DNA of 64,000 nucleotides from an uncultured Pseudomonadota bacterium (lineage in GTDB: Bacteria > UBA10199 > JADFYH01): assembly GCA_964384365.1 (NCBI GenBank), contig CAYLKF010000007.1, positions 10,732 to 74,731 of the forward strand. The letters are read 5' to 3'. Made by a program: the position numbers and the translations under genes. How positions within the stretch are numbered: position 1 is the first letter of the stretch; each line of letters opens with the position of its first letter. Below are positions 1 through 64,000 of this stretch, one piece after another. The notes beneath the pieces are model-generated. The model saw nothing but the letters and a program-made list of their open reading frames with translations, did no database searches and was not told where the DNA came from.

Positions 1-2
1 CC

Positions 3-380
3 ATTTTACTTCTAAAATTTTTCTTTCCAAAAAGTGAGAGCTTAGGTGCCACACTTCCTGCTCAAGGATTTGTTTTTCAGGCCTTTCTTTTAGAAATTCT
101 TTTAACGGCGATTTTAATGTTTGTCATTTTGAATGTATCGATCGGTTCTAAAGAAAAAGGAGTGATGGCCGGTTTGGCAATTGGAGTAACTGTTGCCCTC
201 GAAGCTTTATTTGCAGGGCCTCTTTCGGGTGCTTCGATGAATCCCGCTCGTTCTTTGGCTCCCGCTTTGGGGAGTGGTCAGCTTGAGTTTTTGTGGATTT
301 ATTTAACAGCGCCCTTCTTAGGCAGTTTTTTGGCAGTTTTTGCGTGCCGGGCTTGTCAAAGTAAGGAGTGCTGTTCGTGA
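3..380 (+). CDS. MIP-family aquaporin/aquaglyceroporin (5'-truncated by window edge)
   Basis: Frame is open from position 3 (ILLLKFFFPKSESLGATLP...). Second NPA box in SMNPARSLAPAL, hydrophobic helices, Cys-rich tail CRACQSKECCS. Confidence 0.9.
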   Translation: MLLLKFFFPKSESLGATLPAQGFVFQAFLLEILLTAILMFVILNVSIGSKEKGVMAGLAIGVTVALEALFAGPLSGASMNPARSLAPALGSGQLEFLWIYLTAPFLGSFLAVFACRACQSKECCS

Positions 381-790
381 AGAAAAATATTCTCTTTGTT
401 TGTATTGAAAATTCTTGTCGTTCGCAAATTGCAGAGGCCTTTGCAAAAATTCATGGGGCTGAAAAAGTGAATGCCTATAGCTCGGGCTCTAAACCTTCTG
501 GAATTGTGAATCCAAAGGCGATCGAATCGATGAAACAATTGGGCTATGATCTTTCTTCTCATGATTCAAAATCGTTACAGCAAATTCCACAAATTGAATA
601 TGATGTGGTAATTACAATGGGTTGTGGCGATGCTTGCCCGTTTGTGAGGGGTAAAAAACGTATCGATTGGCAAATCCCAGATCCTAAAAACATGCCGCTT
701 GAGGAATTCCGAAAAATACGAGATGAAATCGAAAGTAAAGTTCGAGATCTACTCGCTCAATTTTATAGCATTTCAACTTTTAATGAGTAG
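377..790 (+). CDS. arsC: Arsenate reductase, LMW-PTP fold (thioredoxin-type)
   Basis: P-loop CIENSCRSQIAE and GCGDACP. GTG start at 377 overlaps the aquaporin TGA (GTGA); SD AAGGAG at 363-368. Confidence 0.85.
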   Translation: MKKNILFVCIENSCRSQIAEAFAKIHGAEKVNAYSSGSKPSGIVNPKAIESMKQLGYDLSSHDSKSLQQIPQIEYDVVITMGCGDACPFVRGKKRIDWQIPDPKNMPLEEFRKIRDEIESKVRDLLAQFYSISTFNE

Positions 791-875
791 GAATGTACTC
801 ATTAAAAGTTAGAAATACTTATGGTTGGTGAATTAATTTACCCTAATTGGGGTTTAATAAACCATAGGAGTTTGT

Positions 876-1532
876 GTGGCGCATTGGGAACACCGTCCGG
901 AAAAATCTTGGAAAAATTTTCAGTTTAACCAGCCGTATGCCAAGGGTTTGAAACGCCTCAAAGAAGAGGTTTTGGCCAAAACCGATTTTGATCCGGCAAC
1001 TCTTTGGCAATGGGGCACGATGCAGGCCATGGCCCTGATTGAGATTTTGAAGGATGCCGAAAAAGAATTCGGAGAAGCGGGGCAAAAACTCGTTTGCAAT
1101 GGTCTGCGCAAAATTGGTTTGGAGATCGGCCGGCAAATTTTGAAGGGTACTCAAAAACCTGTAGAAATGAGCGAAGCCGAATTTGTGAGTTTTTATGCCA
1201 CGGTGATTAACCGAATTGCTTACGCTTCTCTTGAAGATCCAAAAATTGACGGTGAAAAACAGGTCAGCTTCGATATTCTCTGGTGCCCCCATCAAGATCA
1301 TTATCAGGCGATGGATTGCCGGGTGCAGCGTTATTTTGTGCAGGGAATGCTGGAGGCCTTAGATGAGTTTGGAGCCGCTCAGAATTTTCAGGTTCGTTTT
1401 AATTCCACTATTCCGGCCGGCGCCCCAACCTGCCACTTTAGTATTTGGAAGGCGAGTCCCGGTGAAAAAGCGCATTGGGAAGAATACACCCAACAACTTG
1501 AAAAGAAAGCGATTCAAAACGCCAAAAAGTAA
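876..1532 (+). CDS. Hypothetical protein, resembles ATC-hydrolase-like/V4R small-ligand-binding fold
   Basis: SD AGGAG then GTG. Motifs WCPH...DC...TIPAGAPTCHF resemble that family's C-terminal pattern; family call is from recall only. Confidence 0.5.
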   Translation: MAHWEHRPEKSWKNFQFNQPYAKGLKRLKEEVLAKTDFDPATLWQWGTMQAMALIEILKDAEKEFGEAGQKLVCNGLRKIGLEIGRQILKGTQKPVEMSEAEFVSFYATVINRIAYASLEDPKIDGEKQVSFDILWCPHQDHYQAMDCRVQRYFVQGMLEALDEFGAAQNFQVRFNSTIPAGAPTCHFSIWKASPGEKAHWEEYTQQLEKKAIQNAKK

Positions 1533-1545
1533 TTGAGGAGAAAAA

Positions 1546-2358
1546 ATGAATTTCGAAACTCTAGAAATCAAAGTTGAAAACCAGGTTGCAGAAGTCATTT
1601 TGAATCGCCCCGATAAAGCGAATGCAATGAATCGAGCGTTTTGGAATGAAATTAAACAGGCCTTCGAAGCATTAGATCAAAACCCCAAGGCCCGTGCGGT
1701 TATTTTAAGAGCCAATGGCAAACATTTTTCTTCGGGCATTGATTTGAATTTGTTGGGTGAAATTGCAGGAATCGCTCAGGGCGATTGTCCGGGCCGTGCG
1801 CGAGAAGATTTGAGGCATTTGATTTTAAATTATCAGGGCTCGTTTACGGCGATTGAAAAATGTCGAAAGCCCGTGATTGCCGCGATTCAAGGGGCTTGTA
1901 TTGGGGGAGCTCTCGATATGATTAGTGCCTGTGATATGCGCTTTTGCACCCAAGATGCTTTTTTTAGCATTAAAGAAGTAGAGATTGGCATGACAGCCGA
2001 TGTGGGCACCCTTCAGCGCCTGCCGAAAATAATTCCAGACGGAAAAATGCGCGAGTTGGCCTACACCGGAAGAAATTTTGAAGCGGTAGAAGCTGAAAGA
2101 ATTGGTCTGGTAAATTGTTATTTCGAGAATCAAGAGAAGATGATCGAAGAAGTAAAAAAAATTGCCGAAAAAATTGCTTCGAATTCTCCGTTGGCAGTGC
2201 GCGGTACCAAAGAAATGATTCTTTATAGCCGAGATCATTCGGTTGAAGAGGGTTTAAATTACGTGGCCACCTGGAATGCCGCAATGCTTTTATCGGCGGA
2301 TATTCCTGAGACGATGCTGGCGAAGCAGGAAAAGCGAAAGCCGGATTTCCAAAATTAA
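1546..2358 (+). CDS. Enoyl-CoA hydratase/isomerase (crotonase family)
   Basis: LNRPDKANAM, HFSSGIDL, KPVIAAIQGACIGGALD, DVGTLQRLP; SD GAGGAG. Confidence 0.92.
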   Translation: MNFETLEIKVENQVAEVILNRPDKANAMNRAFWNEIKQAFEALDQNPKARAVILRANGKHFSSGIDLNLLGEIAGIAQGDCPGRAREDLRHLILNYQGSFTAIEKCRKPVIAAIQGACIGGALDMISACDMRFCTQDAFFSIKEVEIGMTADVGTLQRLPKIIPDGKMRELAYTGRNFEAVEAERIGLVNCYFENQEKMIEEVKKIAEKIASNSPLAVRGTKEMILYSRDHSVEEGLNYVATWNAAMLLSADIPETMLAKQEKRKPDFQN

Positions 2359-2363
2359 TTTGC

Positions 2364-2494
2364 AAATGGGTCAGCATTTTCTCCGTTCGCGAAAAACGTG
2401 CCGTAAGGAAAGTTTTAAAATTTTTCAAAGAGTCTATTTTTTTAAAATCGATGGTTCGGCACTTTTCCCTCACTTCAAAAACGCCGACCCATTT
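2364..2494 (-). repeat. Family-1 structured repeat, copy A (131 bp)
   Basis: 17-bp arms 2364-2380 and 2478-2494 (2 G.U on minus strand). Inner stem GTGCCG/CGGCAC; conserved CCGAA and CCTTACGG. Confidence 0.85.
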
Positions 2495-3425
2495 ACGATT
2501 TTTTCCAGATCCATTTCTCTACTCCACTCATCCCCACATAGATCAACGCAATCGAGATGAGGCTTGCGCCCGTAGGAAACGAAAAGAGAAAAGAAAAGAA
2601 ATAGCCAAAGGCAGGCAGTAAAGTGCCAATCAGTGCGGAAACTAAAAAAGCATCTCGAAAAGATTGGGTTTGTTTGAGCGCGATGAAGGGGGGAATTACC
2701 ATTAAAGCAAAAACAGGCAGACTTCCTAAAATTTTGAGAGAAACCGTAATGGCTACCGTGAGGGTGAAGTAGAGAAAAATCATCCAGCTCTTTGCCGATA
2801 AACCGCGAATTTTCATGAAATCAGAATCGGCGGAAACAAAGATAAATTCACGCCGAAAGAAAAAATGAATCAAGAGAAGCGGAACGCAAAATGCCAAAAT
2901 TAAATGGGCGTCTTGAGGAGTTACTGCAACGGCATCGCCGAAGAGTAGAGTATCGATATTATGGCGCCCTTCAGAAATTCGATCTCCTATCATAATAATC
3001 AAGCCCGAAGCGGCGATATAAATGAGTCCCATCAAACTTTCGTCGGGGTATTCACTCCGTTTTCTGAATTTTGCAAAGAGCAGTGCTGTGAGGGCGGCAA
3101 GTAAAAAACCTGCAAGCAAAGGAATTGAAGATTCATTCGAGTGGAGCCCTAAGAGATCAAAGGCTAAAAAACAGAGAAAAATCCCCAGAGAAGCGCCTTG
3201 TGAAAGCGAAAGCGTTACAAACACAATTCGATTCAGAAGAATATAAACTCCCAAAATCGAAAGCGTGAGTCCGCAAAGAGCCCCCCCGAGGATGGGGTCT
3301 TTCCAAAGCGAGTAAGCCTCTAGAAAACGAGAAGACTCCTCGGGTTTTAAAGCAATCATTCCCCCAAAGAGCAGAAGGCTTACGAAACTATAAAAAATGA
3401 ATCTCGAAACGGTGGTTTTTTTCAT
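2493..3425 (-). CDS. znuB: Metal (Zn/Mn) ABC transporter permease, ZnuB-like
   Basis: ABC-3 family motifs (LLNRIVFV..SLSQGASLG, LLFGD); multiple TM helices; operon context. Confidence 0.85.
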   Translation of the reverse strand: MKKTTVSRFIFYSFVSLLLFGGMIALKPEESSRFLEAYSLWKDPILGGALCGLTLSILGVYILLNRIVFVTLSLSQGASLGIFLCFLAFDLLGLHSNESSIPLLAGFLLAALTALLFAKFRKRSEYPDESLMGLIYIAASGLIIMIGDRISEGRHNIDTLLFGDAVAVTPQDAHLILAFCVPLLLIHFFFRREFIFVSADSDFMKIRGLSAKSWMIFLYFTLTVAITVSLKILGSLPVFALMVIPPFIALKQTQSFRDAFLVSALIGTLLPAFGYFFSFLFSFPTGASLISIALIYVGMSGVEKWIWKKS

Positions 3426-4128
3426 GCACGTGTACGGTTTCGCCGTATGCCTCCGATAAGGTTTTTTCGTTTAAGATTTCTTCGACAGGCCCGCAAAAAA
3501 AATTATTTTCGCCCAGTAAGCAAAGCCAGTTCACTTGATTGATGATTCGATTCAAATCGTGATCGATCACCATCCACGAGAAGTGCTCGTTTTGATAAGT
3601 TTGAAGAATTTCCCAAATTTTTTCACGAAATTGATGATCGAGAGAATTGTGAGGTTCATCCATAATTAAAACGTTGGGCTGATCGATTAAGGCTCGCGCA
3701 ATGAGTGTGCGTTGACGTTGGCCCCCAGAGAGTTCTCGCAAGAGTTTTTTGCGCAAGGGCAGAAGATCGAGATTTTTTAAAACTTTTTCAGCCTTGCTTT
3801 CAAAATCAGAACTTGAAAATTTCCAGCGCGAACGCAAAGGCATGAGGCCCATTGTTAAAACATCGTCGACGGTGAGAGGAAATAAGCGATCGATGTGTTG
3901 CTCTTGAGGCACATAGCCAAAGCGGGTTTGCGCAGCCCAGGTGTAAGAACCCGAAAGGGTGGGGATGAGCCCCAAGATGGTTTTCACAAAGGTTGATTTT
4001 CCCGAACCGTTTCCACCAATGATTCCAACACGGGCGCCCTGTGGAATGGCAAAGGAGAGGGGTTTGAAGAGATTAACACCCAGATACCCCATCTTTAGGT
4101 TTTTGGCTTCGAGCAACACTTGTTTCAT
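3388..4128 (-). CDS. znuC: Metal ABC transporter ATP-binding protein, ZnuC-like
   Basis: Walker [31 protein letters not shown]-loop. ATG at 4128 preferred because the longer ORF runs into repeat copy E. Confidence 0.88.
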   Translation of the reverse strand: MKQVLLEAKNLKMGYLGVNLFKPLSFAIPQGARVGIIGGNGSGKSTFVKTILGLIPTLSGSYTWAAQTRFGYVPQEQHIDRLFPLTVDDVLTMGLMPLRSRWKFSSSDFESKAEKVLKNLDLLPLRKKLLRELSGGQRQRTLIARALIDQPNVLIMDEPHNSLDHQFREKIWEILQTYQNEHFSWMVIDHDLNRIINQVNWLCLLGENNFFCGPVEEILNEKTLSEAYGETVHVHEKNHRFEIHFL

Positions 4129-4139
4129 AAAATCTTCTG

Positions 4140-4287
4140 TAGCGGGCCAGTGAGTTCTTACAGTCGCAAAAAAACTCGCCGTAAGGAACAAAAACTAGCA
4201 ATCGATTTTGGAAATTGCCTTATTTCAATTGAAATAGCCCTCGCGGCTCGGCAGTTTTCACTCATTCCAGAACTCGCTAGCTCGCTA
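4140..4287 (-). repeat. Family-1 structured repeat, copy E (148 bp)
   Basis: 19-bp arms 4140-4158 and 4269-4287. Inner stem AAAACT-GCCG/CGGC-G-AGTTTT; CCTTACGG conserved. Overlaps the last codons of znuA. Confidence 0.75.
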
Positions 4288-5194
4288 CAACTTTCTTTAT
4301 CTCATCGATTAAATGATCGATCAAATCAAAATAGGTTTTAATTCCGCTCTCTCCTGTGTCGGTTGGAAGATCGAGCATAGGAATTCCACTTTTTTCCGAA
4401 AGATATTGAGGAATTTTTTTAGGGTAAAAATTTTCAACGAGAATGGCTTTTACTTTATAGTTGGGAAGCATTTTTAAGATTTCATCAACCCGTCCGGAGC
4501 TGGGCGGAATTCCTGGTTTTGCTTCGATGGCCGCCACGATGTTTAGCCCAGTCCAATTCGTGAAATAACTGAGTGAGCGGTGATAGGTAACCACGTCTTT
4601 GCCTTTGAAGGCAGCAATTTCTTTTTCCCAGGTTTTCATTTTTTCGTTGATGCGGTTCAAGAAATTTTGGAACCGAGCCTCATAGTAGGATTTTCCTTCA
4701 GGGTCAACCTGGGCCAAGTGTTGATAAATATTCGCAACCATCAACTTTGCATTCCGAGGGTCGAGCCAAATATGGGGGTTTCCCAAAGGGTGCACGTCGC
4801 CCATCGAGCGGTCGACTAAAGTCTTGGGAACTTCTAAGACTTGAATTCCTTGAGAAAGGTTCACGTTGCCCGGAGCGCCTACCATGATTTTTCCATTTCC
4901 GGATTGATTCACAACGGGTGGCAGCCAGCCCGTTTCTAACTGTAATCCGCCGTGTAAAAGCAGATCGGCTTTATTGAGTGCGACCGCAAACATCGGTTTG
5001 GCATCTAGAAAATGAGGATCTTGATTGCCTCGGGCGAGCGAAGTAACGCTAACGCGTTCTCCTCCAATTTCTTCTGCCAAGCTTCCGAACACTGGCAAGG
5101 TGGCGACGATATTCACCTTAGCTTGAAGGGTAGAAACAGGAAACACGCCGCAAGAGGCAAGAAGGGAAAATAAAAAGAATAAAGTTTTTTTCAT
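4277..5194 (-). CDS. znuA: Metal ABC transporter substrate-binding protein (ZnuA/TroA family)
   Basis: Signal peptide; metal ligands in DPHF, DVHPLGNPHIWLDP, VTYH, IEAKPGIPP. Confidence 0.9.
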   Translation of the reverse strand: MKKTLFFLFSLLASCGVFPVSTLQAKVNIVATLPVFGSLAEEIGGERVSVTSLARGNQDPHFLDAKPMFAVALNKADLLLHGGLQLETGWLPPVVNQSGNGKIMVGAPGNVNLSQGIQVLEVPKTLVDRSMGDVHPLGNPHIWLDPRNAKLMVANIYQHLAQVDPEGKSYYEARFQNFLNRINEKMKTWEKEIAAFKGKDVVTYHRSLSYFTNWTGLNIVAAIEAKPGIPPSSGRVDEILKMLPNYKVKAILVENFYPKKIPQYLSEKSGIPMLDLPTDTGESGIKTYFDLIDHLIDEIKKVVAS

Positions 5195-5211
5195 AAAGTC
5201 TCCGATTATTC

Positions 5212-5295
5212 CCCCCTCTTAAGACTAAGAGGGGGTTAGGGGGCGTTATGATTTTTTCATAACTCCTCCCGTCCTCCTCTTATCTTAAGAGGAGG
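5212..5295. repeat. REP-like palindrome doublet (family 2)
   Basis: CCCCCTCTT-aagact-AAGAGGGGG (5212-5235), then TTATGA/TCATAA, then CCTCCTCTT-atctt-AAGAGGAGG (5273-5295). Confidence 0.8.
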
Positions 5296-5313
5296 AGGTG
5301 TTAGGGAAAAAGA

Positions 5314-6693
5314 TTAAAACAAATGCGCTCCATGGGCACCTAAGCTAAACATGAGTTGTAAAATGACCGCACTCGCCCAATCTTCTCCGGTTAATTTATC
5401 GGCTTCATATTGGAGTCGAATTTGAGAATATTCTGTCGGATTAAAGGCGATTGCGGGTGTCAGCCGAGTTTCGCGCGTTTGTAATCCTACCGGCAAGCCC
5501 ATTTGGTCCCAGCGAAAGGCCGCGTGCCAACGCTTGTAGAATTGCCAATCGAGATAACTGTAAAGTCCACCATCGGTCATGGTTTGGGTAAGATCTTCAG
5601 CGCTCACTTGCATGTTTCGTCCGATGTACTCGGTTTGCCAAGAAAGGCTTGTGTGGGCAGAGGGTTTCCATCTTAAGAGAAAATCTCCGCCGTAGAGCGC
5701 GGTATAATTTCCGGGGGCTGTTGCGTTGTAGCCCCAGGCGAAAGATCCACCCAATAGAAGAGTAAGCGTATTGGTTAGATCGGTGCTGGCGCTTAAGCGT
5801 CCGTTATAGAGAAAATCTTTCTTTTGAGTGCCACCGAAGCTGTTTGAATTATCACCATTGGTGACGGTGCTTTGAAACTGTAAGAAAAACGGAGTAGGAA
5901 AAAGATACGACATTTGCAATCCTACTTCGCCGAGCCCATCAGCCCCCAGCAGATATTTGTTGGCAAGATTATTATCGGCAAAAGTCCAGGCATGAAGATG
6001 TTTAGGGTTTTGGCGTCCAAAGGGAAGCAGCATAATTCCACCTTTAAACTGCAAGCCTTTAGGCAGACCACTCTGGGTGGTGAAATAGGCTTCTTCAATT
6101 TCCACACCCTCTTGGGCAAAACTTAAGAAAGCATCGTAGCGAAAATAAGGATCCACCGCGCCCTGAAAGGCGACTTCGAGCTCCTGAAAAGTAAAACCTG
6201 TACTGGCAGGATCTATGCCCACAGAGCCTGTGTTATCGCCTAGAGGGTCACGTTCAAAATAGGAGCCTGCGAAAGCACCAGTTACGCTAATGTCGGGCAA
6301 AATTTTTGCAGCAGCACTATTACCTGTGGGGTATTTCCAGAGACCAATCGATTTCCGGTTGGCGCCCGGCGAAGCAGGAGCATTATTCACCTGATCGAGC
6401 AGGGCTTGAGATTCTTCTTTTAGAGTTTCTGTTTTTTCACCGATCTTCGGGCTCTCTTGCTCCTCTGAAGGAGTGGGTTTGAGATCTGGCTTCGAAGAAC
6501 GAGAAGTTTTTTTGCCTTCGAGTTCTGATAGGCGTTCATTTTGTTTTTCAACAAGTTCCGTTAATTTTTTTACGCTTTCTTTGAGCTCTTGTACTTCTTG
6601 TTGAAGCGCTTTGGTATCTTGAGCAAACAAGGGTGTGCTTACTTGCAAGAAACAAAGGCATAAAAGAAAGCTTCGTTTAAAAAGCTTAGGCAT
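5314..6693 (-). CDS. Outer-membrane beta-barrel metal-uptake protein linked to the Zn ABC operon
   Basis: Signal peptide, N-terminal coiled coil, beta-strand patterning, C-terminal LGAHGAHLF; first structural gene of the znu operon. Confidence 0.7.
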   Translation of the reverse strand: MPKLFKRSFLLCLCFLQVSTPLFAQDTKALQQEVQELKESVKKLTELVEKQNERLSELEGKKTSRSSKPDLKPTPSEEQESPKIGEKTETLKEESQALLDQVNNAPASPGANRKSIGLWKYPTGNSAAAKILPDISVTGAFAGSYFERDPLGDNTGSVGIDPASTGFTFQELEVAFQGAVDPYFRYDAFLSFAQEGVEIEEAYFTTQSGLPKGLQFKGGIMLLPFGRQNPKHLHAWTFADNNLANKYLLGADGLGEVGLQMSYLFPTPFFLQFQSTVTNGDNSNSFGGTQKKDFLYNGRLSASTDLTNTLTLLLGGSFAWGYNATAPGNYTALYGGDFLLRWKPSAHTSLSWQTEYIGRNMQVSAEDLTQTMTDGGLYSYLDWQFYKRWHAAFRWDQMGLPVGLQTRETRLTPAIAFNPTEYSQIRLQYEADKLTGEDWASAVILQLMFSLGAHGAHLF

Positions 6694-6741
6694 AAATTCC
6701 CCCCTTAATGACTTAAATGATTAAAAACGAGAAAAGCTCAT

Positions 6742-7029
6742 TTAAGAAAAAAGAGGCGGGCCACGGATGAGAAAAGTAAAAGAAGGGGATGCGAGAAATC
6801 TTGTTGTAACAGAAGGGCAAGATTTTTGAGCAAAAGTAAAAGGCGGATTTAAATAATCAGTTTTGGGGGAGTTGAGTTTTGAAAAATGGTGAGAGATCTG
6901 ACAAAGCGAGCAATGCGAGGTTTCTGTGGGAGCTTCTTTATGAGAGTGGCTGAAGCTTAATATCGGCAAAAGCAGGATAGACGCGAAAATCCAGTAACTA
7001 ACCCATTTTTTAAGAATAAACCGTCGCAT
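6742..7029 (-). CDS. Small upstream ORF, DUF2946/CruR-like candidate arrest peptide
   Basis: N-terminal TM helix, HSHSH, HCSLC, C-terminal IRGPPLFS; 48 nt upstream of the OM metal-uptake gene. Confidence 0.7.
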   Translation of the reverse strand: MRRFILKKWVSYWIFASILLLPILSFSHSHKEAPTETSHCSLCQISHHFSKLNSPKTDYLNPPFTFAQKSCPSVTTRFLASPSFTFLIRGPPLFS

Positions 7030-7142
7030 GCGTGCTGATTACCTAAAATTAAGATTTTTTGTCAATCGTCTTAAAGGCCAGCGTTTCTTCTAATCGTGTC
7101 CTCCAGAGGCAGATAGGAAAAAACTCGCCTTTACAGAATTTT

Positions 7143-7619
7143 TTAAAAATGGGGAAATAAAGTCCAAATTTTTAAGGCTAAAAGGAGTCTCAGAGTGAGA
7201 TTGGCGTAAATTCCTGCCGCCAAATCATCGCATACTACCCCTAAACCCCCCGAAAGATTTTTTTCGCACCAATTTGCAGGAAAAGGTTTAAAAATATCGA
7301 AAAGACGAAAACAAACAAACCCCGCGATCACCGTTTTGAAATCAAAGGGAAGGGCAAACATTGTGAGAAGATAACCTGCAATTTCATCGATCACGATTTT
7401 TTCAGAATCTTCTTTTTGAAAATATTGTTCGGCGAGGTTTGAACACCAAACTGCAAGAAAGCAAAAGCCAACAAGAAAACAGAGATTTGAGTAAAAGGGT
7501 AAACCCTTTGTAGCCCAATAAAGCAAAACAGCGACGGCCGTACCATAAGTGCCTTGGGGGCCTGGAAGAAATCCAACACCCGCTCCGGTTGCCAAAAAGA
7601 GGGCAAATTTTTTAACCAT
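7143..7619 (-). CDS. pgpA: Phosphatidylglycerophosphatase A
   Basis: ATGAGVGFLPGPQGTYGT, KIVIDEIAG, FRLFDIFKPFP, GVVCDDLAAG. Confidence 0.92.
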   Translation of the reverse strand: MVKKFALFLATGAGVGFLPGPQGTYGTAVAVLLYWATKGLPFYSNLCFLVGFCFLAVWCSNLAEQYFQKEDSEKIVIDEIAGYLLTMFALPFDFKTVIAGFVCFRLFDIFKPFPANWCEKNLSGGLGVVCDDLAAGIYANLTLRLLLALKIWTLFPHF

Positions 7620-7738
7620 AAGATTATATTTCGTTGACTAGAATTTGAATTTTCTTTCTAATACACCTCTTTTATTGCAAGAGATAGCAGATCTTCGTTT
7701 ATGTAAAAGATTTCTTATTCTTTATCAAAGGAGTTTTT

Positions 7739-8743
7739 ATGCAGAAAAGCCTTCGCTTTAGTTTTTTCTTGGTTCTTTTAGGAATGACAGCCTGCTTTGG
7801 ATCATCGCGAGTCGATCAGGCCATGAAAGAAGGAAAGCCGCTGGTGCGGGTTGGAGATGAGAAAATCCACGAAGGTTATGTTGATTTAATTGAGCGCGTG
7901 AACCCTGCGATTAAGGCTCAAATGGATAATCCGATGGGGAAAAAACGCTTGCTCGATAATTTGATTGAGCAGGAGATGCTCTACCAAGAAAGTATGAGCC
8001 GCGGGATTGAAAAACTTCCTTTGGTGAAAGACAAGATCGATCTTTACCGCCGTGTTGTGGTGGCTCAATCTTTAATTGATGATGAAGTGAATAAAAAAGC
8101 AAAAGCTTACTACGATGCCAACAAAGAGAAAGAATTTGATCGCGTTAAAGTTTCTCAGATTTTCTTTTCAAACATGCCAAAGCCTACTCCACCTCAGCCT
8201 GGAAAACCCATGACTCCACCCTCTGAGGCAGAAAAGAATCGTGCTGCTCAAGAAGCAGAAGTTCAAGTGAAGGCTGCTTATGAGAAGCTAAAGGGGGGAG
8301 AAGCTTGGGAGAAGGTGGTTGAAAGTTATTCAGCCGATAAAAATACAGCCGCTCGCGTAGGCGATTTAGGTTATTTGAGCCGGGGTGATAAAAGAATTGA
8401 GCGCCTTGATTATCAAAAATTGGTGGATGCTGCTTTTAGTCTTCCGAAAGATGGTTTCTCAGAGCCTATTCAAGCCAAAGATGGTTGGCATATTATTCGG
8501 GTTACCGAAGAGAGAAAAATTCAACCTTATGCAGATGTAGAAAACGCCATTCGAATGAAGTTGCGCGGTGAAGTGAAGAATCAATTAATGGCCGACTTGA
8601 AAAATAAAATGAAAGTTCAATATTTGGATGTTTCATTGGCCGAGTCTCAGCCCGCTAATCCGCCCATTAACATTCAACCTCCTGAAAATAAACCGGTGAT
8701 TGTGCCCGAATCGAAGCCCGCGGAGAGTCAGCCGGGGAAGTAG
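7739..8743 (+). CDS. PpiC-type peptidyl-prolyl isomerase lipoprotein (PrsA/SurA-like)
   Basis: Lipobox-like GMTAC; SADKNTAARVGDLG, FSL..DGFSEPIQ..GWHII rotamase motifs; SD AAAGGAG. Confidence 0.85.
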   Translation: MQKSLRFSFFLVLLGMTACFGSSRVDQAMKEGKPLVRVGDEKIHEGYVDLIERVNPAIKAQMDNPMGKKRLLDNLIEQEMLYQESMSRGIEKLPLVKDKIDLYRRVVVAQSLIDDEVNKKAKAYYDANKEKEFDRVKVSQIFFSNMPKPTPPQPGKPMTPPSEAEKNRAAQEAEVQVKAAYEKLKGGEAWEKVVESYSADKNTAARVGDLGYLSRGDKRIERLDYQKLVDAAFSLPKDGFSEPIQAKDGWHIIRVTEERKIQPYADVENAIRMKLRGEVKNQLMADLKNKMKVQYLDVSLAESQPANPPINIQPPENKPVIVPESKPAESQPGK

Positions 8744-8758
8744 GATTTCCCCCCTCTT

Positions 8759-9313
8759 TTAAAAACCGATACGTTTTTGGTTGTTTTTAGGAGGGGTCAT
8801 GATTTCTCGAATCGCATCAAAAACAACTTTGAATTGGTGATCGTATTTCTTTTCAAGATTTTCTAGCTTTCGTGCAAGATCTTTGTTTGAGATGAGTATT
8901 TCGCGAAGCTGCACGAAGGTGCGCATAATTTGAACATTTACTAAAATCGCTCTCTTGCTTTTCAGAACACTGGAAAGCATGGCGATGCCTTGTTCAGTAA
9001 ATACGTAGGGTAGATATTTTCTGTGTTTTCCACGACCTGTTTTTAAGATGCCAAATTGGCATCTTAAAGAATCGTACTCTTCCTGCGAAAGTTGAAAACA
9101 AAAATCATTAGGGAAGCGCTCGAGGTTTCTTTGTACCGCTCGGTTGAGAGCACCTGTTTCAACTTCATAAAGATAAGCCAAATCAGAATCAATCATCACT
9201 TTGTGACCACGAATTAGATAAATACATTTTTCAATTTGCGTTGGAGAGATTAGGAATCTGCTTTGGGTGATAGAAGACACGCTTTCTAGAAAAAAAAGCA
9301 GGATTCGTGCCAA
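8759..9313 (-). CDS. ORF6N-domain DNA-binding protein
   Basis: IRGHKVMIDSDLAYLYEVET, LNRAVQRNLERFPNDFCFQL, YLPYVFTEQGIAMLSSVLKS; start uncertain. Confidence 0.85.
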   Translation of the reverse strand: MARILLFFLESVSSITQSRFLISPTQIEKCIYLIRGHKVMIDSDLAYLYEVETGALNRAVQRNLERFPNDFCFQLSQEEYDSLRCQFGILKTGRGKHRKYLPYVFTEQGIAMLSSVLKSKRAILVNVQIMRTFVQLREILISNKDLARKLENLEKKYDHQFKVVFDAIREIMTPPKNNQKRIGF

Positions 9314-9379
9314 AGCCTCGTTTTCTTTTTAAAAGGAAAAAAAATTGAAAAAGAGAAGTGAGCGTTCGAAAATCGAACT

Positions 9380-9883
9380 CTAAAACTCCACCCGATCGCC
9401 GCGCTCGACTTTATATTTTTTCACAAAGCCGGCATTTACTTCTAGAGCGTAACGGTAGGGGGCATGCGGCGGGACAAGCTCTTCGGATAAAGGTTGGGTG
9501 TTTTCGGCGATGTCTACAATTTCCTTTTGGGAATTAATAAAGAGAATATCAAGGGGCATGTAGGTATCTTTCATCCAAAAGGGAGTGAGGTTTTCTTCAT
9601 CAAAAATAAAAAGCATGCCTTCTTTTTCGGGCATATTTTTTCGAAACATCAATCCGCGCATGCGTTCGAGATCGGAATCGGCAATCTCCACACGGAGAGT
9701 GATTTTCATGTTAGAGGCTGTGGCTTTTTCAATAGTGAGTTTCTTCATATTTGAGGAAGAGCAGGCTATTACAAGACATAAGAGGAAAAACAAGAAAATA
9801 GACCTCCCCCAACCCCCTCCTTTGTAAGGAGGGGGGAAGGGGGCGGTAGAGAGTTTGTTAGTAATTGTGCAAAATATCTTCAA
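9380..9883 (-). CDS. DUF192 family lipoprotein
   Basis: VEIADSDLERMRGLMFR, GMLFIF, FWMKDTYMPLDILFI, YALEVNAG; N-terminus contains a translated palindrome. Confidence 0.88.
   Translation of the reverse strand: MKIFCTITNKLSTAPFPPPYKGGGWGRSIFLFFLLCLVIACSSSNMKKLTIEKATASNMKITLRVEIADSDLERMRGLMFRKNMPEKEGMLFIFDEENLTPFWMKDTYMPLDILFINSQKEIVDIAENTQPLSEELVPPHAPYRYALEVNAGFVKKYKVERGDRVEF
9801..9846. repeat. REP-like palindrome (family 2) inside the DUF192 ORF
   Basis: GACCTCCCCC-aa-CCCCCTCCTT-tgt-AAGGAGGGGG-gAAGGGGGC. Confidence 0.7.
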
Positions 9884-10835
9884 TGGCTTTTTTCCTTTTT
9901 CGTTCGAGTTCAGGGCTTATTTTTTTAGGGCTCGGTTTTGTTTCGGTAGTTTGAGGATAAGTGGTGGGCATCCGGCCCCCCTTAATCATACGATCAGCCA
10001 GAGTATCGGCTTTACGGGTTTCGGATTCTTGCCGGCGTTCCTTATTTTTTTGAATCTGCAATTCAATGACTTTTGGATTCGGGTAAGTGTTTTTGATTTC
10101 TTCATAAATTTTGAGCGCTTTATCGAAATCTCCCAAATCTTCATAGCAATCGGCCATATTAAACTTCGCTTCGCTGCTCAAACTGCTTTCGGGGTAATTT
10201 TTAAGAAAAGCCTCATAAACCGGAATCGCTTCACGCGTGTTTCCCTCTAAAAAATAGCTGTTTGCGATTTGAAAGATGATCTGATCGGTAAGAGGCGTTT
10301 GTGGGTTTTGATCTAAGATTTTTTTAAAATCTTTACGGGCTGCTTCAAACTGCTTGAGTTTCATTAAACATAAGCCCACTTGGAGTCGGTATTGGTCATT
10401 TTGATAATGGTTCGGAAAGTTCATCAGAATATTTTGATATTCTTTGAGCGCTTTATCAAATTGGCCGGTTGAAAAGAAAATTTCTCCTTTTTTGGCGTAA
10501 GACTGCAGGGCATAGGGGGTGCCTGGAAAACGGATGGTAACAAGTTCATAGCTTTTGAGGGCTTGGTCGAAATTATTCAAGGAGAGACTGTAGATATCTC
10601 CTACCTGAAGGAGAAGTTCGGGAATTTTAGGATGATTGGGGTTTTCTTCGATCAAGCCGAGGTAAATTCCAATCGCCTCTTTGTATTTTTTTGATTTCCA
10701 ATACTTCTCGGCTTTTTCAATTTTTTGCTCGAAAGTTCTCGGTTTAAAACCATAAACCGCCGCCATAATTCCCAAAGCAACGATTGCGAAGAGCGCAATA
10801 ATTTGGCGGGGCCCAAATGAGGGTTTTAATTTCAT
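9858..10835 (-). CDS. Membrane-anchored TPR protein (CpoB/BamD-like repeats)
   Basis: N-terminal TM helix followed by repeated TPR-like units; overlaps the gyrA stop (ATGA). Confidence 0.8.
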   Translation of the reverse strand: MKLKPSFGPRQIIALFAIVALGIMAAVYGFKPRTFEQKIEKAEKYWKSKKYKEAIGIYLGLIEENPNHPKIPELLLQVGDIYSLSLNNFDQALKSYELVTIRFPGTPYALQSYAKKGEIFFSTGQFDKALKEYQNILMNFPNHYQNDQYRLQVGLCLMKLKQFEAARKDFKKILDQNPQTPLTDQIIFQIANSYFLEGNTREAIPVYEAFLKNYPESSLSSEAKFNMADCYEDLGDFDKALKIYEEIKNTYPNPKVIELQIQKNKERRQESETRKADTLADRMIKGGRMPTTYPQTTETKPSPKKISPELERKRKKAIEDILHNY

Positions 10836-13282
10836 GATGAAGTGGGTTCCTCTTCCTCTTCACTTTCTGCGAGCTTCGCAATAGCGGTTACTTTTTCTTG
10901 TTCATCTAATGAAATAAGGCGTACCCCTTGGGTATTACGGCCAATTACCGAGATATCTCTTACCTTCATGCGGATGATTTTTCCGCCATCGCTGATGATC
11001 ATGATTTCATCGGTATCGGTCACCTGACAAACCGAAACGACAGGGCCCGTTTTATCGGTCACTTTCAGGGTAATGACTCCCACGCCGCCTCGGCCTTGAA
11101 CTCGATATTCTTCGGTGGGGGTGCGTTTGCCATAACCATGCTCTGAAACCGTGAGAATGGCAGCTCCTGTGTTAATTACCTCCATGCCCACGACATAATC
11201 ACCTTTTTCGAGACGAATTCCGATGACTCCCACGGCCGTTCGGCCCATTGAGCGAACTTCATCTTCATTAAAACGAATCGTGAGACCATCGCGGGTGCCA
11301 ATGAAAATATCTTGGCCTCCTTGAGTAACGCGCGCCCGAATCAATTCATCACCGTCTTCAATGCCTAAGGCAATAATTCCCGAAGCGCGAGGGTTTGAAT
11401 ACGCCATGAGTTCGGTTTTTTTCACGATACCTTTTCTGGTACCCATGATGATTTGTTTGCCTTCTTCAAATTCTTTAATGGGGAGCACGGCCGCCACGGT
11501 TTCATCGGAGCTCATTTGAAGCAAGTTCACAATGGCTTTGCCTTTTGCAGTTCGGCCTGCTTGAGGCACATCATAAACTTTCAACCAATAGACTTTTCCT
11601 TTATTGGTGAAGACCAAAAGATAATTATGCGTTGAGGCAATGAAGAGATCCGAAACAAAATCTTCTTCTTTGGTGGTCATGCCGGTTTTACCACGGCCTC
11701 CGCGGCGTTGCGCGCGGTAAAGGCTGATCGGATTTCGTTTGATGTAACCCGAATGACTAATGGTAACCACCATGTCTTCTTCTTGAATTAAATCTTCGAT
11801 CGAGATTTCAGCGGTGGTTGCCTGAATCTCAGTGCGACGTGGGTCGGCATACGATTTTTTGATTTCTTGAAGTTCATCGACAATAATTTTGTAGATGCGT
11901 CGTTCATCGGCCAAAATTGCTTTTAATTCTTTGATCAGGGCTAAAATTTCTTTGTATTCTTCGATAATTTTATCGCGTTCAAGCCCCGTTAGGCGCTGCA
12001 AACGCATTTCTAAGATCGCTTGCGCCTGAATTTCGGAGAGCTTGAATTTTTTCATCAAGCCTAGCCGGGCTTCTTCGGGATTTTTCGATTTTTTAATGAG
12101 CGCCACGACTTCATCGATATTTTCAACCGCGATTTTCAAGCCTTCTAAAATATGAGCGCGTTCTTCGGCTTTTCGAAGATCGTAAATAGTTCGGCGAGTA
12201 ACGATTTCTTTTCGATGATCGATGAAATATTGCAGATATTGTTGAAGATTTAAAACTTTCGGTTGTCCATGAACAATGGCGAGCAAAATTACGCCAAATG
12301 AGCTTTGCATGGCGGTATGTTTGTAAAGCTGATTCAACACAACACCTGCGATGGTGCCCTTTTTCAATTCAACCACAACTCGCATTCCTTCGCGATCGGA
12401 CTCATCTCTTAAATCGGAAATTCCTTCGATTTTTCCTTCGCGAACCAGCTCCGCAATGCGTTCTACCAACTTGGCTTTATTAACCTGAAAAGGAATCTCG
12501 GTCACGATGATCGCTTCGCGATCTCCTTTTGCGATTTTTTCAATCGCGGCCTTTGCACGCATGCTAATGCTGCCACGGCCCGTTTCATAAGCTTCTTTGA
12601 TTCCTTCTCTTCCATAAATATAGGCACCTGTTGGGAAATCAGGCCCGGGTACAATTTTTAGGAGCTCTTTAAGAGTAATGTCGGGCTTATGAATGGTGGC
12701 AATCAGGGCGTCGCAAATTTCTCCAAGGTTGTGAGGGGGAATTTTCGTGGCCATTCCCACGGCAATTCCATCGGAACCATTAATCAAAAGGTTGGGCACT
12801 CGAGTGGGAAGTACGGCGGGTTCCATGGTGGAGTTATCGAAATTGGCAATGAAATCGACGGTTTCTTTGTCGAGATCTTGCAACATTTCTTCGGCCAGCT
12901 TGGTGAGTCGGGCTTCGGTATAACGATAGGCCGCAGGGGAATCGCCATCAATCGAGCCAAAGTTTCCTTGCCCATCGATGAGCGTATAACGCATGTTCCA
13001 GGGTTGAGCCATCCGCACCAAAGAATCGTAAACGGCGTTATCGCCGTGCGGATGATATTTTTTTAAAACTTCACCCACCACGCCCGCGCATTTCGAATAG
13101 CGTTTGTTCGAAAGAAGGCCTTCTCGGAACATCGCGTAGAGAATACGGCGGTGTACGGGTTTTAGGCCATCTCGAACATCGGGTAGGGCTCGCCCAACAA
13201 TCACGCTCATGGCGTAATCGAGGTAGGCTCCCTTCATTTCATCTTCTATATTAATGGGAATAATTTCAGCAGATCCGGGCAT
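10832..13282 (-). CDS. gyrA: DNA gyrase subunit A
   Basis: YLDYAMSVIVGRALPDVRDGLKPVHRR, KYHPHGD, catalytic AAYRYTE, GyrA-box QRRGGRG, beta-pinwheel CTD. Confidence 0.98.
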   Translation of the reverse strand: MPGSAEIIPINIEDEMKGAYLDYAMSVIVGRALPDVRDGLKPVHRRILYAMFREGLLSNKRYSKCAGVVGEVLKKYHPHGDNAVYDSLVRMAQPWNMRYTLIDGQGNFGSIDGDSPAAYRYTEARLTKLAEEMLQDLDKETVDFIANFDNSTMEPAVLPTRVPNLLINGSDGIAVGMATKIPPHNLGEICDALIATIHKPDITLKELLKIVPGPDFPTGAYIYGREGIKEAYETGRGSISMRAKAAIEKIAKGDREAIIVTEIPFQVNKAKLVERIAELVREGKIEGISDLRDESDREGMRVVVELKKGTIAGVVLNQLYKHTAMQSSFGVILLAIVHGQPKVLNLQQYLQYFIDHRKEIVTRRTIYDLRKAEERAHILEGLKIAVENIDEVVALIKKSKNPEEARLGLMKKFKLSEIQAQAILEMRLQRLTGLERDKIIEEYKEILALIKELKAILADERRIYKIIVDELQEIKKSYADPRRTEIQATTAEISIEDLIQEEDMVVTISHSGYIKRNPISLYRAQRRGGRGKTGMTTKEEDFVSDLFIASTHNYLLVFTNKGKVYWLKVYDVPQAGRTAKGKAIVNLLQMSSDETVAAVLPIKEFEEGKQIIMGTRKGIVKKTELMAYSNPRASGIIALGIEDGDELIRARVTQGGQDIFIGTRDGLTIRFNEDEVRSMGRTAVGVIGIRLEKGDYVVGMEVINTGAAILTVSEHGYGKRTPTEEYRVQGRGGVGVITLKVTDKTGPVVSVCQVTDTDEIMIISDGGKIIRMKVRDISVIGRNTQGVRLISLDEQEKVTAIAKLAESEEEEEPTSS

Positions 13283-13301
13283 AGAGTACCTTTTTTGACA
13301 A

Positions 13302-13365
13302 TCCCCCTAACCCCAGTGGGGTAGAAAAAACTCCTCCTCTTAAGATTGAGAGGAGGCAGGGAGGT
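13302..13365. repeat. REP-like palindrome (family 2)
   Basis: CCTCCTCT-taagattg-AGAGGAGG at 13333-13356, preceded by a degenerate CCCCCTAACCCC..GGGG. Confidence 0.7.
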
Positions 13366-13443
13366 TTGTGATTAAATCGTGTTTAAGAGTAAGTTTGTTA
13401 ATTCAAAATATTTTGGGAGGATTAACTTCCGGAGGGGTAAAAG

Positions 13444-14433
13444 TCAACGACTCTTGAAGAGAAAAGCAAGGATTCCCATTAAGATGATCATGCCCAGCCC
13501 CACCAAAGAAGCTTCGGCAAAATTTAAGCCAAATCCAATCGAAGCAGCGAAGGCGGCCAAGGCAAGTAAGATATACCAAAAATTCACACGTTGAATTTCA
13601 TCACGTTGGAGAAAGGGGGCAAAGACTTCTCCATCCCTTTTTTGATACGGAAGAAGGTATTCTTGGGGCATTCCCCCCCGTTTTTTTAGATAAGCCAAAA
13701 GTTTGCGAGATGATTTTTTTAGGCCTTCTCGATCTAAGATTTTGAGGGCGGCTAAAAAATGATCGATTTCTCCCTTAGGATTCATTTCCGCTTGGATGAG
13801 CTCAAGAAAGGCCAGGCCGGGTTTCTTGAAGCCTAAGTCTTCAAGTTCTGTTTTGGCCTTGATTTGAGGATTCATTGATTCATGAGCTTTGCCGTCGAGT
13901 TTTAAAGATTCTTGCAGATTATTAGAGGCGCCTACTCCTTGAAAATTGAGATTTTTTTGCACCGCTTGTTGAAATTGTTGCCAGAGCATTCCCCCTTGCA
14001 TGGCTTTTAGGCTCAAAACGACTTGGGTGATGGGTAAGCGCTGCTCGTTTACTAAATAACCGGCTTCTCGAATAAATTCGCGAATAATTTGAATATCGCG
14101 TTTTAACTCCTGAACCATTTTCTGATTCATTTCTCTAAAAAGTGGATTTTGGGCATCAGGTTCGGAGTCGGCCTGTTGGGGGTGATAGGCCTCCTGATAG
14201 ATTTGGTCCATAACCCCTACGAAATCTTGAGACAATTCCAGGGGAGAGCTTGTTGGAAGCATGTTGGTGGCAGTTGTTGAATTTGCTTCTTGCATACGAG
14301 CCGCAACTTCTTTTGCCATAGCTTCTCGTTTTTGTATTTCGGTTTGCGAGTTTTGTTGACTTCGGGTGCTATGATCTGGACCAGGTGGGTCGGTTGGATG
14401 TGGATTGGGCCGTACGGTGAAATCGGGATTCAT
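13444..14433 (-). CDS. Hypothetical protein with C-terminal TM hairpin
   Basis: 329-aa ORF filling the gap; Pro-rich N-terminus, two C-terminal hydrophobic helices; no family recognised. Confidence 0.65.
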   Translation of the reverse strand: MNPDFTVRPNPHPTDPPGPDHSTRSQQNSQTEIQKREAMAKEVAARMQEANSTTATNMLPTSSPLELSQDFVGVMDQIYQEAYHPQQADSEPDAQNPLFREMNQKMVQELKRDIQIIREFIREAGYLVNEQRLPITQVVLSLKAMQGGMLWQQFQQAVQKNLNFQGVGASNNLQESLKLDGKAHESMNPQIKAKTELEDLGFKKPGLAFLELIQAEMNPKGEIDHFLAALKILDREGLKKSSRKLLAYLKKRGGMPQEYLLPYQKRDGEVFAPFLQRDEIQRVNFWYILLALAAFAASIGFGLNFAEASLVGLGMIILMGILAFLFKSR

Positions 14434-14480
14434 AAATTACCTCGATTCGAAGAAAATATATTTTTTCTTCGACTTTGCTG

Positions 14481-14508
14481 TTGACATCATTCACAACGAT
14501 CGTATGAT
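14481..14508 (+). promoter_or_regulatory. Sigma70-type promoter for hup
   Basis: TTGACA-16 nt-TATGAT. Confidence 0.65.
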
Positions 14509-14690
14509 GGCCGGGACTTTGCCGACCGCCTAATCCGCCAACGAAGAAAATAAAAATGTTTGCCGCAACGATGATTGGCAAAGACAAGAAGCAAAGTCAT
14601 TATAGTTGTTTCGATCAGTAGATAAAAGTTTTTATTTTTTACTAACCCGGTTCTTCCCCAAAGAAGAGCCACAATACTGAGGAGGGTAAG

Positions 14691-14963
14691 ATGACAAAAG
14701 CAGAACTCATCGCCCAAGTCGCAAAAGAAACAAAACTCTCAAAAGCCGCAGCAGAAAACGCAATCAATGCCGTTACTGCCGCAGTCACCAAGTGCCTCAA
14801 AAAGAAAGACAAGATTACCTTGACTGGCTTTGGCACTTTCTTAGTTTCTAAGAGAAAAGCCCGCAAGGGTCGTAACCCGCAAACAGGCGCCGAGATCAAC
14901 ATTAAGGCCGCTAATGTTCCGAAATTCAAACCCGGAAAAGAATTGAAAGATTCTGTTCGGTAG
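14691..14963 (+). CDS. hup: DNA-binding protein HU
   Basis: MTKAELI...ITLTGFGTF...RKGRNPQTGAEINIKA..PKFKPGK; SD GAGGAGG. Confidence 0.96.
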   Translation: MTKAELIAQVAKETKLSKAAAENAINAVTAAVTKCLKKKDKITLTGFGTFLVSKRKARKGRNPQTGAEINIKAANVPKFKPGKELKDSVR

Positions 14964-14981
14964 TTAGGGTGAGCTAAAATT

Positions 14982-15017
14982 AAAGCCCCTTCGTTTTAAA
15001 ACGAAGGGGCTTTTTTT
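14982..15017 (+). terminator. Intrinsic terminator (likely bidirectional)
   Basis: AAAGCCCCTTCGTTT/AAACGAAGGGGCTTT followed by T7. Confidence 0.9.
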
Positions 15018-15021
15018 ATGC

Positions 15022-15822
15022 CTAATTTTCAATTTGAATTGAAAAAGAATCGAACAGATGTTCGACAAAGTGCTCAAAAACTTCACTATTCTTTTCAACG
15101 CTGATTTCTCTCACTATGCTTTCGGGGAGTTCTTCTAAACTCGCAAAATCAATTCCATGAAACCAATCATTCACATCGATTTCGATTTTTAAATGATGAG
15201 CCTCTCCATTGAGAGTGAGATTTTGCATTAAGCGAATTTTTTCACCCAAATTTCCTTGAATTAAAAAAGAATACAAACGTCCCGATTCCAGATGCAACGC
15301 TGAACCGCGAAGCAAGAGAGAATGAGAAATTTCTGAAGGAAGAAACAGCGTTTCTGCTGTTCGAATTGTTTCCGGAAACTCCAGTTCTAAACCTTGATAA
15401 TTTCCAACGGGCATTTGAATGCACGGGAGAGCAGTATTTTGTAAAAGATTGAGATAGATAAATTTATTGAGGCTGTTTTGATAATCGCAAGAGCTGGAGT
15501 GGGCATGTTCGTCGGAATTCGAATCGTCTTCTGATTCTTCTTCGTGTTCGTGGCCTTCGTGCTGGGCCTGAAGGGTTTGTGCGGAGATTCCGATAAAGTT
15601 CAGTTTTCCAAAAATAAGTCCTGCCTGATCGAGGTGAATTCGGTAGCCCGCAGTTTCAAAATCTTGGCGTGTCGCAGGGATTTGAATTTGAGCCAAGAGA
15701 CGAGTGGGGGGATTAGTTGAGGTATCTGTGTTTTGATTCTGATTCAGCAAAGAATTGCCACTGCAAGAGGAGAATGTGGTTCCTAAAAAAAATAAAATTA
15801 AAATTGTTCTGATAAATTTCAT
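15022..15822 (-). CDS. His/acidic-rich lipoprotein, putative metal-binding
   Basis: Lipobox FSSC; QHEGHEHEEESEDDSNSDEHAHSSSC tract. Confidence 0.65.
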   Translation of the reverse strand: MKFIRTILILFFLGTTFSSCSGNSLLNQNQNTDTSTNPPTRLLAQIQIPATRQDFETAGYRIHLDQAGLIFGKLNFIGISAQTLQAQHEGHEHEEESEDDSNSDEHAHSSSCDYQNSLNKFIYLNLLQNTALPCIQMPVGNYQGLELEFPETIRTAETLFLPSEISHSLLLRGSALHLESGRLYSFLIQGNLGEKIRLMQNLTLNGEAHHLKIEIDVNDWFHGIDFASLEELPESIVREISVEKNSEVFEHFVEHLFDSFSIQIEN

Positions 15823-15838
15823 AAAATTCCTTTTTAAA

Positions 15839-16690
15839 TTAAAAAGCGTAAGTGGTGTTAAATAAAAACCCCGCTTTTACATCGGTGAGTAAAAGAGGAG
15901 AGAGCGGCGATAAAATAACTCCGGATTTTAGTTGCAGCGTATCGATCACCGAAACGCGTGCACCCAAGCTCGTGGAGAGCTTGGGGCTTAGTTGCCAGAA
16001 AAGTGCTGGATTCAAAAAAGCCTTGGTCGAACCTGTGTTGAGGTTTTCGCTCGAGAGAGCGGTAGAGCCTTGAAGAGCCAGCAAAAGCTTGAGAGGAGCC
16101 TTTCCCCCAACAATTGGAACAGTAATTCCTGTTGAAAAATCGAGGCTCGGAGCGGGTTGATCGGAGGCCAAAACCGAAGTTCCGAGCGTGATGAAACTAT
16201 CGAGCTGATGAAACCACTGCGCAGAATAGGTGAGATAGGGCGAAAAAATTACATTACCTGCCCCATAACCTTCGTCTTTTTTTCCGCTTGGAAAAGAAAC
16301 GACTTGTCCAAAAGTAAGGCCCATGCGGTTTGGCTCTTGCTGACTCCACAATAAAGATTTTAGGGTAAAAGCCACGTCGCCCAAGCCAGAACCCTGCGGA
16401 AGAAAATCTTGGCGAAGCGTTGCAAAGGGTAGGCGTGCCCCCACGCTTACACGCGGATGCACGACGTATTCCCCTGAAAGTTGATATTTCGCAACACTGC
16501 CTAGGTGATCATCGAGTTCATCAATACTGATATCGAGAGCAATATAAGTTTTGGGAGGCCGCGATTCAGTGGAGAAAGGATTAAAAAGCGCGAATCCTCC
16601 GCCGCCATGAGCGTTCGTGTGATGGGCAAAGGTCGAGTTTGATAATAGAAAAACCCAAATAAAGCCGATGCCGATTAAAAAATATTTCAT
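15839..16690 (-). CDS. Putative outer-membrane beta-barrel transporter with N-terminal His motif
   Basis: Signal peptide then AHHTNAHGGG; GSGLGDVAF; amphipathic strands; terminal Phe. ATG 16690 preferred over TTG 16708. Confidence 0.65.
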   Translation of the reverse strand: MKYFLIGIGFIWVFLLSNSTFAHHTNAHGGGGFALFNPFSTESRPPKTYIALDISIDELDDHLGSVAKYQLSGEYVVHPRVSVGARLPFATLRQDFLPQGSGLGDVAFTLKSLLWSQQEPNRMGLTFGQVVSFPSGKKDEGYGAGNVIFSPYLTYSAQWFHQLDSFITLGTSVLASDQPAPSLDFSTGITVPIVGGKAPLKLLLALQGSTALSSENLNTGSTKAFLNPALFWQLSPKLSTSLGARVSVIDTLQLKSGVILSPLSPLLLTDVKAGFLFNTTYAF

Positions 16691-16715
16691 AAGTAGCCTT
16701 TCTTGCAAAGTGTTT

Positions 16716-16851
16716 GCAATGAGGCAGCATCCTTTCGTTCAGACAAAACGCGCCGCAAGGTATGCGCGGGGTGGCGGCATAGAAGGCTGTGCGATTCTAC
16801 AATGGATAGGTTCGGCGCTTTGTCTTCACTGCAGGATACTTCCTTGATTGC
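16716..16851 (-). repeat. Family-1 structured repeat, copy D (136 bp)
   Basis: Arms AGTATCCT/AGGATGCT plus GCAAT/ATTGC. Inner stem AGACAAA-GCGCCG/CGGCGC-GT-TTTGTCT; CCTTGCGG. Confidence 0.8.
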
Positions 16852-16866
16852 GCTAAGGTGAAAAAA

Positions 16867-17220
16867 TTAAGAAAGGCGAGGCGGCTTTTCAGGAGGGCTG
16901 GAATAGTAAGAAGAAATGAAAAAAGAATCGGTTTTGAGAGAAGTGAGTTCGGCTTGAAAAATCGGAAAACTGAAAAAGCTGGGTAAAAAAGAATCGGTTT
17001 TTAAACTTAAAATCTCTTCGTGTGATTTTTGATGGGGCTTTGGATTTTCTTTTAAGCTTTCTTGGAGGGCATGGCCGCAAATTAAAATGGAGCTTTTTGG
17101 ATTTGAGGAGATGTCGGGATTTTTAGAAAAATTTAAGACAGCACTTAAGCTAAAACCCTGGCCTAAGCTGATCAGCGCAAAGAAGAAAACTACCCAAAAT
17201 TTTTGCCGGAAAAATTTCAC
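16867..17220 (-). CDS. Small upstream ORF, candidate arrest peptide ending SPPEKPPRLS
   Basis: N-terminal TM helix, internal SLKTDSF repeat, C-terminal PP motif; GTG 17220 (or TTG 17232). Confidence 0.6.
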   Translation of the reverse strand: MKFFRQKFWVVFFFALISLGQGFSLSAVLNFSKNPDISSNPKSSILICGHALQESLKENPKPHQKSHEEILSLKTDSFLPSFFSFPIFQAELTSLKTDSFFISSYYSSPPEKPPRLS

Positions 17221-17259
17221 GACGCTTTTCAATAATAAAATGGAGATCTTGTCAATCGA

Positions 17260-17772
17260 TCAGTCTTTTGCAGATTCAGACTCTTGTAATTTTGAATATT
17301 CTTCGAATTCTTTAGTGATATCGATTGTTTCTTCGGGAGGATTTTCATCATCAAAAGTGGAATCTTGAGATTCTTGAATATAGTAAAAAGAGGTGGTTTC
17401 TTCGGAGATTTCCTTTTTTTCAGGCTCCTTGGTGTTTTGCATCATCCATAATATTCCGAGTTGCTGAAGAAGGGCGTTGGCCAGAAAGGGCATGCGTTCC
17501 TTGAGTAAATGGAATCCAAAAAAAGAGGGGTGAAAATTTTCATCAAAAAGCTGTGCCGGTTCGGCGTGAGAATAATGGGGCGCCACTTTTCCAAAAGCCT
17601 CTGCATGAATGTTTGAATGAGTAGGGGCCAGAGCATGCGAATAAGAAAGCGAGCTCGCGCGGTATTGCGATTCAAGAGAACTTGTTTGAGCTTTTGGGAG
17701 TGTTTTGGGTAGTTCAGGTTCAGCAGGGCTCACTAAGCTGTGAATGGGATGAATCGGGTTCAGTGGCGACAT
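17260..17772 (-). CDS. Hypothetical protein
   Basis: 170-aa ORF with Pro/Ser/His-rich N-terminus and acidic C-terminus; SD-like GGAG upstream. Confidence 0.55.
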   Translation of the reverse strand: MSPLNPIHPIHSLVSPAEPELPKTLPKAQTSSLESQYRASSLSYSHALAPTHSNIHAEAFGKVAPHYSHAEPAQLFDENFHPSFFGFHLLKERMPFLANALLQQLGILWMMQNTKEPEKKEISEETTSFYYIQESQDSTFDDENPPEETIDITKEFEEYSKLQESESAKD

Positions 17773-17880
17773 AGTCTCCTCACTCCTATTATCGGCAAAC
17801 CCTTGATTTTGTTGCGTGCGTGCCGTTGTAAGAAATGTAGCAGATTGTGAAAACTTGTTAAAGAATTTGTATGCTTTGAA

Positions 17881-19365
17881 CTAGCGGCGTCGAGTGGAAG
17901 GGCGCAGTATAAGGTTCGAGCTAAAGTGCCAGGGGCTATGAAGGCGAGCAAGTAAACTTTGATTAGGATAAAACCGAAGCAGCAGGGCCTGGTTTATTTC
18001 AGAAGCGCCTACCTGTTGATAAGAAGAAAGAATCAAAGAAAGACTCAGTCTCTCGAGGTGAAATCCATCGGTGTCGAATAGTTCGTCCCAAATGGTTTTG
18101 CGTGCCTGACGATGGGGGCTTAAAGGAGACGTAGAAGGCGATAGTTGACTCAGTATATGCTCCGAAAATAGATCGGCAAACCATTCTTCAAAACTGTCAA
18201 AACAATGGCGAGTGTTGTCTGAAAATAGGCTTTCTCCACTGAGGGCCGGGAAAATATTGCTTGCCTCTACGTAGGGCTGCTGAGCCAAAAATCGGCTTTC
18301 AATGGCGCCTCGCCACGCTTCGAGAATAGATCTCGTTTCGTTTCTTGTAAAACGCCTGAGTACCATGTGCCCGAACTCATGAAAAAAATGGTGATCGAAG
18401 TCTGTGAAATGATAATATTCGGTAGTTTGAAGTTGTAAAAACTGAGAAAAGATAATTCGATTAGGAATGGGAAGGGTTTCACCGGCTACAAAAGAAGGAA
18501 TCTGACAGCGATCGACCCTATCGGAACTGGGTTCTTCTCTTTCGTCAAAGATTAGGCTGAAATCGGGTGTTCCGCCGCCAGGACTTAATAAAAATAAAAG
18601 CTGAGTGGGAGTGAGAAAAACTTTCAATCGATTAAAATAATCTACCAAACGAAAACGAATATTTTCCCAATGGGCCTCATGCGCAGGGCTTAAATAAACC
18701 GGTATACGATAAGGAATTCCCTCGATTTCGACTTCATGGAGAGTGAGTGAAAGATGTGCAGGGCATGCCTGAAAAGTGAGAGAAACCGGAGCGCGATCTG
18801 GAAAACTAGCGAGCTGTGCTCCATAGCCTTGAGCGCGGAGCTGAGCCTGAAAAGCCTGATCACTCGAAACGGGTAAAAGATTTCTATAAAATTCGATCAT
18901 TCCTAAAAGATATTGAATATCGCCTTGAGAGAGCTGGGCTAACATCGCTTGTTCGCTAGCGCTCGGAGAAAAATCTCCTGATGCATAGCCGATGTTTTGG
19001 GTGGGAGCGGCGCTTCGTTGAAGCAAACCTTCTAAAGTTTGACGAAACAAAAGAATGTGTCGCTCGTAGCTCGTACGATCCCAATGATGGGTGGCTGCGC
19101 TTTCGCTGTATCGAAACAGATCTGCCGAAAGAGGGCGCCCTGCTGAAGAAATCGGGTTGCCGGCCTGAAAGGGTATTTGAGCTTGAGAAAAACATTCAGC
19201 AAGAGGAGTGTCTCTTAAACTGCAGCTTTGTGCTGTTCCAAATGCTCGATGATCGGAGGGGGAAAGGGTATGGGTGAAGAGAGGAGGTAGGTGAACAAAG
19301 CTGGTGCCGATATATCCATCGGTTTCAAACAAATATTGGGTGCGTCTGGCGATTAAGGGATCCAC
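17881..19365 (-). CDS. Hypothetical zincin-like metallopeptidase
   Basis: HExxH in FFHEFGHMV plus downstream EEWFADLF; SD AAGGAG upstream; no signal peptide. Confidence 0.6.
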   Translation of the reverse strand: MDPLIARRTQYLFETDGYIGTSFVHLPPLFTHTLSPSDHRAFGTAQSCSLRDTPLAECFSQAQIPFQAGNPISSAGRPLSADLFRYSESAATHHWDRTSYERHILLFRQTLEGLLQRSAAPTQNIGYASGDFSPSASEQAMLAQLSQGDIQYLLGMIEFYRNLLPVSSDQAFQAQLRAQGYGAQLASFPDRAPVSLTFQACPAHLSLTLHEVEIEGIPYRIPVYLSPAHEAHWENIRFRLVDYFNRLKVFLTPTQLLFLLSPGGGTPDFSLIFDEREEPSSDRVDRCQIPSFVAGETLPIPNRIIFSQFLQLQTTEYYHFTDFDHHFFHEFGHMVLRRFTRNETRSILEAWRGAIESRFLAQQPYVEASNIFPALSGESLFSDNTRHCFDSFEEWFADLFSEHILSQLSPSTSPLSPHRQARKTIWDELFDTDGFHLERLSLSLILSSYQQVGASEINQALLLRFYPNQSLLARLHSPWHFSSNLILRPSTRRR

Positions 19366-19517
19366 TTTTACTCCTTCAAGCCTTCTTCGGCAGGTGCTCG
19401 AAAAGGTTGCTTGAGAACAAAAAAGAAGTTTAGGTCTGTGGGGTTATAAAATAATTGATTTCTCCTCTTCCCAAGCTTAGTCAAAAGTACGTTAATTTTT
19501 AAGGATTGGAGAATCAA

Positions 19518-20219
19518 ATGCCTCAAAAACTTCCTAAACTCTATCAATATAAAGTCTGCCCCTTTTGTTGGAAGGTGCGAACGGTTTTGGCCTACAAGAA
19601 AATTCCCTATGAAACCGTTGAAGTGCATCCTTTAAATAAAAAGGAAATTGCCTTTTCAAAAGATTATAAAAAAGTGCCACTTTATATCAACGCGCAAGGC
19701 AAGCAAGTGAACGATTCCACACCGATTATGCGAGCGATTGATGCGGAGTATCCCGAGAATCCTGTTTTTGAAAGTGAAGGCGAAAAGAAAAAAAGAGAAG
19801 ATCAGTGGCTGGATTGGTGCGACAAGAAATTGGTTCGCGCGCTGCCCCCTTTAATCTACAAAGATGTGAGCTCTTCTCTAAAAGCGTTTGATTATATTAC
19901 GAAAGTGGAGAAGTTTAGTTGGATCCAAAAGCGCTTGATTAAATACTCGGGTGCGATGGTGATGACGCTCGTCGCTAAAAAAAGTGCGAAAGAGCAAAAG
20001 ATCGAAAACCCTCAAGCTCATTTCGAAAAATGTTTGAAAGAGTGGGAGCAAACTTTAAATGCACCTTTTTTTGGCGGACAAAAACCGAATGGCGCCGATT
20101 TTGCCGCGTTTGGAATTTTGAAAAGTGTCGAAGAATTGCCGGCGGCATTTGAGAGTGTTCAGAAAAATAAAAAAGTGAAAGATTGGTTCCAAAAAATGGA
20201 AGCAACGATTTTAAATTAA
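19518..20219 (+). CDS. Glutathione S-transferase-like protein (mPGES-2-like, CPFC glutaredoxin motif)
   Basis: YQYKVCPFCWKVR, YKKVP, NDSTPI, FFGGQKPNGADFAAFG. Confidence 0.8.
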   Translation: MPQKLPKLYQYKVCPFCWKVRTVLAYKKIPYETVEVHPLNKKEIAFSKDYKKVPLYINAQGKQVNDSTPIMRAIDAEYPENPVFESEGEKKKREDQWLDWCDKKLVRALPPLIYKDVSSSLKAFDYITKVEKFSWIQKRLIKYSGAMVMTLVAKKSAKEQKIENPQAHFEKCLKEWEQTLNAPFFGGQKPNGADFAAFGILKSVEELPAAFESVQKNKKVKDWFQKMEATILN

Positions 20220-20246
20220 AGAATATTGTTGTAATAAGTTGAGCTT

Positions 20247-21494
20247 ATGAAAATCCAAATCCTTTCGATCGGTAATGAAGTGCTGTGTGGCGACATCGTG
20301 AATACGAACGCTGCCTGGCTTTCTCAAGAATTGTGGAAAAAGGGTTTTGAGGTGGTTCAGCACCTCACGATTGCCGATGACGAAGTCCAGATAACGGAAG
20401 CCCTTCAAAATGCCGTTTCAAAAGTCGATGTGGTGATTTCAACCGGCGGCTTAGGGCCCACAGTCGATGATTTTACGGTAGAAGTAGCTGCCAAGGCTTT
20501 TGGTTTGGGATTGGAGAAGAAGCTTGAGGTGATGACCGAGCTTCACAAATTTTATACCGCACGTGGCCGAAGCATGACTCCCAATCAAGAAAAACAGGCG
20601 ATGATTCCAAAGGGCGCGAAAGCCTTGATTAATCCAGTGGGTTCTGCACCAGGAGTTCAAGTCGAGTATCAAGGCGTGACTTACTTCTTTTTGCCGGGCG
20701 TTCCCAAAGAAATGAAAGAAATTTTTAGCCAATCGATTTTGCCTTGGCTTCAGTCTCATCAAAAAAGCCCCCGTTTTTTTGCGAGTCGCACTTTAAGATG
20801 CTTCGGTGCCGAAGAAGCCAAGCTCGATCACCTCATTCAACCCTTGTTAAAAGATAGGGTGGGGCTCGGAAATACCAAAATTGCTTACCGAGTTTCGATT
20901 CCCGAAGTTTTGATTAAGCTTTCATCGTGGGCTGAAAGTCAAAGTGCCGCAGAAGAAGAGCTAGAAAAATCGGTTTTGGCGATACGCGGCGTGGTGGGCG
21001 ATTTTATTTATGGAGAAAATGAAGAGAGTTTAGAAGAAGTAGTGGGTAAGCTTTTGAAAGAAAAAAATAACACCCTCGCTCTTGCCGAATCGTGCACGGG
21101 CGGCTTGATTGCCAATCGCGTTACGAATGTGCCCGGCGCTTCTCAATATTTTTTGGGGGGAGTGGTGGCTTATTCCAATGCGGTGAAAGTGAGTGAGCTG
21201 GGTGTGCGCGAAGAAACGCTTCAAAAATTTGGTGCTGTTTCGGCCGAAACTGCCTTGGAGATGGCTCAGGGGGTCCGGAGTAAATTTAAGTCTGATTGGG
21301 CTTTTGCCGTCACGGGCATTGCGGGCCCAGAGGGTGGAACTCCAGAAAAACCAGTAGGGACAGTTCATCTTGCTTGGGTAGGCCCCGATAAAATCAAAGA
21401 AAAAAAGTTTTGTTTTCCAACCAACCGGGAATGGTTCAAACAAATCGTGAGTGGTGTGGCGCTCAATGGCTTAAGAAAATATTTAAAATCTTAA
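20247..21494 (+). CDS. cinA: Competence/damage-inducible protein CinA (MocF + PncC domains)
   Basis: SIGNEVLCGDIVNTN, TGGLGPTVDD, LPGVPKEM, AESCTGG, TGIAGPEGG. Confidence 0.94.
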   Translation: MKIQILSIGNEVLCGDIVNTNAAWLSQELWKKGFEVVQHLTIADDEVQITEALQNAVSKVDVVISTGGLGPTVDDFTVEVAAKAFGLGLEKKLEVMTELHKFYTARGRSMTPNQEKQAMIPKGAKALINPVGSAPGVQVEYQGVTYFFLPGVPKEMKEIFSQSILPWLQSHQKSPRFFASRTLRCFGAEEAKLDHLIQPLLKDRVGLGNTKIAYRVSIPEVLIKLSSWAESQSAAEEELEKSVLAIRGVVGDFIYGENEESLEEVVGKLLKEKNNTLALAESCTGGLIANRVTNVPGASQYFLGGVVAYSNAVKVSELGVREETLQKFGAVSAETALEMAQGVRSKFKSDWAFAVTGIAGPEGGTPEKPVGTVHLAWVGPDKIKEKKFCFPTNREWFKQIVSGVALNGLRKYLKS

Positions 21495-21500
21495 AACTTT

Positions 21501-22553
21501 ATGGGTAATTTTTTCTTAAAAATTAAAGAGTTTTCCCAAAAAATTTTCAGTCGTTTTCCTTCACCCTTGGCTGTGAAATGGGGAATTGTGAGTGGTTGCC
21601 TCTTCGGAATTTCAACCCAAACTTTTTTTAGATGGTTCGAAAAAAAAGAAAAGTTTAGCCAGTGGATTCATCCTTTCATCGAAGGATCGATGGGAGTCAT
21701 GAGTATTGGCTATATTTTCATTTTACCGGCAGTGATTGGCGCGATTACTGTTTTTTTTCCTCGTCAGAAAATAAGTTGGGTGGGGGCTTTATTTTATCCG
21801 TGGATCAGCATTTTAATCTCAGCCTTATTTGCGTTTTTAATAGGTTGGGAGGGAGTCATTTGTTTTGTCATGGGCATAGTTGTGGCTTTGCCCCTCTCGA
21901 GTTTAGGCGGAATAAGCGCTTGGTTTTTTCGTCGTTATAAAGGAAAAAAAACGACTTCGGTTTTTATTGGCATACTTTTTTTGCTTCCTTTTACTTCGGG
22001 GTTTATCGAACAAAAACTTGATTATCCTCCTGTTTTGTTAAAAGCCGAGAACAGCATTATCATTCATGCGGTTCCCGAAGAAGTCTGGAAACAAATCATT
22101 GAAGTAAAGAAAATTGAAGAGCCCATTACAGGGTATTTCTATAAAATGGGATTCCCTAAGCCCATTGAAGCGACTTTAGAAGGAGAAGGTGTAGGAGCTG
22201 TTCGCATCGCAAAGTTTGAGAAAGGCCTTCAATTTATTGAAACGATCGATCAATGGGAGGGTCAAAAACGACTTTCCTTTTCTATTAAAAGTGACCCCAC
22301 TTCTACTCCTCCTACAACTTTAGATTCTCATGTGATGGTGGGTGGGGAATATTTCGATGTTTTACGAGGCACTTACCAAATCGAGCCCTTAGAAAATCAG
22401 CAAGTACGTCTTCACCTCAGCAGTCAGTTCCGTGTTTCGACTCGATTTAACTTTTACGCCGGTTTATGGGCTAAGTTTCTTATGAGTGATATTCAGAAGA
22501 GTATTTTAAAAGTTTTAAAACAACGCGCCGAGTCTATTTACCCCCCCCGCTAA
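21501..22553 (+). CDS. Membrane protein with C-terminal SRPBCC-like domain
   Basis: About 5 TM helices (EGVICFVMG) followed by IHAVPEEVW..I and F.E.IDQWE START-like pattern. Confidence 0.65.
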   Translation: MGNFFLKIKEFSQKIFSRFPSPLAVKWGIVSGCLFGISTQTFFRWFEKKEKFSQWIHPFIEGSMGVMSIGYIFILPAVIGAITVFFPRQKISWVGALFYPWISILISALFAFLIGWEGVICFVMGIVVALPLSSLGGISAWFFRRYKGKKTTSVFIGILFLLPFTSGFIEQKLDYPPVLLKAENSIIIHAVPEEVWKQIIEVKKIEEPITGYFYKMGFPKPIEATLEGEGVGAVRIAKFEKGLQFIETIDQWEGQKRLSFSIKSDPTSTPPTTLDSHVMVGGEYFDVLRGTYQIEPLENQQVRLHLSSQFRVSTRFNFYAGLWAKFLMSDIQKSILKVLKQRAESIYPPR

Positions 22554-22593
22554 GCTCGAAGGGATAAGAGAAAGTCTTTTTTTGAAAAGTGGG

Positions 22594-22621
22594 TTGACAA
22601 GCAAATGAAACACGATAAGTT
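22594..22621 (+). promoter_or_regulatory. Putative recA promoter
   Basis: TTGACA-16 nt-TAAGTT; SD GAGGAGG before ATG 22663. Confidence 0.45.
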
Positions 22622-22662
22622 TCAAGGCTAACCTTCCACCGAAAATAATCCGAGGAGGAATT

Positions 22663-23718
22663 ATGGAAACCGTGAATTCAACTGAAAAAGAAAAAGCGAT
22701 TCACTTAGCGCTGCAATCGATTGAAAAGCAATTTGGGAAAGGATCGATTCTTCGTTTAGGAGAAAAAGATTCCACACCGCGTACTGCTGCTGATGTTATT
22801 CCAAGCGGGTCGGTTTCTTTAGATTTGGCTTTAGGAATTGGTGGGTATCCTCGGGGGAGAATTGTTGAAATTTATGGCCCTGAATCAAGTGGTAAAACGA
22901 CTTTAACCTTGCATGCGATTGCCGAAGCACAGAAAAAAGGCGGGATTGTGGCCTTTATCGATGCGGAGCATGCTTTAGATGTGCAGTATGCAAAAAGATT
23001 AGGGGTTAAAGTTGAAGATTTACTCGTTTCACAACCCGATACCGGAGAACAAGCCTTAGAAATTGCGGAATCTTTAGTTCGTTCCAATGCGATCGATGTG
23101 GTTGTGATTGATTCGGTGGCGGCTTTAGTGCCGAAAGCCGAGCTCGAAGGCGAAATGGGCGATGCGCAAATGGGAGCTCAGGCGCGCTTGATGAGTCAGG
23201 CCTTGCGAAAGCTCACGGCGCTGGTTTCTAAAAGTAAAACGCTTCTTATTTTCATCAATCAAATTCGTATGAAAATCGGGGTGATGTTTGGAAACCCTGA
23301 AACCACCACCGGTGGAAATGCCTTAAAATTTTATGCCTCGGTTCGTTTGGATATTCGCCGCATTGGCGCCATTAAAGTGGGTGATCAAGTGGTTGGCAAT
23401 CGCACCCGCGTGAAGATTGTAAAAAACAAAGTGGCTCCTCCTTTTAAAGAAGTCGAATTCGATATCATTTATGGAGAAGGAATTTCAAAAGAGGGCGATT
23501 TGCTTGATTTGGCTTCTAATTCGGGAATCGTCGATAAGAGTGGTTCGTGGTTTACTTTCCAAAACGATCGCATTGGCCAGGGCCGAGAAAATGCGAAGCA
23601 ATATTTGAAAGAGAATCCATCGATTATCCAAGTGATCGAAAGTAAAATCCTCGAAAATTATGGCATTAAGCCCGCTGAGCCTAAGGGTGAGGTGAAAGAG
23701 AAAAAGAAAGCTTCATGA
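22663..23718 (+). CDS. recA: Recombinase RecA
   Basis: [48 protein letters not shown]. Confidence 0.99.
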
Positions 23719-26360
23719 CATCTAGTAAACTTACATCCAGTGAAATCCGAGAAAAATTCCTAAAATATTTTGAATCAAAAAAACATAGTCGGGTTCGAAG
23801 TTCTTCATTGATTCCTTCGAATGACCCTACTTTGTTTTTTACCAATGCAGGAATGGTGCAATTCAAAAACCTTTTTTTGGGTTTAGAAAAGGCGCCTTAT
23901 ACCCGCGCTACCACTTCTCAAAAGTGCATGCGTGTTTCGGGTAAGCACAACGATCTCGAAAATGTGGGCCGTACGCATCGTCACCATACTTTTTTTGAGA
24001 TGTTGGGTAATTTTTCATTCGGAGATTATTTCAAAAAAGAAGCCATTCAATTTGCTTGGGATTTTTTAACGCAAGAAGTGAAGATTGATCCGAAGCGCTT
24101 ATGGATTAGTGTTTTTCGTGAAGACGATGAAGCCGCGCAGATTTGGGAGAAAGATATTGGAATTTCGCCCGAGAGAATTTTGCGCTTAGATGAAAAAGAT
24201 AATTTTTGGAGCATGGGTGAAGAAGGCCCTTGTGGACCTTGCACCGAGATTCATTTTGATCATGGTGAAAAATATGGCTGTGGAAAGCCCGATTGCGCCG
24301 TGGGTTGCTCTTGCGACCGCTTCATGGAAATCTGGAATCTGGTTTTCATGCAGTTTAACCGCTCCGCGAATGGCGAGATGACTCAACTCCCTAAACCGAG
24401 CGTGGATACCGGAATGGGGCTCGAGCGCTTGGCCTGTGTGGTGCAGGGGGTGCATTCGAATTACGACAGCGATTTGTTTATGCCCCTCATTCAGGCCATC
24501 GAAAAAAGAGTGGGGCAAAAATATGGGCATGACGAAAAAACTGATCTCTCGATTCGTGTTTTGGCGGATCATATCCGTGCAGCCACTTTCTTGATTGGCG
24601 ATGGAGTTCAGCCGTCCAACGAAGGTCGCGGTTATGTGCTCCGGCGGATTTTAAGACGAGCGATCCGTCATGGACGTATGTTGGGCATGCGCGAAGCCTT
24701 TTTTTATGAACTAGCCGATACGGTGATTCAAGAAATGAAGGGCGCCTATCCGGAACTGGTAAAGCATCAAAGTTTTATTCAATCGGTGATCAAGGCCGAA
24801 GAAGAGCGTTTCTTAGCAACTTTAGAAAAAGGCTTGGAAATCATCCAAACCGAAATTGAAAAACAGAAAAAACAAAAAACACGCTGTTTTGAAGGTGCGG
24901 TGGTTTTTAAGCTCTACGATACTTTTGGTTTTCCGGTTGATCTCATTCAAAATATTGCCGACGAAGAAAAGTTTACTGTGGATATGGAAGGCTTCGAACA
25001 GTGCATGCTCGCTCAAAAAGAATCTGCACGTCGGGCCTGGAAAGGTTCGGGGCAAGAACGGGTGGGGCAGGTTTACCAAGAGCTTGCACAGCGTCTCCCG
25101 GCCACTCAATTTTTGGGTTATCAAACTTTAGAAACCGATTCGAAGATTTTGGCCCTCATCCGAAATGGTGAAGCGGTAGAAGAAGTTAAAAAAGAAGACG
25201 AAGTTTATGTGATTACCCAGAGTACTCCCTTTTACGGAGAATCAGGTGGGCAGGTGGGAGATCGAGGAGTGATCAGCTCAAAAGATTTTCGTATGGAAGT
25301 GCTCGATACCCAAAAGCCTACTCCACAACTCGTCATTCACCACGGAAAAGTTCTTCAAGGGCGGGCCGAAGTGGGGGAGAAAGTGCATTTGTTGGTTGAT
25401 GTGAAATATCGTCAACCCACTCGTTTAAATCATACTGCTACTCATTTGCTCCATGCAGCCTTGCGTCAAATTTTAGGCGATCATGTGCGTCAAGCAGGCT
25501 CGCTCGTAGCGCCGCATCGTTTGCGTTTTGATTTTAGCCACTTCGAACCCTTGAGTGAAGAACAGCTCGAGCAAATTGAGGGGCTGGTAAACCAAAAAAT
25601 CCGAGAAGATATTCCCGTTGGAAAATTTGAAATGGCATATGAAGAGGCCTTAAAAAAAGGGGCCATGGCTCTTTTTGGCGAAAAATATGGCGATGAAGTG
25701 CGCGTGCTCGAAATTGGAGAATTTTCAACCGAGCTCTGCGGAGGGACTCACGTTGATCGAACGGGCGAGATTGGATTTTTCAAGATTATCGAAGAAAGCT
25801 CAGTGGCAGCGGGTGTTCGTCGTATCGAAGCGATTACTGGAAGTGATGCTGAGGCACATACTCGTAAACTAGAACGTGAATTAAAAAATCTGGCCTTGCA
25901 ACTGAGGGTGGGAGTGAACGACTTGCCCGAGAAAATTGCAAAAGTAACCGAACAGCTCAAAAAAATGGAGAAAGAAATCTCCCTGCTTCGTAAAAAGATG
26001 CTGAGTGGCTCAGAATCGGCTGATTGGAGCAAAGAAATTCGCGAAAAACAAGGGGTGAAGCTTTTAGCGGTGAAAGCCGAGATTGAAGAAGTTCAGGCTT
26101 TGCGCGCTTTTTCCGATCAAGTTTTGGCAAAGTTAGGTTCGGGCATTGCCTTGGTGAGTACCACGCTTGAAGGAAAGGTTACCTTGATCGTGCGCGTTTC
26201 AAAAGATTTGACGTCGCGCTTTAAAGCAGGAGATTTGATTAAACCTTTGGCGGCCTTGGTGGGAGGTTCGGGAGGAGGGCGACCCGATATGGCTCAAGCC
26301 GGTGGATCTCAAATTGATAAACTCGATGAAGCTATTGCTCGATTCTATGAATTAGTGTAG
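23715..26360 (+). CDS. alaS: Alanine--tRNA ligase
   Basis: [37 protein letters not shown], editing HTATH and [20 protein letters not shown]. Confidence 0.99.
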
Positions 26361-26460
26361 AGAATACGAAAAGGTCTTTGGGTCAAATTTTTCAAAGCGT
26401 TGAAACGTTACTTTCAAAATTTACTTCAAAGATTCTTAGAGTCACCAATAAAGGTAAAAA

Positions 26461-26721
26461 ATGCCCATCATCGATGTAAAAGGGTTTAATCGTTGGCAAG
26501 ATGAAATTCTCGTCTTAGATGAAAATCTCAATGGCGAAGTTGATCCTTCCGATGTTTTTATTGCGCTCAATTTGCCCGATGTAAAACGCGATAGTAAAAT
26601 TTCTTGGAATCATCCTCGATTCAAAGAACTCCGCGATGAATATGTGGCCTTTCTAAAAGCTGAAGTCGAAGAAGAAAAACTCCAAGAGCAAGATCTTGTT
26701 CCTTCTTCGGGTTCTTCATGA
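26461..26721 (+). CDS. Hypothetical protein
   Basis: 86-aa ORF with SD AAAGG; ATGA overlap with the next gene. Confidence 0.5.
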   Translation: MPIIDVKGFNRWQDEILVLDENLNGEVDPSDVFIALNLPDVKRDSKISWNHPRFKELRDEYVAFLKAEVEEEKLQEQDLVPSSGSS

Positions 26722-27155
26722 AAAAAGTTTTTCTTTTTTTGCTTCTCTGTTTATCGGCTTGCCATTCTCCCTCAATCTATTTTCCTCAAGGACAAAACGA
26801 AGCCTTGCTTGATGTAAGTGTTCTTCTTAAAAAGGGGCCTCATTTCAATGAAGAAGGTTTTGAGATGGTGCATTTAGGCAAAAGTGCGCAATACAGCGCA
26901 CATTTAGTTTGGATTAAAGATCAAGAAAAACCTCATTTGCATCAAGCGCACGAAGGAACGATTTTTTTACTCCAAGGAAAAGGCGTTTTGCATTTAAGAG
27001 ATCAAAAGATTTACTTAAGGCCAGGAGATATTGCGAGTATTCCTCAAAACACCCCGCACTTTTTTAAAAATGAATCGGATGAGCCTGTTGCGGCGTATGT
27101 GTTGTTTGCACCGCCGTTAGAAAACCCCGATTACGTTCCTGTTTCTTCTTTCTAG
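26718..27155 (+). CDS. Cupin-domain lipoprotein
   Basis: Lipobox LSAC; PHLHQAHEGTIF and IPQNTPHFF cupin motifs. Confidence 0.8.
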   Translation: MKKVFLFLLLCLSACHSPSIYFPQGQNEALLDVSVLLKKGPHFNEEGFEMVHLGKSAQYSAHLVWIKDQEKPHLHQAHEGTIFLLQGKGVLHLRDQKIYLRPGDIASIPQNTPHFFKNESDEPVAAYVLFAPPLENPDYVPVSSF

Positions 27156-27550
27156 TCTAAGTAGCGAATTTCTCCTCGCGGAGCCGAAGAATATTTCTGC
27201 ACAATGTGTAGAAGATTATCGAGCGAAAAAGGTTTGGGCAGATAGGCATCGGCCCCCAGTTCTAAGGCTTTTTCGATATCTTCACCGCTATTTTTGGCCG
27301 AGATAATAATGAGGGGAATTTCTCGGTAATCTTCAGACGATTTCAAATAGTCGCAGACTTCAAAACCATTGGGCGAAGGCATCATCAAATCGAGCAAGAT
27401 GCAATCGGGGCGCTCTTTTTTGCCAATTTCCCAAAGGGCCCGCAATCCATCCCGCGCGGTATGCAGGGTATAGCCCTCTTTTTCGAGATTGTATTTTAAA
27501 ATTTGTAAGAGATCTTCGTCGTCTTCAATTACAAAGATTGTTTTATCCAT
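27152..27550 (-). CDS. Single-domain response regulator
   Basis: VIEDD, LLDLMMP (phospho-Asp), IIISA, YLPKPF. Confidence 0.92.
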   Translation of the reverse strand: MDKTIFVIEDDEDLLQILKYNLEKEGYTLHTARDGLRALWEIGKKERPDCILLDLMMPSPNGFEVCDYLKSSEDYREIPLIIISAKNSGEDIEKALELGADAYLPKPFSLDNLLHIVQKYSSAPRGEIRYLD

Positions 27551-27619
27551 AACTTGTTCCTTTCTTTTTAAGGAGAAGCTAAAGGAGTTTTGTGAAGAAT
27601 GAGTGACGGAGGAGTGAAA

Positions 27620-28057
27620 TTAAGAAAGTTTTCTTAAAGGATTTTCCCATTGAAGACTAGGAAAACGAGAAAAATCAGCATCGGTTGAATAGAGAGCGCA
27701 GCCATTTTCAATTGCTAAGGCTGCCAGATGGGCATCGGAACTTAAGTTAGCGGTTGCTTGTCCCTCTTTTAGTAACAATTGCAGGATTTCCCAATGCTTT
27801 GAGCTGGGATGGATTACCTTGACGCAAGGCTGTTCAAACCAACTTTGCACCCTTTTAATGGCTTGCGGAATTGAAAGGGGTTTTTCAAAAACACGCGAGT
27901 GCGTACTAATACGAATGAAAGCCATCACCACAGGCCAACATAAACAGACGGGATCTTCTTGAGAAAGTTGTTTGTCCCACCATTGTCGAGCTTTTTTATT
28001 AAGAGCGCTATTGGAATCTTCTGCATACAGGAGAATATTAGCATCGACCAAAATCAT
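27620..28057 (-). CDS. vapC: VapC PIN-domain toxin
   Basis: MILVDANILLYA, DAHLAALAIENG..LYSTDADFSRFP. Confidence 0.92.
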   Translation of the reverse strand: MILVDANILLYAEDSNSALNKKARQWWDKQLSQEDPVCLCWPVVMAFIRISTHSRVFEKPLSIPQAIKRVQSWFEQPCVKVIHPSSKHWEILQLLLKEGQATANLSSDAHLAALAIENGCALYSTDADFSRFPSLQWENPLRKLS

Positions 28058-28299
28058 CGAGAATCTTCCCCTTCCAATTGGCTGAGTAGATCTTGGATGC
28101 GGTCCAAATCATAACCCTTCTTCAATTTTAGGCGGTGGGGAGTTGTTTTGTAGGGGCGTTTTTTACTGCCTTTTTCGATTTCACTTAAGCCTAAGCGCAA
28201 CGCTTGATTGACGATCTTTTTAAGAGAGCTTTTCGATTTTTGAGCCACTGCTTTGGCTTTATCGAGCACATCGTGGTCAAAATTTAAAGTGGTACGCAT
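28054..28299 (-). CDS. vapB: VapB-type antitoxin
   Basis: MRTTLNFDHDVL RHH-like N-terminus; overlaps the vapC start. Confidence 0.85.
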   Translation of the reverse strand: MRTTLNFDHDVLDKAKAVAQKSKSSLKKIVNQALRLGLSEIEKGSKKRPYKTTPHRLKLKKGYDLDRIQDLLSQLEGEDSR

Positions 28300-28304
28300 A
28301 TAGC

Positions 28305-28335
28305 GACATCTTAGCATCACCAGAAGTGATGTCAA
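28305..28335 (-). promoter_or_regulatory. vapBC promoter with overlapping inverted-repeat operator
   Basis: Minus strand TTGACA (28335-28330)-16 nt-TAAGAT (28313-28308); GACATC-N17-GATGTC palindrome at 28305-28333. Confidence 0.65.
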
Positions 28336-28343
28336 GGCATCAC

Positions 28344-28703
28344 TTACAAAGCCTGAATGACGATCCGGGCCGAGGCGAGGTTGGTGGCGAGTGGGATGTT
28401 ATGCACATCGGCCAGCCTTAAAAGCATGAAGATATCGGGCTCGTGGGGGTGAATGCCTAGAGGGTCGCGCAAGAAAATCACTCCATCGACTTTTCCATTC
28501 ACGATTTCAGCGGCAATTTGCGCATCGCCACCCTTCGGGCCACTTTCCATTTTTTGAACTTTTAAACCGGCTTCTTCAATATATTTTCCGGTGGTGCCCG
28601 TCGCAATGAGCTTAAATTTTTTGATGAGCTTTAAGTTATCTTTTACAAAAGCCACCATTTCGGCTTTTTTGCCGTCGTGGGCAATGAGGGCAAGGGTTTT
28701 CAT
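28344..28703 (-). CDS. mgsA: Methylglyoxal synthase
   Basis: ALIAHDGKK, ATGTTG, SGPKGGDAQI, HPHEPDI..LLRLADVHNIPLATN. Confidence 0.95.
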   Translation of the reverse strand: MKTLALIAHDGKKAEMVAFVKDNLKLIKKFKLIATGTTGKYIEEAGLKVQKMESGPKGGDAQIAAEIVNGKVDGVIFLRDPLGIHPHEPDIFMLLRLADVHNIPLATNLASARIVIQAL

Positions 28704-28748
28704 AGCATCCTCTCAATTAAAGTTTTTTTAAGCTTACTTTCTAACCTA

Positions 28749-29042
28749 CTAAAAACCCAAGTGCTTTTTTCGGTAGAACTCGATCGCATCGGAAGTGATT
28801 TGATACGTTCCATCGGGGACTTTGTCTTTCAAGACTTGGCGAGCCATCAAATCTAAGATCGAGTGGCGAAGTTTTTTTGAAGTCTGAGTTTTTTTCTCCC
28901 AATCTTTTTCTAGAGGAATAGAAATAATAGCGACACAATCTCCGCCCCCCAATTCATAATAGAATTCGAGCTCAACGTTTTCGGCTTTGTAAATCACCGA
29001 TCCTGAACGCCCTTTATTTTTATAAGAAATTTTAGCGCTCAT
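28749..29042 (-). CDS. Hypothetical protein
   Basis: GRSGSVIY..EFYYELGGGDCVAIISIP pattern; ATGA coupling to the DUF4340 gene. Confidence 0.6.
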   Translation of the reverse strand: MSAKISYKNKGRSGSVIYKAENVELEFYYELGGGDCVAIISIPLEKDWEKKTQTSKKLRHSILDLMARQVLKDKVPDGTYQITSDAIEFYRKKHLGF

Positions 29043-29629
29043 TGGCTTAACGAAACGGAGGCTTGCTTTTTCCAATCTTCTGGTAAAGCTCGTAAGGGCC
29101 TTAAAGAATCGGGAATTCGATAAACTTCAGGGCCTGAATCTTCTACTTTTCTCACAAAAGTTTTTCCAGAAACAAGCGGTTTGCCAATCAATAAGCTTGT
29201 GATTTGTTGAGGAGTTTTAAGCTCGATCTTAAAGCCTAAAGCCTCATTTACCTGAAGCTGAGGGTATTGTTCCGGGTGAATCGAAGCGATTTCGTTTTTA
29301 TTCAAATTGGCCAATTGACTGAGAAAATGTTGAATTTTTGCTTCATCAGCCGGGTAAGAAGTTTCTTCTTCGATGCTTGTTTTTCCTTCGGATTGGTCTA
29401 GTTTTTTCTTTAGACTGCTCACTACTTTTTTAAGTTTCCACTCCCCATTTTCTTGGAAAATTAAAATACCATCCAACAGGTATTCAAGACGAATTTCTTG
29501 AATTTGAGTAGTTTGAAGGGGGAACAAGAGATTTTGCGAGGGAGTGGACTTTAAAGAGCGATCGGTAAAGAAGGCACCTAAAAGCACCAAAAAAACGGCA
29601 ACTAAAATATGGAGAGGTCCTGATTTCAT
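29039..29629 (-). CDS. DUF4340-domain protein
   Basis: N-terminal TM anchor; W.L, PAD..KI, LLIGK; follows the GldG-like gene. Confidence 0.7.
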   Translation of the reverse strand: MKSGPLHILVAVFLVLLGAFFTDRSLKSTPSQNLLFPLQTTQIQEIRLEYLLDGILIFQENGEWKLKKVVSSLKKKLDQSEGKTSIEEETSYPADEAKIQHFLSQLANLNKNEIASIHPEQYPQLQVNEALGFKIELKTPQQITSLLIGKPLVSGKTFVRKVEDSGPEVYRIPDSLRPLRALPEDWKKQASVSLSQ

Positions 29630-29631
29630 AA

Positions 29632-31521
29632 TTAGGCAAGATAGAAGCGCTGAATTTTATTTAAGCGCCGTCGATGTAAAAGAAATACAATCATTCCAAA
29701 TCCAAAAAATAAAAAAATCGGTGCAACCGGGCTCAAATATTGAAAAGCTGTTTTTTCTTCTTCATTTTTAAAAGTTCTCAAAATTGATTTTGTTTGTATT
29801 TTTTTACGCAAACTCAAAAGAGGAGTGTTGTTTGTAAAAGAATCGATTTGGTTTAGGAGATAAGAAAGATCTTCAGGAGATCGTGTGAGAGCGCTGTTCT
29901 CCACCCTTTGGGATGAATTAGCAACAAAAAGCCTTGCTTGCGAGGTTTCGCTCAGAAACCCTCGCTGATCTAAGTTGCGCTCCTCTAGTTTTTTGGTTTT
30001 GGTATAAGGTATTTTTTTATCTTTAAAAAAACTTTCAACTTCTCCTTGTTTTAAGATCGAAAACTCTGCCAACGGGGTGTTAAACGAGGGAGGTTCTTTT
30101 TTTAATTCGACTCCATAAGATTGAAGGAGCTCGAATAAGCGGGGTGAACGCCCATTTGGAGTATTACTAAAATCAGCAAAAATGAAGAGGGGCACCTCTC
30201 GAAGAAGGGCCTGATCAAGTTGATAATTTAAACCGTCCGATTCGGGTTGAGTTCCCAAGAGTAAAAGAGCGCTTGTCGTGTGCATATTCTCTTCTTGCTC
30301 GGTATCGATAATTTCCAAATTATAGTAATTCGAGAGAGTTTTAAGAAGAAGGGTGAAAGGCGCCAAATTTTCTCGGGGGTTTGCAATCAATACGCCTATT
30401 TTTTTATTTTCAGTTTCTGCAAATCTTAAAAGACGACTACTCAATTGATACTCAAAGTCTTCAATTTGAGTGATGGGCAGAATTTGAGCTTGATCTTCAT
30501 AAAAGAGATTGAGGCTCAAATTTTCGGCCTCATTTTCTTGAATAAAAAGAGGGAGAGGAGAATGACGTTGATACTCTTTTAGAAAACTCCGAATTTCACG
30601 AGACGCGAGATTTTGTTCAGGGCTTGGGTTTTGGGGAGAACCAATAGAGATCGTTAAGGGATTATGGAGATTTTTCAATATTTTTTGGCTCGTTTTTGAG
30701 AGGGTAAAATTTTGATTGGAACTTAAATCGAGGCGTCTGAAGTGAGAAGCCGTGATGAGGTTGAAGAGTAGAAGATTCACGATCAGGAGCGAGGTGAAAA
30801 TTCCCCAGTAAAGCGGGCGATATTGATTTCGTTTTACAAACAAAAAGTTGAGGTAAAGAAAAAAAACAATAAAGCTCAAGAAGTAGAATAAATCGCGGCT
30901 ATCTAAAACCCCGCGGGAAATATTTTGAAAGTGAAAGGAAAGATCGAAGGCTTGCAAGGAGAAGTATAAAACAGGGGCAGTATTAAAAATGAAATCGTTT
31001 CCCAGATTTAAAAAGATCTGGGCAGTCAAAAAACCAAGCAAAAAACCGGGTAGGCGATAGGAGCTAATCGAGGAGGCCCATAAACCAATCGCGGCAAAGC
31101 TTGCTTCTAAAAAGAGTGACGCAAGAAAGAGGGAGGCGGGTTTGTCCCAATCGGCGGTTTTGAAAACTCCGAAGAGAGGAATAAAACTAAGTGCTGACAA
31201 GAGAGTAAGCACCCCCACCGTAACTAAAAATTTTGCCAGGATGCTTTGCCATTCTGAAACGGGCAAACTTTTCAAAACTTCTTGAGTGCCGTTTTTTTTC
31301 TCATCAGCCCATTCGCCCATCGTGAGAAGAAGAGTTAAAAGGAGCGTTTCAAAAATAAAAACTCGAGTCCATTTTTCGATGCTGCTTGGGGCATCGTTGA
31401 AGAAAAAATAAGAAAAACAACAACTCGAGATGCTCAAGAATAAAAACCCGTAGATGAAGAAAGAACGAGAAAAGAAAAGTATTTCGAATTCTTTTTTGAT
31501 TAAGACTCTAAAGGTAGACAT
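29632..31521 (-). CDS. GldF-GldG-like fused ABC permease/auxiliary protein
   Basis: IKKEF..LF, TMGEWADEKKNGTQEVL, RGVLDSRDLFYF, RLDLSSNQNFTLS; ATG 31521 preferred (ORF extends to 31581). Confidence 0.75.
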   Translation of the reverse strand: MSTFRVLIKKEFEILFFSRSFFIYGFLFLSISSCCFSYFFFNDAPSSIEKWTRVFIFETLLLTLLLTMGEWADEKKNGTQEVLKSLPVSEWQSILAKFLVTVGVLTLLSALSFIPLFGVFKTADWDKPASLFLASLFLEASFAAIGLWASSISSYRLPGFLLGFLTAQIFLNLGNDFIFNTAPVLYFSLQAFDLSFHFQNISRGVLDSRDLFYFLSFIVFFLYLNFLFVKRNQYRPLYWGIFTSLLIVNLLLFNLITASHFRRLDLSSNQNFTLSKTSQKILKNLHNPLTISIGSPQNPSPEQNLASREIRSFLKEYQRHSPLPLFIQENEAENLSLNLFYEDQAQILPITQIEDFEYQLSSRLLRFAETENKKIGVLIANPRENLAPFTLLLKTLSNYYNLEIIDTEQEENMHTTSALLLLGTQPESDGLNYQLDQALLREVPLFIFADFSNTPNGRSPRLFELLQSYGVELKKEPPSFNTPLAEFSILKQGEVESFFKDKKIPYTKTKKLEERNLDQRGFLSETSQARLFVANSSQRVENSALTRSPEDLSYLLNQIDSFTNNTPLLSLRKKIQTKSILRTFKNEEEKTAFQYLSPVAPIFLFFGFGMIVFLLHRRRLNKIQRFYLA

Positions 31522-32468
31522 AACTTCAGGAATACATCCTCTAAGGTTTTTTGTTTCTTGCTGAGCTCTGTTAAACTCCAACCATAACGGAGAACAGTCT
31601 GAAAAATTTTCTCGCCAAGATCTTCTGCGTGAGGGGCGATAAATTCCAAAGAATGGAGGCGGTTTTCACTGTGTTCGATCAAGATTTCTTGGGCGCCCAC
31701 TTCTTGGCGGAGTTTGCTTTCAATTTCTAAAAGATCTCCACGAATTTTGAGGTGATAGATATTTTGCGCTTCAAATTCCGAGGTGATTTCTTGAGGTTTG
31801 CCCGAAACAATAATCTTACCCTCGTGCATCAAAAGAATTTGAGAACAACTTTTCTCCAGTTCTTGGAGGCTTGCACTGGCCACAATCACCGTTTTTTTAC
31901 GACTGAGTTGCTTGATCAGATTCCAGATTTCAAAGGCATGATGAGAATCTAAGCCAGTAGTGGGTTCATCTAAAATCAAAAGTTCAGGATCTGAGAGCAG
32001 AGCTTGAGCCAAGCCCAAGAGCTGTGTTTGAGCCTTTGAAAGTGAAGAAATTTTTTCTTTGAGAATTTTTTGCAAACCAAAAAGAGGAATAATTTCTTTC
32101 AGGCGAGTTTTAAGCTGAGCAGATGTAAGCCGTTTTAATTTTCCGTGAAGTTCAAGTGAAGAATAAACGCTTAAGTTTTTCCAGAGCGGATTTGTTTCAG
32201 AGAGGTAACTTAAGTTTTGGTAAATTTTTTTACTGTTTGAAGAATAATCTTGATCAAAAATTTTAACCTGGCCTGCGCTCGGAGTATCGAGCCCCGCCAA
32301 GATCTTGAGAAGGGTCGATTTGCCAGCGCCCTTCGGTCCAAAAAAACCAACGATTTCATTTTTTGAAATTCGAAAATTCAGTTTACGAAGCGCATGCGTG
32401 TGGCCGAATTTTTTAGTGAGCTCTTGCACCTCGATGCAAAAATTTTGGGGAGAACCAGATTCGGTCAT
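31500..32468 (-). CDS. GldA-like ABC ATP-binding protein (degenerate motifs)
   Basis: GPKGAGKST, ILDEPTTGLD; signature reads LSKAQ and H-loop reads ASASL; ATG 32468. Confidence 0.8.
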   Translation of the reverse strand: MTESGSPQNFCIEVQELTKKFGHTHALRKLNFRISKNEIVGFFGPKGAGKSTLLKILAGLDTPSAGQVKIFDQDYSSNSKKIYQNLSYLSETNPLWKNLSVYSSLELHGKLKRLTSAQLKTRLKEIIPLFGLQKILKEKISSLSKAQTQLLGLAQALLSDPELLILDEPTTGLDSHHAFEIWNLIKQLSRKKTVIVASASLQELEKSCSQILLMHEGKIIVSGKPQEITSEFEAQNIYHLKIRGDLLEIESKLRQEVGAQEILIEHSENRLHSLEFIAPHAEDLGEKIFQTVLRYGWSLTELSKKQKTLEDVFLKLCLPLES

Positions 32469-32533
32469 GAAGAAAACAGATACAGTGATTTCAAAAAAAG
32501 TCCAGCATCGAGTACAAAAATTTATTTTTTTAT

Positions 32534-32673
32534 GAGTATCCGGTCTGCATTTCCTCAGTTCAGACAAAACTGCACCGCAAGGAAAAAATGCTCTGGATTC
32601 GAAAGTCTAATATTTTTAAGAGTCGATAAGTTCGGTGCTTTGTCTTCACTTCAAAAATACAGACCGGATACTC
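32534..32673 (-). repeat. Family-1 structured repeat, copy C (140 bp)
   Basis: 19-bp arms GAGTATCCGGTCTG(C/T)ATTT (1 G.U on minus strand). Inner stem AGACAAA-GCACCG/CGGTGC-AGT-TTTGTCT. Confidence 0.85.
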
Positions 32674-32689
32674 CATCGAGGTAAAATAA

Positions 32690-33397
32690 TTATTTCTTAC
32701 CGTTTGAAACGAGTCGCAAATACATTTTGGCAGATTCTTGGTGGGGGTTTGCTTTCAGTGCAGCTTCCCAGGTTTTGACGGCTTGCGCGTGCTGGCCTTT
32801 GCCGTAGTAGGTGACGCCGAGTTGCACACGGGCATCATGATAGTGAGAGTTTTGTTTGACAACTTGATTTAAGATTTTGATCGCTTCGTTGTGTTTGCCC
32901 GCTTCACGGGTAGAGATGGCGAGCTTTGTATGGATATCTAAAAATTTAGGGCCGAGTTCGAGAGCTCTTTTATACTGGCCAATCGCTTCTTGGTGAAGCC
33001 CGATTCCTTCGTAAATGTCACCCAGCTCAGCGTGTTTGTTGGCGAGCTTGTTTTTTAAAAACGGGTCAATTTTCTCTTTTTTCTTTTTTGCTGTTTTGGG
33101 GTGAACCCGTGAGTAAAGGGCGGCTGCTTTTTTGTATTGGCCTAAGTCATTATACAAAACGGCCAAGTTTAAAAGAGCTTCGGTATAATTCGGGTTAATC
33201 TTGATTGCTTTTTCGAGGCATTCGATCGATCGGCTAAATTCACCGGTGGAGTGATAAATCACGCCCAGCATATTATAAACATCTGCAAAATGTTTTTTTG
33301 ATTTGAGCAAGGCCAAAAAACACTTCTCGGCTTTTTCATAATCTTTACTTTTAAAATATTTTCGGCCTTCTAAAAAATAATTCAGTGTGTTTTCCAT
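32690..33397 (-). CDS. TPR-repeat protein
   Basis: Repeated TPR units (ADVYNMLGVIY, INPNYTEALLNLAV, DARVQLGVTY). Confidence 0.85.
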   Translation of the reverse strand: MENTLNYFLEGRKYFKSKDYEKAEKCFLALLKSKKHFADVYNMLGVIYHSTGEFSRSIECLEKAIKINPNYTEALLNLAVLYNDLGQYKKAAALYSRVHPKTAKKKKEKIDPFLKNKLANKHAELGDIYEGIGLHQEAIGQYKRALELGPKFLDIHTKLAISTREAGKHNEAIKILNQVVKQNSHYHDARVQLGVTYYGKGQHAQAVKTWEAALKANPHQESAKMYLRLVSNGKK

Positions 33398-33401
33398 AAA
33401 A

Positions 33402-34175
33402 TTATCCCTCCGATTTAACTTCTTTTAGCACATCTTTTGTTTTTGAGCTCTTTGGAAATTTCGATTTCATAAGTTCGGCAACGAGTTTTGCTTCGTCGGT
33501 TAAGCCCAAGCGCCAGTAAGAAGTTGCAATGTAGTAAAGTGCGCTCTCATCGAGGCCCAAGCCGGAAAATTTGTTAAAGATCTCTTCGAAGCGGGGAATC
33601 GCTGCTCGATATTCGCCGGATTTGTAGTAGAACTTTCCGATGTAGAGATGGCGTTTGGCAATCAATCGGCGGGCTTCATCGTGCTTAATCTTCGACATTT
33701 TTGCGTAAGGAGAATCGGGGAATTGATTAAACACGATTGCAAAGGCCTCAACTGCAGCCGGCAGGTTTTCTTGGTCGCGATCAATCTGTTTGGGGGTATC
33801 GTGCAAATAAGCCAACCCCATTCGATAGTAAGCATAATCGAGTTTGGGGCTTGTGGGGTGAAGTTTGGTGAAGAGCTGATAAGTTTCTGCTGCTAAAAGG
33901 TATTCTTTCTTTCGAAAATAAGCATCGGCGATGCGAAGCTCGGCATCCAATACATAAGGAGTATTCGAAAACCGGCTTTTGAAAATTTCTAGACAATCAA
34001 TGGCTTGTTGGAATTTTTTTCTGGTGGAGAGTTGCACGCATTTCGCAAAGGCTTGTTGGGCGTTTTCTCGACCCGTAAAATTAAACCCTTTGGTTTGTTT
34101 GTGGCAAGCAGGGGTCAGAATCAAAAGAGGAAGAAGGGTATAGAGTATTTTAGTCGACTTAAGCATGGGGGGCAT
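33402..34175 (-). CDS. bamD: Outer membrane assembly lipoprotein BamD
   Basis: Lipobox TPAC; AELRIADAYF, F.KLHPTSP, DRDQ, HLYIGKFYYK, AAIPRF. Confidence 0.9.
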   Translation of the reverse strand: MPPMLKSTKILYTLLPLLILTPACHKQTKGFNFTGRENAQQAFAKCVQLSTRKKFQQAIDCLEIFKSRFSNTPYVLDAELRIADAYFRKKEYLLAAETYQLFTKLHPTSPKLDYAYYRMGLAYLHDTPKQIDRDQENLPAAVEAFAIVFNQFPDSPYAKMSKIKHDEARRLIAKRHLYIGKFYYKSGEYRAAIPRFEEIFNKFSGLGLDESALYYIATSYWRLGLTDEAKLVAELMKSKFPKSSKTKDVLKEVKSEG

Positions 34176-34298
34176 CCTATAAAAAATGTTTAAGGAAGTT
34201 CAAGTTTATTAAAAATGAAAGTTTTTTTTCTAGCCCTACATTGACAGCTGATTTGAAGAAGCATATTTTTTAGCCAAATTATTGAGGAGGAGAACCTT

Positions 34299-34736
34299 AT
34301 GAAAGACGAACAAGAAGAAAATGGCCCTATTAAAATTAATGATCATCGACGTTTCAACCCCGATGGAAGTTTAAAAGCCGATCTTTCCCCTGAAACACCT
34401 CGTTCCGAACCCATTTCTTCTCCCGAGCCCCCTTCAGCCCCTCGCTTGAGCTCAGAGCCTCCGCATTCTGCCCCTCCAAGCGAGATGGAATCGAATTTCG
34501 CCAATTTTATCTTAAGTTTGGCGGGCTCTGCTCAAATGAATTTAGGTCTTATGCCTAATCCTTATACGCAACAAATTGAAAAAGATTTAGACCAAGCTAA
34601 GCAGACGATCGATTTATTAGGGATGCTCCAGAAAAAAACCAAAGGAAACCTCGATGCCCAAGAGGCTCAATTGATCGAGGTGGTTCTTTCCGATTTAAGA
34701 CTTCGCTTCGTGGAGGAAAAAAAGAATGCCAAATAA
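34299..34736 (+). CDS. DUF1844-domain protein
   Basis: F.NFILSLAGSAQMNLGLMPNP...AKQTIDLLGMLQKKTKGNL; SD GAGGAG. Confidence 0.85.
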   Translation: MKDEQEENGPIKINDHRRFNPDGSLKADLSPETPRSEPISSPEPPSAPRLSSEPPHSAPPSEMESNFANFILSLAGSAQMNLGLMPNPYTQQIEKDLDQAKQTIDLLGMLQKKTKGNLDAQEAQLIEVVLSDLRLRFVEEKKNAK

Positions 34737-36186
34737 ACCCTATTCGCGTCGTACTTTAATTATTAGCGTTTTAGTCTCGGCCCTAGCGGGTCTTTTCTTT
34801 GCTTGTAAACTTGATTTAACCCAAAAAACTCAGGCGACAGATGCTAGCCCCCCCGTGGTGAATAATGCCCCCGTGGCTCGAAGCGCGGTGGCGGGTTTGC
34901 CTTCGCTCACCGAGATTGTGCGTAGAATAAAACCGGCGGTGGTGAATATTAGCAGCACAAAAATCATGCATAATCGCCCCATGGCCCGCCGTGGAGGGGA
35001 TCCTTTTGGAGAAGATTTTTATCAGCGCTTCTTTGGGGTGCCTCAAGAATATAATCAAAATAGCCTGGGTTCTGGATTTATCATTAACAAAGATGGCACC
35101 ATTCTTACCAATAATCATGTGGTGCAAAATGCCGATGAAATTGTGGTGAAGCTCACCGATGGCCATCAATATCAAGCCAAATTGATTGGAACCGATCCCA
35201 AAACCGATCTTGCGGTGATTCGTATCGAGGGTGGAAAAGGCGATTTTCCCACGGTGCCTTTAGGAAACTCCGATCAACTCGAAGTGGGGGAGTGGGTGAT
35301 TGCGGTTGGAAACCCTTTCGGCTTAGGTCAAACCGTGACCACCGGCATTGTTTCGGCCAAAGGGCGTGTGATTGGAGCTGGGCCTTACGATGATTTTATT
35401 CAAACCGATGCCTCGATTAACCCCGGAAATTCAGGGGGTCCTCTTTTTAATTTAAACGGTGAAGTGATTGGCATTAACACCGCGATTATTGCGAGTGGAC
35501 AAGGTATTGGTTTTGCGATTCCGGTAAACACCGCTAAAAATTTTGCACCTCAGCTTCTGCAAAAAGGCAAGGTGACTCGCGGTTACTTGGGAGTGAATAT
35601 TCAAGATATTACGCCCGAGCTCGCCAAGTCGTTTGGAATTAAAGAAGACGTAGGTGCTTTGGTAGCGGGCGTTGCGCCCGGCGGGCCTGCCGAAAAGGCG
35701 GGATTAGAAGCCGGAGATCTGGTGGTTTCATTTAATGGAAAACCGATTACCGCGTCGCACGATCTACCGGTTTTAGTTTCGCAGTCACCGATTGGTGCAA
35801 AATTGCCCATCGAAGTGGTGAGAAAAGGTCAGCGCAAAAATTTTGTGGTTGAAGTGGGAGAGCTCGAGCAAGCGGAGCGCCAAGTGGTGCAGGCTCAAAA
35901 AGAAATGAGCGAGATGGGAATCTTGGTGCGCGATTTGAGTGCGATTGAACGGAATGAGCTAGGTATTAAAGATAATCGCGGAGTTTTGGTGATTAAGATG
36001 GCTTCCAATAGCCCCGCGGCTTGGATAGGGCTTCGTCCGGGTGATGTGATTTTAGAAGTGAATGAGAACCCTATCCGAAATTTGAGCGACTACACTCAAA
36101 GCTTAGCCAAAACAAAATCCGGCCAAGTGCTCCGGATGTTTGTTAAAAGGGGAAATGCAACGACTTATTTCGCCTTTAAGAAATAG
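34726..36186 (+). CDS. HtrA/DegQ serine protease with two PDZ domains
   Basis: SLGSGFII, TNNHVV, DPKTDLAV, FIQTDASINPGNSGGPL. Confidence 0.95.
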   Translation: MPNKPYSRRTLIISVLVSALAGLFFACKLDLTQKTQATDASPPVVNNAPVARSAVAGLPSLTEIVRRIKPAVVNISSTKIMHNRPMARRGGDPFGEDFYQRFFGVPQEYNQNSLGSGFIINKDGTILTNNHVVQNADEIVVKLTDGHQYQAKLIGTDPKTDLAVIRIEGGKGDFPTVPLGNSDQLEVGEWVIAVGNPFGLGQTVTTGIVSAKGRVIGAGPYDDFIQTDASINPGNSGGPLFNLNGEVIGINTAIIASGQGIGFAIPVNTAKNFAPQLLQKGKVTRGYLGVNIQDITPELAKSFGIKEDVGALVAGVAPGGPAEKAGLEAGDLVVSFNGKPITASHDLPVLVSQSPIGAKLPIEVVRKGQRKNFVVEVGELEQAERQVVQAQKEMSEMGILVRDLSAIERNELGIKDNRGVLVIKMASNSPAAWIGLRPGDVILEVNENPIRNLSDYTQSLAKTKSGQVLRMFVKRGNATTYFAFKK

Positions 36187-36191
36187 TCCGA

Positions 36192-36464
36192 TTAATCTTT
36201 CGCTTCGCAGTTTGCCCAGCCATTGTAATCGATCCAACACTCGGTTTTATCCGGAGTGAAGATCGCTTTTTCTTGGGCGTTCATATCACTGTATCGTTCA
36301 ATTTCTCGGTTTACACTTTTACCGGTAGTAGGGTCTTTATAGTGGAGCAAGAGCAAACCTTGGCTTTCTACATAGCCGGGTTTGCTTAGATCAACGCGTT
36401 CTGCAAACGCATTGCTCGCAAAAAGTAAGCTCAAAGCGATTCCTAGTAAAAGTCCTTTTCTCAT
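36192..36464 (-). CDS. Small secreted hypothetical protein
   Basis: Signal peptide (ASNAFA), SD GGAGGGAG, two Cys near the C-terminus. Confidence 0.65.
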   Translation of the reverse strand: MRKGLLLGIALSLLFASNAFAERVDLSKPGYVESQGLLLLHYKDPTTGKSVNREIERYSDMNAQEKAIFTPDKTECWIDYNGWANCEAKD

Positions 36465-36716
36465 ACTCTCTCCCTCCGTTTGTTTGAATGATCTAAAAAT
36501 TATAAGGGAGAGCCCGCTAATTAGCTACTTCACTTGTTTAGACAGATTTAAACAATCTTTAGCAAAATGCGTGATTTTTGTGTGAATCCACATGATTTCA
36601 AACAGAAGTGATCGGTGTTTGCGATGTTTATGCAAAGCAGAGAGGATGTTTTCTTTTGAATCGAACATAGATCTTGACACCCCCCCTTTTTCTAGAATAA
36701 CCGAATAAATAATTGT

Positions 36717-36803
36717 ATGACTTCTTTTTTCGCACAAATTTGTTGTTACGCTTTAGGCCGCATGGACTGTTGTCTGTCCATGTGTATGCAGCCGATTGCG
36801 TAG
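36717..36803 (+). CDS. Cys-rich leader peptide MTSFFAQICCYALGRMDCCLSMCMQPIA (not in ORF track)
   Basis: Hand translation: 28 aa, 5 Cys (all TGT), 4 Met; 146 nt upstream of the porin-sbp-cysTWA operon. Confidence 0.75.
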   Translation: MTSFFAQICCYALGRMDCCLSMCMQPIA

Positions 36804-36912
36804 CGCGTGCGATTTCTCTTTTTAAATTTCATTAAAAATTTAAATCTCTCCGCGACGATGAATCGGCTTATCCAAATGATTTGCTTTGCCCGTAGTGGGC
36901 CGGTTTTTCGTT
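36745..36912 (+). promoter_or_regulatory. Putative attenuator (alternative 1:2, 2:3, 3:4 pairings)
   Basis: GTTACGC 36745-51/GCGTAGC 36798-804; GCCGATT 36791-97/AATCGGC 36861-67; AATCGGC/GCCGGTT 36899-905 followed by a T tract. Confidence 0.65.
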
Positions 36913-36949
36913 TATTATTTCTGAATAGTGATTAAAGGAGAAAGTTTTC

Positions 36950-38299
36950 ATGCTGAGAAAAATTTTGATTGCGGTTTGTGTATGGGGCACGGCTTTTGTT
37001 GCCTCAGAAAGTTTTAGTGCTACGCAAAAGAAGCATCATGGAAAGCATCATTCGAGTCATAAGCATTACACCAAAGAAGTAAGTGCAGCGGCTGCGACTT
37101 CAGCTCCGGCTCTTGCGCCCGAATCAGCACCTGCGCCGGCTACGAGCGGCGGGGGGTGGTTTGATAAATTTGAGGTGGGTTGGAAACGGGGCCTGGCATT
37201 TATCAGCAAAGATCAAAAGTATTCTTTGAAATTCAGAATTCTTTTGCACCCGCGCTATGAGTTTCAGAGTTATGACGCCGCGTTGGAGAGTAGGGATGAT
37301 CAAAACACTTTCCGTTTGCGTCGACTCCTTCTGTCTTGGGAAGGAAATGCGTTCACCCGAAAACTTGAATATAAAATTCAAGTAAATGCGGTGGCCCAGG
37401 AATGGAAAGATTTTTTAGAAGATGCTTATGTGAATTATCGCTTTAAAGATCTTCTTCAAGTGGAATTTGGGCAATATAAAGTTCCCTATATTCGTCAACA
37501 GATTAATTCTTCAGGACGTCTACAATTCACCGAACGTTCTTTGGCCTCGGAAGAGTTTCGTTGGACAGCCACCGATGCAAGCACCATCACCACTTGCACC
37601 TTGCCGGGCGGGGGAACAGTCAGCGGTAGTGGCATCACCTGCGGTGGTGGTGCAACATCCAGCAGTGTGACAATTTATCCCGAACGTCGATTTCATTATG
37701 ATACAGGGCTTATGCTTCAAGGTCAGGCCTTTGATCGCCGCCTAGAATACTACGCTTCGATTAACAATGGTTCGGGGCCCAATCGTTTAAATGTGAATAA
37801 TGAGTTTCTCTATTTAGGCCGCACGGTTTGGAATATTTTAGGCCAATACGGTTATTCTGAGGCGGATCCCGATTACCTCAATGAACCGGCCTTGTTTGTG
37901 GGGGGGAGTGGTGGTTTTAATTCTCAAGATAATACCCAAACCAAGATTGCCCAGGCGGGCGGTGAAATCGGATTCAAATACAAAGGGGCCTCTCTTCAAG
38001 GCGAGTATTTTTATCGTCATAAAAATCCTCTTGCTGGGCCTACGCGGGGTGATCATGGGTACTATGTGCAAGCGGGTTACACGGTGATTCCAAAACATTT
38101 AGAGCTTGCGGGCCGAGTTTCTCAGGTTTTTTTAGAAGGGCCTCGGAATAATAAATCGGAATATACCGCGGGCATTCACTACTACGTATTCGGGCATGAT
38201 TTGAAATTTCAGGGGGATTACTCGTATTTGCCGACTCAATATACCTCTGGAACGGCAAACGATCACCGAGTAATCGTACAAGTGCAAACCTGGTTCTAG
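36950..38299 (+). CDS. OprO/OprP-family anion porin (sulfate operon)
   Basis: Signal peptide; FRLRR..L.WEG, GQYKVPY, SSGRLQFTERS, GEYF; terminal WF; SD AAAGGAG. Confidence 0.85.
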   Translation: MLRKILIAVCVWGTAFVASESFSATQKKHHGKHHSSHKHYTKEVSAAAATSAPALAPESAPAPATSGGGWFDKFEVGWKRGLAFISKDQKYSLKFRILLHPRYEFQSYDAALESRDDQNTFRLRRLLLSWEGNAFTRKLEYKIQVNAVAQEWKDFLEDAYVNYRFKDLLQVEFGQYKVPYIRQQINSSGRLQFTERSLASEEFRWTATDASTITTCTLPGGGTVSGSGITCGGGATSSSVTIYPERRFHYDTGLMLQGQAFDRRLEYYASINNGSGPNRLNVNNEFLYLGRTVWNILGQYGYSEADPDYLNEPALFVGGSGGFNSQDNTQTKIAQAGGEIGFKYKGASLQGEYFYRHKNPLAGPTRGDHGYYVQAGYTVIPKHLELAGRVSQVFLEGPRNNKSEYTAGIHYYVFGHDLKFQGDYSYLPTQYTSGTANDHRVIVQVQTWF

Positions 38300-38396
38300 A
38301 TCGAATCCATCAATTTTTCATACAGCGTTGATTCGATTAAAAGGGACTGGAAATAAAAATAGAAAGAGAACGATTTAAATTATAAGGAGAAGAATT

Positions 38397-39413
38397 ATGA
38401 AAACTTTTTCAAAAATTACTTTAATTGCTTTTTTATTGGGATTTTTTGCCTGCACAGGGCAGTCGACTCGCACCCAACAAAGTTTACTCAATGTTTCGTA
38501 TGATCCTACGCGTGAACTTTACCAAGATTATAATCAAGCTTTTGGTAAATATTGGAAAACAAAATCGGGCCAAGACGTAAAATTTAATCAATCGCACGGA
38601 GGCTCTGGCAAACAAGCGCGCGCGGTGATTGATGGCTTAGAGGCCGATGTGGTTACTTTGGCTTTGGCCTATGATGTCGATGCGATTGCGGAGAGGGCAA
38701 AACTTTTGCCCACCGATTGGCAAAAACGCTTGCCCAATAATAGTGCGCCTTACACCTCGACGATCGTCTTCTTGGTTAAAAAAGGAAATCCGAAGGAAAT
38801 TAAAGATTGGGACGATCTTGCAAAACCGGGGGTTGCGGTGATTACGCCTAATCCTAAAACTTCGGGTGGTGCCCGTTGGAACTACCTAGCAGCTTGGGGT
38901 TATGCCTTGAAACAGCCCGGAGGCTCTGAAACAACGGCCAAAGATTTTGTCAGCAAAGTCTATAAAAATGTGCCGGTTTTAGATTCGGGTGCACGAGGCT
39001 CTACCACCACCTTTGTGGAGCGTGGAATCGGAGACGTTTTGCTCGCCTGGGAAAACGAGGCAATTTTGGCAGTTAAAGAACTCGGGAAAGATAAGTTCGA
39101 GATCGTGGTGCCCAGCGTGAGCATTTTGGCCGAGCCTTCGGTGGCAGTGGTGGATAAAGTAGCTAGCAAACATGGAAACCAAGCTTTGGCTCAAGCCTAT
39201 CTCGAATACTTATATACCCCGGAGGGCCAAGAAATAGCGGCTAAGCATTATTACCGCCCGCGCTTGGCAGAGATCGCCACGAAATATGCTTCGCAATTTC
39301 CGAATTTAAAGTTATTTACCATTGATGAGGCTTTTGGCGGTTGGCAGAATGCTCAAAAAATCCATTTTGCCGATGGGGGAACTTTCGATCAAATTTATCA
39401 GCCGGGACGATAG
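38397..39413 (+). CDS. sbp: Sulfate ABC transporter substrate-binding protein
   Basis: [49 protein letters not shown]. Confidence 0.96.
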
Positions 39414-39423
39414 AGTTTTTTTA

Positions 39424-39464
39424 GACCTCCCCTTAAATCCTCTCTTTACCTTAAGGAGGGGAGA
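39424..39464. repeat. Degenerate REP-like palindrome (family 2)
   Basis: GACCTCCCCTT-aaa-TCCTCTCTTT-acctt-AAGGAGGGGAG, similar to 5264-5297 and 9801-9846. Confidence 0.55.
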
Positions 39465-39478
39465 AATAGGATGAGAAA

Positions 39479-40312
39479 TTGTTTTTGAAACGTAAAAATA
39501 AATCCATTCTTCCGGGTTTTGGAATCAGCATGGGAATCACGCTCACTTATCTGGGCCTGCTCGTGTTGATTCCACTTTCTTCTCTTTTTTTAAAGACAGC
39601 GACTTTATCGGGCTCGGCACTTTGGCAGACGATCACTGATCCACGTGTTTTAGCCTCTTATCGTTTGAGTTTTTCGCTTTCGTTGGCTGCGGCAGCAGTG
39701 AACGGTATTTTGGGCCTGCTCGTGGCGTGGGTTTTGGTACGCTATTCTTTTCCGGGTAAACGTTTTTTTGATGCGATGGTAGATCTGCCCTTTGCACTGC
39801 CCACGGCCGTTGCCGGGATTAGTCTCACCACCTTATATTCCACTCACGGGTGGATCGGAAAAATACTCGATCAATGGGGAATCAAAGTCGACTATACACC
39901 TTTAGGAATTGGAGTGGCCTTGGTTTTTATCGGGCTTCCCTTCGTGGTGCGCACGCTGCAACCTGTTTTGCAAGATTTAGATCCCGAGATTGAAGAAGCG
40001 GCCAGCAGTTTAGGGGCGAGCCGATTTCGCACCTTCGTTTCGGTGATTTTTCCGCATTTGATTCCTGCGCTTCTCACCGGCTTTGCCCTTTCGTTTGCGC
40101 GTGCTCTCGGTGAATATGGCTCGGTTGTTTTTATTTCAGGGAACATGCCTTTTAAAACCGAGATTACGCCGCTTTTGATCATGACGAAACTGGAACAATT
40201 CGATTATCCGGGCGCAACTGCGATTGCGGTGGTGATGCTGCTCGCGTCGTTTTTACTCCTCTTCTTGATTAATCTTTTACAAGCCTGGCAGGCGAGGAGG
40301 ATTGGAGGATGA
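39479..40312 (+). CDS. cysT: Sulfate ABC permease CysT
   Basis: LPGFGIS, VDLPFALPTAVAG, EEAASSLGA, SFARALGEYGSVVFISGN. Confidence 0.95.
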   Translation: MFLKRKNKSILPGFGISMGITLTYLGLLVLIPLSSLFLKTATLSGSALWQTITDPRVLASYRLSFSLSLAAAAVNGILGLLVAWVLVRYSFPGKRFFDAMVDLPFALPTAVAGISLTTLYSTHGWIGKILDQWGIKVDYTPLGIGVALVFIGLPFVVRTLQPVLQDLDPEIEEAASSLGASRFRTFVSVIFPHLIPALLTGFALSFARALGEYGSVVFISGNMPFKTEITPLLIMTKLEQFDYPGATAIAVVMLLASFLLLFLINLLQAWQARRIGG

Positions 40313-41202
40313 AATTTGATTTCCTTTCTCGGCAGATTGCCAGAGCCTATCGTATTCGCGCTGTAACCGATAAAGATCCACTCCCCGTGCGTATTTTACT
40401 CTGTGGTATTGCGATTGGATTTTTAATTTTATTTTTATTTTTCCCTTTACTCTGCGTGTTTGAAGGAGCCTTGCAAAAAGGCGTGCAATCTTATTTGCAG
40501 GCGATTGCTACTCCCGATTCTTGGGCCGCGATCAAGCTTACTTTGCTTACTGCCTTTGTCTCAGTGGTCGTCAATTCTATTTTTGGAGTTTTTGCAGCCT
40601 GGGCTATTGCAAAATTTGATTTTCGCGGAAAAAATATTCTGCTTACTTTAATTGATTTGCCTTTCGCGGTTTCACCCGTGATCTCCGGACTTATTTTTGT
40701 TTTGCTCTTTGGTTTACAGGGTTGGCTTGGGCCCTACTTGGCCGAGCATGATTTAAAAATTATTTTTGCGGTGCCCGGAATTATCTTGGCCACCTTATTT
40801 GTGACTTTTCCTTTTGTGGCGCGCGAATTGATTCCCCTGATGGAAAGTCAAGGCCGCGAGCAAGAAGAAGCAGCGATTGTGCTGGGGGCTACCGGCTGGC
40901 AAACTTTTTGGAAAGTGACTTTGCCCAATATTAAGTGGGGGCTTCTTTACGGCGTAATTCTTTGTAATGCGCGCGCCATGGGAGAATTCGGAGCCGTCTC
41001 GGTGGTATCGGGGCATATTCGCGGCAAAACCAATACGCTGCCGCTGCATGTGGAGATTCTCTACAACGAATATGATTTTTCGGGTGCTTTCGCCGTCGCT
41101 TCACTCTTAGCTTTCTTAGCCTTGATCACTTTAGTTTTGAAAACCCTGCTTGAAGAGAAGGTGCAAGAAACTGGAAAAGTGGCCGTTAAAAAAATGCACT
41201 AA
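40309..41202 (+). CDS. cysW: Sulfate ABC permease CysW
   Basis: [38 protein letters not shown]. Confidence 0.95.
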
Positions 41203-41213
41203 ACGGGAGTTTT

Positions 41214-42281
41214 ATGAATATCGAAGTTTGTGGACTCAATAAAAGTTTCGGTGACTTCGCCGCCTTAACCGATATTAACCTTGTGATTCCCCAAGGGGAG
41301 CTCGTGGCTTTGATTGGGCCGTCGGGTTCGGGCAAAACTACTTTGCTTCGCATTATCTCAGGCCTCGAAGTGCCGACGAGTGGTTTGATTTTGATTGATG
41401 GCGAAGACGCGACTTATCGTACCGCGCGGGAGAGGCAAGTGGGTTTTGTGTTCCAGCACTACGCCTTGTTTCGCCACATGACGGTGTTTGATAATATTGC
41501 TTTTGGTTTAAAAGTAAAACCGCGCAAGATTCGTCTTTCAAAAGAAAAAATCGAAGAAAAAGTTTTTGAACTTTTAAAACTCGTGCAGCTCGAAGGTTTA
41601 GCCAAACGCTACCCCTCTCAACTTTCGGGTGGGCAGCGTCAGCGTATCGCCTTAGCGCGCGCCTTGGCGGTGGAGCCCTCGATGTTACTCTTGGATGAAC
41701 CCTTCGGTGCGCTTGATGCGAAGGTGCGAAAAGAATTGCGCCGTTGGCTGCGCCGCTTGCACGATGAAATTCATGTGACGAGTGTGTTTGTGACTCACGA
41801 TCAAGAAGAAGCGCTTGAAGTGGCAGACCGGGTCGTCATCATGCACCGCGGAAAAATTGAACAAGTGGGCAGCCCCGAACAAGTTTACGATCATCCGGCC
41901 AATCCCTTTGTGTTTGATTTTCTAGGAAACGTGAATTTATTTCATGGCCGTGTAGATGCAGGCCAGGCGCATTTGGGTGATTTAAAAGTGGCCGTGCCCG
42001 AGCATGCGAGCAAAAATGGCGTTTCAGCCGTGGGGTATGTGCGACCGCATGAAATTGAACTTCACAAAGAAAAAACTGCAGAGGATTTATTTCCCGCTAC
42101 CATTAAAGCCATTGTGCCGATTGGCCCTATTGTGCGCATCGAGCTCATCCGTACCGATACTCAAGATTATCTTGAAGTGGAGCTGGGCAAAGGGCTTTAC
42201 ACCTCGCTACAGCTCAAAGTGGGCGATCAAGTGTATGCCCGGCCGAAGAATTTGAAGGTGTTTGTGGAGGAAGAGAAGTAG
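41214..42281 (+). CDS. cysA: Sulfate ABC ATP-binding protein CysA
   Basis: [43 protein letters not shown]-terminus. Confidence 0.96.
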
Positions 42282-42352
42282 TTTTTGTGAATAGAATTTC
42301 TAAAACTCTTATTTTCCAAAGCGTTCCACGCGTGTCGGACACCGCTTTTGCT

Positions 42353-42715
42353 TTAATAGAGTAGTCCTATCAAAAAAAGCATAATACCCACAACTACGCC
42401 ACCGCAGATCAAGCCATCATCAGGGGCAGTGTGAGGAGGTGTAGGAGAGGAAGAGGGGCGGGGCTGCATTCTTCCTTCACAAAATTGATTTAAAGAATTT
42501 CTAAATCCCGTTGCATCGCTGGAAGTGTCCCGCACTTGATTAATAGCTTGCCTCAACTCGTCTGGAGTAAAATGATATCGATCTTGGCAATAAGAAGCCC
42601 CGTGGCCAGGGGGACATGTGTTTTGCACCCATTGCTCTGTGCTCCGAGTAGGAAATCGGGTCATATCTCGATAAAGGTTCCCACACATAAATTGAACCGC
42701 ATTTTCGTATGCCAT
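42353..42715 (-). CDS. Orphan protein with C-terminal TM anchor
   Basis: SD AGGAGG; 120 aa, Cys residues, Pro/Ser linker, C-terminal hydrophobic helix. Confidence 0.6.
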   Translation of the reverse strand: MAYENAVQFMCGNLYRDMTRFPTRSTEQWVQNTCPPGHGASYCQDRYHFTPDELRQAINQVRDTSSDATGFRNSLNQFCEGRMQPRPSSSPTPPHTAPDDGLICGGVVVGIMLFLIGLLY

Positions 42716-42993
42716 AATGATATCCTCCTGGAATTATGCCCGCGTGTCGAACACGTGTCTGATAGCAATTTTGTTATAAATATAAGGCATTATCGCTTTG
42801 GCCTAAAAAAGGTTGCTAATCTATTTTATGTGGGTTGTCGGACAGCAAATTTGTAAAAAATTGTCTTTTACTCTTCTAAGCATTTTTTACACAACCCATT
42901 TTCCGATTGCCCTCCTATCATTCTAAAATTACCATAGTTTTCTTAGCCTTCGATGCTTGACATCTTTTAAAGAAAGGTCATCTTCTAGCCCAT

Positions 42994-45573
42994 ATGCGAC
43001 TCGATAAATTTACAGTGAAAGCCCAAGAAGCGGTTGCCGAAGCTCAGAGTTTAGCGGGGCAGTATGGCAATCAACAAATTGAACCCGAGCACCTCTTGCA
43101 AGCCTTACTCAGCCAAGAAGAGGGCTTAACGGCGACGATTCTCCAAAAACTAGGGACGAGTCCTGCTCAACTCCAAAATGAACTGCAAGCTTTGATTCAA
43201 AAACTCCCGAAAGTTTCAGGTTCGGGCGGCGAATATTTATCTTCCGGCTTTAAAAAAGTTTTAGAAGTTTCGGAACAAGAGGCCCGCTCGCTGAAAGATG
43301 ATTACGTGAGCACCGAGCATTTGCTCTTGGGCTTGAGTGAAGTGAAAGAGGCGAAGACCGCTGCTTTACTCAAAGGCCATGGCGTGACGCGGGCGGCCTT
43401 ACTCAAAGCCTTGGTAGATATCCGTGGCTCGCACCGGGTGACCGATCAAAACCCTGAAGCGAAATATCAATCTCTTAAAAAATATTCGCGCGATTTAACT
43501 GACCTTGCGCGGCGTGGAAAGCTCGACCCCGTTATTGGGCGTGATGATGAAGTGCGGCGGGTGATTCAGGTTTTATCGCGGCGCACGAAAAATAATCCGG
43601 TTTTAATTGGAGAGCCCGGCGTGGGGAAAACCGCCATTGTCGAAGGCTTGGCTCAACGTGTGGCGAATGGCGATGTACCCGAAACGCTTCGCGATAAAAG
43701 TATTGTAGCGCTTGATTTGGGAGCTCTATTGGCGGGCACCAAATACCGCGGAGAGTTTGAAGATCGTTTAAAAGCTCTTCTCAAAGAAATTACGGAGGCC
43801 GAAGGAAAAATTATTTTATTCATCGATGAGCTCCACACTTTAGTAGGCGCGGGTTCGGCCGAAGGGGCGATGGATGCCTCCAATATGCTCAAGCCTGCTT
43901 TGGCGCGCGGAGAGCTCCGTTGCGTGGGTGCGACAACGCTCGATGAATATCGCAAGCACATTGAAAAAGATCCGGCGCTCGAGCGGCGTTTTCAACAAGT
44001 TTATGTGGGTGAGCCGAGTGTAGAAGATACCATCGCGATTTTGCGCGGTTTGAAAGAACGCTACGAAGTGCATCATGGTGTGCGCATCAAAGATGAAGCC
44101 ATTGTGGCAGCGGCTCAATTGTCCAATCGATATATCACCTCGCGCTTCTTACCCGATAAGGCGATTGATCTAATCGATGAAGCGGCGAGCAAGTTGCGCA
44201 TTGAGATTGATAGCCTGCCCACCGAGATCGACGAGATCGAACGCAAAATCACTCAGCTTGAGATTGAGCGCCAGGCGCTGAAAAAAGAAAAAGACGAGGG
44301 CTCGAAAACACGGCTCGAAAAAATCGAAAAAGAACTGGGTAGTTTGAAAGAGCAAAGTTCGGAAATGAAAGCCAAATGGCAATCGGAGCGCGATGTGATT
44401 AAGAAGTTGCGCGATGCCAAAGAAAAAATTGAGCAGACCAAGATTGAGGCCGAGCGCGCCGAACGTTCGGGAGATTTAGGAAAAGCAGCAGAGCTTAAAT
44501 ATGGAACACTGCCCAACTTAGAGAAAGAATTGAAAACCGAAAATGATAAGTTGGCCAAAGTTCAAAAAGGCCAGCAGATGCTCAAAGAAGAGGTGGATGC
44601 CGAAGATATTGCTGAAGTCGTGGGTAAATGGACGGGCATTCCGGTTTCGAAATTGATGGAAGGTGAAAAAGAAAAACTGGTGCGCATGGAAGAAGGTTTG
44701 AAGGCGCGTGTGGTAGGGCAAGATGAAGCGCTCGTAAAAGTGGCCAATGCCGTGCGTCGTGCGCGAGCGGGCTTGCAAGATCCGAATCGCCCCATTGGTT
44801 CGTTTATTTTCTTAGGACCAACCGGAGTAGGAAAAACCGAAACAGCGCGGGCCTTAGCCGAATTTTTATTTGATGATGAAAACGCAATGACGCGAATCGA
44901 TATGAGTGAATATATGGAGAAGCATAGCGTTTCGCGCTTGATTGGCGCGCCTCCGGGCTATGTGGGCTACGAAGAGGGTGGCCAGCTTACCGAGGCCGTG
45001 CGTCGCCGGCCTTATTCCGTGATTCTTTTTGATGAAATCGAAAAAGCGCATCACGATGTGTTTAATATTCTTCTGCAGGTTTTGGATGATGGGCGCTTAA
45101 CTGATGGGCAAGGTCGCACGGTTGATTTTCGAAATACCGTGATCATCATGACTTCTAACGTCGGCTCTCAATTTGCTTATGCGGGCTTAAAAGAAGAAGA
45201 GATGGAAAAGAAAATGTTGGAAGAGCTCAAAAATAATTTCCGCCCCGAGTTTTTAAATCGGGTGGATGATATTGTGGTTTTCCACGGATTAAGCGAAGAA
45301 CAAATCAAACACATTGTTGAAATTCAACTTCAACGTCTGCAAAAACTTTTGGCTGATCGCAAAATAAATCTAACCCTTACCGATAAAGCCAAGGCCTTGA
45401 TTGCGAAGCAGGGCTATGATCCGGTATATGGAGCTCGCCCGCTTAAGCGCGCGATTCAAAAATACATTCAAGATCCACTCGCCTTAAAAATTCTCGAAGG
45501 GCAGTTTAAAGATGGAGATTCGATTGTGGCCGATGCCGGAGATGTGGGCTCGGTGGTTTTTCGCAAAAAATAG
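42994..45573 (+). CDS. clpB: Chaperone ClpB
   Basis: [18 protein letters not shown], coiled-coil M domain, [39 protein letters not shown]. Confidence 0.99.
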
Positions 45574-45597
45574 TGGGTTTTCTTTGGCGAGTTCTAC

Positions 45598-47271
45598 TCA
45601 TCTCATACAATTCGAATAACCGGTTTTCTCTAAAAAACGGTGAAGGAGTTTTTTGAAAAAAGAATCGGATTCTTTTTTGGGCTCTTCATTCACACTCCGG
45701 CATACTTTTTCGCGGAGCGGCTCTGGCAGTGATTTGAAGAATGGAGTCGAGAATTGTAGATTTTCTTTTCTTGCATCCAGGAAAAATCCATAGGCCATTA
45801 AATCTTTGCTGTTTTTTACTTCTTTCGCTTCAGTGATAAGAGGTGGATTGCTAGAAAAGGTTTGAAGAAATTCAGAGAGATTTTTTTGATCGCCCAGTGC
45901 CATTTGTAAGGCGAGAAGACGTTCGCGTTCGAGTTTTGGCATTTTTTGCACTAGGGTGTTTGTGAAGAGCGGGTAGAAAACTTTATAATCGACGTTTTCA
46001 GGAATCTGCAAAAGCTTAAGAATTTGGGCAAGCGCCTCGTCGTTAATTGCAGTTTGCTGAGCGAGAGAAATATAAATGGGTAAAAAATCTTCTGCATCTT
46101 GAATCGAAAAGGGCCATTGTTTGGTTTTATTTTGATAAGCGCGGGTGAAACAATCGAGCAATGAAGAAGATTCAGAAGGGTTTGAAAGTAAATAATCCCA
46201 ATAAGCTTTTTGAGTAGTGCTGCATAAGACGAGTCGATTTAAATTTTCTTTTGTATTTGGATTTAAAATTATTCCTACTTCTTCTTGAGCGAGCGGCCCA
46301 TTTAAATAGGCTTTTAAGAAGGGGTAGAGGGGAGCGTTAGAACAATTAGACAGAACGAGACCCTGGATCTTATCTTCGTATTCCTTTCGATCTTTCGGGT
46401 AATAACGATCTACTTTAATATTTTTGAGCAGACCGTCTATTTGAGAAGGATTCTGGCAAGCAGCTTGAATAACTTTGGGCATTAACATGGCTGATCGAGG
46501 ATCGGTGATATTGCTTCCAAATTCTTCTGAGAGACGCGAAGCTTCTTGAGGGCTTAAAAAGTCGACGAGCCCATAAATAATCGATTTCTGTTGGCCCGTA
46601 TGGTAGCTTTCTAGAATTGCTTTCACTCGAATTTCGGGATTTGTTTCTTTTTTCAACTCTTCAATCACAAAATCACGACCGGCAACTTCATAATAATAGA
46701 GAGGTTCGGTTAAGAGTTCGACTTTTCGTTTGGGTTTAGTTTCTTGAGCGTAGGCTTTGGAATATTCAGGGAGTAAATTAATTTGGCTGGCAAGTGAGAT
46801 GCTTTTCCAATCTTGGGCTTCTGATGAGTGGGGTTTTAGATTTATTTCTTGATCGAGGGCAATCACCGTACGTCTTAAGGCAGAAAGGTAATAGGCCCGA
46901 ATGGGGTATTTTTTGTTGTTCTTCCAAAAAGTTCCCCGATTAAAATCTCCTTCTTCTGTAAAATACGCTTCGTAGACTAATTGATTATTTTCAAAAACTT
47001 TAACTTCATATTCTTTATCGGGGAAAACGGCCTTATATAAAAGGTAGGGCAGGGCAATGGCTTCGAGTGCGCTTGCATGGCCTCCTGCATAATGATCACC
47101 CGCTTTTTTAAGTGTTTCTTCTACGCGAATATTGGGAGAATCTTTTAATTTTTTTATGCCTTCTCGAGTGATGGGGTAAGGAATCAACGATTGGGTTGTC
47201 CAAGAAGCAAAGAGCGAAGAAGAGAAAAGAAAAAAGATAAGAAACAAGATGGTTTGTTGAATTTTAAGCAA
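45598..47271 (-). CDS. Secreted hypothetical protein
   Basis: 557-aa ORF with signal peptide (SSSLFA); no family recognised. Confidence 0.65.
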   Translation of the reverse strand: MLKIQQTILFLIFFLFSSSLFASWTTQSLIPYPITREGIKKLKDSPNIRVEETLKKAGDHYAGGHASALEAIALPYLLYKAVFPDKEYEVKVFENNQLVYEAYFTEEGDFNRGTFWKNNKKYPIRAYYLSALRRTVIALDQEINLKPHSSEAQDWKSISLASQINLLPEYSKAYAQETKPKRKVELLTEPLYYYEVAGRDFVIEELKKETNPEIRVKAILESYHTGQQKSIIYGLVDFLSPQEASRLSEEFGSNITDPRSAMLMPKVIQAACQNPSQIDGLLKNIKVDRYYPKDRKEYEDKIQGLVLSNCSNAPLYPFLKAYLNGPLAQEEVGIILNPNTKENLNRLVLCSTTQKAYWDYLLSNPSESSSLLDCFTRAYQNKTKQWPFSIQDAEDFLPIYISLAQQTAINDEALAQILKLLQIPENVDYKVFYPLFTNTLVQKMPKLERERLLALQMALGDQKNLSEFLQTFSSNPPLITEAKEVKNSKDLMAYGFFLDARKENLQFSTPFFKSLPEPLREKVCRSVNEEPKKESDSFFKKLLHRFLEKTGYSNCMR

Positions 47272-48226
47272 TGCGATCTCTCAAAAACTTTTCAATTCTC
47301 AGGTTAATGAGTTCAGGCTGTTCCAGTAAAGCCGCGTGGGTGGCGTTTTTGATGATGAAGAGCTCGCTCTTTGGAATAGTACGGTGCATTTTTTTGGCGA
47401 TCCAAACCGGCGTAAACTGATCTTGCTCAGCCCCAATAATTAGGGTGGGGACTTTAATTTTCTTTAAGATATTTTCGGCGGTATGTTCGCCCACGCTTTG
47501 CAAAAGCACGGCAAAAAACTTTGGATCAACCTTTACAATGTGATCTACGTATTTTTTAACATCTTCTTTATTGGCCAAACCCGTATTCACCATTTTTAAA
47601 ACGCCCCCCAACTCATACCAAAAAGGGTTTTGAAGTAAGAATCGGCCTAAAAGATTACTCTGTTTCGGAAAAGCGGTGCCGATCAAGGTGACGATTTGGT
47701 AAAGGTATTTGGAAAGCGAGGTATTGTAGAAGGTATCGATGGGTTTTCCATAAGTTCCCAAACAAGGAATCAGGGCCTTTACCGATTTTGGGTAACGCCT
47801 ATAAAAATCCAAAATGATCTGACTCCCTAAACTAAAACCCACAAAAATTGCTTTTTTGATTTTGAGCTTATTTAAAACGGCTTTGCAATCTTGGAGCAGG
47901 GCATCCATCGTTGCATTTTGAAGATCTTTCGGAGAGCCCGAGTGTCCATGACCCCGGTAGTCCCAGGTGACCACTTGATAATGTTGTTTAAAATGATTTT
48001 CTAAATACTTCCAAAAGAAGGTGTTTACTCCAAAACCATTGCAGCAAACAATGGGCAAGCCTTGTCCCACGGCTTTATAATGAATGCGTGTTCCATCAAA
48101 GCTTTTGACATCGCCTTCTTTTAAATAGACGAGTTCTGCCAGTTTTCCGCGTCGTTTAGTTGTTTTATCTCTTTTCTTAAGTTGCATGAGTGTAGCGCTC
48201 GTAAATGAGGAATCAAAAAAAATCAA
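47264..48226 (-). CDS. Alpha/beta-fold hydrolase
   Basis: WDYRGHGHS, nucleophile GFSLG, Asp in EQDQF, His in ATHAALLE; start uncertain. Confidence 0.9.
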   Translation of the reverse strand: MIFFDSSFTSATLMQLKKRDKTTKRRGKLAELVYLKEGDVKSFDGTRIHYKAVGQGLPIVCCNGFGVNTFFWKYLENHFKQHYQVVTWDYRGHGHSGSPKDLQNATMDALLQDCKAVLNKLKIKKAIFVGFSLGSQIILDFYRRYPKSVKALIPCLGTYGKPIDTFYNTSLSKYLYQIVTLIGTAFPKQSNLLGRFLLQNPFWYELGGVLKMVNTGLANKEDVKKYVDHIVKVDPKFFAVLLQSVGEHTAENILKKIKVPTLIIGAEQDQFTPVWIAKKMHRTIPKSELFIIKNATHAALLEQPELINLRIEKFLRDRIA

Positions 48227-48241
48227 ATAAAACTATGAAGG

Positions 48242-48372
48242 TAAAGGTCAACATTTTCTCAGTTCGCAAAAAACGCGCCGCAAGGAATAGTTTAACGTAC
48301 TTTTGAAAAAAATATGATTTTTAAAATCGATAATTCGGCACTTTTCGCCTACTTCAAAAATGCCGACCTTTA
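48242..48372 (-). repeat. Family-1 structured repeat, copy B (131 bp)
   Basis: 16-bp arms TAAAGGTC(GG/AA)CATTTT (2 G.U on minus strand). Inner stem GCGAAAA-GTGCCG/CGGCGC-G-TTTTTTGC. Confidence 0.85.
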
Positions 48373-48395
48373 GCTCTAAGTTAGGATTGTACTGT

Positions 48396-49019
48396 TTAGG
48401 CGAGTTCTCGGGTATCAAAAAAATCGACTTCTCCAGTTTGCAAAGAATACTCAGCTCCCACCACTACCAAGCCTTCTTTTTGAATGAGTTCTTCTAAAAT
48501 TTTGGAGCCTTCGCGCAAATGATCGACCGAGGCTTTTACATTTGCACGGACAGCTTGGTGAACTAAGGCCTCTAAATCGTCTTTTAAATCCGTTTTTAAA
48601 AGGTTTTCAACCGAAGGTTTCACCCGATCCACGATTGATTGAAGATTGCGAGATTTATTCTCGGAGCTTTGTTGCAACTCTTCTAGCGTCGCTAAAATTG
48701 CTCCGCATTGGGAGTGGCCCAAAACCACCACGAGCCGAGTCCCGAAGCGCGAAGCGGCAAACTCAACACTTCCTACTTGAGAAGGGGCTACAATGTTGCC
48801 CGCTACGCGAATCACAAACAAATCGCCCAAGCCCTGGTCAAAAACAATTTCAGCGGGCACTCGAGAGTCGGAGCATCCTAAGATGATTGCAAAAGGTTTT
48901 TGTTCTTTGGCAAGTTCTAAGGGTTTGGATGAAGTTAAGGGCTCACGGTTTTTAAGGTTTGTTACAAAACGCTGATTACCTTGGCGGAGCTGGTTTAAGG
49001 CTTTTTGGGCAGAAATCAT
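48396..49019 (-). CDS. Beta-class carbonic anhydrase
   Basis: ILGCSDSRVP, GDLFVIRVAGN, VLGHSQCGA; ATG 49019 preferred. Confidence 0.95.
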   Translation of the reverse strand: MISAQKALNQLRQGNQRFVTNLKNREPLTSSKPLELAKEQKPFAIILGCSDSRVPAEIVFDQGLGDLFVIRVAGNIVAPSQVGSVEFAASRFGTRLVVVLGHSQCGAILATLEELQQSSENKSRNLQSIVDRVKPSVENLLKTDLKDDLEALVHQAVRANVKASVDHLREGSKILEELIQKEGLVVVGAEYSLQTGEVDFFDTRELA

Positions 49020-49139
49020 GAGGCTATCCTTTTTTGCTTTCGATTCGAATTCAGTTTTTGCCTTGTTATAATACCCGAGGGAGAAGAATAAAGAAGAAAA
49101 TATCCCCAAAAGAACAAGACAAGGTTAAAAAACCGGGTA

Positions 49140-49168
49140 TTGACATTAAGTTAGCCTATCTATATATA
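49140..49168 (+). promoter_or_regulatory. Sigma70-type promoter for the ispE operon
   Basis: TTGACA-17 nt-TATATA. Confidence 0.65.
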
Positions 49169-49181
49169 CGCACCCTTATCT

Positions 49182-50060
49182 ATGCAATCCATTACCCTTT
49201 CTTCTCCTGCCAAGATCAATTTGCGGCTAAATGTTTTAGGGCGCCGTTCAGATGGTTACCATGAGCTTTTAATGTTGATGGAACGCGTTTCCCTTTCGGA
49301 TGAAATTGAACTCAAAGTCGTCGAAAAAGGGATTATGGTTAGTGTTGATTCCCAAGAAGTGCCTGAAGGAGAATCGAATATTGCCTTCCGAGCCATTAAA
49401 GAAATCATGGCCTATTCTTCGCGAAATGTGGGAATTGAAGTGAAGATCAAGAAGAACATACCCGTTGCAGCAGGAATGGGGGGTGGTTCTTCTAATGCGG
49501 CCACAGTGATTCGTGGGCTCAATCAGCTCCTCAAATTAAAGCTTCCGCGTGAAAAGTTGATGATGATTGGCGCCAAGATTGGCGCGGATGTCCCGTTCTT
49601 TTTATTTGAAGCTCCGGCCATTGCGAGTGGCATTGGCGATCAACTGAGAAAAATTAAAAAAATCCCCAAGATGAGCTTTGTGATTATCAACCCAGGGTTT
49701 CCGGTGTCTACCGAATGGGTTTACAAAAACTATTCCATGAATGGTGTTCCTTCGAAAGGAACGGCAGATAAGCAATCTTCAGGTCTTCAAGAAGTTCCGA
49801 GTATTTTCAATACGAAACGTGATGTTGTGAAATATTTACACAACGATCTTGAAGAGGTGACTGCAAAACAATACCCCGTAATTGAAGAAATTAAAAAAAT
49901 GCTTGTTCAAAACGGTGCTTTGGCAAGCCGCATGACTGGTTCTGGACCTTCAGTCTTTGGTATTTTCCCCGATCGACCCACAGCGGAGAAGGCAATTAGT
50001 AAAATGAGTGCCAAGGCAGACAAAGGGTGGCGTTTTTTCCACGCAGAAAATCTTTGTTGA
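49182..50060 (+). CDS. ispE: 4-diphosphocytidyl-2-C-methyl-D-erythritol kinase
   Basis: PAKINLRL, KNIPVAAGMGGGSSNAA, GADVPFF, MTGSGPSVFG. Confidence 0.97.
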   Translation: MQSITLSSPAKINLRLNVLGRRSDGYHELLMLMERVSLSDEIELKVVEKGIMVSVDSQEVPEGESNIAFRAIKEIMAYSSRNVGIEVKIKKNIPVAAGMGGGSSNAATVIRGLNQLLKLKLPREKLMMIGAKIGADVPFFLFEAPAIASGIGDQLRKIKKIPKMSFVIINPGFPVSTEWVYKNYSMNGVPSKGTADKQSSGLQEVPSIFNTKRDVVKYLHNDLEEVTAKQYPVIEEIKKMLVQNGALASRMTGSGPSVFGIFPDRPTAEKAISKMSAKADKGWRFFHAENLC

Positions 50061-50126
50061 AGTTCCTGTTGAGGTTCTTAAACTGATAACACGATCTTGT
50101 GGTCGTTCCAAGTAGGGGGTGGTGGT

Positions 50127-50513
50127 ATGGAAATTACAGAAGTTCGGGTTTTTCCCATGAATGAGGAGAAACTCAAGGCGTACGCAACAGTTACTTTTGA
50201 TGATTGTTTTGTGGTGCGCGATCTTAAGGTTATTGCCGGAAATTCTGGTTTATTCGTAGCAATGCCTTCGAAAAAGCGTAAAGATGGGACTTTTAAAGAT
50301 ATCGCCCATCCTTTAAATAACGATTTTCGAGCAAAAATTGAGAAGGCGGTTCTCGATGCTTATCAAGTAGAGCAACCGAGCGCGCCAGAAGAAAAGCCTG
50401 TTCAAACTCCCGCAGCTACACCCACTCTCACTCCTGTATTTACAACTCCTTCGGTGGAGTCCAAAACGCCTGATCAGATTAATCCGAGTGATTATTCAGC
50501 ACCCGACGATTGA
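50127..50513 (+). CDS. spoVG: SpoVG family protein
   Basis: MEITEVRV, LKAYATVTFDDCFVVRDLKVI, FVAMPS, FKDIAHP; Pro/Thr-rich tail. Confidence 0.93.
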   Translation: MEITEVRVFPMNEEKLKAYATVTFDDCFVVRDLKVIAGNSGLFVAMPSKKRKDGTFKDIAHPLNNDFRAKIEKAVLDAYQVEQPSAPEEKPVQTPAATPTLTPVFTTPSVESKTPDQINPSDYSAPDD

Positions 50514-50654
50514 AATTTCTTTTATAACCTATTGCGCGCCCCAATTCCGGCGTTGGGTTCGTCGAAAAATCCTCACGTATGTTCATATACGTTCCGGTTT
50601 TTCTCCTCACCCGCCTTGGCCTTGGTTCGCTCATAACGGTTATAAAAGAAATTT
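50513..50654. repeat. 142-bp palindromic element with perfect 17-bp terminal inverted repeats (family 3)
   Basis: AAATTTCTTTTATAACC 50513-29 / GGTTATAAAAGAAATTT 50638-54; internal GGCGTTG..CACGTAT..ATACGTT..CGCCTTG. Confidence 0.75.
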
Positions 50655-50736
50655 AATAACCTTTTAATTCGAAAACTTTTCATTTTTAATCTTGTCGATC
50701 GTTTAATTTTTCGTTATATCCCCGACCCGCAGTTTT

Positions 50737-50808
50737 TGGGGCGTCGACAAGCGGTAAGTCACTGGATTTTGATTCCAGCATTCCCAGGTTCGAATCCTGG
50801 CGCCCCAA
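50737..50808 (+). tRNA. tRNA-Gln (TTG)
   Basis: Acceptor TGGGGCG/CGCCCCA, anticodon arm CTGGA-TTTTGAT-TCCAG, T-arm GGTTCGAATCC; CCA not encoded. Confidence 0.97.
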
Positions 50809-50942
50809 TTCGTTCAACTCAGCAAAGCTGAGCTGAACTAAAGTCAGGGGAGCATTCCATTGCTCCCCCTGGCTACCCCCATTGGTAAAAAGTACTTGAG
50901 TTAATAACTGGCCACTGACAACTGGTCACCGGGAACTGCCTT

Positions 50943-51890
50943 ATGAAAGCATCGAATAACATGCAGATTTTTAGCGGGAATGCGAATCGTCCTTTAGCCG
51001 AGGAGATTGCAAAGCATTTGGGTACCTCGTTGGGTGATGCCCAAGTGAAGCGGTTTTCCGATGGAGAGATTTGGGTGGAGATCGATCAAAATGTGCGCGG
51101 AAAACACGTGTTTGTGTTTCAGCCCACTTGCCCACCGGCCAGTGAACATTTGATGGAATTGCTCATTATTATTGACGCGTTGAAAAGGGCTTCGGCCGAT
51201 AAAATTACAGCGGTGATCCCGTACTATGGCTATGCTCGGCAAGATCGAAAAGTTCAGCCGCGTACCCCAATCACCTCTAAGTTAATTGCAGACTTGATTA
51301 CGGCAGCGGGCGCCAACCGGATTTTGGCGATGGATCTCCATGCGGGTCAGATTCAAGGATTTTTTAATATCCCGTTTGATCACTTATTTGCGACCCCGGT
51401 TTTGCTCGATTACATTCGCGAAAATTTACTTAATGATTTGGTGATTGTTTCTCCGGATGCTGGGGGTACTGAACGAGCACGGGCTTACGCAAAACGCTTG
51501 CAAGCGACCCTTGCCATGATCGATAAGCGCCGCTCGGCTCCGAATGTGAGTGAAGTAATGAATGTGATTGGGGAAGTGAAAGATAAAACGGCTATTATTG
51601 TGGATGATATCGTTGATACCGCGGGTACTTTAACCCAAGCCGCGGGAGCCTTGAAAAAACAAGGTGCTAAAAAGGTGTATGCCTGTATTACTCACCCCGT
51701 TTTATCGGGTAAGGCGATTGAAAATATTGAAAAATCAGATTTAGAGGCCTTAATTGTGACCAATACGATTCCCTTGACAGAACAGGCCAAAAAATGTTCG
51801 AAGATCAAAGTTTTATCGGTAGGAAAGCTTTTAGCAGAGGCAATTTGGAGAATTGATAGTAATGATTCGGTTTCCTCGCTATTTGTTTAG
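50943..51890 (+). CDS. prs: Ribose-phosphate pyrophosphokinase
   Basis: [45 protein letters not shown]. Confidence 0.98.
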
Positions 51891-51916
51891 TTTTTAATCT
51901 ATTAACAGAGGTTTTT

Positions 51917-52597
51917 ATGGATATTATTCAGTTATCAGTCGATGTGCGTAATCAGCAAGGGAAGGGGGCTGCCCGTAAAATTCGAGCCCGTGGAAAAATC
52001 CCTGGCATTCTCTATGGAAAAAATTCCGAAAACATTCTTTTGGAAGTAGATCCCAAAGCCATTCAATCGGCTATTTCAGGAACTTCTGGAATGAATACCG
52101 TGTTAGAAATGAATGTGCCCGAAAAAGGTAAAATTACGGTGATGCTTAAAGATTACCAAGCCGATAATATTCGCCGTCAATTTACTCATCTCGACTTCGT
52201 GCGTGTAGATTTAACCAAAAAGATTCATATCGATGTGCCAGTTGAGTTTGTTGGAAAAGCAGAAGGAGTGAAAGAAGGGGGAATTCTTGAAATCATTCGC
52301 CGCGATCTCCCCGTTGTTTGTTTACCCACTGCGATTCCAAAATCAATTGAAGTGGATGTGAGTGCCCTAAAAGTAGGAGCTTCGATCCATGTTGATGATA
52401 TTAAACTTCCTGCTGGTATTGAAGTGCCCCACGAAGAAAACTTTACCGTTGTATCGGTTGTAATGCCGAAAGAAGAGGAAGTCGCGCCTGTGGCCGCAGC
52501 ACCCACTGAGCCCGAAGTGCTTACTGCCAAGAAGCCTGCAGAGGGTGAAGAACCTAAAGCAGAGGGTAAGGCTGAAGCTAAAAAAGAAGGTAAGTAG
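51917..52597 (+). CDS. rplY: 50S ribosomal protein L25/Ctc
   Basis: GKGAARKIR..GKIPGILYG, HLDF, GVKEGG, LKVGASIHV. Confidence 0.95.
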   Translation: MDIIQLSVDVRNQQGKGAARKIRARGKIPGILYGKNSENILLEVDPKAIQSAISGTSGMNTVLEMNVPEKGKITVMLKDYQADNIRRQFTHLDFVRVDLTKKIHIDVPVEFVGKAEGVKEGGILEIIRRDLPVVCLPTAIPKSIEVDVSALKVGASIHVDDIKLPAGIEVPHEENFTVVSVVMPKEEEVAPVAAAPTEPEVLTAKKPAEGEEPKAEGKAEAKKEGK

Positions 52598-52627
52598 ACT
52601 TCTTCAAAAATTCGGTTTGATTTTTTT

Positions 52628-52660
52628 AAAGGTAGCTTTTTTGAGGCTACCTTTAATTTT
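52628..52660 (+). terminator. Hairpin/putative terminator after rplY
   Basis: AAAGGTAGC 52628-36 / GCTACCTTT 52646-54, then AATTTTTT. Confidence 0.6.
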
Positions 52661-52665
52661 TTCGT

Positions 52666-53229
52666 ATGAAACTCTTGGTTGGTTTAGGCAATCCGGGAAA
52701 AAAATATCAGGCCACGCGGCATAACGTGGGGTTTCAGTTGATTGAGATGTTGGCTCAAGATTTAAACCTCAATTTTAAAGCGAATAAATTTGAAGCGGAG
52801 TGGGTAGAAACTGAAATTAAAGGTGAAAAAACCTGTTTGATTTTGCCTCAAACCTATATGAACCGAAGTGGTTTATCGGTTGCGGCTTTCGTAAATTTTT
52901 TCAAGATTGATCTAGCCGATATCCTTGTGGCCCACGATGAGATGGATTTTCCGGTGGGAAAGATAAAGTTTGTTCGGGAAGGGGGAGCCGCCGGGCACCG
53001 TGGGGTAGAATCTATTCAGGAGGCCTTAAGTTCTCAAAATTTTTCGAGATTGAGAATTGGGGTAGGAAGACCTGAGCGTAAAGAACAAGTGCCTGATTTT
53101 GTTTTAAAACCCTTTCAAAACGAAGAAAAAGAGATGCTTTTACCTCTTTTAAACCAGGCAAAAGAAGCTCTTGCCATTTGGGTAACAAGTGGGTTAGACG
53201 CAGCACGCTCATTTTTAGCGAAAGCTTAA
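52666..53229 (+). CDS. pth: Peptidyl-tRNA hydrolase
   Basis: VGLGNPG, TRHNVGF, PQTYMNRSG, AGHRG, RLRIGVGRP. Confidence 0.96.
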   Translation: MKLLVGLGNPGKKYQATRHNVGFQLIEMLAQDLNLNFKANKFEAEWVETEIKGEKTCLILPQTYMNRSGLSVAAFVNFFKIDLADILVAHDEMDFPVGKIKFVREGGAAGHRGVESIQEALSSQNFSRLRIGVGRPERKEQVPDFVLKPFQNEEKEMLLPLLNQAKEALAIWVTSGLDAARSFLAKA

Positions 53230-53246
53230 ATTGGGTTTTTATTTAA

Positions 53247-53302
53247 CCTTGGTCTCTTTAAGAGAGGCCTCAATAGCGCTTTGCTATTTTAACCAAAAGG
53301 AG
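53247..53302 (+). promoter_or_regulatory. Putative S6:S18-type ribosomal leader upstream of rpsF
   Basis: CCTT / hairpin GGTCTCT-AGAGGCC / hairpin AATAGC-GCTATT / AAGG of the SD. Confidence 0.5.
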
Positions 53303-53306
53303 TCTT

Positions 53307-53711
53307 ATGCGAGAGTACGAAACACTCTATCTTTTACAGCCAGATCTTTCGGCTGATCAAATCGAAGAAATCGGAAAAAAACTCAGTGATTTTGTGGTGA
53401 ATCACAAAGGTCAGGTTCTTACTTTATTTAATTTAGGAAAACGACGCCTGGCTTATCGGGTAGGAAAACACCATCAGGGCGTTTATGTTTATTTGAATTA
53501 TTTAGCAGCAGGATCTGTAGTGGCTGAGATTGAGCGTGTTTTGAAGTACGATGATCGAGTTTTGCGTTTTATCACTGTGAAATTAGAAGATGAAGTGAAT
53601 GTGGAAGAGCGCGTGAAAGAAAAGAGAGAATTTACCTTAGCGACTTACGAAGATGCTCAAGAACGCTATCATAACCCCGAACATCATCATCAAGAAGCCC
53701 CTGCGCTTTAA
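53307..53711 (+). CDS. rpsF: 30S ribosomal protein S6
   Basis: MREYETLYLLQP, LGKRRLAY, VLRF. Confidence 0.95.
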   Translation: MREYETLYLLQPDLSADQIEEIGKKLSDFVVNHKGQVLTLFNLGKRRLAYRVGKHHQGVYVYLNYLAAGSVVAEIERVLKYDDRVLRFITVKLEDEVNVEERVKEKREFTLATYEDAQERYHNPEHHHQEAPAL

Positions 53712-53726
53712 TTGAAGGAGTTTAAA

Positions 53727-54002
53727 ATGGAATATCAATCCAGCTATCAAAGAAATGGTGACAATGATAAAGGTTTTAAACGTAAATTAGGCCGTCGTAA
53801 GTCTTGCCGTTTTTGTTCCGATAAAGAAGTGAAGGTTGATTTTAAAAATGGAAAATTGCTTTCTTTCTATATTAGTGAAACAGCAAAAGTGGTTCCTAGG
53901 CGTATATCCGGGAATTGTGCTTTGCATCAAAGGCGTTTAACTACTGCGATTAAGCGTGCCCGTTTAATGGCTTTAATTCCTTTTACCACCAATCAGAGAT
54001 AA
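53727..54002 (+). CDS. rpsR: 30S ribosomal protein S18 (Zn-binding C+ type)
   Basis: RRKSCRFC, RRISGNCALHQRRLTTAIKRAR; SD AAGGAG. Confidence 0.96.
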   Translation: MEYQSSYQRNGDNDKGFKRKLGRRKSCRFCSDKEVKVDFKNGKLLSFYISETAKVVPRRISGNCALHQRRLTTAIKRARLMALIPFTTNQR

Positions 54003-54008
54003 GCAGAT

Positions 54009-55046
54009 ATGACCCAACGGTTGAAATCCTTCTCTCTTTTTGGGATTGCCTTAGGTCTTTTTTTTAGCGGTATATTTACTTGGTTAACGCCTCTGCCTTT
54101 TTTTTATGCGATTCGGCGTTATTCCTTTAAGTTTGCTTTAATGTTGTTGGTGTTTTCTCTCCTTTGTTTAGGAGGGATTTACTTTTCGTTCTTTGACTTT
54201 ATAAAAACAGGTGTGGTTCCTGCAGGCTGGGTGAAATGGGTCGAGTGGTTTCCTGCGATGGTTTACTATTCGATCTTTGGACCTCAAGCGGTTTTGAGAA
54301 TCGTTTTAGGCTATTTTGCTTTTTACGGAGTCTTAGGCTTGCTCTTAGGTTTAAGGGTGAAAAAAAATCACTCTTTAACTTCTTTGTTTGGTGTGGTGAC
54401 GGCCGGAACTTTGCTGCTAAGCTTCTTGTTGATTTTATTCTTTGTAAAAGGGCAGTTAGGGCTATTTTTGCAAGGTATTGAACAGCTTTTGAACGAAGCT
54501 CTCACTCAGTTTTTGGCGGCTAACCAAAACACAGGCTTGGCGCCCGAAGAGATTGCTTTTTTGGGCCAACAACAGGGACACATCGTTCGCGGTTTTTTAA
54601 GCGTTTTACCGGCTTTGAGCATTGCATTTACCCTGTTTTTGGTTTGGCTCAACCTGACCGTTGCGAAGCGCTTGTTCTTTGGTTTAGGATTTTTTTCCGA
54701 ACTCGAAGATTTTATGCTCTTTCGTTTACCTTTTGCGCTTGTTTGGTTTTTAATAGGAGTCTTAAGCCTTTACTTGTTGAATAGTTACGTTTTAAAGCAG
54801 GATTGGTTTACTTTGGTGGTGCTCAATTTTTTTGTGGTGGGAGCGGTTGTTTATTTTTTTCAAGGTCTTTCGATCTTGAATTTTTATTTGTTCGTAAAAA
54901 GAGTTAGCTTTTTCATTCGTTTTTTGTGTTACTCCTTGTTAGTTATTTTTCTTCAGCCTTTAGGGCTGATTTTAGTAGTTTTAGGTTTTTTTGATTCTTG
55001 GTTTAATTTTAGAAAATTAAGCGGCAGACCCTCTGCTTCGGCTTAA
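54009..55046 (+). CDS. DUF2232/YybS membrane protein
   Basis: Multi-TM; YFFQGLSI, GFFDSWFNFR; conserved position between rpsR and rplI. Confidence 0.85.
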   Translation: MTQRLKSFSLFGIALGLFFSGIFTWLTPLPFFYAIRRYSFKFALMLLVFSLLCLGGIYFSFFDFIKTGVVPAGWVKWVEWFPAMVYYSIFGPQAVLRIVLGYFAFYGVLGLLLGLRVKKNHSLTSLFGVVTAGTLLLSFLLILFFVKGQLGLFLQGIEQLLNEALTQFLAANQNTGLAPEEIAFLGQQQGHIVRGFLSVLPALSIAFTLFLVWLNLTVAKRLFFGLGFFSELEDFMLFRLPFALVWFLIGVLSLYLLNSYVLKQDWFTLVVLNFFVVGAVVYFFQGLSILNFYLFVKRVSFFIRFLCYSLLVIFLQPLGLILVVLGFFDSWFNFRKLSGRPSASA

Positions 55047-55060
55047 AGTTTGGAGGCAAT

Positions 55061-55504
55061 ATGGAAATTATTTTAAAAGAAGATGTTCCCTCTTTGGGAA
55101 AAGCAGGACAAATCGTTAAGGTGAGAGAAGGTTATGGTCGTAACTTTTTGTTGCCCAGTAAAAAAGCGGTTGTGGCGAATCCTAAAAATGTAAAAGAGCT
55201 TGAACACTATAAAAAGATGATCGCGGCCAAGCAATCGAAGTTGGCAAAACAAGCGAGTGAAGTAAAAGCAAAGCTCGATCAATTCGTAGTCAATTTGAGC
55301 AAAGAAGTTGGAGAAGAGGGTAAACTCTTTGGTTCTGTTACTTCTCAAGAAATCGCAGAAGTTCTACGTTTAGCTGGTTTTTCAGTTGATAAAAGATCCA
55401 TTCATCTGAGTGAACCCATTCGTGCTTTGGGCGATTTTCAAGTAAGCGTAAAACTCCACAGCGAAGTGAGCGCCGATGTGAAAGTGGTTGTCAGCGCAAA
55501 ATAA
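55061..55504 (+). CDS. rplI: 50S ribosomal protein L9
   Basis: LGKAGQIVKVREGYGRNFLLP, GKLFGSVT. Confidence 0.97.
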   Translation: MEIILKEDVPSLGKAGQIVKVREGYGRNFLLPSKKAVVANPKNVKELEHYKKMIAAKQSKLAKQASEVKAKLDQFVVNLSKEVGEEGKLFGSVTSQEIAEVLRLAGFSVDKRSIHLSEPIRALGDFQVSVKLHSEVSADVKVVVSAK

Positions 55505-55524
55505 TTAAATTTAGGGGAATATTT

Positions 55525-56898
55525 GTGGCCTTGCAAAAGCCCTCCCAACTTGAAAGTTTGCGTCTTCCTCCTCATAATCATGAAGCGGAACAAGCGCTCC
55601 TTTCGGGAATATTGATTGATGCAGAGGCCTTAGGGAAAATCCTAGAACTTATCACCCCCGATGATTTCTACCGCGAAACCCACCGAAAAATTTTTGAGGC
55701 GATGCTTGCCCTTTATGAGCGCAATGAGCCAACCGATTTATTAACGGTTGGTGACGAGCTTCGCAAAACCTCCATGCTCGAAGCGGCGGGGGGCATGTCT
55801 TATTTGGCGACCTTGGTCGATCAGCTGCCTTCTGCCGCCCACATCACGAGTTATGCCCGTATTGTGAAAGAGAAGGCTATCCTCCGTGGTTTAATTTCCG
55901 CTGCGACTGAAATCATTGCAAAAGGGCAAGGAGAGAATGCCGACGATATTGATCGTTTTGTAGACGATGCTGAGCAAATCATCTTTAGAATTTCTGAAAA
56001 ACGAATTCGGCAAGGGTTTTTTCCGGTTAAAGAAATTGTTAAAGATTCTTTCAAAGCGATTGAGAGTCTTTATGAGAAAAAAGAATTGCTCACGGGCGTT
56101 ACCACCGGATTTCGTGATCTTGACCGAATTACATGTGGGTTGCAGCCCTCTGATCTAATTATTGTTGCGGGGCGACCCTCCATGGGAAAAACCGCATTTG
56201 CTTTGAATATTGCTGAAAATGCGGCTTGTGAGAAAAAGGTTTGTGTTGCGATATTCTCTCTTGAAATGAGTAAAGAACAATTGGTGCAACGTATGCTCTG
56301 CGGAGTTGCAAAGGTGGATGGCTCAAAGCTTCGCGGAGGGTTTTTGCGAGAAAGTGACTGGCCTAAACTCACGCGAGCAGCAGGAAAACTTTCCGAATCT
56401 CCTATCTATATTGATGATACTCCGGCTCTTTCCGTATTGGAGATGCGTGCGAAGGCGCGGCGCTTAAAAAAAGAAAAAGGCTTAGGGTTGATTGTGGTCG
56501 ATTATCTTCAGCTCATGCGTTCTTCTCTTCATACCGAGAGTCGTGAACGAGAAATTTCAGATATTTCAAGATCGCTCAAGGCTCTCGCGAAAGAATTAGG
56601 GGTTCCAGTGATTGCGCTTTCTCAGCTGAACCGAAGTGTGGAATCACGAACGGATAAACGTCCTCAACTTTCTGATCTTCGTGAGTCCGGAGCCATTGAG
56701 CAAGATGCCGATGTGATTGCCTTTATTTATCGGGATGAAGTTTACAATAAAAATACCGCCGATCGGGGTGTTTCTGAAATTATTATTGGGAAACAAAGAA
56801 ATGGCCCCATTGGAACGGTTCGTTTGGCTTTTCTTCATGAATATACCCGCTTTGAAGATTTAGCGGCTATGCCTGATGATTTTGGCCCGCCCGCCTAA
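55525..56898 (+). CDS. dnaB: Replicative DNA helicase
   Basis: PPHNHEAEQ, AGRPSMGKT, VDYLQLM, LSQLNR, SDLRESGAIEQDAD, KQRNGP. Confidence 0.98.
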   Translation: MALQKPSQLESLRLPPHNHEAEQALLSGILIDAEALGKILELITPDDFYRETHRKIFEAMLALYERNEPTDLLTVGDELRKTSMLEAAGGMSYLATLVDQLPSAAHITSYARIVKEKAILRGLISAATEIIAKGQGENADDIDRFVDDAEQIIFRISEKRIRQGFFPVKEIVKDSFKAIESLYEKKELLTGVTTGFRDLDRITCGLQPSDLIIVAGRPSMGKTAFALNIAENAACEKKVCVAIFSLEMSKEQLVQRMLCGVAKVDGSKLRGGFLRESDWPKLTRAAGKLSESPIYIDDTPALSVLEMRAKARRLKKEKGLGLIVVDYLQLMRSSLHTESREREISDISRSLKALAKELGVPVIALSQLNRSVESRTDKRPQLSDLRESGAIEQDADVIAFIYRDEVYNKNTADRGVSEIIIGKQRNGPIGTVRLAFLHEYTRFEDLAAMPDDFGPPA

Positions 56899-56899
56899 T

Positions 56900-57493
56900 A
56901 TGGAAATTGTTTTAGCCAGTTCGAATACCCATAAAGTCCAAGAAATTCTTGAAATCTGGGGGCCTGTACCTCTTAGAATTTTAACTCTTAAAGATTTTCC
57001 TTCTTTAAAACCGATTGATGAAACGGGAAAAACTTTCGAGGAAAATGCCTTAATTAAAGCGCGGGCCTTATTTGAGTATACCGGGTTAGGAACCATTGCA
57101 GATGATAGTGGTTTGGAAGTGGACGCTTTGGCCGGAGAACCGGGTATTTATTCTGCTCGGTATGCGGGGGAACCCTCAAACGATCAAGCCAATCTTGAAA
57201 AAGTTGTACGGAATTTATGGGCTTTGAACCCTCATCAGTGGGGAGATTACGCCGCTCGATTTATTTGTGTAGCGGCATGGATAAGCCCAGAAGGGATCGA
57301 AAAAACCTTTCGGGGTGCAATTGAAGGAAAGATCATCTCTACCTCTCGGGGAGCGCATGGTTTTGGCTATGACCCCATCTTCTATGTACCTCAATTAGGT
57401 AAGACTACGGCCGAATTGACCCCACTTGAGAAAAATGCGATCAGCCATCGATCGAAGGCTTTTTTGGCTCTTAAGTCCTATTTGTTTAAATAA
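56900..57493 (+). CDS. rdgB: Non-canonical purine NTP pyrophosphatase
   Basis: LASSNTHK, ETGKTFEENA, ADDSGLEVDAL, GFGYDPIF, SHRSKA. Confidence 0.95.
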   Translation: MEIVLASSNTHKVQEILEIWGPVPLRILTLKDFPSLKPIDETGKTFEENALIKARALFEYTGLGTIADDSGLEVDALAGEPGIYSARYAGEPSNDQANLEKVVRNLWALNPHQWGDYAARFICVAAWISPEGIEKTFRGAIEGKIISTSRGAHGFGYDPIFYVPQLGKTTAELTPLEKNAISHRSKAFLALKSYLFK

Positions 57494-57562
57494 TCAAATA
57501 AAATCATATTGTTATATGTTTGTGTCATTTTTGTAAAAAAATAAATATTTTCAGATTCAATA

Positions 57563-57591
57563 TTGACACAACGCGTTATGGGTTGTACTTT
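57563..57591 (+). promoter_or_regulatory. Sigma70-type promoter for the small basic protein
   Basis: TTGACA-17 nt-TACTTT; ACAAC/GTTGT inverted repeat overlapping the spacer. Confidence 0.55.
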
Positions 57592-57630
57592 CGGCCCTAA
57601 CAAAGTCGAAGAAAAAGAAAGGAGTTCTCT

Positions 57631-57840
57631 ATGTGGACTCAAAATTTAGAAAAAGATGTAAAAAAGAAAGTTAAAACTCAAGGCAGAAAAGGTAATTTTT
57701 TTAGTCAATTGAGTAAAAGCTTTCGGAATGTGGCCCCCCTCGAATGGGTACCTTCTTATTACCAAGATCAAATTCGGGCGGCGAAACCCGTAAAACTCTC
57801 TAAACCTCGAACTAAAAAATTAGCCCAAGCCCTCCATTAA
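57631..57840 (+). CDS. Small basic hypothetical protein (69 aa)
   Basis: SD AAAGGAG, own promoter and terminator, Lys-rich. Confidence 0.7.
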   Translation: MWTQNLEKDVKKKVKTQGRKGNFFSQLSKSFRNVAPLEWVPSYYQDQIRAAKPVKLSKPRTKKLAQALH

Positions 57841-57866
57841 AATCCCCCCTTCGGGGGATTTTTTTT
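57841..57866 (+). terminator. Intrinsic terminator
   Basis: ATCCCCC-cttc-GGGGGAT followed by a T tract. Confidence 0.88.
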
Positions 57867-57958
57867 GCCTTTTTCACCTCACTTTATTTTTTCATTGAAG
57901 CTTATCCCAGTATCCAGTTAATGTGTTCATTCTGTAGTTTTATTGAAATATTGAAATT

Positions 57959-58032
57959 CGGGGAGTAACTCAGCCCGGTAGAGTGCCAGCTTTGGGAGCT
58001 GGAGGTCGCAGGTTCAACTCCTGTCTCCCCGA
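57959..58032 (+). tRNA. tRNA-Pro (TGG)
   Basis: Acceptor CGGGGAG/CTCCCCG, anticodon arm CCAGC-TTTGGGA-GCTGG, T-arm GGTTCAACTCC. Confidence 0.96.
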
Positions 58033-58036
58033 TTTT

Positions 58037-58124
58037 ATTTAAATTAGCGAACAAAGTGAGCGAGAGGGGGAGGCTCCTTCAGCTTGACTGAAGGAGGGGG
58101 CGACGTGAGCCCCCTGTGATTGCC
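58037..58124. repeat. Palindromic insert (family 4) between tRNA-Pro and its duplicated 3' part
   Basis: CTCCTTCAG-cttga-CTGAAGGAG flanked by AGGGGG..GGCTC / GAGC.CCCCT. Confidence 0.65.
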
Positions 58125-58177
58125 TGCCAGCTTTGGGAGCTGGAGGTCGCAGGTTCAACTCCTGTCTCCCCGATTTT
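58125..58177 (+). repeat. 53-bp exact direct repeat of the tRNA-Pro 3' portion
   Basis: Identical to 57984-58036 (TGCCAGCTTTGGGAGC...CCCCGATTTT). Confidence 0.92.
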
Positions 58178-58185
58178 TTTAATAA

Positions 58186-59994
58186 TCAGTTTTTGTTTAA
58201 TGAGAGAGTCGGCGAATAGGTTTGATCGACTTCTTTCCACCACCAATTTCCTGTCTGTTTCTTCTGATCTAAATTTGTAAAATGGTAATCGGCAATCACG
58301 GCTCGAATAAATTGAGGTGGGTGGTCGGGGAAAGGGTTATTTTTTAACAGAGCCAACACATCGGGTGAGCCTTCTAATAATTTAGTTAAGAAAATTCCGA
58401 ACCAAGAGCGTGACTGGTAAGGCCTTAAGGCTTGAAACCACATCTGCCAATCGAGGCGGGGTTGGAAGGGTTCTACAAAACCCGGACGTTGGTTTAGATT
58501 GCCGGGTTTCCATTTAAACTCGTAAGCAAGCCATTGATTCCCATCGTTACTTCCTTCAATTATAATTTCCGAACGTTTGGTCGTCATAACCGCAAATAAG
58601 CCGTAACCATTCACCAAATTAAAAGGGTGGAAAAATTCATAAGTTTTTTGAAGGGGCCAAAATACTTGAGGGTCTTTTCCTATGCGGGTTAGAAAAGGAA
58701 TCCAAGAAATAGAGAAAATAAAAATAGAGAAGGGGATCATTAACTTTTTAGGCCACTTTTTCTGAGCAGAGGGGAGAGATAGCTTTTTGAGAAAACGAAA
58801 CTTTCGAAAAAAAGAATCATCCAACAGAATCACGCAAAGAGTAATCGTAAGTAGATTAAAGAAATTATAATTTCCGGTTAAGAAAATCAGGGTTTGAAAT
58901 CCAATAAGTGTGAAAGCTCCAATTTGGCGAAGTTTACGAGGTGCGAAGATTAAAAAAGGAATTGCGAGTTCGATCACAAACATCAAGGTGCAAGAAAGTT
59001 TTTGAAATGCTGTGGGAAGAAGATTTGCATAGTAACTGATCCAATGCGGAAGAGGCTGGGTTTCATAGTGGTAGGTTAAAGCGCTTAAATTTCTCCAATT
59101 TGGATCTCCGCTTGTAAGTTTTACTAAACCCGAAGAGAGCATTAGGCGAAACAGCAGCCAACGAAGCAAAAAAAGAATATAAGGAGAAGGCGCTAGATTT
59201 TTTCGAAGGAGGATGTCTCGAGAAGCAAAAAAAATCGCTAAGAATCCGGTTTCAAGAAGTAGAGTATCCCACTGATAACCCAAAAAAGTTTGCCCAACAT
59301 AAAAAAGAGAAAGATAAAACAACCAAAGTACAAACAAAATCACCGAAGAGTTGATTCCTAATATTAGAAGTAGGGAGAAGCTTACCCCCAGCCAAGAAAC
59401 CAGTTGAAGGCTTAGATCGCTATTCTCTAACCAAAATAAAGTGGGTACAAACCAATAACGTTCGAGCCCTGTATGTTGAGAGATGATTTTCAGAAAATCT
59501 TGTGCGGGAAGAATCCCTCCGCTCCCAATCAAGCCTTTGATTTGAAGAGCGAGAGAGAGAAACGCAAAGAAGTAAACCAGCCCTAACATTTTAAGAAAAA
59601 TATTTTGAGCGATTTGATAAGTGGAAATTTCTGGAGTTCCCCATAAAGTTTGAGTGACATGAGAAAAAAAAGAGCGATTTTCAGCCACCTTTCGGTAACA
59701 AAGTTCACTCAAAAATCGGAATCCCGGTATTTTTCGGTAAAACCAGAGTGGCCACTTTTTTTCACTGATGTGAAGTGCTTCAAAAAAAGCTTCGGCGCCT
59801 TTTGTATAAGTTCCGTCTGTGCGAATAAGATAAATAGATTGGGTGAAGTTTGGTTCGGGAATTTGAGGGTAAAGATTTGTAACTTCTTGATAGGGTTTAT
59901 AAGCAATGTGATCTTGGGTTAAGTTTATTAAACGAAGAATCCAGTATTTGCAAAAAGAGCAGTTGCCATCATAAACAAGCAGGGGTTTTTCCAT
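58186..59994 (-). CDS. DCC1-like thioredoxin domain fused to lipase maturation factor (LMF1) family protein
   Basis: N-term LVYDGNCSFC; YQWDTLLLETGFL, LLFRLMLSSGLVK, YETQPLP, HPFNLVNGYGLF, PRLDWQMWF. Confidence 0.88.
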   Translation of the reverse strand: MEKPLLVYDGNCSFCKYWILRLINLTQDHIAYKPYQEVTNLYPQIPEPNFTQSIYLIRTDGTYTKGAEAFFEALHISEKKWPLWFYRKIPGFRFLSELCYRKVAENRSFFSHVTQTLWGTPEISTYQIAQNIFLKMLGLVYFFAFLSLALQIKGLIGSGGILPAQDFLKIISQHTGLERYWFVPTLFWLENSDLSLQLVSWLGVSFSLLLILGINSSVILFVLWLFYLSLFYVGQTFLGYQWDTLLLETGFLAIFFASRDILLRKNLAPSPYILFLLRWLLFRLMLSSGLVKLTSGDPNWRNLSALTYHYETQPLPHWISYYANLLPTAFQKLSCTLMFVIELAIPFLIFAPRKLRQIGAFTLIGFQTLIFLTGNYNFFNLLTITLCVILLDDSFFRKFRFLKKLSLPSAQKKWPKKLMIPFSIFIFSISWIPFLTRIGKDPQVFWPLQKTYEFFHPFNLVNGYGLFAVMTTKRSEIIIEGSNDGNQWLAYEFKWKPGNLNQRPGFVEPFQPRLDWQMWFQALRPYQSRSWFGIFLTKLLEGSPDVLALLKNNPFPDHPPQFIRAVIADYHFTNLDQKKQTGNWWWKEVDQTYSPTLSLNKN

Positions 59995-60059
59995 GATTTC
60001 CCTTTAGGAAAGTTTGATTTGTTATAGTATAATCCTACGTGAAAAAGGAGGGAGGGCCT

Positions 60060-60320
60060 ATGAAAAAAATGAGTTTATTTTTTTGGGTTCTTTTTTTAAT
60101 TGGAATTTCGCCTGCGAGAGCCGATTATATTTGGGATGATAAAGCCGCTATTCAGAATGATCAAAAAAATATTCAGCAAGACTCTCAGAAATTAGAAGCA
60201 GATCAGAAAAATAATGCAGGGTCTGCCACGATTCAACAAGATCAAAAACAGTTAGAACAAGATCAGAAACAATTAAAGCAAGATCAGAGGATTTTAAGGG
60301 AAGATAAGCCTCCCATGTGA
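60060..60320 (+). CDS. Small secreted Q/D/K-rich repeat protein
   Basis: SD GGAGG, signal peptide, repeated QQD/xQDQK heptads; GTG 60039 is an alternative start. Confidence 0.7.
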   Translation: MKKMSLFFWVLFLIGISPARADYIWDDKAAIQNDQKNIQQDSQKLEADQKNNAGSATIQQDQKQLEQDQKQLKQDQRILREDKPPM

Positions 60321-60328
60321 GAACTCTC

Positions 60329-60946
60329 ATGAAAATAAAAATCCTTTTTCTTTTATTGCTTTTGAATTTTGTATTGAACTCAGGAGCGTTTGCTATGGGA
60401 GAACAGACACAAGCTGTTCATACTGCCTCAGCCACCTTTGCGGGGGGCTGTTTTTGGTGCATGGAACCCCCTTTTGAAAAATTAAAAGGGGTGATTAAAG
60501 TTATTTCGGGCTATACCGGAGGAAGTAAAGAGAATCCAAGTTATGAAGAAGTGTCTTCCGGCAAAACAGGGCATATCGAGGCCATTCAGATTATTTATGA
60601 TCCAAGCCAATTAAACTACTCTCAGCTTTTAGAAGTTTTTTGGCAAAATGTTGATCCGACCGATGATGGTGGGCAGTTTGTAGATCGGGGTTCTCAATAT
60701 AAAACCGCCATTTTTTATCATAACGAAGAGCAAAAAAATTTAGCAGAAGAATCTAAAAAACAATTAGAAGCTTCGGGCCGCTTTAAAAAGCCTATTGTTA
60801 CCGAGATTCGTGCATTTCAAAAGTTTTATCCGGCCGAAGATTATCACCAGGATTATTACAAAAAGAATACTTTGCATTATAAAATGTATCGCTATGGTTC
60901 TGGGCGCGATCAGTTTTTAGAGAAGAATTGGAAAGGTAATAAGTAA
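60329..60946 (+). CDS. msrA: Exported peptide methionine sulfoxide reductase A
   Basis: Signal peptide; FAGGCFWCME, GHIEA, FYPAEDYHQDYY. Confidence 0.96.
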   Translation: MKIKILFLLLLLNFVLNSGAFAMGEQTQAVHTASATFAGGCFWCMEPPFEKLKGVIKVISGYTGGSKENPSYEEVSSGKTGHIEAIQIIYDPSQLNYSQLLEVFWQNVDPTDDGGQFVDRGSQYKTAIFYHNEEQKNLAEESKKQLEASGRFKKPIVTEIRAFQKFYPAEDYHQDYYKKNTLHYKMYRYGSGRDQFLEKNWKGNK

Positions 60947-60950
60947 CAGA

Positions 60951-61086
60951 GTGACTGGGGAGTGTTTCTGAATGAGAGAAAAAGCACCGAATTTATCGAT
61001 AATTTAATTTAACGAACTTTCTATTTTTCTAAAAGCGCTCCCTTACGGTGCGTTTTTTCGCGAAAGAAGAAATGCTCATCAGTCAC
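60951..61086 (+). repeat. Family-1 structured repeat, copy F (136 bp, opposite orientation to the other five)
   Basis: 19-bp arms GTGACTGGGGAGTGTTTCT/AGAAATGCTCATCAGTCAC (3 G.U on + strand). Inner stem AAAAA-GCACCG/CGGTGC-G-TTTTT. Confidence 0.85.
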
Positions 61087-61097
61087 AAAGGACGATT

Positions 61098-61460
61098 ATG
61101 CCCCTCTTGATTGAAAAACCCACTCAGGTGAAAGCCGTGGGAAATAAACCCAAAATCATTCGCGAATATATTGGACGCGTCAATTCTCAAGATTCGACAA
61201 CCAGTGTTGCCCATATGCAAAGCCCATCCGGTTGGGAAGAACCGGGGCAAACTCCTGAGTTTGACGAGTATACGGTGGTATTAAAAGGCGAGCTTCAAGT
61301 GAAATCAAAAGAGGGAATTTTACAAATCAAAGCGGGCCAGGCTGTGATCGCTCGCAAAGGAGAGTGGGTACAGTACTCTACACCGGGGCCTGAAGGTGCC
61401 GAGTATTTTGCAATTTGTTTACCCGCTTTTTCTCCTGATTTAGTGCATCGAGATCAATAA
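61098..61460 (+). CDS. Cupin-domain protein (EutQ-like)
   Basis: [38 protein letters not shown]. Confidence 0.85.
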
Positions 61461-61461
61461 A

Positions 61462-61983
61462 ATGAACAAAAATATTTATTTAATCTTTTGTTTGATTGCC
61501 GCAATTGCCTGCGGAAAATCTCCACAGCCTGGTTTTGTTTCGAGTGTTACCAAGCCGAATGAAGAAGCTTTAAGAAAAAAGTTAAGCCCAGAGCAATATG
61601 AAGTCACTCAAAATGCCCAAACCGAAAGGCCTTTTCACAATGCCTATTGGGATAACAAGCGTGAGGGGATTTATGTGGATGTGGTAACGGGAGAAGCTCT
61701 CTTTAGTTCAACGGATAAATTTGATTCGGGCACCGGCTGGCCTAGCTTTACCAAGCCTTTAGTGAGCACAAATATCACCGAGCAAAAAGATGAGAGTTTA
61801 GGGATGAGGCGAGTTGAACTCCGTAGCAAGCAGGGAGATAGTCATTTGGGGCATCTTTTTCAAGATGGCCCAGCCCCCACCGGAATGCGTTATTGTATTA
61901 ACTCGGCTTCGCTCCGATTTATTCCTCGAGAAGATTTGAAAAAAGAAGGGTATGGTCAGTTTGAAAGTTTATTTGAGAAATAG
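61462..61983 (+). CDS. msrB: Lipoprotein peptide methionine sulfoxide reductase B
   Basis: Lipobox AAIAC; [32 protein letters not shown]. Confidence 0.96.
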
Positions 61984-62013
61984 AAATAGCTTTTTTCTTT
62001 CAAAAATTAATGA

Positions 62014-62850
62014 CTATTTTTTATTTTCTTGGACGCACACGTGGGTAACCGAAGCCCCAAAAAAGAGAATCAGCGACGAATAAAAAATCCAAACCATGAT
62101 GATCACGAGCGAAGCGGCGGTGCCATAGAGGGTGCTGATTCCGCTATGTTGAATGTAGAGCCCTATTAAAGATTTTCCGCAGGCGAATAAAAGGGTAGCG
62201 ATTAAAGCTCCTTTTACTGCTTCTTTCCAAGGCGGTCTTACATCCGGTAAAAATTTGTAAATGAGGGCAAAGGCCGTTCCTATACCCGCAGTAGAAAGCA
62301 AGAGGTTTACCCATTTTAAAACGGCCATCGTCATTGGAAGATAATCTGCGATGAGGGCACCAAAGGTGCTTAAGATGGTGCTTAAAACAAGAGAGACCAA
62401 GAGCACAAAGCAAAAGGCAATAACCATCGCTAAAGAGAGTAAGCGTGTTTTAAAGAATTTTAAGAAATTATTTACTCCTTCTTTGGGTTTGATTTTCCAC
62501 ATGGAGTTCAACGAACTCTTCAGCTGAGCAAAAACAGCGGTTGCTCCTAAAAGGAAAAAGATACCTCCCAAAGTAGTGGCTAGAATATCGTTACCTCCCA
62601 CCGAAGCGCGGTGAATGATATGCTGAATCATACTCGCACTTTCTTTTCCGATTAAATCGCGAATTTGGAGAAAAATTTTTCCCTCTGCGGCCTTGTTTCC
62701 AAAGATGATTCCCGAAATCGCAATCGCTAAGATAAGAGTGGGGGCAATCGAAAAAAGAGTCGCGTAGGCTAGGGCGCCTGCATGTTCAAAAACATTGCTT
62801 TGGTTCCATTGAATATAACTTTTTTTTAGAATTCGCCACATGGCTGCCAT
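62014..62850 (-). CDS. YihY/BrkB family membrane protein
   Basis: AGALAYATLFSIAP, LKSSLNSMW, IYKFLPD, YGTAASL..MVWIFYSS. Confidence 0.9.
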   Translation of the reverse strand: MAAMWRILKKSYIQWNQSNVFEHAGALAYATLFSIAPTLILAIAISGIIFGNKAAEGKIFLQIRDLIGKESASMIQHIIHRASVGGNDILATTLGGIFFLLGATAVFAQLKSSLNSMWKIKPKEGVNNFLKFFKTRLLSLAMVIAFCFVLLVSLVLSTILSTFGALIADYLPMTMAVLKWVNLLLSTAGIGTAFALIYKFLPDVRPPWKEAVKGALIATLLFACGKSLIGLYIQHSGISTLYGTAASLVIIMVWIFYSSLILFFGASVTHVCVQENKK

Positions 62851-62892
62851 TGTGCGGCAATCTTTTCAGATAAAAAAGTATTATTTACAAGA

Positions 62893-64000
62893 TTAGCTCG
62901 CCAAATCGAAGGCGCTTTTTTCTTCTTCTGTTAGCTTTAGATTTTCTTTGAGAATACGACTGTATTCAAAAAAGTGTTTGTGAAGGGCTAAGTGCCACAG
63001 AGCTTCTTTTAAATATTGAGGATTCGTTTTGCGAATTTCATTCACCACATTAAAAAAATAAGCTCTTCGTTCTGAATCTCCAAAGAGATAATGCCGAAGC
63101 AAAATACTTAAGCGTTTCACATTGTAGTAATGATGCTTCAGAGAAAAAGCTTTGTGGTGTTTGGTGGGTATGCGTTGAATGGCGCTCAGAGTGCCGCAGA
63201 GCCGTTTTGCATAATTTTTATACGAGTAAAGTTCGTTCATTAACTCAACATAACCAGCCCGAAGCTCATTTTTGGTCATGTTGAGAGGAATGATATTCGT
63301 ATCGGCCTGATCTTTATATTGATAACCCTCAATCAGGCGTCCACTACTGTGGAGGCGATTCCAAAGAGGTGTGTTGGCAGGGGCATTGAGCATTCCTGTC
63401 ATTGAAATGGGAATATTTGTTTCGTTGATGAAGTCGAGCTGTTGTTTAAACACGTCTTTTTGATCGTGATCGAAGCCCACAATCATGCCCGCCCAAACAA
63501 AGATTCCGTAAGATTGAATGGTTTTAATATCTTCAACAAGATTTCGGCGGGTGTTTTGAACCTTGCCCACTTCTAAAAGATTTTCGGTGCTCGGTGTTTC
63601 AATTCCGATAAACACGCTATGAAAATTGGCCTCGGCCATGAGTTCGAGTAATTCTTTGTCTTGAGCTAAATTGATCGTGACTTGAGTGGAGAGGCGAATG
63701 GGGCGCTTGAACGATTTATTCAATTCAATCACGGTTTTGCAAACATTGCGTGCGTGAGCTTTATTTCCCACAAAATTATCATCTGCAAAAAAGATCGAAT
63801 CACGGCCGACTTTATAGAGATGAGGGAAGAGGGCTTCGAGTTCAACGGCAATTTGATCGGGAGTTTTTTGCCTCACTTTTCGGCCCAAATACACAATCAC
63901 ATCGCAGAACTCACAACTAAAGGGGCAGCCCCGTGTGGTTTGAACGGGAATCCGGCCATAATCTTTAAATTTCAATAAATCCCAACGCGGTGTGGGAGAG
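62893..64000 (-). CDS. B12-binding radical SAM protein (5' end outside window)
   Basis: Frame stays open to the edge (SPTPRWDLLKFKDY); CxxxCxxC in RGCPFSCEFC; FADDNF, FIGIET, GMIVGFD. Confidence 0.9.
   Translation of the reverse strand, partial: SPTPRWDLLKFKDYGRIPVQTTRGCPFSCEFCDVIVYLGRKVRQKTPDQIAVELEALFPHLYKVGRDSIFFADDNFVGNKAHARNVCKTVIELNKSFKRPIRLSTQVTINLAQDKELLELMAEANFHSVFIGIETPSTENLLEVGKVQNTRRNLVEDIKTIQSYGIFVWAGMIVGFDHDQKDVFKQQLDFINETNIPISMTGMLNAPANTPLWNRLHSSGRLIEGYQYKDQADTNIIPLNMTKNELRAGYVELMNELYSYKNYAKRLCGTLSAIQRIPTKHHKAFSLKHHYYNVKRLSILLRHYLFGDSERRAYFFNVVNEIRKTNPQYLKEALWHLALHKHFFEYSRILKENLKLTEEEKSAFDLAS

Follow-up and report, generated by a model that had tools for sequence, protein, structure and literature searches.

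Covarying hairpin repeats, possibly mobile, in an uncultured Deltaproteobacteria-like clade

The window, a 64,000-nucleotide stretch of contig CAYLKF010000007.1, contains exactly six copies of a structured element of 135–155 nt, each at the place given for it in a first-pass annotation. The evidence supports a single family of covarying elements with intrinsic polarity. With a probability of about one half, the family is a lineage-restricted, non-coding, non-autonomous interspersed repeat of the REPIN/MITE kind, in which the mobile unit is a single long hairpin. The hairpin repeat represents a new family, but the type of repeat is familiar and does not yet amount to a novel class of RNA. The earlier interpretation as an RNA-level element is partly supported: the element is structured, covarying, polar and outside Rfam, but it shows mobile turnover and an antisense exception, and its orientation is confounded with replication. 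The hairpin could plausibly act at the RNA level. The window genome (W) was compared with sister species A and B (DNA identity about 87% and 78%) and with more distant relatives.

Copies and fold of the element

Coordinates refined with a covariance model agreed with the earlier ones. On the minus strand lie c1 (2359–2499; 132.5 bits with model R1), c2 (4136–4291; 81 bits), c3 (16712–16855; 105 bits), c4 (32532–32675; 137 bits) and c5 (48236–48378; 133.8 bits), and c6 (60947–61090; 129 bits) is the sole plus-strand copy. The covariance-model check proposed by the first-pass annotation recovered the six copies at 81–137 bits and nothing else in the window, with no seventh copy from either R1 or R2. 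A search with the motif CCGA-N30-60-CCTTRCGG gave 5 matches where 0.45 were expected, the apex of c2 being longer, and exact matches to CCTTRCGGYR were confined to the six copies.

The hairpin architecture described earlier was borne out by the sequences and folds of all six copies. An outer helix of 17–21 bp leads to two small purine-rich internal loops flanking a 2–3-bp helix, GAAGUGA-type on the 5' side and GAAC-type on the 3' side; in c4 and c5 these loops place GA opposite GA. Inside them, an A/U helix of 7 bp and a GYRCCG/CGGYRC clamp of 6 bp lead to a variable apex of 47–63 nt, with conserved CCGAA on one side and UUCCUURCGG on the other. Amid the covarying helices, non-Watson-Crick loops and unpaired motifs are conserved, and the G-A loops and bulges are kept in all copies. 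The six copies folded far better than their own shuffles (z −3.9 to −8.1); c1 reached −44.3 kcal/mol (z −5.85) and c4, the most perfect hairpin with 31 Watson-Crick pairs and 3 G.U out of 34, reached −57.9 kcal/mol (z −8.1). The earlier statement that the element is not an Rfam family held, as no family matched it, and the family was not found in three public collections, where every pattern match failed the covariance model. No promoter or terminator signal was found.

Several features recall a classical cut-and-paste MITE, that is, an insertion sequence shortened by deletion, which a DDE transposase would move as double-stranded DNA by binding its terminal inverted repeats, with an incidental RNA fold. 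The size, the A+T-rich apex and the intergenic location are as in ERIC, Correia, RUP and BOX (PMC3049150), many copies share GGGTCAG...CTGACCC ends, and the whole element has inverted symmetry and presence/absence polymorphism. This origin is improbable, however, given that the termini are the least conserved part (commonest base frequency 0.4–0.6, against 0.8–0.93 in the core), that no direct repeat adjoins the hairpin and no target-site duplication was seen in any of 14 copies, and that the strongly conserved internal loops GAAGTGA and GAACTGA are not mutual inverted repeats. Wobble pairs on one strand (see below) are not predicted by a double-stranded mechanism, and neither a parent insertion sequence nor half-element matches flanking a gene were found in the compared loci.

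Covariation, wobble polarity and orientation

Arm identity between copies is only 45–75%. The outer arms vary in sequence among copies while keeping their complementarity, and the inner-stem covariations quoted earlier are real. In the covariance-model alignment of 14 copies 89.9% of cells were paired, compared to 41.9–52.2% with partners slid, and both sides had changed in 25 of 34 pairs, compared to 6–12 in the slid controls; none of 500 shuffles reached the observed pairing value. A structure-blind MAFFT alignment gave 89.0% of cells paired (38.7–50.4% slid) and changes on both sides in 19 of 27 pairs (4–12 slid). Between c1 and its genome A orthologue the changes were made in place and preserved the structure (U-A to C-G, G.U to A-U and G.G to U.G). 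The first-pass annotation had argued that covarying arms speak against a MITE. REPINs also show common compensatory changes across a hairpin that folds in single-stranded DNA or mRNA (PMC3116915), so differing complementary arms do not exclude mobile DNA. The retention of 90% of pairs at such arm identity indicates a long-lasting constraint that is equally attributable to host-level selection on RNA, and divergence far above that of a typical active REPIN or MITE population counts against the mobile-repeat reading.

Across the 14 copies 44 G.U and 14 A.C pairs were counted on the element's sense strand, a ratio of about 3:1. The sense fold was more stable in 13 of the 14, including all six window copies (by 1.4 to 16.6 kcal/mol), and covariance-model scores were 77–138 bits in sense and 21–39 bits in antisense. 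The strand bias noted earlier is real, but the window copies gave 19 G.U and 7 A.C in the covariance-model alignment, weaker than the roughly 10 versus 2 first claimed.

It is literally true, as had been reported, that all six copies follow the upstream gene. Either orientation would fit the convergent gap that holds c1, so only five copies are informative. When the relatives were included, sense orientation was found at 7 of 8 informative sites and in 9 of 10 copies (about 9:1). The rule has an exception there, the copy in the msrA–cupin spacer of genome A being inverted and antisense. GC skew is uniformly positive across the window and 12 of the 13 copies share one replication strand, which makes sense orientation inseparable from a replication-strand bias. 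The wobble-bearing strand in these 12 of 13 is the C-rich strand, the leading-strand template. This is not the strand exposed in the IS608 paradigm, which counts against the mobile-repeat reading, as does an excess of G.U that is contrary to the replication-linked mutation bias.

A host-selected cis-acting RNA element, an intercistronic or 3'-UTR module under selection at each locus and spread only secondarily, is a somewhat unlikely account of these data. It could act as a 3'-exonuclease barrier, as a processing site for RNase III or RNase E, or as a platform for a lineage-specific RNA-binding protein reading the tandem G-A loops and the exposed UUCCUUA. The sense orientation would agree with it, as would the conserved loops and unpaired motifs among covarying helices, the structure-preserving substitutions in orthologues, and the 3:1 excess of G.U on the mRNA strand in all but one informative copy, which runs opposite to the replication-linked mutation bias. 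In the antisense copy of genome A, however, both a count and manual pairing placed the wobble pairs on the strand that is sense for the element, which there is not the mRNA strand.

The strand distribution would also suit a DNA-level site, a cruciform or palindrome bound by a nucleoid, replication or recombination factor with its arms kept by quasipalindrome correction, and the apex flank contains a conserved ATCGAT palindrome. Template switching can yield compensatory-looking changes without selection. Such a site is nevertheless very improbable, as correction would erase the mismatches that all copies conserve, the one-strand wobble excess is unexpected for duplex DNA, and occupancy is patchy and dispensable.

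Occupancy in sister genomes

W holds 6 copies, A 7 and B 1 in approximately 63 kb each, and no copies were found in the more distant relatives; relatives at 75–84% protein identity lack the family. The genes ECH (1546–2358, plus strand) and znuB (2493–3425, minus strand) converge on the gap containing c1, which has an orthologue in genome A (L012 12535–12674, 93% arm identity); at this site genome B carries a member of another subfamily. The c2 element separates znuA from znuC (ATG at 4128) in a set of genes with Pfam matches to ZnuA, ABC_tran and ABC-3, and znuA ends within it, taking its last codons and stop (4277–4288) from the 5' arm. This site is empty in A, B and two more distant relatives, where znuA and znuC have a 4-nt ATGA-type overlap. 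The c3 element is flanked by a Phenol_MetA_deg-like outer-membrane gene (15839–16708) and a 121-aa ORF (16867–17232); in A the spacer holds a copy with arms only 57% identical, and B, L016 and L017 have a short spacer without the element.

The c4 element, between a TPR gene (32690–33397) and an ABC ATPase gene, is absent from B and 99% identical to its orthologue in A, an identity of no particular note, as many tracts without the element are equally conserved. Carbonic anhydrase and alpha/beta-hydrolase genes flank c5, which is missing from A (33-nt spacer) and B (44-nt spacer). The c6 spacer, between msrA (60317–60946) and a 120-aa ORF encoding a putative cupin (61098–61460) for which no Pfam match was recorded, contains a sense copy in W, the inverted antisense copy in A, and no copy in B (9-nt spacer). 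Genome A carries copies at two further sites where W shows a remnant or an unrelated spacer. The probable decayed remnant, a 3' half at 7076–7129 on the minus strand, was located through GGCGAGTTTTTTCC and AGAAGAAACGCTGGCC by alignment to L012, where the orthologous counterpart is intact (8002–8143); neither covariance model matched the remnant. An internally deleted copy lies just outside the window (L006), and assemblies of the window genome break within three copies.

Between close relatives the family has therefore undergone gain, loss, replacement, truncation, internal deletion, decay and one inversion. Such turnover is typical of a mobile element that is largely dispensable and not of a fixed functional ncRNA, and it leads us to the reading as a lineage-restricted mobile hairpin repeat. 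Some 'empty' sites can be deletions, which counts against this reading; at the c5 site of genome A, a copy could have been lost between ACTTA and ATTTA. The cis-acting RNA account is opposed by the patchy occupancy despite shared gene order, by the truncated, deleted, replaced and inverted copies, by the lack of the family in relatives, by unrelated gene contexts and by the element-free tracts that match the conservation of c4. The unrelated downstream genes also confirm the earlier argument against a single-ligand riboswitch.

Movement through RNA, as a retrotransposed, SINE-like repeat, or self-cleavage by a ribozyme within the repeat was suggested earlier and is highly unlikely, no support having emerged in anything tested. 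The c5 and c4 inserts seem to have non-conserved T/A-rich 3' tails of 21–35 nt with direct repeats of unequal length farther out, and the orientation bias would fit such movement. The c5 'tail', however, also occurs in the empty spacer of genome B, and so is probably ancestral spacer; the direct repeat at c4 is not perfect in genome A, and approximately 190 kb of the clade yielded neither a reverse transcriptase nor a group II intron or retron. As for cleavage, CUGAAGUGA and CGAAA strings loosely resemble a hammerhead core, but the element has only two coaxial helices, without a three-way junction, and no Rfam ribozyme family matched at E up to 10.

Known systems and a possible route of mobility

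REPINs are REP doublets that form hairpins and are mobilised by RAYT Y1 transposases (Bertels and Rainey, 2011, PMC3116915). The element resembles them in being a short, non-coding, extragenic, lineage-restricted repeat at a density on the order of one per 10 kb, with two inverted halves and a variable spacer in one long hairpin, common compensatory changes, predicted folding in single-stranded DNA or mRNA, and decay to remnants ('singlets'). REPINs have two near-invariant terminal 16-mers and near-identical copies around a master sequence, whereas the element has its least conserved sequence at the ends, an asymmetric, internal, conserved core and copies 45–75% identical; the GTAG/CTAC-type signature of REP is missing, except by chance in c2. 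The co-occurring RAYT/HUH or reverse transcriptase gene that the first-pass annotation had proposed to look for was not found, as Pfam annotation revealed no transposase of any kind in the same 190 kb.

With ERIC/IRU, Correia (NEMIS) and the pneumococcal BOX, RUP and SPRITE repeats the element shares a length of 100–200 nt, an intergenic location enriched in post-gene spacers and, presumably, co-transcription with operons as long RNA hairpins. It has no sequence similarity to them and occurs in an uncultured Deltaproteobacteria-like clade. These families have recognisable terminal inverted repeats and TA target duplications, neither of which was found at the element copies.

PATEs, palindrome-associated elements derived from IS200/IS605, also lack terminal inverted repeats and target duplications, show strand-specific behaviour and replication-linked orientation, and are recognised as a folded single strand, as the element may be. 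They differ in having separate subterminal hairpins at left and right instead of one whole-element hairpin, in inserting 3' of a fixed tetra- or pentanucleotide, while no conserved 5'-flanking motif was found at the element copies, and in using the lagging-strand template. Integron attC sites likewise keep structure while sequence varies, with a strand-specific fold and conserved unpaired bases, and lie just 3' of an ORF in its orientation. The element has no cassette array or integrase nearby and no consistent R''/R' core sites (RYYYAAC / GTTRRRY) at its ends, and is flanked by housekeeping genes in conserved synteny.

In the mobile-repeat reading, a factor encoded elsewhere would recognise the element in its single-stranded, folded form, and this would explain why the fold is preserved. 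Since no transposase was seen in the 190 kb, the mobilising enzyme is purely inferred; precedent points to a Y1/HUH transposase like those of RAYT or IS200/IS605 type, which would act on single-stranded DNA. The weakly conserved termini and the lack of flanking duplication are easier to reconcile with recognition of a structure than with a mechanism that reads terminal inverted repeats. Insertions would survive only in short spacers just past stop codons, mostly in sense, and would consequently be co-transcribed with operons. Co-transcribed repeats have been reported to affect mRNA in other bacteria, with orientation-dependent RNase E cleavage in ERIC, RNase III cleavage in Correia, and effects on mRNA stability (PMC3049150). 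Co-transcribed copies of the element would form very stable intercistronic or 3'-terminal stem-loops that may affect how mRNA decays or is processed, whether as a by-product or in a secondary use comparable to that of REP/BIME, ERIC and Correia.

Copies, anatomy and covariation of the hairpin

The six copies of the hairpin repeat of about 140 nt were located on the minus strand at 2359–2499 (c1), 4136–4291 (c2), 16712–16855 (c3), 32532–32675 (c4) and 48236–48378 (c5) and on the plus strand at 60947–61090 (c6). A MAFFT alignment of the six revealed blocks shared across all loci, the two-part motif CCGA-N30-60-CCTTRCGG gave five matches in the window against 0.45 expected, and exact matches to CCTTRCGGYR in the window were confined to the six loci. 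A covariance model built from the six window copies (R1) recovered them at 81–137 bits and otherwise only their reverse strands, at 27–35 bits. A second model built from 14 copies (R2) returned no further or diverged copies when scanned against sequence that included the window and the more distant relatives L016 and L017. The shared blocks, motif counts and model recovery establish the six loci as true copies of one element, with no seventh in the window. The observation made in the first-pass annotation was confirmed, while its interpretation, a new transcript-oriented RNA element distinct from a MITE, was supported in part. The best explanation, to which we give a probability of about 0.5, is a lineage-restricted mobile hairpin repeat that would be recognised as a folded single strand, would move non-autonomously and would be co-transcribed as an intercistronic stem-loop.

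Every window copy folded into a single long hairpin, with z values of -3.9 to -8.1 relative to shuffles, and each of the 14 copies was a single hairpin in an extragenic spacer, composed of two inverted halves and a spacer as in a REPIN-type unit. The anatomy agreed with the initial description of outer helix, loop region, clamp and apex. The outer helix of 17–21 bp is followed by an internal loop region rich in purines (in c4 and c5, two 2x2 GA/GA loops flanking a 3-bp AGU/ACU helix) and then by an A/U-rich helix of 7 bp, a bulge of 2–3 nt and a 6-bp clamp, GYRCCG/CGGYRC. The clamp encloses a weakly conserved apex of 47–63 nt that starts with CCGAA(Y)YATCGAT and finishes with UUCCUURCGG. Conservation was highest in the 3' flank of the apex, the clamp and the A/U helix (frequency of the commonest base 0.8–0.93) and lowest at the termini (0.4–0.6).

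Covariation was measured on 14 copies in a model-fitted alignment, using as controls the same alignment with the 3' partners slid by 1–3 columns. Standard pairs made up 89.9% of pair cells compared to 41.9–52.2% in the controls, 25 of 34 pairs had changed on both sides compared to 6–12, and the covariation score was 0.527 compared to at most 0.129; none of 500 shuffles reached the observed covariation values. In a structure-blind MAFFT alignment the corresponding values were 89.0% against 38.7–50.4%, 19 of 27 pairs against 4–12, and 0.488 against at most 0.114. Since pairing was retained in both alignments and arm identity between non-orthologous copies was only 45–75%, the statement that arms of differing sequence remain complementary is solid. 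Between the orthologous c1 copies of the window genome (W) and its sister genome A, the main-helix substitutions keep or make pairs (U-A has become C-G by substitution in both strands, G.U has become A-U, and G.G has become U.G), and two changes break terminal pairs.

The main rival explanation, in which the fold is kept by host selection on the RNA, draws on these data through the extreme divergence at which pairing is retained, the structure-preserving change in orthologues and the conservation of the G-A loops and of UUCCUUA. It is considered distinctly less probable than the mobile hairpin repeat. Two strains of genome B that are 99.5% identical (L013, position 12555, and L014) differ at four positions inside the copy at the c1 site: an A.C to G-C change in the A/U helix makes a pair, a clamp G-C is broken and two changes are unpaired, a combination that is uninformative.

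Distribution and turnover among relatives

Syntenic loci were reached through homologues of ZnuA, a DUF2232 protein and AlaRS. Two sister genomes were obtained, both from a single JGI metagenome: genome A (loci L012, L020 and L023), 97% identical to the window in AlaRS and 87.5% in DNA, and genome B (L013, L021 and L024), 91% identical in AlaRS and approximately 77–78% in DNA. The loci L016 and L017 belong to more distant relatives with AlaRS identities of 75–77%. The lineage is uncultured. Its closest relatives with a name are MAGs labelled 'Deltaproteobacteria bacterium', and among cultured organisms the best AlaRS match, from Geotalea, is 54%. Over approximately the same 63 kb genome A contained seven copies and genome B one, with none in L016 or L017. 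Strict two-part patterns searched against viral, genome and metagenome collections gave 20 matches, all of which failed the covariance models, so that no relatives of the repeat were found by the pattern scan. The window genome is represented by short Logan contigs, three of which (L027, L026 and L006) start or end at the conserved core of c1, c2 and c6 (window 2467, 4193 and 61046). The repeat therefore breaks short-read assemblies of the window organism, a practical effect for this lineage.

Presence/absence polymorphism of the MITE type was found at the orthologous c2, c3, c5 and c6 sites. At the c2 site A, B, L016 and L017 all show a 4-nt overlap of ATGA type between znuA and znuC, while in W the element lies between both genes; because the outgroups are empty at this site, c2 is an insertion. 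The repeat thereby alters gene ends: c2 supplies the last znuA codons and stop codon, giving a ZnuA C-terminus of KKVVAS* in W compared to KKTL* in A, and uncouples znuA from znuC, which in W keeps its own ATG downstream of c2. The c3 site is an empty spacer of 33–69 nt in B, L016 and L017 and is filled in W and A, where the arms of the two copies are only 57% identical and the flanking genes 83–93%. At the c6 site the copy of W is in sense; that of A is inverted, antisense to msrA and to the downstream ORF, and has different flanks, and B shows just a spacer of 9 nt. The c1 copies of W and A are clear orthologues (93%), and the c1 site in B holds a copy of another subfamily (AGACAAA type) that is 62% identical to c1 of W and 73% to c4. 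The c5 copy is missing from A and B. In A the empty site may have arisen by deletion between ACTTA and ATTTA, and the spacer of B shares the T-rich sequence found on the 3' side of the hairpin. Genome A also has sites of its own, at which its copies are intact and the corresponding W sequence is a remnant of the 3' half (window 7076–7129) or an unrelated spacer. Taken together, the turnover is that of a mobile, mostly dispensable element.

Contig L006, at 3399–3572 (approximately 400–570 nt past the right end of the window), contains an internally deleted W copy reduced to its outer arms, with the junction falling between the two T runs of the complete copy that A has there (L020 20669–20811). 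The variable outer arms could be accounted for if the core had been inserted into pre-existing hairpins. This was rejected because the outer arms are homologous between copies, the empty c2 sites lack a palindrome and the arms-only version represents a deletion between the two T runs.

Identity between W and A (window against L012, L020 and L023) was a mosaic around the mean of 87.5%, in which approximately 50 tracts, each 150 nt or longer, reached 97% or more. Element-free spacers at 7620–7738, 17773–17880, 22554–22662 and 34176–34298 were 95–100% identical. The mosaic suggests either frequent recombination between both lineages or very uneven constraint. The W/A identity of c4 (99%) and c1 (92–93%) was rejected as evidence of purifying selection because element-free tracts are equally conserved.

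Other differences between the genomes were observed in the same loci. Upstream of the gyrA-like gene, the window spacer contains a terminator-like hairpin on the minus strand at 13325–13356 (CCTCCTCT..AGAGGAGG then T6), and genome A has a full copy of the element there instead (L012 1685–1833). Window 27568–28345, which contains only small ORFs (27620–28057 and 28054–28335), did not align to A or B, both of which have an alpha/beta-hydrolase gene of about 530 aa there. A PIN/RHH toxin-antitoxin-like pair is present in B at L021 2703–3352, and its place is taken in the window (45598–47271) and in A by a 557-aa ORF without a Pfam match.

Genomic context, polarity and orientation

The copies occupy short spacers, with the hairpin starting 0–23 nt past the upstream gene's stop codon in the six from the window and at most 29 nt past it among all copies compared. 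Two lie in the znuA-znuC-znuB operon, c1 at its end in a convergent gap and c2 within it. The remaining copies separate a small ORF from an outer-membrane channel-like gene (c3), a TPR gene from an ABC ATPase gene (c4), a carbonic anhydrase gene from an alpha/beta-hydrolase gene (c5) and msrA from a 120-aa ORF that precedes msrB (c6). The downstream genes are thus znuC, the channel-like gene, the ABC ATPase, the hydrolase and the 120-aa ORF, with one convergent gap; they are unrelated and belong to no one pathway, so the element is not a riboswitch, and the original argument against a single-ligand riboswitch was upheld. Elsewhere in the window, 485 nt without a long ORF (36465–36949) separate a minus-strand ORF of 90 aa from a plus-strand gene.

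The element is asymmetric, as the loop strings GAAGUGA (5') and GAACUGA (3') are not mutual complements, and in the covariance models the sense strand outscores the antisense strand by 40–100 bits. Thirteen of the 14 copies fold better in the sense of the element, the exception being the inverted copy at the c6 site of A, which bears a 15-nt insert. The proposed G.U strand bias is present as a one-strand excess of 44 G.U over 14 A.C wobble pairs, in which some A.C cells are misregistered arms of c2 and c3 and many cells are shared by descent, so that the counts are not independent events; counted by columns the ratio is 18 to 11. The plus-strand GC skew is positive across the whole window, and a replication-linked bias at minus-strand copies would therefore favour A.C and not G.U. 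This makes a replication mutation artefact unlikely, and the opposition of the wobble excess to replication bias is a further point for host selection on the RNA; the excess may also arise from a transcription-linked bias. A fold favoured on one strand fits RNA and single-stranded DNA equally well.

The annotation had also held that all copies follow the orientation of the upstream gene. This stands for c2–c6, which are in sense; c1 lies in a convergent gap and its orientation is uninformative about transcription. Sites were taken as informative where both neighbours lie on one strand (n = 8), and seven of these held sense copies only, the eighth being the c6 site, sense in W and antisense in A. 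Among copies that are not simple orthologues the ratio was approximately nine sense to one antisense. In window terms 12 of 13 copies lie on the same strand, and polarity set by transcription and polarity set by the replication strand each leave exactly one exception. Seven of the eight informative sites lie between minus-strand genes, compared to 27 +/+ and 24 -/- tandem junctions in the window, and this 7:1 concentration is explained by neither hypothesis (p approximately 0.02, binomial estimate). The numbers, too small for an assertion, hint that transcription and replication strand both matter for orientation.

Both the sense orientation and the concentration in genes of one replication strand would be accounted for if the hairpin were an RNA module of a new intercistronic class. 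Its two tandem G-A loops and exposed UUCCUUA would be read by a lineage-specific protein or the ribosome, and it would be host-selected in place and spread in a transcription-dependent manner, by way of either an RNA intermediate or hairpin extrusion on the non-template strand. UUCCUUA matches UCCUUA, which we take to be the last six bases of the 16S rRNA 3' end. We regard this reading as improbable.

Comparison with known kinds of repeat

No Rfam 15 family matched the copies, at gathering thresholds across the window or at E values up to 10 in three copy-bearing stretches, and the best match on any copy was a plant miRNA hairpin at 22 bits against a gathering score of 90. The absence from Rfam that had been supposed for the element is thus borne out. 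Two tRNA genes on the plus strand (50737–50808 and 57959–58032) were the sole Rfam matches in the window at the gathering threshold. Hammerhead-like strings were rejected for want of a three-way junction or an Rfam match, and with no known ribozyme family of Rfam matching, the suggestion of a ribozyme-like element was not supported. A canonical terminator or promoter was ruled out by a scan of the copies, which found neither; c1, c2 and c4 contain nothing terminator-like. Although U4-7 comes after the GYRCCG clamp, the loop that the clamp encloses is 47–63 nt, compared to the short G+C-rich hairpin, small loop and U run of a terminator. An integron attC array was rejected because the copies lie among syntenic housekeeping genes, with neither a cassette array nor an integrase gene (intI) nearby, and lack the core sites: attC sites have RYYYAAC and GTTRRRY cores at their ends, which the ends of the repeat do not, bar one copy by chance.

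The usual MITE with TIRs and a TSD was rejected as well. The termini are the least conserved part of the element, none of the 14 copies is immediately flanked at both ends by a direct repeat, and the comparisons of filled and empty sites were ambiguous. No target-site duplication was consistent across copies: CTCGATG by c4 is separated from the hairpin by 21 nt and is not perfectly repeated in A, and A(C/T)TTA at c5 may mark the deletion in A rather than a duplication. Model scans of the window and the loci of relatives found no half-element matches around any gene. TIR-type MITEs such as ERIC, Correia and RUP have conserved TIRs matching an IS, which the repeat lacks. A precedent for co-transcribed repeat hairpins with effects on the cleavage and stability of mRNA, in some cases orientation-dependent, is given by the ERIC, Correia and pneumococcal repeats (PMC3049150). 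The IS200/IS605 PATE elements have separate subterminal hairpins and insert 3' of a fixed short motif; the repeat is one whole-element hairpin and shows no shared 5'-flanking motif, although its ends are diverged and the clean empty sites few.

The nearest described kind is the REPIN, an extragenic hairpin of two inverted halves and a variable spacer, whose mobility depends on a Y1 transposase encoded in single copy and acting in trans (PMC3116915). The likeness lies in the hairpin unit in extragenic space and in the compensatory changes on both sides of the hairpin, and this precedent removes the main argument of the first-pass annotation that covarying arms place the repeat outside mobile DNA. 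REPINs have near-invariant REP 16–25-mers at both ends and near-identical copies, whereas the repeat has variable ends, a conserved asymmetric core, much more diverged copies and no known RAYT. No transposase, Y1/HUH enzyme or reverse transcriptase was present among the Pfam matches of called genes in about 190 kb of the clade, which is far too little to exclude a single-copy mobilising gene elsewhere. The repeat is classed as working like a REPIN, not as a member.

The hairpin repeat is a new family of bacterial interspersed hairpin repeat, of a kind already known. With it, the few bacterial interspersed repeats that conserve their fold and not their sequence gain a well-defined, strongly covarying example from an uncultured Deltaproteobacteria-like clade. 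It is unusual among them in three respects: the variable ends, the conserved asymmetric core with G-A loops and the 90% pairing of very diverged copies. Because of these the family could help to separate selection for transposability as a folded single strand from host selection on a transcribed stem-loop, which are usually confounded.

One further sequence is shared between copies. The 10-mer GCCTCTGGAG occurs only twice in the approximately 450 kb compared, at window 7101–7110 and L020 17054–17063, both within element copies and at mirror-image positions: the first in the 3'-half remnant of the window, the second in the inverted c6-site copy of genome A, within the 15-nt insert of its 5' half. 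The pair could be a trace of the element flipping or of template switching between its arms.

Follow-up and report, generated by a model that had tools for sequence, protein, structure and literature searches.

The window examined here, 64,000 nucleotides of contig CAYLKF010000007.1 from an uncultured Pseudomonadota bacterium, encodes on its minus strand a 95-residue peptide that we take, with moderate confidence, to be a divergent CruR/CutF (DUF2946-like) metal-sensing arrest leader, the first cistron of an operon that would be on while zinc is scarce; the stalling, the metal and the direction of the response are what we infer. Because similar leaders head this type of operon in about 70 genomes from at least eight phyla, CruR-like leader control probably extends to zinc uptake. 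An earlier note on this DNA had proposed a CruR-like arrest leader ahead of a zinc-type operon in a distant lineage, and the proposal is supported by the geometry of the peptide, its conservation, the matches of leaders to DUF2946, and a three-histidine site in the downstream binding protein. To our knowledge, the arrest peptides so far demonstrated to regulate bacterial genes by sensing a metal (CruR, CutF) all respond to copper. The window locus and its roughly 70 counterparts suggest that such a device also governs zinc import in many phyla that have been little studied, where leader control would replace or complement the textbook Zur repressor. Held more tentatively, and at slightly less than even likelihood, is the broader reading that these loci present the first zinc-sensing nascent peptide and a widespread leader class (His-His-Cys, tunnel-length spacer and [R/H][A/G/S/P]PP; a single scan places it in about 70 species-level genomes and at least eight phyla) that governs an unrecognized porin-ZnuABC module through stall-dependent unmasking of the ribosome-binding site. 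If true, metal-sensing arrest peptides would be a general regulatory principle, not a copper-specific one.

The reading frame that had been called at 6742-7029 is real; its parts, and a possible promoter, are as follows.

7038..7065, minus strand: possible promoter, TTGACA at 7060-7065, 16 nt, and GGTAAT at 7038-7043 (read from the sequence)
6742..7029, minus strand: leader ORF and candidate metal-sensing arrest peptide, ATG start, 95 aa (ORF list and sequence)
6952..7005, minus strand: hydrophobic segment, aa 9-26, WVSYWIFASILLLPILSF, 18 residues after a basic RR..KK (read from the sequence)
6886..6948, minus strand: His/Cys cluster, aa 28-48, HSHKEAPTETSHCSLCQISHH, a putative metal-binding site (alignment column counts)
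6901..6912, minus strand: CxxC motif, Cys40-Ser-Leu-Cys43 (sequence; kept in the two relatives P0001 and P0002)
6769..6861, minus strand: spacer, aa 57-87, of varying sequence and fixed length
6754..6765, minus strand: RGPP arrest motif, aa 89-92, CGT GGC CCG CCT (sequence)
6742-6753, minus strand: Leu-Phe-Ser and TAA after RGPP, which thus lies three residues from the stop

Inspection of the translated leader, MRRFILKKWVSYWIFASILLLPILSFSHSHKEAPTETSHCSLCQISHHFSKLNSPKTDYLNPPFTFAQKSCPSVTTRFLASPSFTFLIRGPPLFS* (95 aa), showed, where a transmembrane helix had been noted, an 18-residue hydrophobic segment at aa 9-26 behind a basic N-terminus, a putative export signal or N-in membrane anchor. The HCSLC (Cys40, Cys43) and the terminal IRGPPLFS before the stop, with RGPP at aa 89-92, are likewise present, and a supposed HSHSH proved to read F-S-H-S-H-K, that is, SHSH. 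The spacer sets 45 residues between CxxC and RGPP, about as many as a chain needs to reach through the ribosome exit tunnel. The next gene follows after 48 nt (6694-6741), as had been stated, and its ATG at 6693 is preceded by a Shine-Dalgarno sequence, AAGGGGGG, at 6699-6706. No Shine-Dalgarno is visible ahead of the leader ATG, and the promoter candidate ends 8 nt before it, so the 5′ UTR of the leader mRNA may be very short or absent; the TTGACA of this candidate is conserved in L001, a counterpart locus, and the TTGACA/GGTAAT pair was not accepted by a consensus promoter scan. Consensus scanning of the locus for promoters and terminators found nothing, with no intrinsic terminator, and Rfam models revealed neither a riboswitch nor any other RNA family around it.

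Close relatives of the window peptide are few. P0001, at 56% identity, is the only close one: a word-indexed search of 5.8 billion proteins returned one relative only, an exhaustive HMMER search of 1.8 billion representatives added P0002 alone (E = 7.7e-4), and a genome scan with a leader profile recovered the P0001 lineage only. A metagenome scan for the leader found nothing, and tblastn of the leader against plasmids gave nothing useful. The motif of P0002 is QAPP; its contig stops 166 nt past the gene and hence offers no downstream context. In the codon alignment with P0001/L001, conservation at residues 5-56 and 88-95 goes together with many synonymous changes, and the I-R-G-P codons differ from those of P0001 by four consecutive synonymous changes. 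The spacer (aa 57-87) retains 2 of 31 residues relative to L001, with 28 non-synonymous codon differences and no indel, and the 45-residue distance from CxxC to the motif is kept in both P0001 and P0002 despite the diverged spacer sequence. Two compensating 8-residue gaps that MAFFT placed in the spacer were recognized as an artifact from the ungapped codon alignment.

A chance reading frame without function would account for the lack of a database family match and for the mere two relatives that sequence search found among billions of proteins. We give this explanation virtually no credence, as it is already contradicted by the comparative data, namely the pattern of synonymous substitution against P0001/L001 and the conservation of position and architecture in about 70 genomes. 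Moreover, the pattern CxxC-(43..47)-[RH][AGSP]PP-(0..9)-end fits only the leader among the window's 323 stop-to-stop frames that are 60 aa or longer, which, together with the synonymous changes against P0001, indicates that the leader is more than chance.

At 80 loci with a homologue of the downstream porin, this gene is followed by ZnuA wherever the contig reaches that far; the loci span Verrucomicrobiota, Planctomycetota, Nitrospirota, Gemmatimonadota, Thermodesulfobacteriota, Dadabacteria, Binatia, Omnitrophota and UBA10199-type 'Deltaproteobacteria'. A small leader ORF is found in about 72 of the 75 porin loci that have enough upstream DNA, in at least eight phyla, and follows a common plan: a membrane segment, a His-His-Cys cluster, 49-54 residues, [R/H][A/G/S/P]PP, and 1-9 further residues. 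The hydrophobic segment passes a hydropathy filter in 64 of the 64 leaders that were extracted automatically with that filter, to which two were added by hand without it. Among the resulting 66, many of which come from related Verrucomicrobiota so that the counts are not independent, the alignment columns hold His28 in 66, His30 in 57 and Cys40 in 65, and the motif lies 1-9 residues from the stop with a mode of 3. The earlier note had expected RGPP and CxxC to be conserved in orthologs: Pro-Pro is invariant (66/66) and CxxC is kept in P0001 and P0002; the column of Cys43 holds Cys in 27 leaders and Thr in another 27. The spacing from CxxC to the motif is 44-45 in every CxxC-bearing leader of this operon type. 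The gene order leader-porin-ZnuA-ZnuC-ZnuB, on one strand with short gaps in the window, is the same in L001 and other loci, and by this arrangement the leader would be the first gene of a metal-homeostasis operon. At some loci additional His-tailed lipoproteins are encoded in the same operon, so accessory metal-binding proteins do belong to the system.

These lipoproteins, and the fact that the N-terminal half of the leader (membrane segment and His/Cys cluster) is its best conserved part, would suit a stable, small, membrane-anchored periplasmic protein, for instance a metal chaperone or one that works with the porin or with ZnuA, in which RGPP has no regulatory role in stalling. We regard such a protein as decidedly unlikely, since a folded chain would be intolerant of the near-total replacement of 31 residues at exact length, [R/H]xPP always stands 1-9 residues from the stop, and the leader is always the first cistron. 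RAPP and RGPP are also strongly avoided in ordinary proteins because both arrest ribosomes, and CruR itself is poorly structured and barely detectable.

For the arrest leader that we prefer, the relation to DUF2946 (PF11162) was assessed with profile searches, as the earlier note had suggested, and the outcome divides between the window peptide and its positional counterparts. The window peptide has no Pfam or NCBIfam match even at E ≤ 10, PF11162 included, and neither P0001 nor P0002 matches PF11162; leaders at orthologous positions do, with PF11162 matching 13 of 66 at E ≤ 1 and being by far the most frequent family among them. One leader (L029, 29.0 bits) exceeds the gathering threshold of 23.7 bits and is the sole one to do so, while three others (L007, L009 and L005, with 21.9, 19.9 and 19.2 bits) have alignments that run to the end of the model. 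Against an HMM built from eight Pfam-verified DUF2946 proteins, taken from EMBO J 2025 source data, the window peptide scores 11.6 bits in an alignment that is collinear from CxxC to the C-terminus and owes its signal largely to the motifs and their spacing; this score was reached by none of 2000 full shuffles and by one of 2000 shuffles that kept the membrane segment. With hhalign, a three-sequence profile gave P = 1.4e-4 around CxxC (probability 52%, short segment), and the 66-sequence profile gave P = 6.7e-6 at the RAPP end (probability 85%, short segment). The window leader has the CXXC, C-terminal R(A/G)PP, spacing of about 45 residues and N-terminal membrane segment that characterize DUF2946/CruR, and RGPP occurs in verified DUF2946 members. 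Because the similarity of the window peptide lies mainly in motifs and spacing, its likeness to DUF2946 may be convergent.

Downstream of the leader, four genes make up the predicted uptake system.

5314..6693, minus strand: outer-membrane porin, 459 aa, with an N-terminal coiled coil (Pfam, AlphaFold model)
4277..5194, minus strand: ZnuA/AztC-like periplasmic metal-binding protein (Pfam ZnuA, 1.9e-55; best NCBIfam model AztC)
3388..4191, minus strand: ABC ATPase, ZnuC/AztA-like (Pfam ABC_tran; best NCBIfam model AztA)
2493..3425, minus strand: ABC permease, ZnuB/AztB-like (ORF; best NCBIfam model AztB)

An operon of outer-membrane receptor, znuA, znuC and znuB had been proposed here, and the ZnuA-, ZnuC- and ZnuB-like genes hold; the first gene encodes a porin-like barrel, not a TonB-type receptor. 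It has no TonB-receptor domains (Pfam Plug, TonB_dep_Rec) and only a weak BBP2 match, and its AlphaFold model is a beta-barrel (pLDDT 71, barrel region mostly 75-94) that matches OprP, OprO and DcaP best, and also OmpF. Judged by this model, it is an OprP/DcaP-like porin rather than a TonB-dependent transporter. Its 685 homologues are all unnamed and belong to no Pfam family, and His232, His454 and His457 are invariant; standing next to ZnuABC wherever the contig allows, this family is a candidate for the passage of zinc through the outer membrane. For the ZnuA-like protein, AztC is the best NCBIfam model, although the match falls below its cut-off. The predicted ligands are His61, His141, His205 and Asp279, and the three histidines align with the ligands of Synechocystis ZnuA 2ov1. 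At the third position MntA has Glu in the alignment, in contrast to His205 here; manganese-binding cluster A-I proteins have a His-His-Glu-Asp site. Of 81 ZnuA matches scored, 75 retain all three histidines and six have truncated or broken alignments; no His-rich loop is present in the window protein. By this predicted three-His site, the ZnuA/AztC-like binding protein appears to be zinc-type. The ATPase reading frame is listed from a TTG, and translation may actually begin at the ATG 21 codons downstream; the syntenic permease gene of L001 carries ABC-3.

The classical zinc regulon consists of a Zur-repressed znuABC with ZnuD-type TonB receptors under transcriptional control. The window operon shares with it an outer-membrane entry and a ZnuABC importer, and the classical regulon is expressed under zinc limitation, as is proposed for the window operon. 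The window differs in having a conserved translated leader, in having a porin instead of a TonB-dependent receptor, and in the absence of any Zur-box-like palindrome in a by-eye inspection of the 120 nt upstream and of the aligned upstream regions.

Judging from the cargo system, the sensed metal would be zinc. The same arrest leader could instead sense copper or another thiophilic metal (Ni, Co, Cd), implying either that the operon is tuned by copper status or that the ABC cargo is something other than zinc. All characterized DUF2946 members (CruR, CutF) respond to copper via Cys motifs, CxxC is a classical Cu(I) ligand pair, and surveyed RAPP/RGPP leaders are enriched upstream of copper genes. 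We nonetheless consider a copper sensor fairly unlikely, given the zinc-typical ZnuA/AztC site of the cargo system. The second Cys is Thr in about half of the leaders and the two His are invariant or nearly so, and for this reason zinc or mixed N/S coordination fits better than a Cu(I) bis-thiolate. In addition, Caulobacter CC2720, a DUF2946 gene, heads a czrCBA-zntA operon, and RGPP leaders are found upstream of 'zinc-regulated TonB-dependent receptors'.

For the proposed zinc-responsive leader, the junction with the porin gene offers a possible means of control.

6689..6762, minus strand: predicted RNA helix (minimum-free-energy folds)

Here the Gly-Pro-Pro-Leu codons (6751-6762) pair with the porin Shine-Dalgarno (6699-6706) and also with the G of the start codon and the next two bases (6689-6691), and an inner 9-bp hairpin (6738-6746 with 6712-6720) includes the leader stop codon; the window fold is no more stable than shuffles (z = -0.31). 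Across 62 loci, the probability of pairing with the porin ribosome-binding site peaks from nt 0 to +19 relative to the first Pro codon (0.14-0.24 per nt vs about 0.02 elsewhere), and the expected number of base pairs at this site averages 4.3, against 1.5-2.1 when the sites were swapped among loci, a signal that is inflated because Pro-Pro codons are inherently complementary to the Shine-Dalgarno. About half of the loci show little pairing between ribosome-binding site and stall site; L001, the closest relative, with a 100-nt spacer and a different hairpin, has none. A conserved attenuator or terminator was considered and rejected, the strong intergenic hairpin of L001 being missing from the window.

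The anatomy of the leader, its conservation, its DUF2946 link, the content of the operon and the predicted pairing of the ribosome-binding site were all computed; the mechanism that we propose would run as follows. The N-terminal hydrophobic segment would target the nascent chain to the membrane, and the ribosome would arrest at R89-G-P-P92 with Pro91 and Pro92 occupying the P and A sites, respectively, holding His28, His30, Cys40 and Cys43 at 49-63 residues from the peptidyl-transferase centre and thus just outside the exit tunnel. The stalled ribosome would cover the mRNA from the Pro codons to just beyond the stop codon, a segment that would otherwise pair with the porin Shine-Dalgarno and start codon, so that the porin and the zinc importer would be translated during the stall. 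Binding of metal, most likely Zn(II), to the His/Cys cluster would release the arrest and the leader would terminate three codons on; the helix would then re-form and the operon would be off, possibly reinforced by Rho as in CruR. The net effect would be a post-transcriptional switch that is on under zinc scarcity.

CruR (Bp2923) of Bordetella pertussis, a DUF2946/PF11162 protein of 145 aa, has its CXXC at 90-93 and RAPP at 139-142 (Roy et al. 2022, PMC9426467), and the CXXC-RAPP spacing is conserved within 1-2 residues in more than 2000 DUF2946 proteins (PMC9426467). Arrest at RAPP and at RGPP is robust and refractory to EF-P, and in vitro CruR has been seen to stall at its RAPP (PMC12992588); its toeprints place the first Pro in the P site and the second in the A site. 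CruR and the window leader share an N-terminal export signal, putative in the window, and the series of CxxC, exactly 45 residues, R(A/G)PP, three residues and stop, and each heads a metal-uptake operon in which a gene for an outer-membrane channel comes next. A common logic is expected as well, with the stall keeping the uptake operon on at low metal. By comparison, the window leader is shorter (95 vs 145 aa), ends in RGPP rather than RAPP, lacks a PF11162 match, and carries an additional, invariant pair of histidines just behind the membrane segment. It precedes a porin and a ZnuABC-type importer rather than a TonB-dependent transporter and a PepSY_TM protein, its metal is probably zinc rather than copper, and its host belongs to an uncultured lineage of about 43% GC rather than to the Betaproteobacteria. 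A Rho-dependent step has been shown for CruR, whose intergenic gap in B. pertussis is 162 nt (PMC9426467); because the gap in the window is 48 nt, a CruR-style Rho mechanism is doubtful here, with a predicted helix masking the ribosome-binding site in its stead, and Rho loading may take place inside the porin gene.

In CutF of Rhodobacter capsulatus, also a DUF2946 protein, stalling melts a stem-loop that hides the cutO ribosome-binding site (PMC9973294; bioRxiv 10.1101/2025.02.05.636593). Its secreted leader, C-terminal proline stall motif and stem-loop over a ribosome-binding site resemble features that are seen or predicted in the window, and the plan by which Cys residues of a nascent, co-translationally exported chain sense the metal is the one proposed for the window leader. 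CutF carries CxxxC and PPP and is EF-P-sensitive, whereas RGPP is reported to be EF-P-refractory. Metal causes CutF to stall and induces a detoxifying oxidase; because the window genes are importers, the sign of their response is expected to be the opposite.

ApdA, ApdP, ApcA and the surveyed RAPP/RGPP leaders resemble the window leader in being small and exported, with R-A/G-P-P near the C-terminus, and in lying upstream of the gene that they control (PMC7897499, PMC10987492, PMC10951233, PMC12992588). The characterized ones (ApdA, ApdP, ApcA) monitor Sec/YidC, unlike what we propose for the window. Since C-terminal RAPP/RGPP peptides with export signals were first found as such monitors, and the membrane segment is conserved in the leaders, the window peptide might, like SecM, MifM and ApdA/ApdP, monitor the capacity for secretion or membrane insertion, or might provide constitutive translational coupling. 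Both are very unlikely in our judgment: the downstream genes encode a porin and a metal importer, not Sec/YidC components, and ligand sensing is indicated by His/Cys that are invariant and keep a constant distance to the stall site.

In the literature, no paper was found that links znuA with arrest peptides or uORFs. The downstream classes of a 2025 survey of RAPP/RGPP leaders comprise TonB receptors, YcnI, PCu(A)C, PepSY, CopC, TolC, CzcA and 'carbohydrate porin', with no ZnuABC or metal-ABC class among those listed. Annotation-based surveys cannot classify the module found here because the gene adjoining the leader is an unannotated porin, and surveys of this kind miss leader classes whose neighbor is called 'hypothetical'. 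If the proposed class is real, HAPP, HGPP, RSPP and RPPP would be natural arrest variants; the series RAPP, RGPP, HAPP, HGPP, RSPP and RPPP, along with CxxC and CxxT at fixed spacing, would provide material for studying how a ligand bound beyond the tunnel can relieve an arrest at the peptidyl-transferase centre, a question that CruR raises as well. Between the conserved Cys and the first Pro, 65 leaders have a distance of 49-54 residues, with a mode of 51. The corresponding range is 49-52 in nine RAPP/RGPP survey sequences, of which eight exceed the Pfam threshold and one scores 13.9 bits, and in these nine the tail after Pro-Pro has a mode of 3, the same as in the leaders.

We found the leader ORF described in the earlier note, with its membrane segment, HCSLC and RGPP end, on the minus strand of the window, where it precedes a set of genes for metal uptake:

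7143-7619: pgpA, upstream of the leader
6742-7029 (-): leader ORF, ATG start, 95 codons
5314-6693 (-): 459-aa protein, here called the porin
4277-5194 (-): ZnuA-family binding protein (Pfam ZnuA, 1.9e-55)
3388-4191 (-): ABC ATPase
2493-3425 (-): ABC-3 type permease

The encoded peptide begins with basic residues (MRRFILKK) followed by an 18-residue hydrophobic segment, carries S-H-S-H-K (one His fewer than the HSHSH reported earlier) and then ...T-S-H-C-S-L-C-Q-I-S-H-H... in its middle, and ends with I-R-G-P-P-L-F-S-stop. A 48-nt gap containing a strong Shine-Dalgarno sequence, AAGGGGGG, separates it from the porin gene, and no second frame in the 64-kb window fits the pattern of CxxC followed by an [RH]xPP end. 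The leader itself has no recognisable Shine-Dalgarno sequence (7030-7065, -). A TTGACA (7060-7065), kept in the related locus L001, lies 30 nt before the leader ATG and a weak -10 (GGTAAT) ends 8 nt before it; a consensus scan called no promoter, and translation of the leader may use a 5′ end that is very short or leaderless.

The porin has 685 homologues, all unnamed and with no Pfam or NCBIfam model for the family. Scanning one genome per GTDB species by pattern gave 80 porin loci, distributed over Verrucomicrobiota, Planctomycetota (including Brocadiales), Nitrospirota, Gemmatimonadota, Thermodesulfobacteriota, Dadabacteria, Binatia, Omnitrophota, Spirochaetia-labelled MAGs and UBA10199-type 'Deltaproteobacteria'. 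A ZnuA homologue follows the porin gene in every locus reaching far enough, usually with permease and/or ATPase, and a small ORF precedes the porin in about 72 of about 75 loci with enough upstream sequence (exceptions L023, L030 and L079). These leaders share one plan: a membrane segment, an invariant His with another His 2-4 residues on, a conserved Cys (65 of 66 leaders) and a C-terminal [R/H][A/G/S/P]PP, realised as RAPP (27), HAPP (18), RGPP (13), RSPP (3) or HGPP (3), with Brocadiales-type leaders ending ...IRPPP. The distance from CxxC to the motif is 44 or 45 residues in every CxxC-bearing leader, and 1-9 residues (mode 3) follow PP. Nearly all leaders of the other loci escaped the sequence searches, likely because all but a few positions have diverged; we suspect that small leader ORFs often go uncalled as well. 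Among L017-L083 the motif differs with lineage: leaders of Verrucomicrobiota mostly end ...LLEHAPP or HGPP with Thr for the second Cys, RSPP occurs in Dadabacteria, one Spirochaetia-labelled MAG and one 'Deltaproteobacteria' MAG, and IRPPP in Brocadiales and other Planctomycetota.

A search of 5.8 billion proteins yielded a sole close relative of the peptide, P0001 (97 aa, 56% identity), whose locus L001 has the same gene order (pgpA-leader-porin-ZnuA-ATPase-permease) and a near-identical MAG copy, L002. Searching 1.8 billion representatives exhaustively with a profile added one further, more distant relative, P0002; it carries AHAHK...DHCSVCQIS..., ends QAPP-Q-A and has exactly 45 residues from CxxC to xAPP. 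Compared codon by codon with P0001, residues 5-56 are kept, their codons often differing synonymously, residues 57-87 are nearly all replaced without any insertion or deletion, and residues 88-95 (IRGPPLFS) are identical through four consecutive synonymous changes. A ruler would be expected to keep its length and vary freely in sequence, as this spacer does; a folded domain would not. Judged from these comparisons, the leader is a true gene, and the selection on it is of an unusual kind; a chance ORF is excluded, as the comparative data contradict it. The ruler-like spacer, a terminal motif that proteomes otherwise avoid and the leader's invariable place as first cistron all speak against the product being a stable accessory metal-binding protein, and a monitor of Sec/YidC does not fit the genes downstream.

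The geometry of the peptide is that of CruR (Roy et al.), the copper-sensing DUF2946 leader peptide of Bordetella pertussis: Cys40-Cys43, 45 residues, RGPP at 89-92 of 95 aa and a three-residue tail. RAPP and RGPP reportedly stand out among RAPP-like sequences as the two most prone to a robust, EF-P-refractory arrest, and stalling of CruR at RAPP has been shown in the PURE system (PMC12992588); RGPP is also present in bona fide DUF2946 proteins. The HMM check suggested earlier places the peptide outside formal DUF2946 membership, with no match to PF11162 even at E <= 10. Against a profile of eight DUF2946 sequences, taken from the source data of a 2025 survey and verified with Pfam, it scores 11.6 bits, collinear from CxxC to the last residue. 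Of 2000 shuffles of the whole peptide none reached this score, and of 2000 that left the membrane segment intact one did. Profile-profile comparison of the leaders with DUF2946 gave P = 1.4e-4 for the region around CxxC and 6.7e-6 for the RAPP end, and the conserved Cys lies 49-54 residues (mode 51) from the first Pro in the leaders and 49-52 in nine survey-list sequences (eight above the Pfam threshold). PF11162 itself matches 13 of the 66 leaders at the orthologous position (E <= 1), one (L029) above the gathering score at 29.0 bits and three from the window's wider lineage just under it (L007, 21.9; L009, 19.9; L005, 19.2), these three aligning to the end of the model. We place the peptide in the DUF2946/CruR family as a divergent member, or at least see it as continuous with that family; convergence on a like geometry is a formal alternative. 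The earlier proposal of a CruR-like leader ahead of a Zn-type uptake operon gains comparative support: a conserved CruR-like regulatory leader is probable, and the full mechanistic statement is rated somewhat better than even.

The downstream 459-aa protein, previously called an OM receptor, lacks Plug and TonB_dep_Rec domains and was rejected as a TonB-dependent receptor; AlphaFold models it (mean pLDDT 71, mostly 75-94 in the barrel) as a porin-like barrel after a long N-terminal coiled coil, with OprP, OprO, chitoporin and the coiled-coil porin DcaP as best structural matches. His 232, 454 and 457 and seven acidic residues are invariant among 18 diverse homologues, and the C-terminus carries GAHGAHxF. 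Since its gene adjoins ZnuA in every locus examined, the porin is a candidate zinc-selective outer-membrane channel. In the binding protein, His61, His141 and His205 align with the three ligand His of Synechocystis ZnuA, the Mn-binding MntA having Glu at the third site; all three are present in 75 of 81 ZnuA matches scored, with a varying fourth position. Such a three-His site in cluster A-I binding proteins points to Zn(II), and among NCBIfam models the three ABC components score best, though below the cut-offs, against AztC, AztA and AztB of a zinc system. The metal of the ABC system is thus indicated, not conclusively, to be Zn(II); copper or another metal is possible as the leader's signal, as all characterised family members sense copper. 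Some relatives (L005:4137-4841, L009:4119-4940 and also L006) have an extra gene between leader and porin, absent from the window, for a 234-273 aa lipoprotein ending GHSHSHSH or GHSHSHD, possibly a further metal-handling component of the module.

In the minimum-free-energy fold of the window, the Gly-Pro-Pro-Leu codons (6751-6762) pair with the porin Shine-Dalgarno sequence (6699-6706), the Gly codon pairs with the G of the porin start codon and the next two bases (6689-6691), and an inner hairpin covers the leader stop codon; this fold alone does not reach significant stability (z = -0.31). In a set of 62 loci, bases at 0..+19 from the first Pro codon have a predicted probability of 0.14-0.24 per nt of pairing with the porin RBS, compared with about 0.02 at other positions of the preceding 150 nt, with 4.3 expected RBS pairs per locus versus 1.5-2.1 when RBS segments are exchanged among loci. 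A PP-arrested ribosome would cover exactly this segment, and we therefore favour stall-dependent unmasking of the porin RBS. Unmasking of this kind is known from SecM and MifM. It has been shown for CutF-cutO (CutF being the copper-sensing leader peptide of Rhodobacter capsulatus), and the same is proposed here. On arrest at P91-P92, about 35 C-terminal residues would fill the exit tunnel, and the His/Cys cluster, 49-63 residues back, would have just emerged beside the membrane-inserted N-terminus, the position at which metal is proposed to be met by CruR (cytoplasmic model) and CutF (periplasmic, co-translational model). Scarce zinc would leave arrest as the default and the operon on, and metal binding would release arrest and turn it off; a CruR sign of response is logical, the operon encoding an importer. 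Rho might contribute, as it does in CruR, but the 48-nt gap makes this less likely. The predicted pairing is missing in about half of the loci, including L001, so the mechanism may not be uniform. The 100-nt leader-porin spacer of L001 holds a long imperfect hairpin (10310-10375; CUACUAACGA...UCGUUAGUA) with no equivalent in the 48-nt spacer of the window; even close relatives thus differ in the RNA part of the switch.

Metal-sensing arrest leaders are already known from CruR (2022) and CutF (2023 and 2025). In the 2025 survey, the genes downstream of RAPP/RGPP leaders fall into many classes, among them copper genes, TolC, CzcA, 'carbohydrate porin' and, in a few cases, 'zinc-regulated TonB-dependent receptors'; in Caulobacter, the czrCBA-zntA zinc-efflux operon begins with a DUF2946 gene (PMC4176598). 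No mention of a ZnuABC/metal-ABC class or of this porin family was found in these papers or their tables, and no paper linking znuA to an arrest peptide was found in the text of openly available articles, an absence that is not proof. The operon type appears new, as do the natural variants of the arrest motif, and the metal is probably new; the His-His-Cys signature is distinctive and the distribution broad.

Elsewhere in the window, an ORF at 8759-9313 (-), between a rotamase gene and a DUF192 gene, has an L001 counterpart with a phage-associated ORF6N domain; in L001 and L002 this adjoins a WapI-domain gene (L001 7243-7674; PF24716), of which no counterpart was seen in the window's ORF list. 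A fragmentary aquaglyceroporin-like ORF (117-380, +) precedes an ORF resembling low-molecular-weight phosphatase/ArsC (368-790, +); their syntenic counterparts in L001 match Pfam MIP and LMWPc and adjoin a pst/phoU cluster.

Follow-up and report, generated by a model that had tools for sequence, protein, structure and literature searches.

A conserved small ORF with a putative export signal and a terminal proline motif heads an outer membrane channel-lipoprotein operon: a candidate leader peptide of the CutF/CruR type

We analysed a 64,000-nucleotide stretch of DNA from an uncultured bacterium (the window) and asked whether a small open reading frame (ORF) ahead of genes for an outer membrane (OM) protein and a lipoprotein could sense a metal through its own translation, and what the strong hairpin behind it contributes. 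The original prediction had read this upstream ORF (uORF) as an arrest-peptide switch, paralogous to a zinc uORF with an RGPP motif in the same window and possibly coupled to the hairpin, which would control a metal import module. Every feature that it named is present at the coordinates given, and all are carried by the minus strand. The locus is laid out as follows (SD, Shine-Dalgarno).

17220..16867, minus strand: small ORF, 117 aa plus stop from GTG; putative CutF-like exported leader peptide (dN/dS, orthologs)
16714..16852, minus strand: copy of a hairpin repeat ("family-1"), 94.6 bits with covariance model R1, inside the anti-SD/SD loop
15839..16690, minus strand: OM beta-barrel gene, 283 aa, 12 strands (PF13557 and AF2 model)
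15022..15822, minus strand: lipoprotein gene, 266 aa, lipobox FSSC
14982..15013, unstranded: bidirectional intrinsic terminator, 14-bp stem with T runs on both sides, ending both the operon and the convergent HU gene

Two starts can be read for the small ORF: a TTG at 17232, giving 121 aa, and a GTG at 17220, giving 117 aa, which is the one used by gene callers and orthologs. The ORF is under purifying selection, with a dN/dS of 0.11-0.14 compared with 0.15-0.19 for the lipoprotein. The OM-lipoprotein pair is preceded by this small ORF in 10 loci of uncultured delta-proteobacteria-like MAGs; genome collections were scanned for such loci with the alignment of the OM protein. The order uORF-OM-lipoprotein is kept in loci L001, L002, L005/6/10, L007, L008, L011, L012, L013 and L015, and in L014 a two-component system takes the place of the uORF. 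Chance does not account for any of these features. A profile search of 1.84 billion representatives returned 14 matches to the small ORF. Pfam gave no match, PF11162/DUF2946 included, to the small ORF and 16 family members at E-values up to 10, and neither NCBIfam nor Pfam matched the small ORF, the lipoprotein or the upstream proteins of 170 and 494 aa. As read from coding constraint and gene order, the small ORF is a real, conserved, translated gene heading a three-gene unit. The original prediction had staked itself on translation of the uORF and conservation of its C-terminus; the dN/dS values speak for the former, and the terminal PP described below is invariant. The peptide is divided as follows.

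17143..17220, minus strand: putative export signal, codons 1-26 (MKFFRQK, FWVVFFFALISLG, QGFSLS; alignment A6)
17014..17079, minus strand: candidate ligand region, C48-G49-H50 (17079-17071) and H63-Q-K-S-H67-E-E (17034-17014)
16978..16995, minus strand: D-S-F-L-P-S, corresponding to the family motif DPFLPS (20 of 20 members)
16876..16896, minus strand: C-terminal motif P109-P-E-K-P113-P114-R115, with P113/P114 (16884-16879) as the proposed stall site

Judged by eye, the N-terminus consists of MKFFRQK, a 13-residue hydrophobic run and GQG, conserved in the family as GQG or GQA, and it reads as a signal peptide or transmembrane anchor. The hydrophobic helix, the lone CGH and the tandem SLKTDSF noted earlier are all present: the single Cys of the window ORF lies within ILICGH, and a 17-nt repeat (AAAACCGATTCTTTTTT), exact at 16919-16935 and 16985-17001 and thus 66 nt apart, encodes SLKTDSF twice. 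All 20 family members, which range from 116 to 182 aa, share the putative export signal, a Cys/His region, DPFLPS and a terminal PP(P)(R/K), and in each of them the stop follows this last motif by 2-7 codons. Alignment A6 shows F14, L16, G20, Q21, P60, F78, P113 and P114 to be invariant. At the ligand region, other subfamily members carry ECGCNxxGRKCIHGC and His-rich tracts, and H63 of the window peptide is replaced by Q in L002.

The window peptide ends in YYSSPPEKPPRLS, and its stop lies three codons past P114, as had been noted; the RGPP zinc uORF also has three residues after its PP. Family C-termini include PETPPPR and DPPPPRL beside the SSPPEKPPRLS of the window, with P113 and P114 kept in every one of 16-20 members and the consensus [DE]-x-P-P-(P)-[RK]. 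The orthologs collected do not bear out the proposed conservation of PPxKPP: the last PP alone is invariant, the rest of the motif varies, and L005 and L007 lack the SPP ahead of it. The Pro codons of the terminal PP differ among orthologs by synonymous changes, which indicates that selection acts on the PP at the amino-acid level.

The distance from the Phe of DPFLPS to the terminal Pro is exactly 35 residues in 20 of 20 members, counted without gaps from an anchor at the terminal PP. The spacer itself is poorly conserved, with an entropy of 2.9 bits compared with 1.2-1.8 in the flanking motifs. A stable small envelope protein, membrane-anchored or periplasmic, that assists the OM channel and the lipoprotein as their partner or chaperone would explain why purifying selection spans the whole ORF, N-terminal and central parts included, why some members (up to 182 aa) have long Cys/His-rich inserts that look like metal-binding domains, and why the ORF strictly co-occurs with two envelope proteins. 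The Pro-rich end and the fixed spacer would then be structural, and the mRNA helix at the junction ordinary coupling. We consider this explanation unlikely, if far from negligible: the 26-30 residues between DPFLPS and PP vary in sequence and are fixed in length, an uncommon combination in a folded domain. The place of the invariant PP, 2-7 residues from the stop, matches that in proven arrest peptides, and CutF, a peptide of the same design, cannot be detected in vivo and works solely in cis (PMC9973294).

CutF of Rhodobacter capsulatus (cutFOG), a DUF2946-like protein, combines a Sec signal, CxxxC and 45 aa leading to PEPEGPPPRL with a stem-loop that masks the SD of cutO; it depends on its PPP and involves EF-P (PMC9973294; bioRxiv 10.1101/2025.02.05.636593). 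By itself, the C-terminal motif of CutF failed to arrest a LepB reporter, so a motif of this kind does not necessarily stall ribosomes on its own. Set against the operational filters for CutF-like ORFs of Ozturk et al. 2023 (PMC9973294), which include a length below 150 aa and an N-terminal signal peptide, the small ORF agrees in length (117 or 121 aa), in its C-terminal end SSPPEKPPRLS and in the 176 nt to the OM gene. It resembles CutF in size (117 vs ~118 aa), in a putative Sec-type N-terminal signal (judged by eye), in a candidate ligand motif ~45 residues ahead of a C-terminal proline motif (45 residues from H67 to P113), and in heading three genes that form a putative envelope metal operon. 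It also has an SD-masking mRNA helix, whose 5' arm a ribosome at the Pro motif could reach. The C-terminus of the small-ORF family is nearly identical to PEPEGPPPRL. In contrast to CutF, the window clade lacks CxxxC, having a lone CGH and HxxxH where other members have CxC..CIHGC, and it carries KPP instead of PPP. Furthermore, where CutF is followed by genes for a multicopper oxidase and a chaperone, the genes here encode an OM channel of PF13557 and a novel lipoprotein. DPFLPS and the exact 35-residue ruler occur only in the small-ORF family.

CruR (Bp2923) of Bordetella pertussis, a DUF2946 protein, has CXXC, 45 aa leading to RAPP and three more residues, and acts via Rho-dependent termination in a long spacer (PMC9426467); its arrest was demonstrated in vitro (PMC12992588). 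Like CruR, the small ORF is the uORF of an OM-transporter operon with a putative export signal and metal-acquisition neighbours, and it has a candidate ligand motif kept at a set distance from an xxPP that stands three residues before the stop. It differs in having no match to DUF2946 (PF11162), no CXXC, and EKPP instead of RAPP or RGPP; additionally, short spacers with an anti-SD:SD helix occur in the family, in contrast to the long spacer of CruR. The true CruR-like gene of the window is the other uORF, at 7029..6742 (CXXC, 45 aa, RGPP, 3 aa). Between this zinc uORF and the small ORF no homology was detectable (BLASTP E = 0.75; hhalign probability 1.9%); the proposed paralogy is not supported, and what the two ORFs share is architecture. 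SecM, MifM, VemP and the RAPP/RGPP arrest peptides ApdA and ApdP are likewise secreted or membrane-targeted monitoring substrates whose C-terminal arrest exposes a downstream SD, as proposed here. However, they monitor Sec or YidC and precede secA, secDF or yidC, whereas the small ORF lacks RAGP, RAPP and RGPP, and its downstream genes lie outside the localization machinery.

The arrest-peptide reading of the original prediction is supported by the anatomy of the small ORF, with a putative export signal, a Cys/His region, PP near the stop and downstream mRNA structure, as documented for CutF and CruR. We put at roughly 60% the probability that the 117-codon ORF encodes a leader peptide like CutF and CruR, exported during its translation and acting in cis.

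The downstream structure had been sought in the hairpin at 16716-16851. This hairpin of about 135 nt is real (MFE -54 kcal/mol, z = -3.1 against shuffles), with compensatory changes at 17 of the 33 consensus pairs of its family. A covariance-model search found five copies within the window, where four had been counted before. Copies lie 3' of unrelated genes, namely znuB, a TPR gene, a carbonic anhydrase gene and a 209-aa ORF (60317-60946), and one of them closes the znu operon at a point where genes converge and a terminator would be expected. In L001, copies follow a 328-aa gene and pgpA, and the copy at the uORF-OM junction is also kept, with compensatory changes. All 8 copies are sense relative to the upstream gene. 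The repeat is missing from the uORF-OM junction in L002, L005, L007 and L008 and was found in no other loci; a pattern scan of metagenomes gave 9 matches, 0 of which were confirmed by the covariance model. Rfam showed no match to the hairpin, neither in the whole window at the gathering threshold nor in 16500-17400 at an E-value threshold, the output being two tRNAs and noise. A riboswitch was rejected on these scans, an integron attC site because housekeeping genes flank the repeat and the core sites do not fit, and an intrinsic terminator because in no copy is the outer stem followed by a U run.

The family-1 hairpin is a lineage-restricted interspersed repeat that stands outside the putative switch. 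Like REP/BIME, Correia and other MITE-like repeats, it is a long interrupted hairpin (~135 nt) in multiple intergenic copies 3' of genes, present or absent between close relatives; it differs from REP/BIME and Correia elements in having no sequence or Rfam match, in always being sense to the upstream gene, and in keeping its stems by compensation. That it could be the regulated structure, with its folding governed by a ribosome held at the uORF end, as originally suggested, is very unlikely. The hairpin is very stable, lies between the uORF and the OM gene, begins ~15-20 nt past the stop, and keeps its place in L001 with compensatory changes. Nevertheless, copies stand behind unrelated genes and none at the junction in L002, L005, L007 and L008, and the main stem begins at about 16845, roughly 22 nt past the stop, beyond a ribosome at PP or at the stop.

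The conserved structure at the junction is instead a short anti-SD:SD helix formed by the last codons of the uORF. Its arms are the following.

16869..16877, minus strand: anti-SD arm GCCUUUCUU, made up of codons R115-L116-S117 plus the stop's first base (MFE and duplex analysis)
16696..16704, minus strand: SD arm AAGAAAGGC, separated by 5 nt from the ATG (16690) of the OM gene

The last uORF codons and the stop pair with the SD of the OM gene in the window, L002, L005 and L007, with duplex energies of -13.6, -12.7, -15.3 and -13.5 kcal/mol, respectively; background windows as strong make up 1.2%, 1.0%, 0.06% and 0.3%. The arm sequences differ between the pair formed by the window and L002 and that formed by L005 and L007. 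The helix is weak in L008 and went undetected in L001, the closest relative (-3.1 kcal/mol), and in L011, L012, L013 and L015. The uORF-OM spacer measures 176 nt in the window and L001, 33-42 nt in L002, L005, L007 and L008, and 87-202 nt in L011-L015; in the window genome and its closest relative, the repeat is nested in the loop between the two arms. When folding was constrained by a ribosome on PP, SD accessibility rose from 0.11 to 0.65 in L002, from 0.20 to 0.51 in L005 and from 0.21 to 0.36 in the window; the SD was partly freed in the window and L007 and unfreed in L008. Because this release is incomplete, plain termination-coupled opening would explain the helix equally well.

A leader peptide of the CutF/CruR type would work here as follows. 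With PP at the peptidyl-transferase centre, ~35 residues would fill the exit tunnel, which would place the DPFLPS/KSHEE segment at the tunnel exit or the translocon. Metal occupancy, folding or translocation of the exported region would set the dwell time at PP. A ribosome waiting there would cover ~15 nt downstream of the P site, that is, the anti-SD arm, so that the SD would be free and the OM channel translated, and probably the tightly following lipoprotein as well. Scarcity of the metal could turn the switch on, as in CruR, or excess could do so, as in CutF. The KPP of the window clade would be expected to stall more weakly than PPP, which counts against the reading, as does the lone Cys.

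Spacer length also bears on CruR-type transcriptional control, in which arrest at PP would shield the mRNA from Rho or block premature termination in the uORF-OM spacer, release would terminate transcription, and the SD helix would be secondary. CruR itself is the precedent (PMC9426467), the spacers of the window, L001 and L011-L015 are long, and the repeat copy at the extreme 3' end of the znu operon sits where a terminator is expected. Yet a rut site would not fit into the 33-42 nt spacers of L002, L005, L007 and L008, that of the window is nearly all stable hairpin and a poor Rho substrate, and no U tract stands behind the repeat stem. We hold such control to be improbable.

Upstream of the small ORF, one further element was read directly from the sequence.

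17229..17255, minus strand: promoter-like TTGACA (17255-17250) and TATTGA (17234-17229) with a 15-nt spacer

The consensus scanner, which takes spacers of 16-18 nt, did not call it. The -10 hexamer TATTGA ends 8 nt upstream of the GTG start and no SD precedes this GTG in the sequence read, so the uORF mRNA may be leaderless and the element may be its promoter. The same arrangement occurs in L001, L002, L005 and L007, and the promoter block ATTTTATTATTGAA is identical between the window and L005. Inspection of the promoters revealed no convincing palindrome that could serve as a shared Zur/Fur box. The conserved promoter raises the alternative that the ORF is translated and the helix is constitutive coupling that senses nothing, operon control being purely transcriptional, for example through a Zur/Fur-type repressor. 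The identical block, the Fur-family gene after the lipoprotein in L015, the two-component system that replaces the uORF in L014 and the few ligand residues of the window-clade peptide would all fit. We nevertheless think this alternative quite unlikely, since it leaves the invariant PP, the 35-residue ruler, the export signal and the Cys/His-rich centres of most members unexplained.

The two downstream proteins match the original description, in that the AHHTNAH of the OM protein and the HEGHEHEEE..HAH of the lipoprotein are present and their His motifs are conserved in homologs. Structure prediction, which had been proposed for both, was informative for the first: the AF2 model of the OM protein is a 12-strand barrel with a pLDDT of 75.7, whereas that of the lipoprotein (3 sequences) reached a pLDDT of 40. 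The OM protein scores 29.9 bits with PF13557, above the gathering cutoff of 22 bits, and the best Foldseek hits of its model were FapF (E = 7e-9), NanC and the COG4313 channel 4RL8 (E = 9e-6). The PF13557 score and the modelled barrel are shared with the COG4313/PF13557 channels (Pput2725, PDB 4RL8) and FapF. AHHTNAH directly follows the signal peptide, with H23 and H24 invariant and H28 conserved at 90% or more in 14 homologs (alignment A7), so the mature N-terminus has a conserved HHxxxH followed by FNPFSTESRPPK. Neither this N-terminus (HHxxxH-GGG-FNPFSxxSRPP) nor a His-rich lipoprotein partner has been described in the characterised COG4313/FapF channels, whose proposed substrates are hydrophobic compounds or amyloid subunits.

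The lipoprotein has a lipobox Cys, the His-rich stretch QAQHEGHEHEEESEDD..DEHAH, a conserved Cys pair and an HH..WFHG motif, and the H-E/A-G-x-x-H core is present in most of 11 homologs. Pfam and a PDB profile search gave no relative of the lipoprotein; for MbnP (PF20243), the best score was 16.7 bits against a cutoff of 27 bits, in the C-terminal 35 residues of one ortholog, and the window protein had no match. In relatives, the module is oriented divergently from a CruR-like uORF that has an OM gene and znuACB behind it, and it adjoins HupE/UreJ_2 and a TonB-dependent receptor; in L015 the Fur-family gene comes after the lipoprotein. It is only from the His motifs and the znuABC, HupE and Fur neighbours that we infer a presumed metal response, the identity of the metal and import. 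The zinc-uptake neighbours speak for an acquisition system switched on by scarcity.

A more specific proposal, which we put forward as a tentative possibility, is that the small ORFs form a new family of nascent-chain metal sensors confined to uncultured delta-proteobacteria-like or Myxococcota-like bacteria, with an exact 35-residue tunnel ruler from DPFLPS, as an exit-port motif, to PP. The window clade would use His/Glu ligands in place of Cys for zinc or another non-copper metal, and stalling would switch on a new two-part envelope device for uptake, in which the 12-strand channel with its N-terminal HHxxxH works with the His-rich lipoprotein. To our knowledge, metal sensing by a nascent exported peptide has experimental proof for copper only, in CutF and CruR (2022-2025). 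The family adjoins zinc-uptake genes and therefore offers a candidate case of such sensing for a metal other than copper.

In summary, our analysis describes a sequence-distinct small-ORF family with an invariant 35-residue spacer and an anti-SD arm in the codons after PP, a signature that yields a testable prediction of where the ribosome would stop and what would be unmasked. The locus also presents an interspersed hairpin repeat inserted within a putative regulatory helix that it did not destroy, and it points to the OM channel and lipoprotein pair as a candidate metal-handling device. If the proposal is true, two OM metal routes of one genome would each be under an arrest-peptide switch of its own, RGPP in one and KPP in the other, independent of each other, and the small ORF would be the first such nascent-chain sensor beyond copper.

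On comparative sequence evidence, the small ORF that precedes the outer-membrane (OM) protein and lipoprotein genes is a real, conserved gene. The original prediction of an arrest-peptide switch stands insofar as this ORF appears to encode an arrest-type leader peptide before a probably metal-related envelope module; its motif definition, the supposed paralogy with the window's zinc uORF and the role given to the downstream hairpin do not stand. The operon is laid out as follows.

Features of the operon in the window
17255-17229, minus strand: promoter-like TTGACA-15 nt-TATTGA, read from sequence
GTG 17220 to 16867, minus strand: small ORF, 117 aa from the start used by gene callers and orthologs (P0001); 121 aa from TTG 17232
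Spacer from small ORF to OM gene, minus strand: 176 nt, nearly filled by a stable hairpin
~16845-16725, minus strand: hairpin in the spacer, -54 kcal/mol, z = -3.1
ATG 16690 to 15839, minus strand: OM protein gene, 283 aa
15822-15022, minus strand: lipoprotein gene, 266 aa, beginning 16 nt after the OM gene
15013-14982: bidirectional terminator, 14-bp stem, shared with the convergent HU gene

Re-reading of the minus strand bore out all sequence details reported earlier: a hydrophobic N-terminus and one single Cys-Gly-His in the small ORF, its C-terminus YYSSPPEKPPRLS with the stop three codons past PP, AHHTNAH in the OM protein, HEGHEHEEE..HAH in the lipoprotein, and an exact 17-nt direct repeat (16919-16935 and 16985-17001, 66 nt apart) through which SLKTDSF is encoded twice. 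This repeat sits inside the ORF's length-invariant spacer, whose length it leaves unchanged; the second SLKTDSF copy is degraded in the closest relative, L001 (IKRDSF), and absent in L002. Upstream of the module lie two conserved minus-strand ORFs (17260-17772, 170 aa; 17881-19365, 494 aa) with no Pfam or NCBIfam match, whose synteny is limited to the closest genomes (L001, L002); neither belongs to the module in L005, L007 or L008.

A word-indexed search of 5.8 billion proteins matched the small ORF product only to itself and to one relative of 83% identity, on the L001 contig, which is syntenic with the window. The lipoprotein had only three relatives in the same database, and through these a further syntenic genome at greater distance was reached (L002 to L004), where the small ORF encodes 118 aa ending SPPEKPPRLFS. 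Nei-Gojobori dN/dS for the small ORF was 0.14 against L001 and 0.11 against L002, compared with 0.15-0.19 for the lipoprotein and 0.03-0.09 for the OM protein. Because the terminal Pro codons differ among genomes (CCG CCT, CCG CCC, CCA CCG, CCA CCU), the Pro-Pro is conserved at the peptide level. A profile search against 1.84 billion cluster representatives returned only 14 matches; further loci were obtained through the better-conserved OM protein, and their MAGs carry the labels Deltaproteobacteria, Myxococcota or "uncultured Pseudomonadota". At ten loci (L001, L002, L005/L006/L010, L007, L008, L011, L012, L013, L015) a homolog of the small ORF, frequently missed by gene finders, lies directly upstream of the OM-lipoprotein pair. 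L014 (3061-4856) is the exception: the pair lacks a leader ORF there, and genes for a histidine kinase and a response regulator stand ahead of it. In L015 (6696-7211), a Fur-family regulator gene directly follows the lipoprotein gene. The two-component pair and the Fur gene look like alternative regulatory solutions for one module.

The 20 family sequences share an N-terminal M-x-F-F/L-R-x-K/R, a hydrophobic run and LISxGQ(G/A); a central Cys/His region, which is LLxCGH plus P-x-P-H-Q-K-S-H-E-E in the window's clade and ECGCNxxGRKCIHGC followed by long His/Gly/Ala tracts in the other members; the motif L-S-F/L-R-x-D/E-P-F-L-P-S; and a C-terminal [DE]-x-P-P-(P)-[RK] followed by 2-7 residues. 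That consensus replaces the PPxKPP motif first proposed, of which only the terminal PP is among the residues invariant in a 16-sequence alignment (F14, L16, G20, Q21, P60, F78, P113, P114). The Phe of DPF precedes the last Pro by exactly 35 residues in 20/20 members, whose total lengths range over 116-182 aa, and ungapped anchoring on the terminal PP aligns DPFLPS perfectly across the family. The intervening linker of about 26 residues has a column entropy of 2.9 bits, against 1.2-1.8 in the flanking motifs. A length-fixed, sequence-variable stretch of ~35 residues ending at Pro-Pro corresponds in length to the ribosomal exit tunnel. H67 of the window peptide lies 45 residues from P113.

Two published systems offer comparisons. 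CruR (Bordetella Bp2923, DUF2946) comprises an export signal, CXXC, 45 residues and RAPP three residues before the stop, keeps the 45-residue spacing to within 1-2 residues across its family, and governs a downstream TonB-dependent transporter in a copper-responsive manner (PMC9426467); in vitro, its two Pro codons occupy the P and A sites of the arrested ribosome (PMC12992588). In Rhodobacter CutF a Sec signal is followed by CxxxC, 45 residues separate that motif from the proline motif at the C-terminus, and the cutO Shine-Dalgarno (SD) is masked by a stem-loop that a paused ribosome melts (PMC9973294). Its C-terminus, P109-EPEGPPPRL-118, in which PPP is required and EF-P is involved (bioRxiv 10.1101/2025.02.05.636593), is very close to the family endings PETPPPR and DPPPPRL, the window reading PPEKPPRLS. 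The published CutF-like filters (<150 aa, a PP among the final 15 residues, N-terminal signal peptide, same-strand downstream gene within ≤1 kb) gave 5,334 proteins in 29 clusters, some His-only and adjoining HupE/UreJ (PMC9973294); the window's small ORF passes on size, PP and downstream gene, and shows a candidate signal peptide by eye. It falls outside the DUF2946/CruR definition, having no CXXC and no RAPP, with no Pfam match in 16/16 family members tested.

The zinc uORF of the window (7029..6742, minus strand, 95 aa) is CruR-like, with the same geometry: CXXC at 40-43, exactly 45 residues between, RGPP at 89-92 and three residues more. Its orthologs keep the spacing in L005 (RAPP, SRAPPSLA*) and L007 (RGPP, CRGPPAFLS*). 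It heads minus-strand genes for a 459-aa OM barrel (5314-6693) and znuA-znuC-znuB (2493-5194); the SD of that OM gene pairs with the uORF's PP-L codons. The two uORFs had been taken for paralogs, a reading left unsupported because they show no similarity by BLASTP (E = 0.75) or hhalign (1.9% probability); they are parallel devices. Neither uORF type is preceded by a Shine-Dalgarno (window 17221-17255 and 7030-7070, minus; L002 8701-8739; L005 5511-5598; L007 5470-5562). Ahead of both is a TTGACA/TAnnnA pair whose -10 hexamer stops 5-9 nt short of the start codon, a placement that suggests leaderless transcripts. The window and the distant L005 have an identical promoter block, ATTTTATTATTGAA, and in L005 and L007 the two uORF promoters stand back to back within ~85 nt.

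Folding of the region from the small ORF's 3' end through the OM gene start at ten loci revealed, in several of them, a helix between the ORF's last codons and stop (anti-SD arm) and the SD of the OM gene.

Predicted anti-SD:SD helices, with the share of background windows at least as strong
Window: anti-SD GCCUUUCUU (R115-L-S-stop, 16877-16869), SD AAGAAAGGC (16704-16696), -13.6 kcal/mol, 1.2%
L002: anti-SD GUCUUUUUUCUUAAAUCA, SD UGAUUUAAAAAAGGAC, -12.7 kcal/mol, 1.0%
L005: anti-SD UUCUCCUGAU, SD AUCAGGAGAA, -15.3 kcal/mol, 0.06%
L007: anti-SD UCUCCUGA, SD UCAGGAGA, -13.5 kcal/mol, 0.3%
L008: weak duplex, -10.7 kcal/mol, 14%

The same analysis found no such helix in L001, L011, L012, L013 or L015. 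When the nucleotides under a ribosome with the first Pro codon in its P site, through +15, were forced single-stranded, the mean accessibility of the SD increased in L002 (0.11 to 0.65), L005 (0.20 to 0.51) and the window (0.21 to 0.36); it changed little in L007 (0.34 to 0.44) and did not rise in L008 or L001. The stop three codons after PP can therefore be read as follows: those codons are the anti-SD arm, and a ribosome held at PP would have them within its mRNA channel. This post-PP design recurs at the window's zinc uORF and in L007. Opening of the SD by any terminating ribosome, independently of a PP stall, fits these data equally well. We consider the most likely mechanism, with a probability of about 0.6, to be a CutF-like, co-translationally exported sensor in which dwell of the ribosome at P113-P114 would unmask the OM gene's ribosome-binding site.

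The original prediction also had the switch possibly coupled to folding of the family-1 hairpin in the spacer, which proved to be a dispersed element. Aligned window and L001 copies form a 33-bp interrupted hairpin with compensatory changes at 17 pairs; its apex is variable and AU-rich, and its internal-loop sequences, UGAAGUGA and GAACUGAG, are conserved. Five copies in the window were located with a covariance model.

Copies of the repeat in the window
2361-2496, 16714-16852, 32534-32672 and 48238-48375: minus strand
60950-61088: plus strand

The model located three further copies in L001 (including 13826-13969 and 20143-20279) and none in L002, L005, L007, L008 or L010-L015; it accepted none of nine metagenome stretches matching the core pattern. 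All copies (8/8) are sense to a gene and start within a few tens of nt of its stop. In the window the preceding genes are znuB (whose copy lies at the 3' end of the operon, opposite a convergent gene), the small ORF, a 209-aa ORF and genes for a TPR protein and a carbonic anhydrase; in L001 they include a 328-aa gene before gyrA, and pgpA. Since the occupied sites differ between the two genomes, orientation is uniformly sense, occurrence is restricted, and the hairpin has neither an Rfam relative nor a U tract, we regard it as a lineage-restricted, orientation-biased, interspersed repeat. At the small ORF it lies in the loop of the anti-SD:SD helix, which the window's MFE structure keeps closed around it; orthologs have a 33-42 nt loop instead. 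The conserved mRNA structure is this helix, and the hairpin is no conserved component of the switch. Elsewhere in the window, the 3' 56 nt of tRNA-Pro(TGG) (57958-58033, plus) recur 141 nt downstream (58125-58180, plus; 98% identity), an arrangement resembling the att-type duplication that an integrating element leaves behind.

The OM protein scores above the PF13557 gathering cutoff and is modelled as a 12-strand barrel (pLDDT 75.7) with FapF, NanC and the COG4313 channel 4RL8 as best structural neighbours; conservation is highest in the mature N-terminus, HHxxxH-GGG-x-FNPFSxxSRPP. For the lipoprotein, neither Pfam nor PDB yielded a relative; across 11 homologs it retains its lipobox and a Cys pair, together with H-E/A-G-x-x-H and either HH...WFHG or HPLHFH. 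Residues 196-230 of the L005 lipoprotein (6865-7665) give a sub-threshold Pfam match (16.7 against a 27-bit cutoff) to the periplasmic copper protein MbnP, in its C-terminal part; the window lipoprotein has no MbnP match, and the similarity, confined to one ortholog, is no more than a hint. At L005/L010 and L007, a cluster of a CruR-like uORF, a 453-aa OM protein gene and znuA-znuC-znuB lies divergent to the module, which is followed by genes for a rhodanese and HupE/UreJ_2, with a TonB-dependent receptor gene in L007 as well. Judged by these gene associations, the Fur-family gene of L015 included, and by the His motifs alone, the envelope module is probably metal-related. The small ORF adds a new member, distinct in sequence, to a class recognised since 2022; its ruler signature is unusually sharp, and its genomic context is not one of copper.
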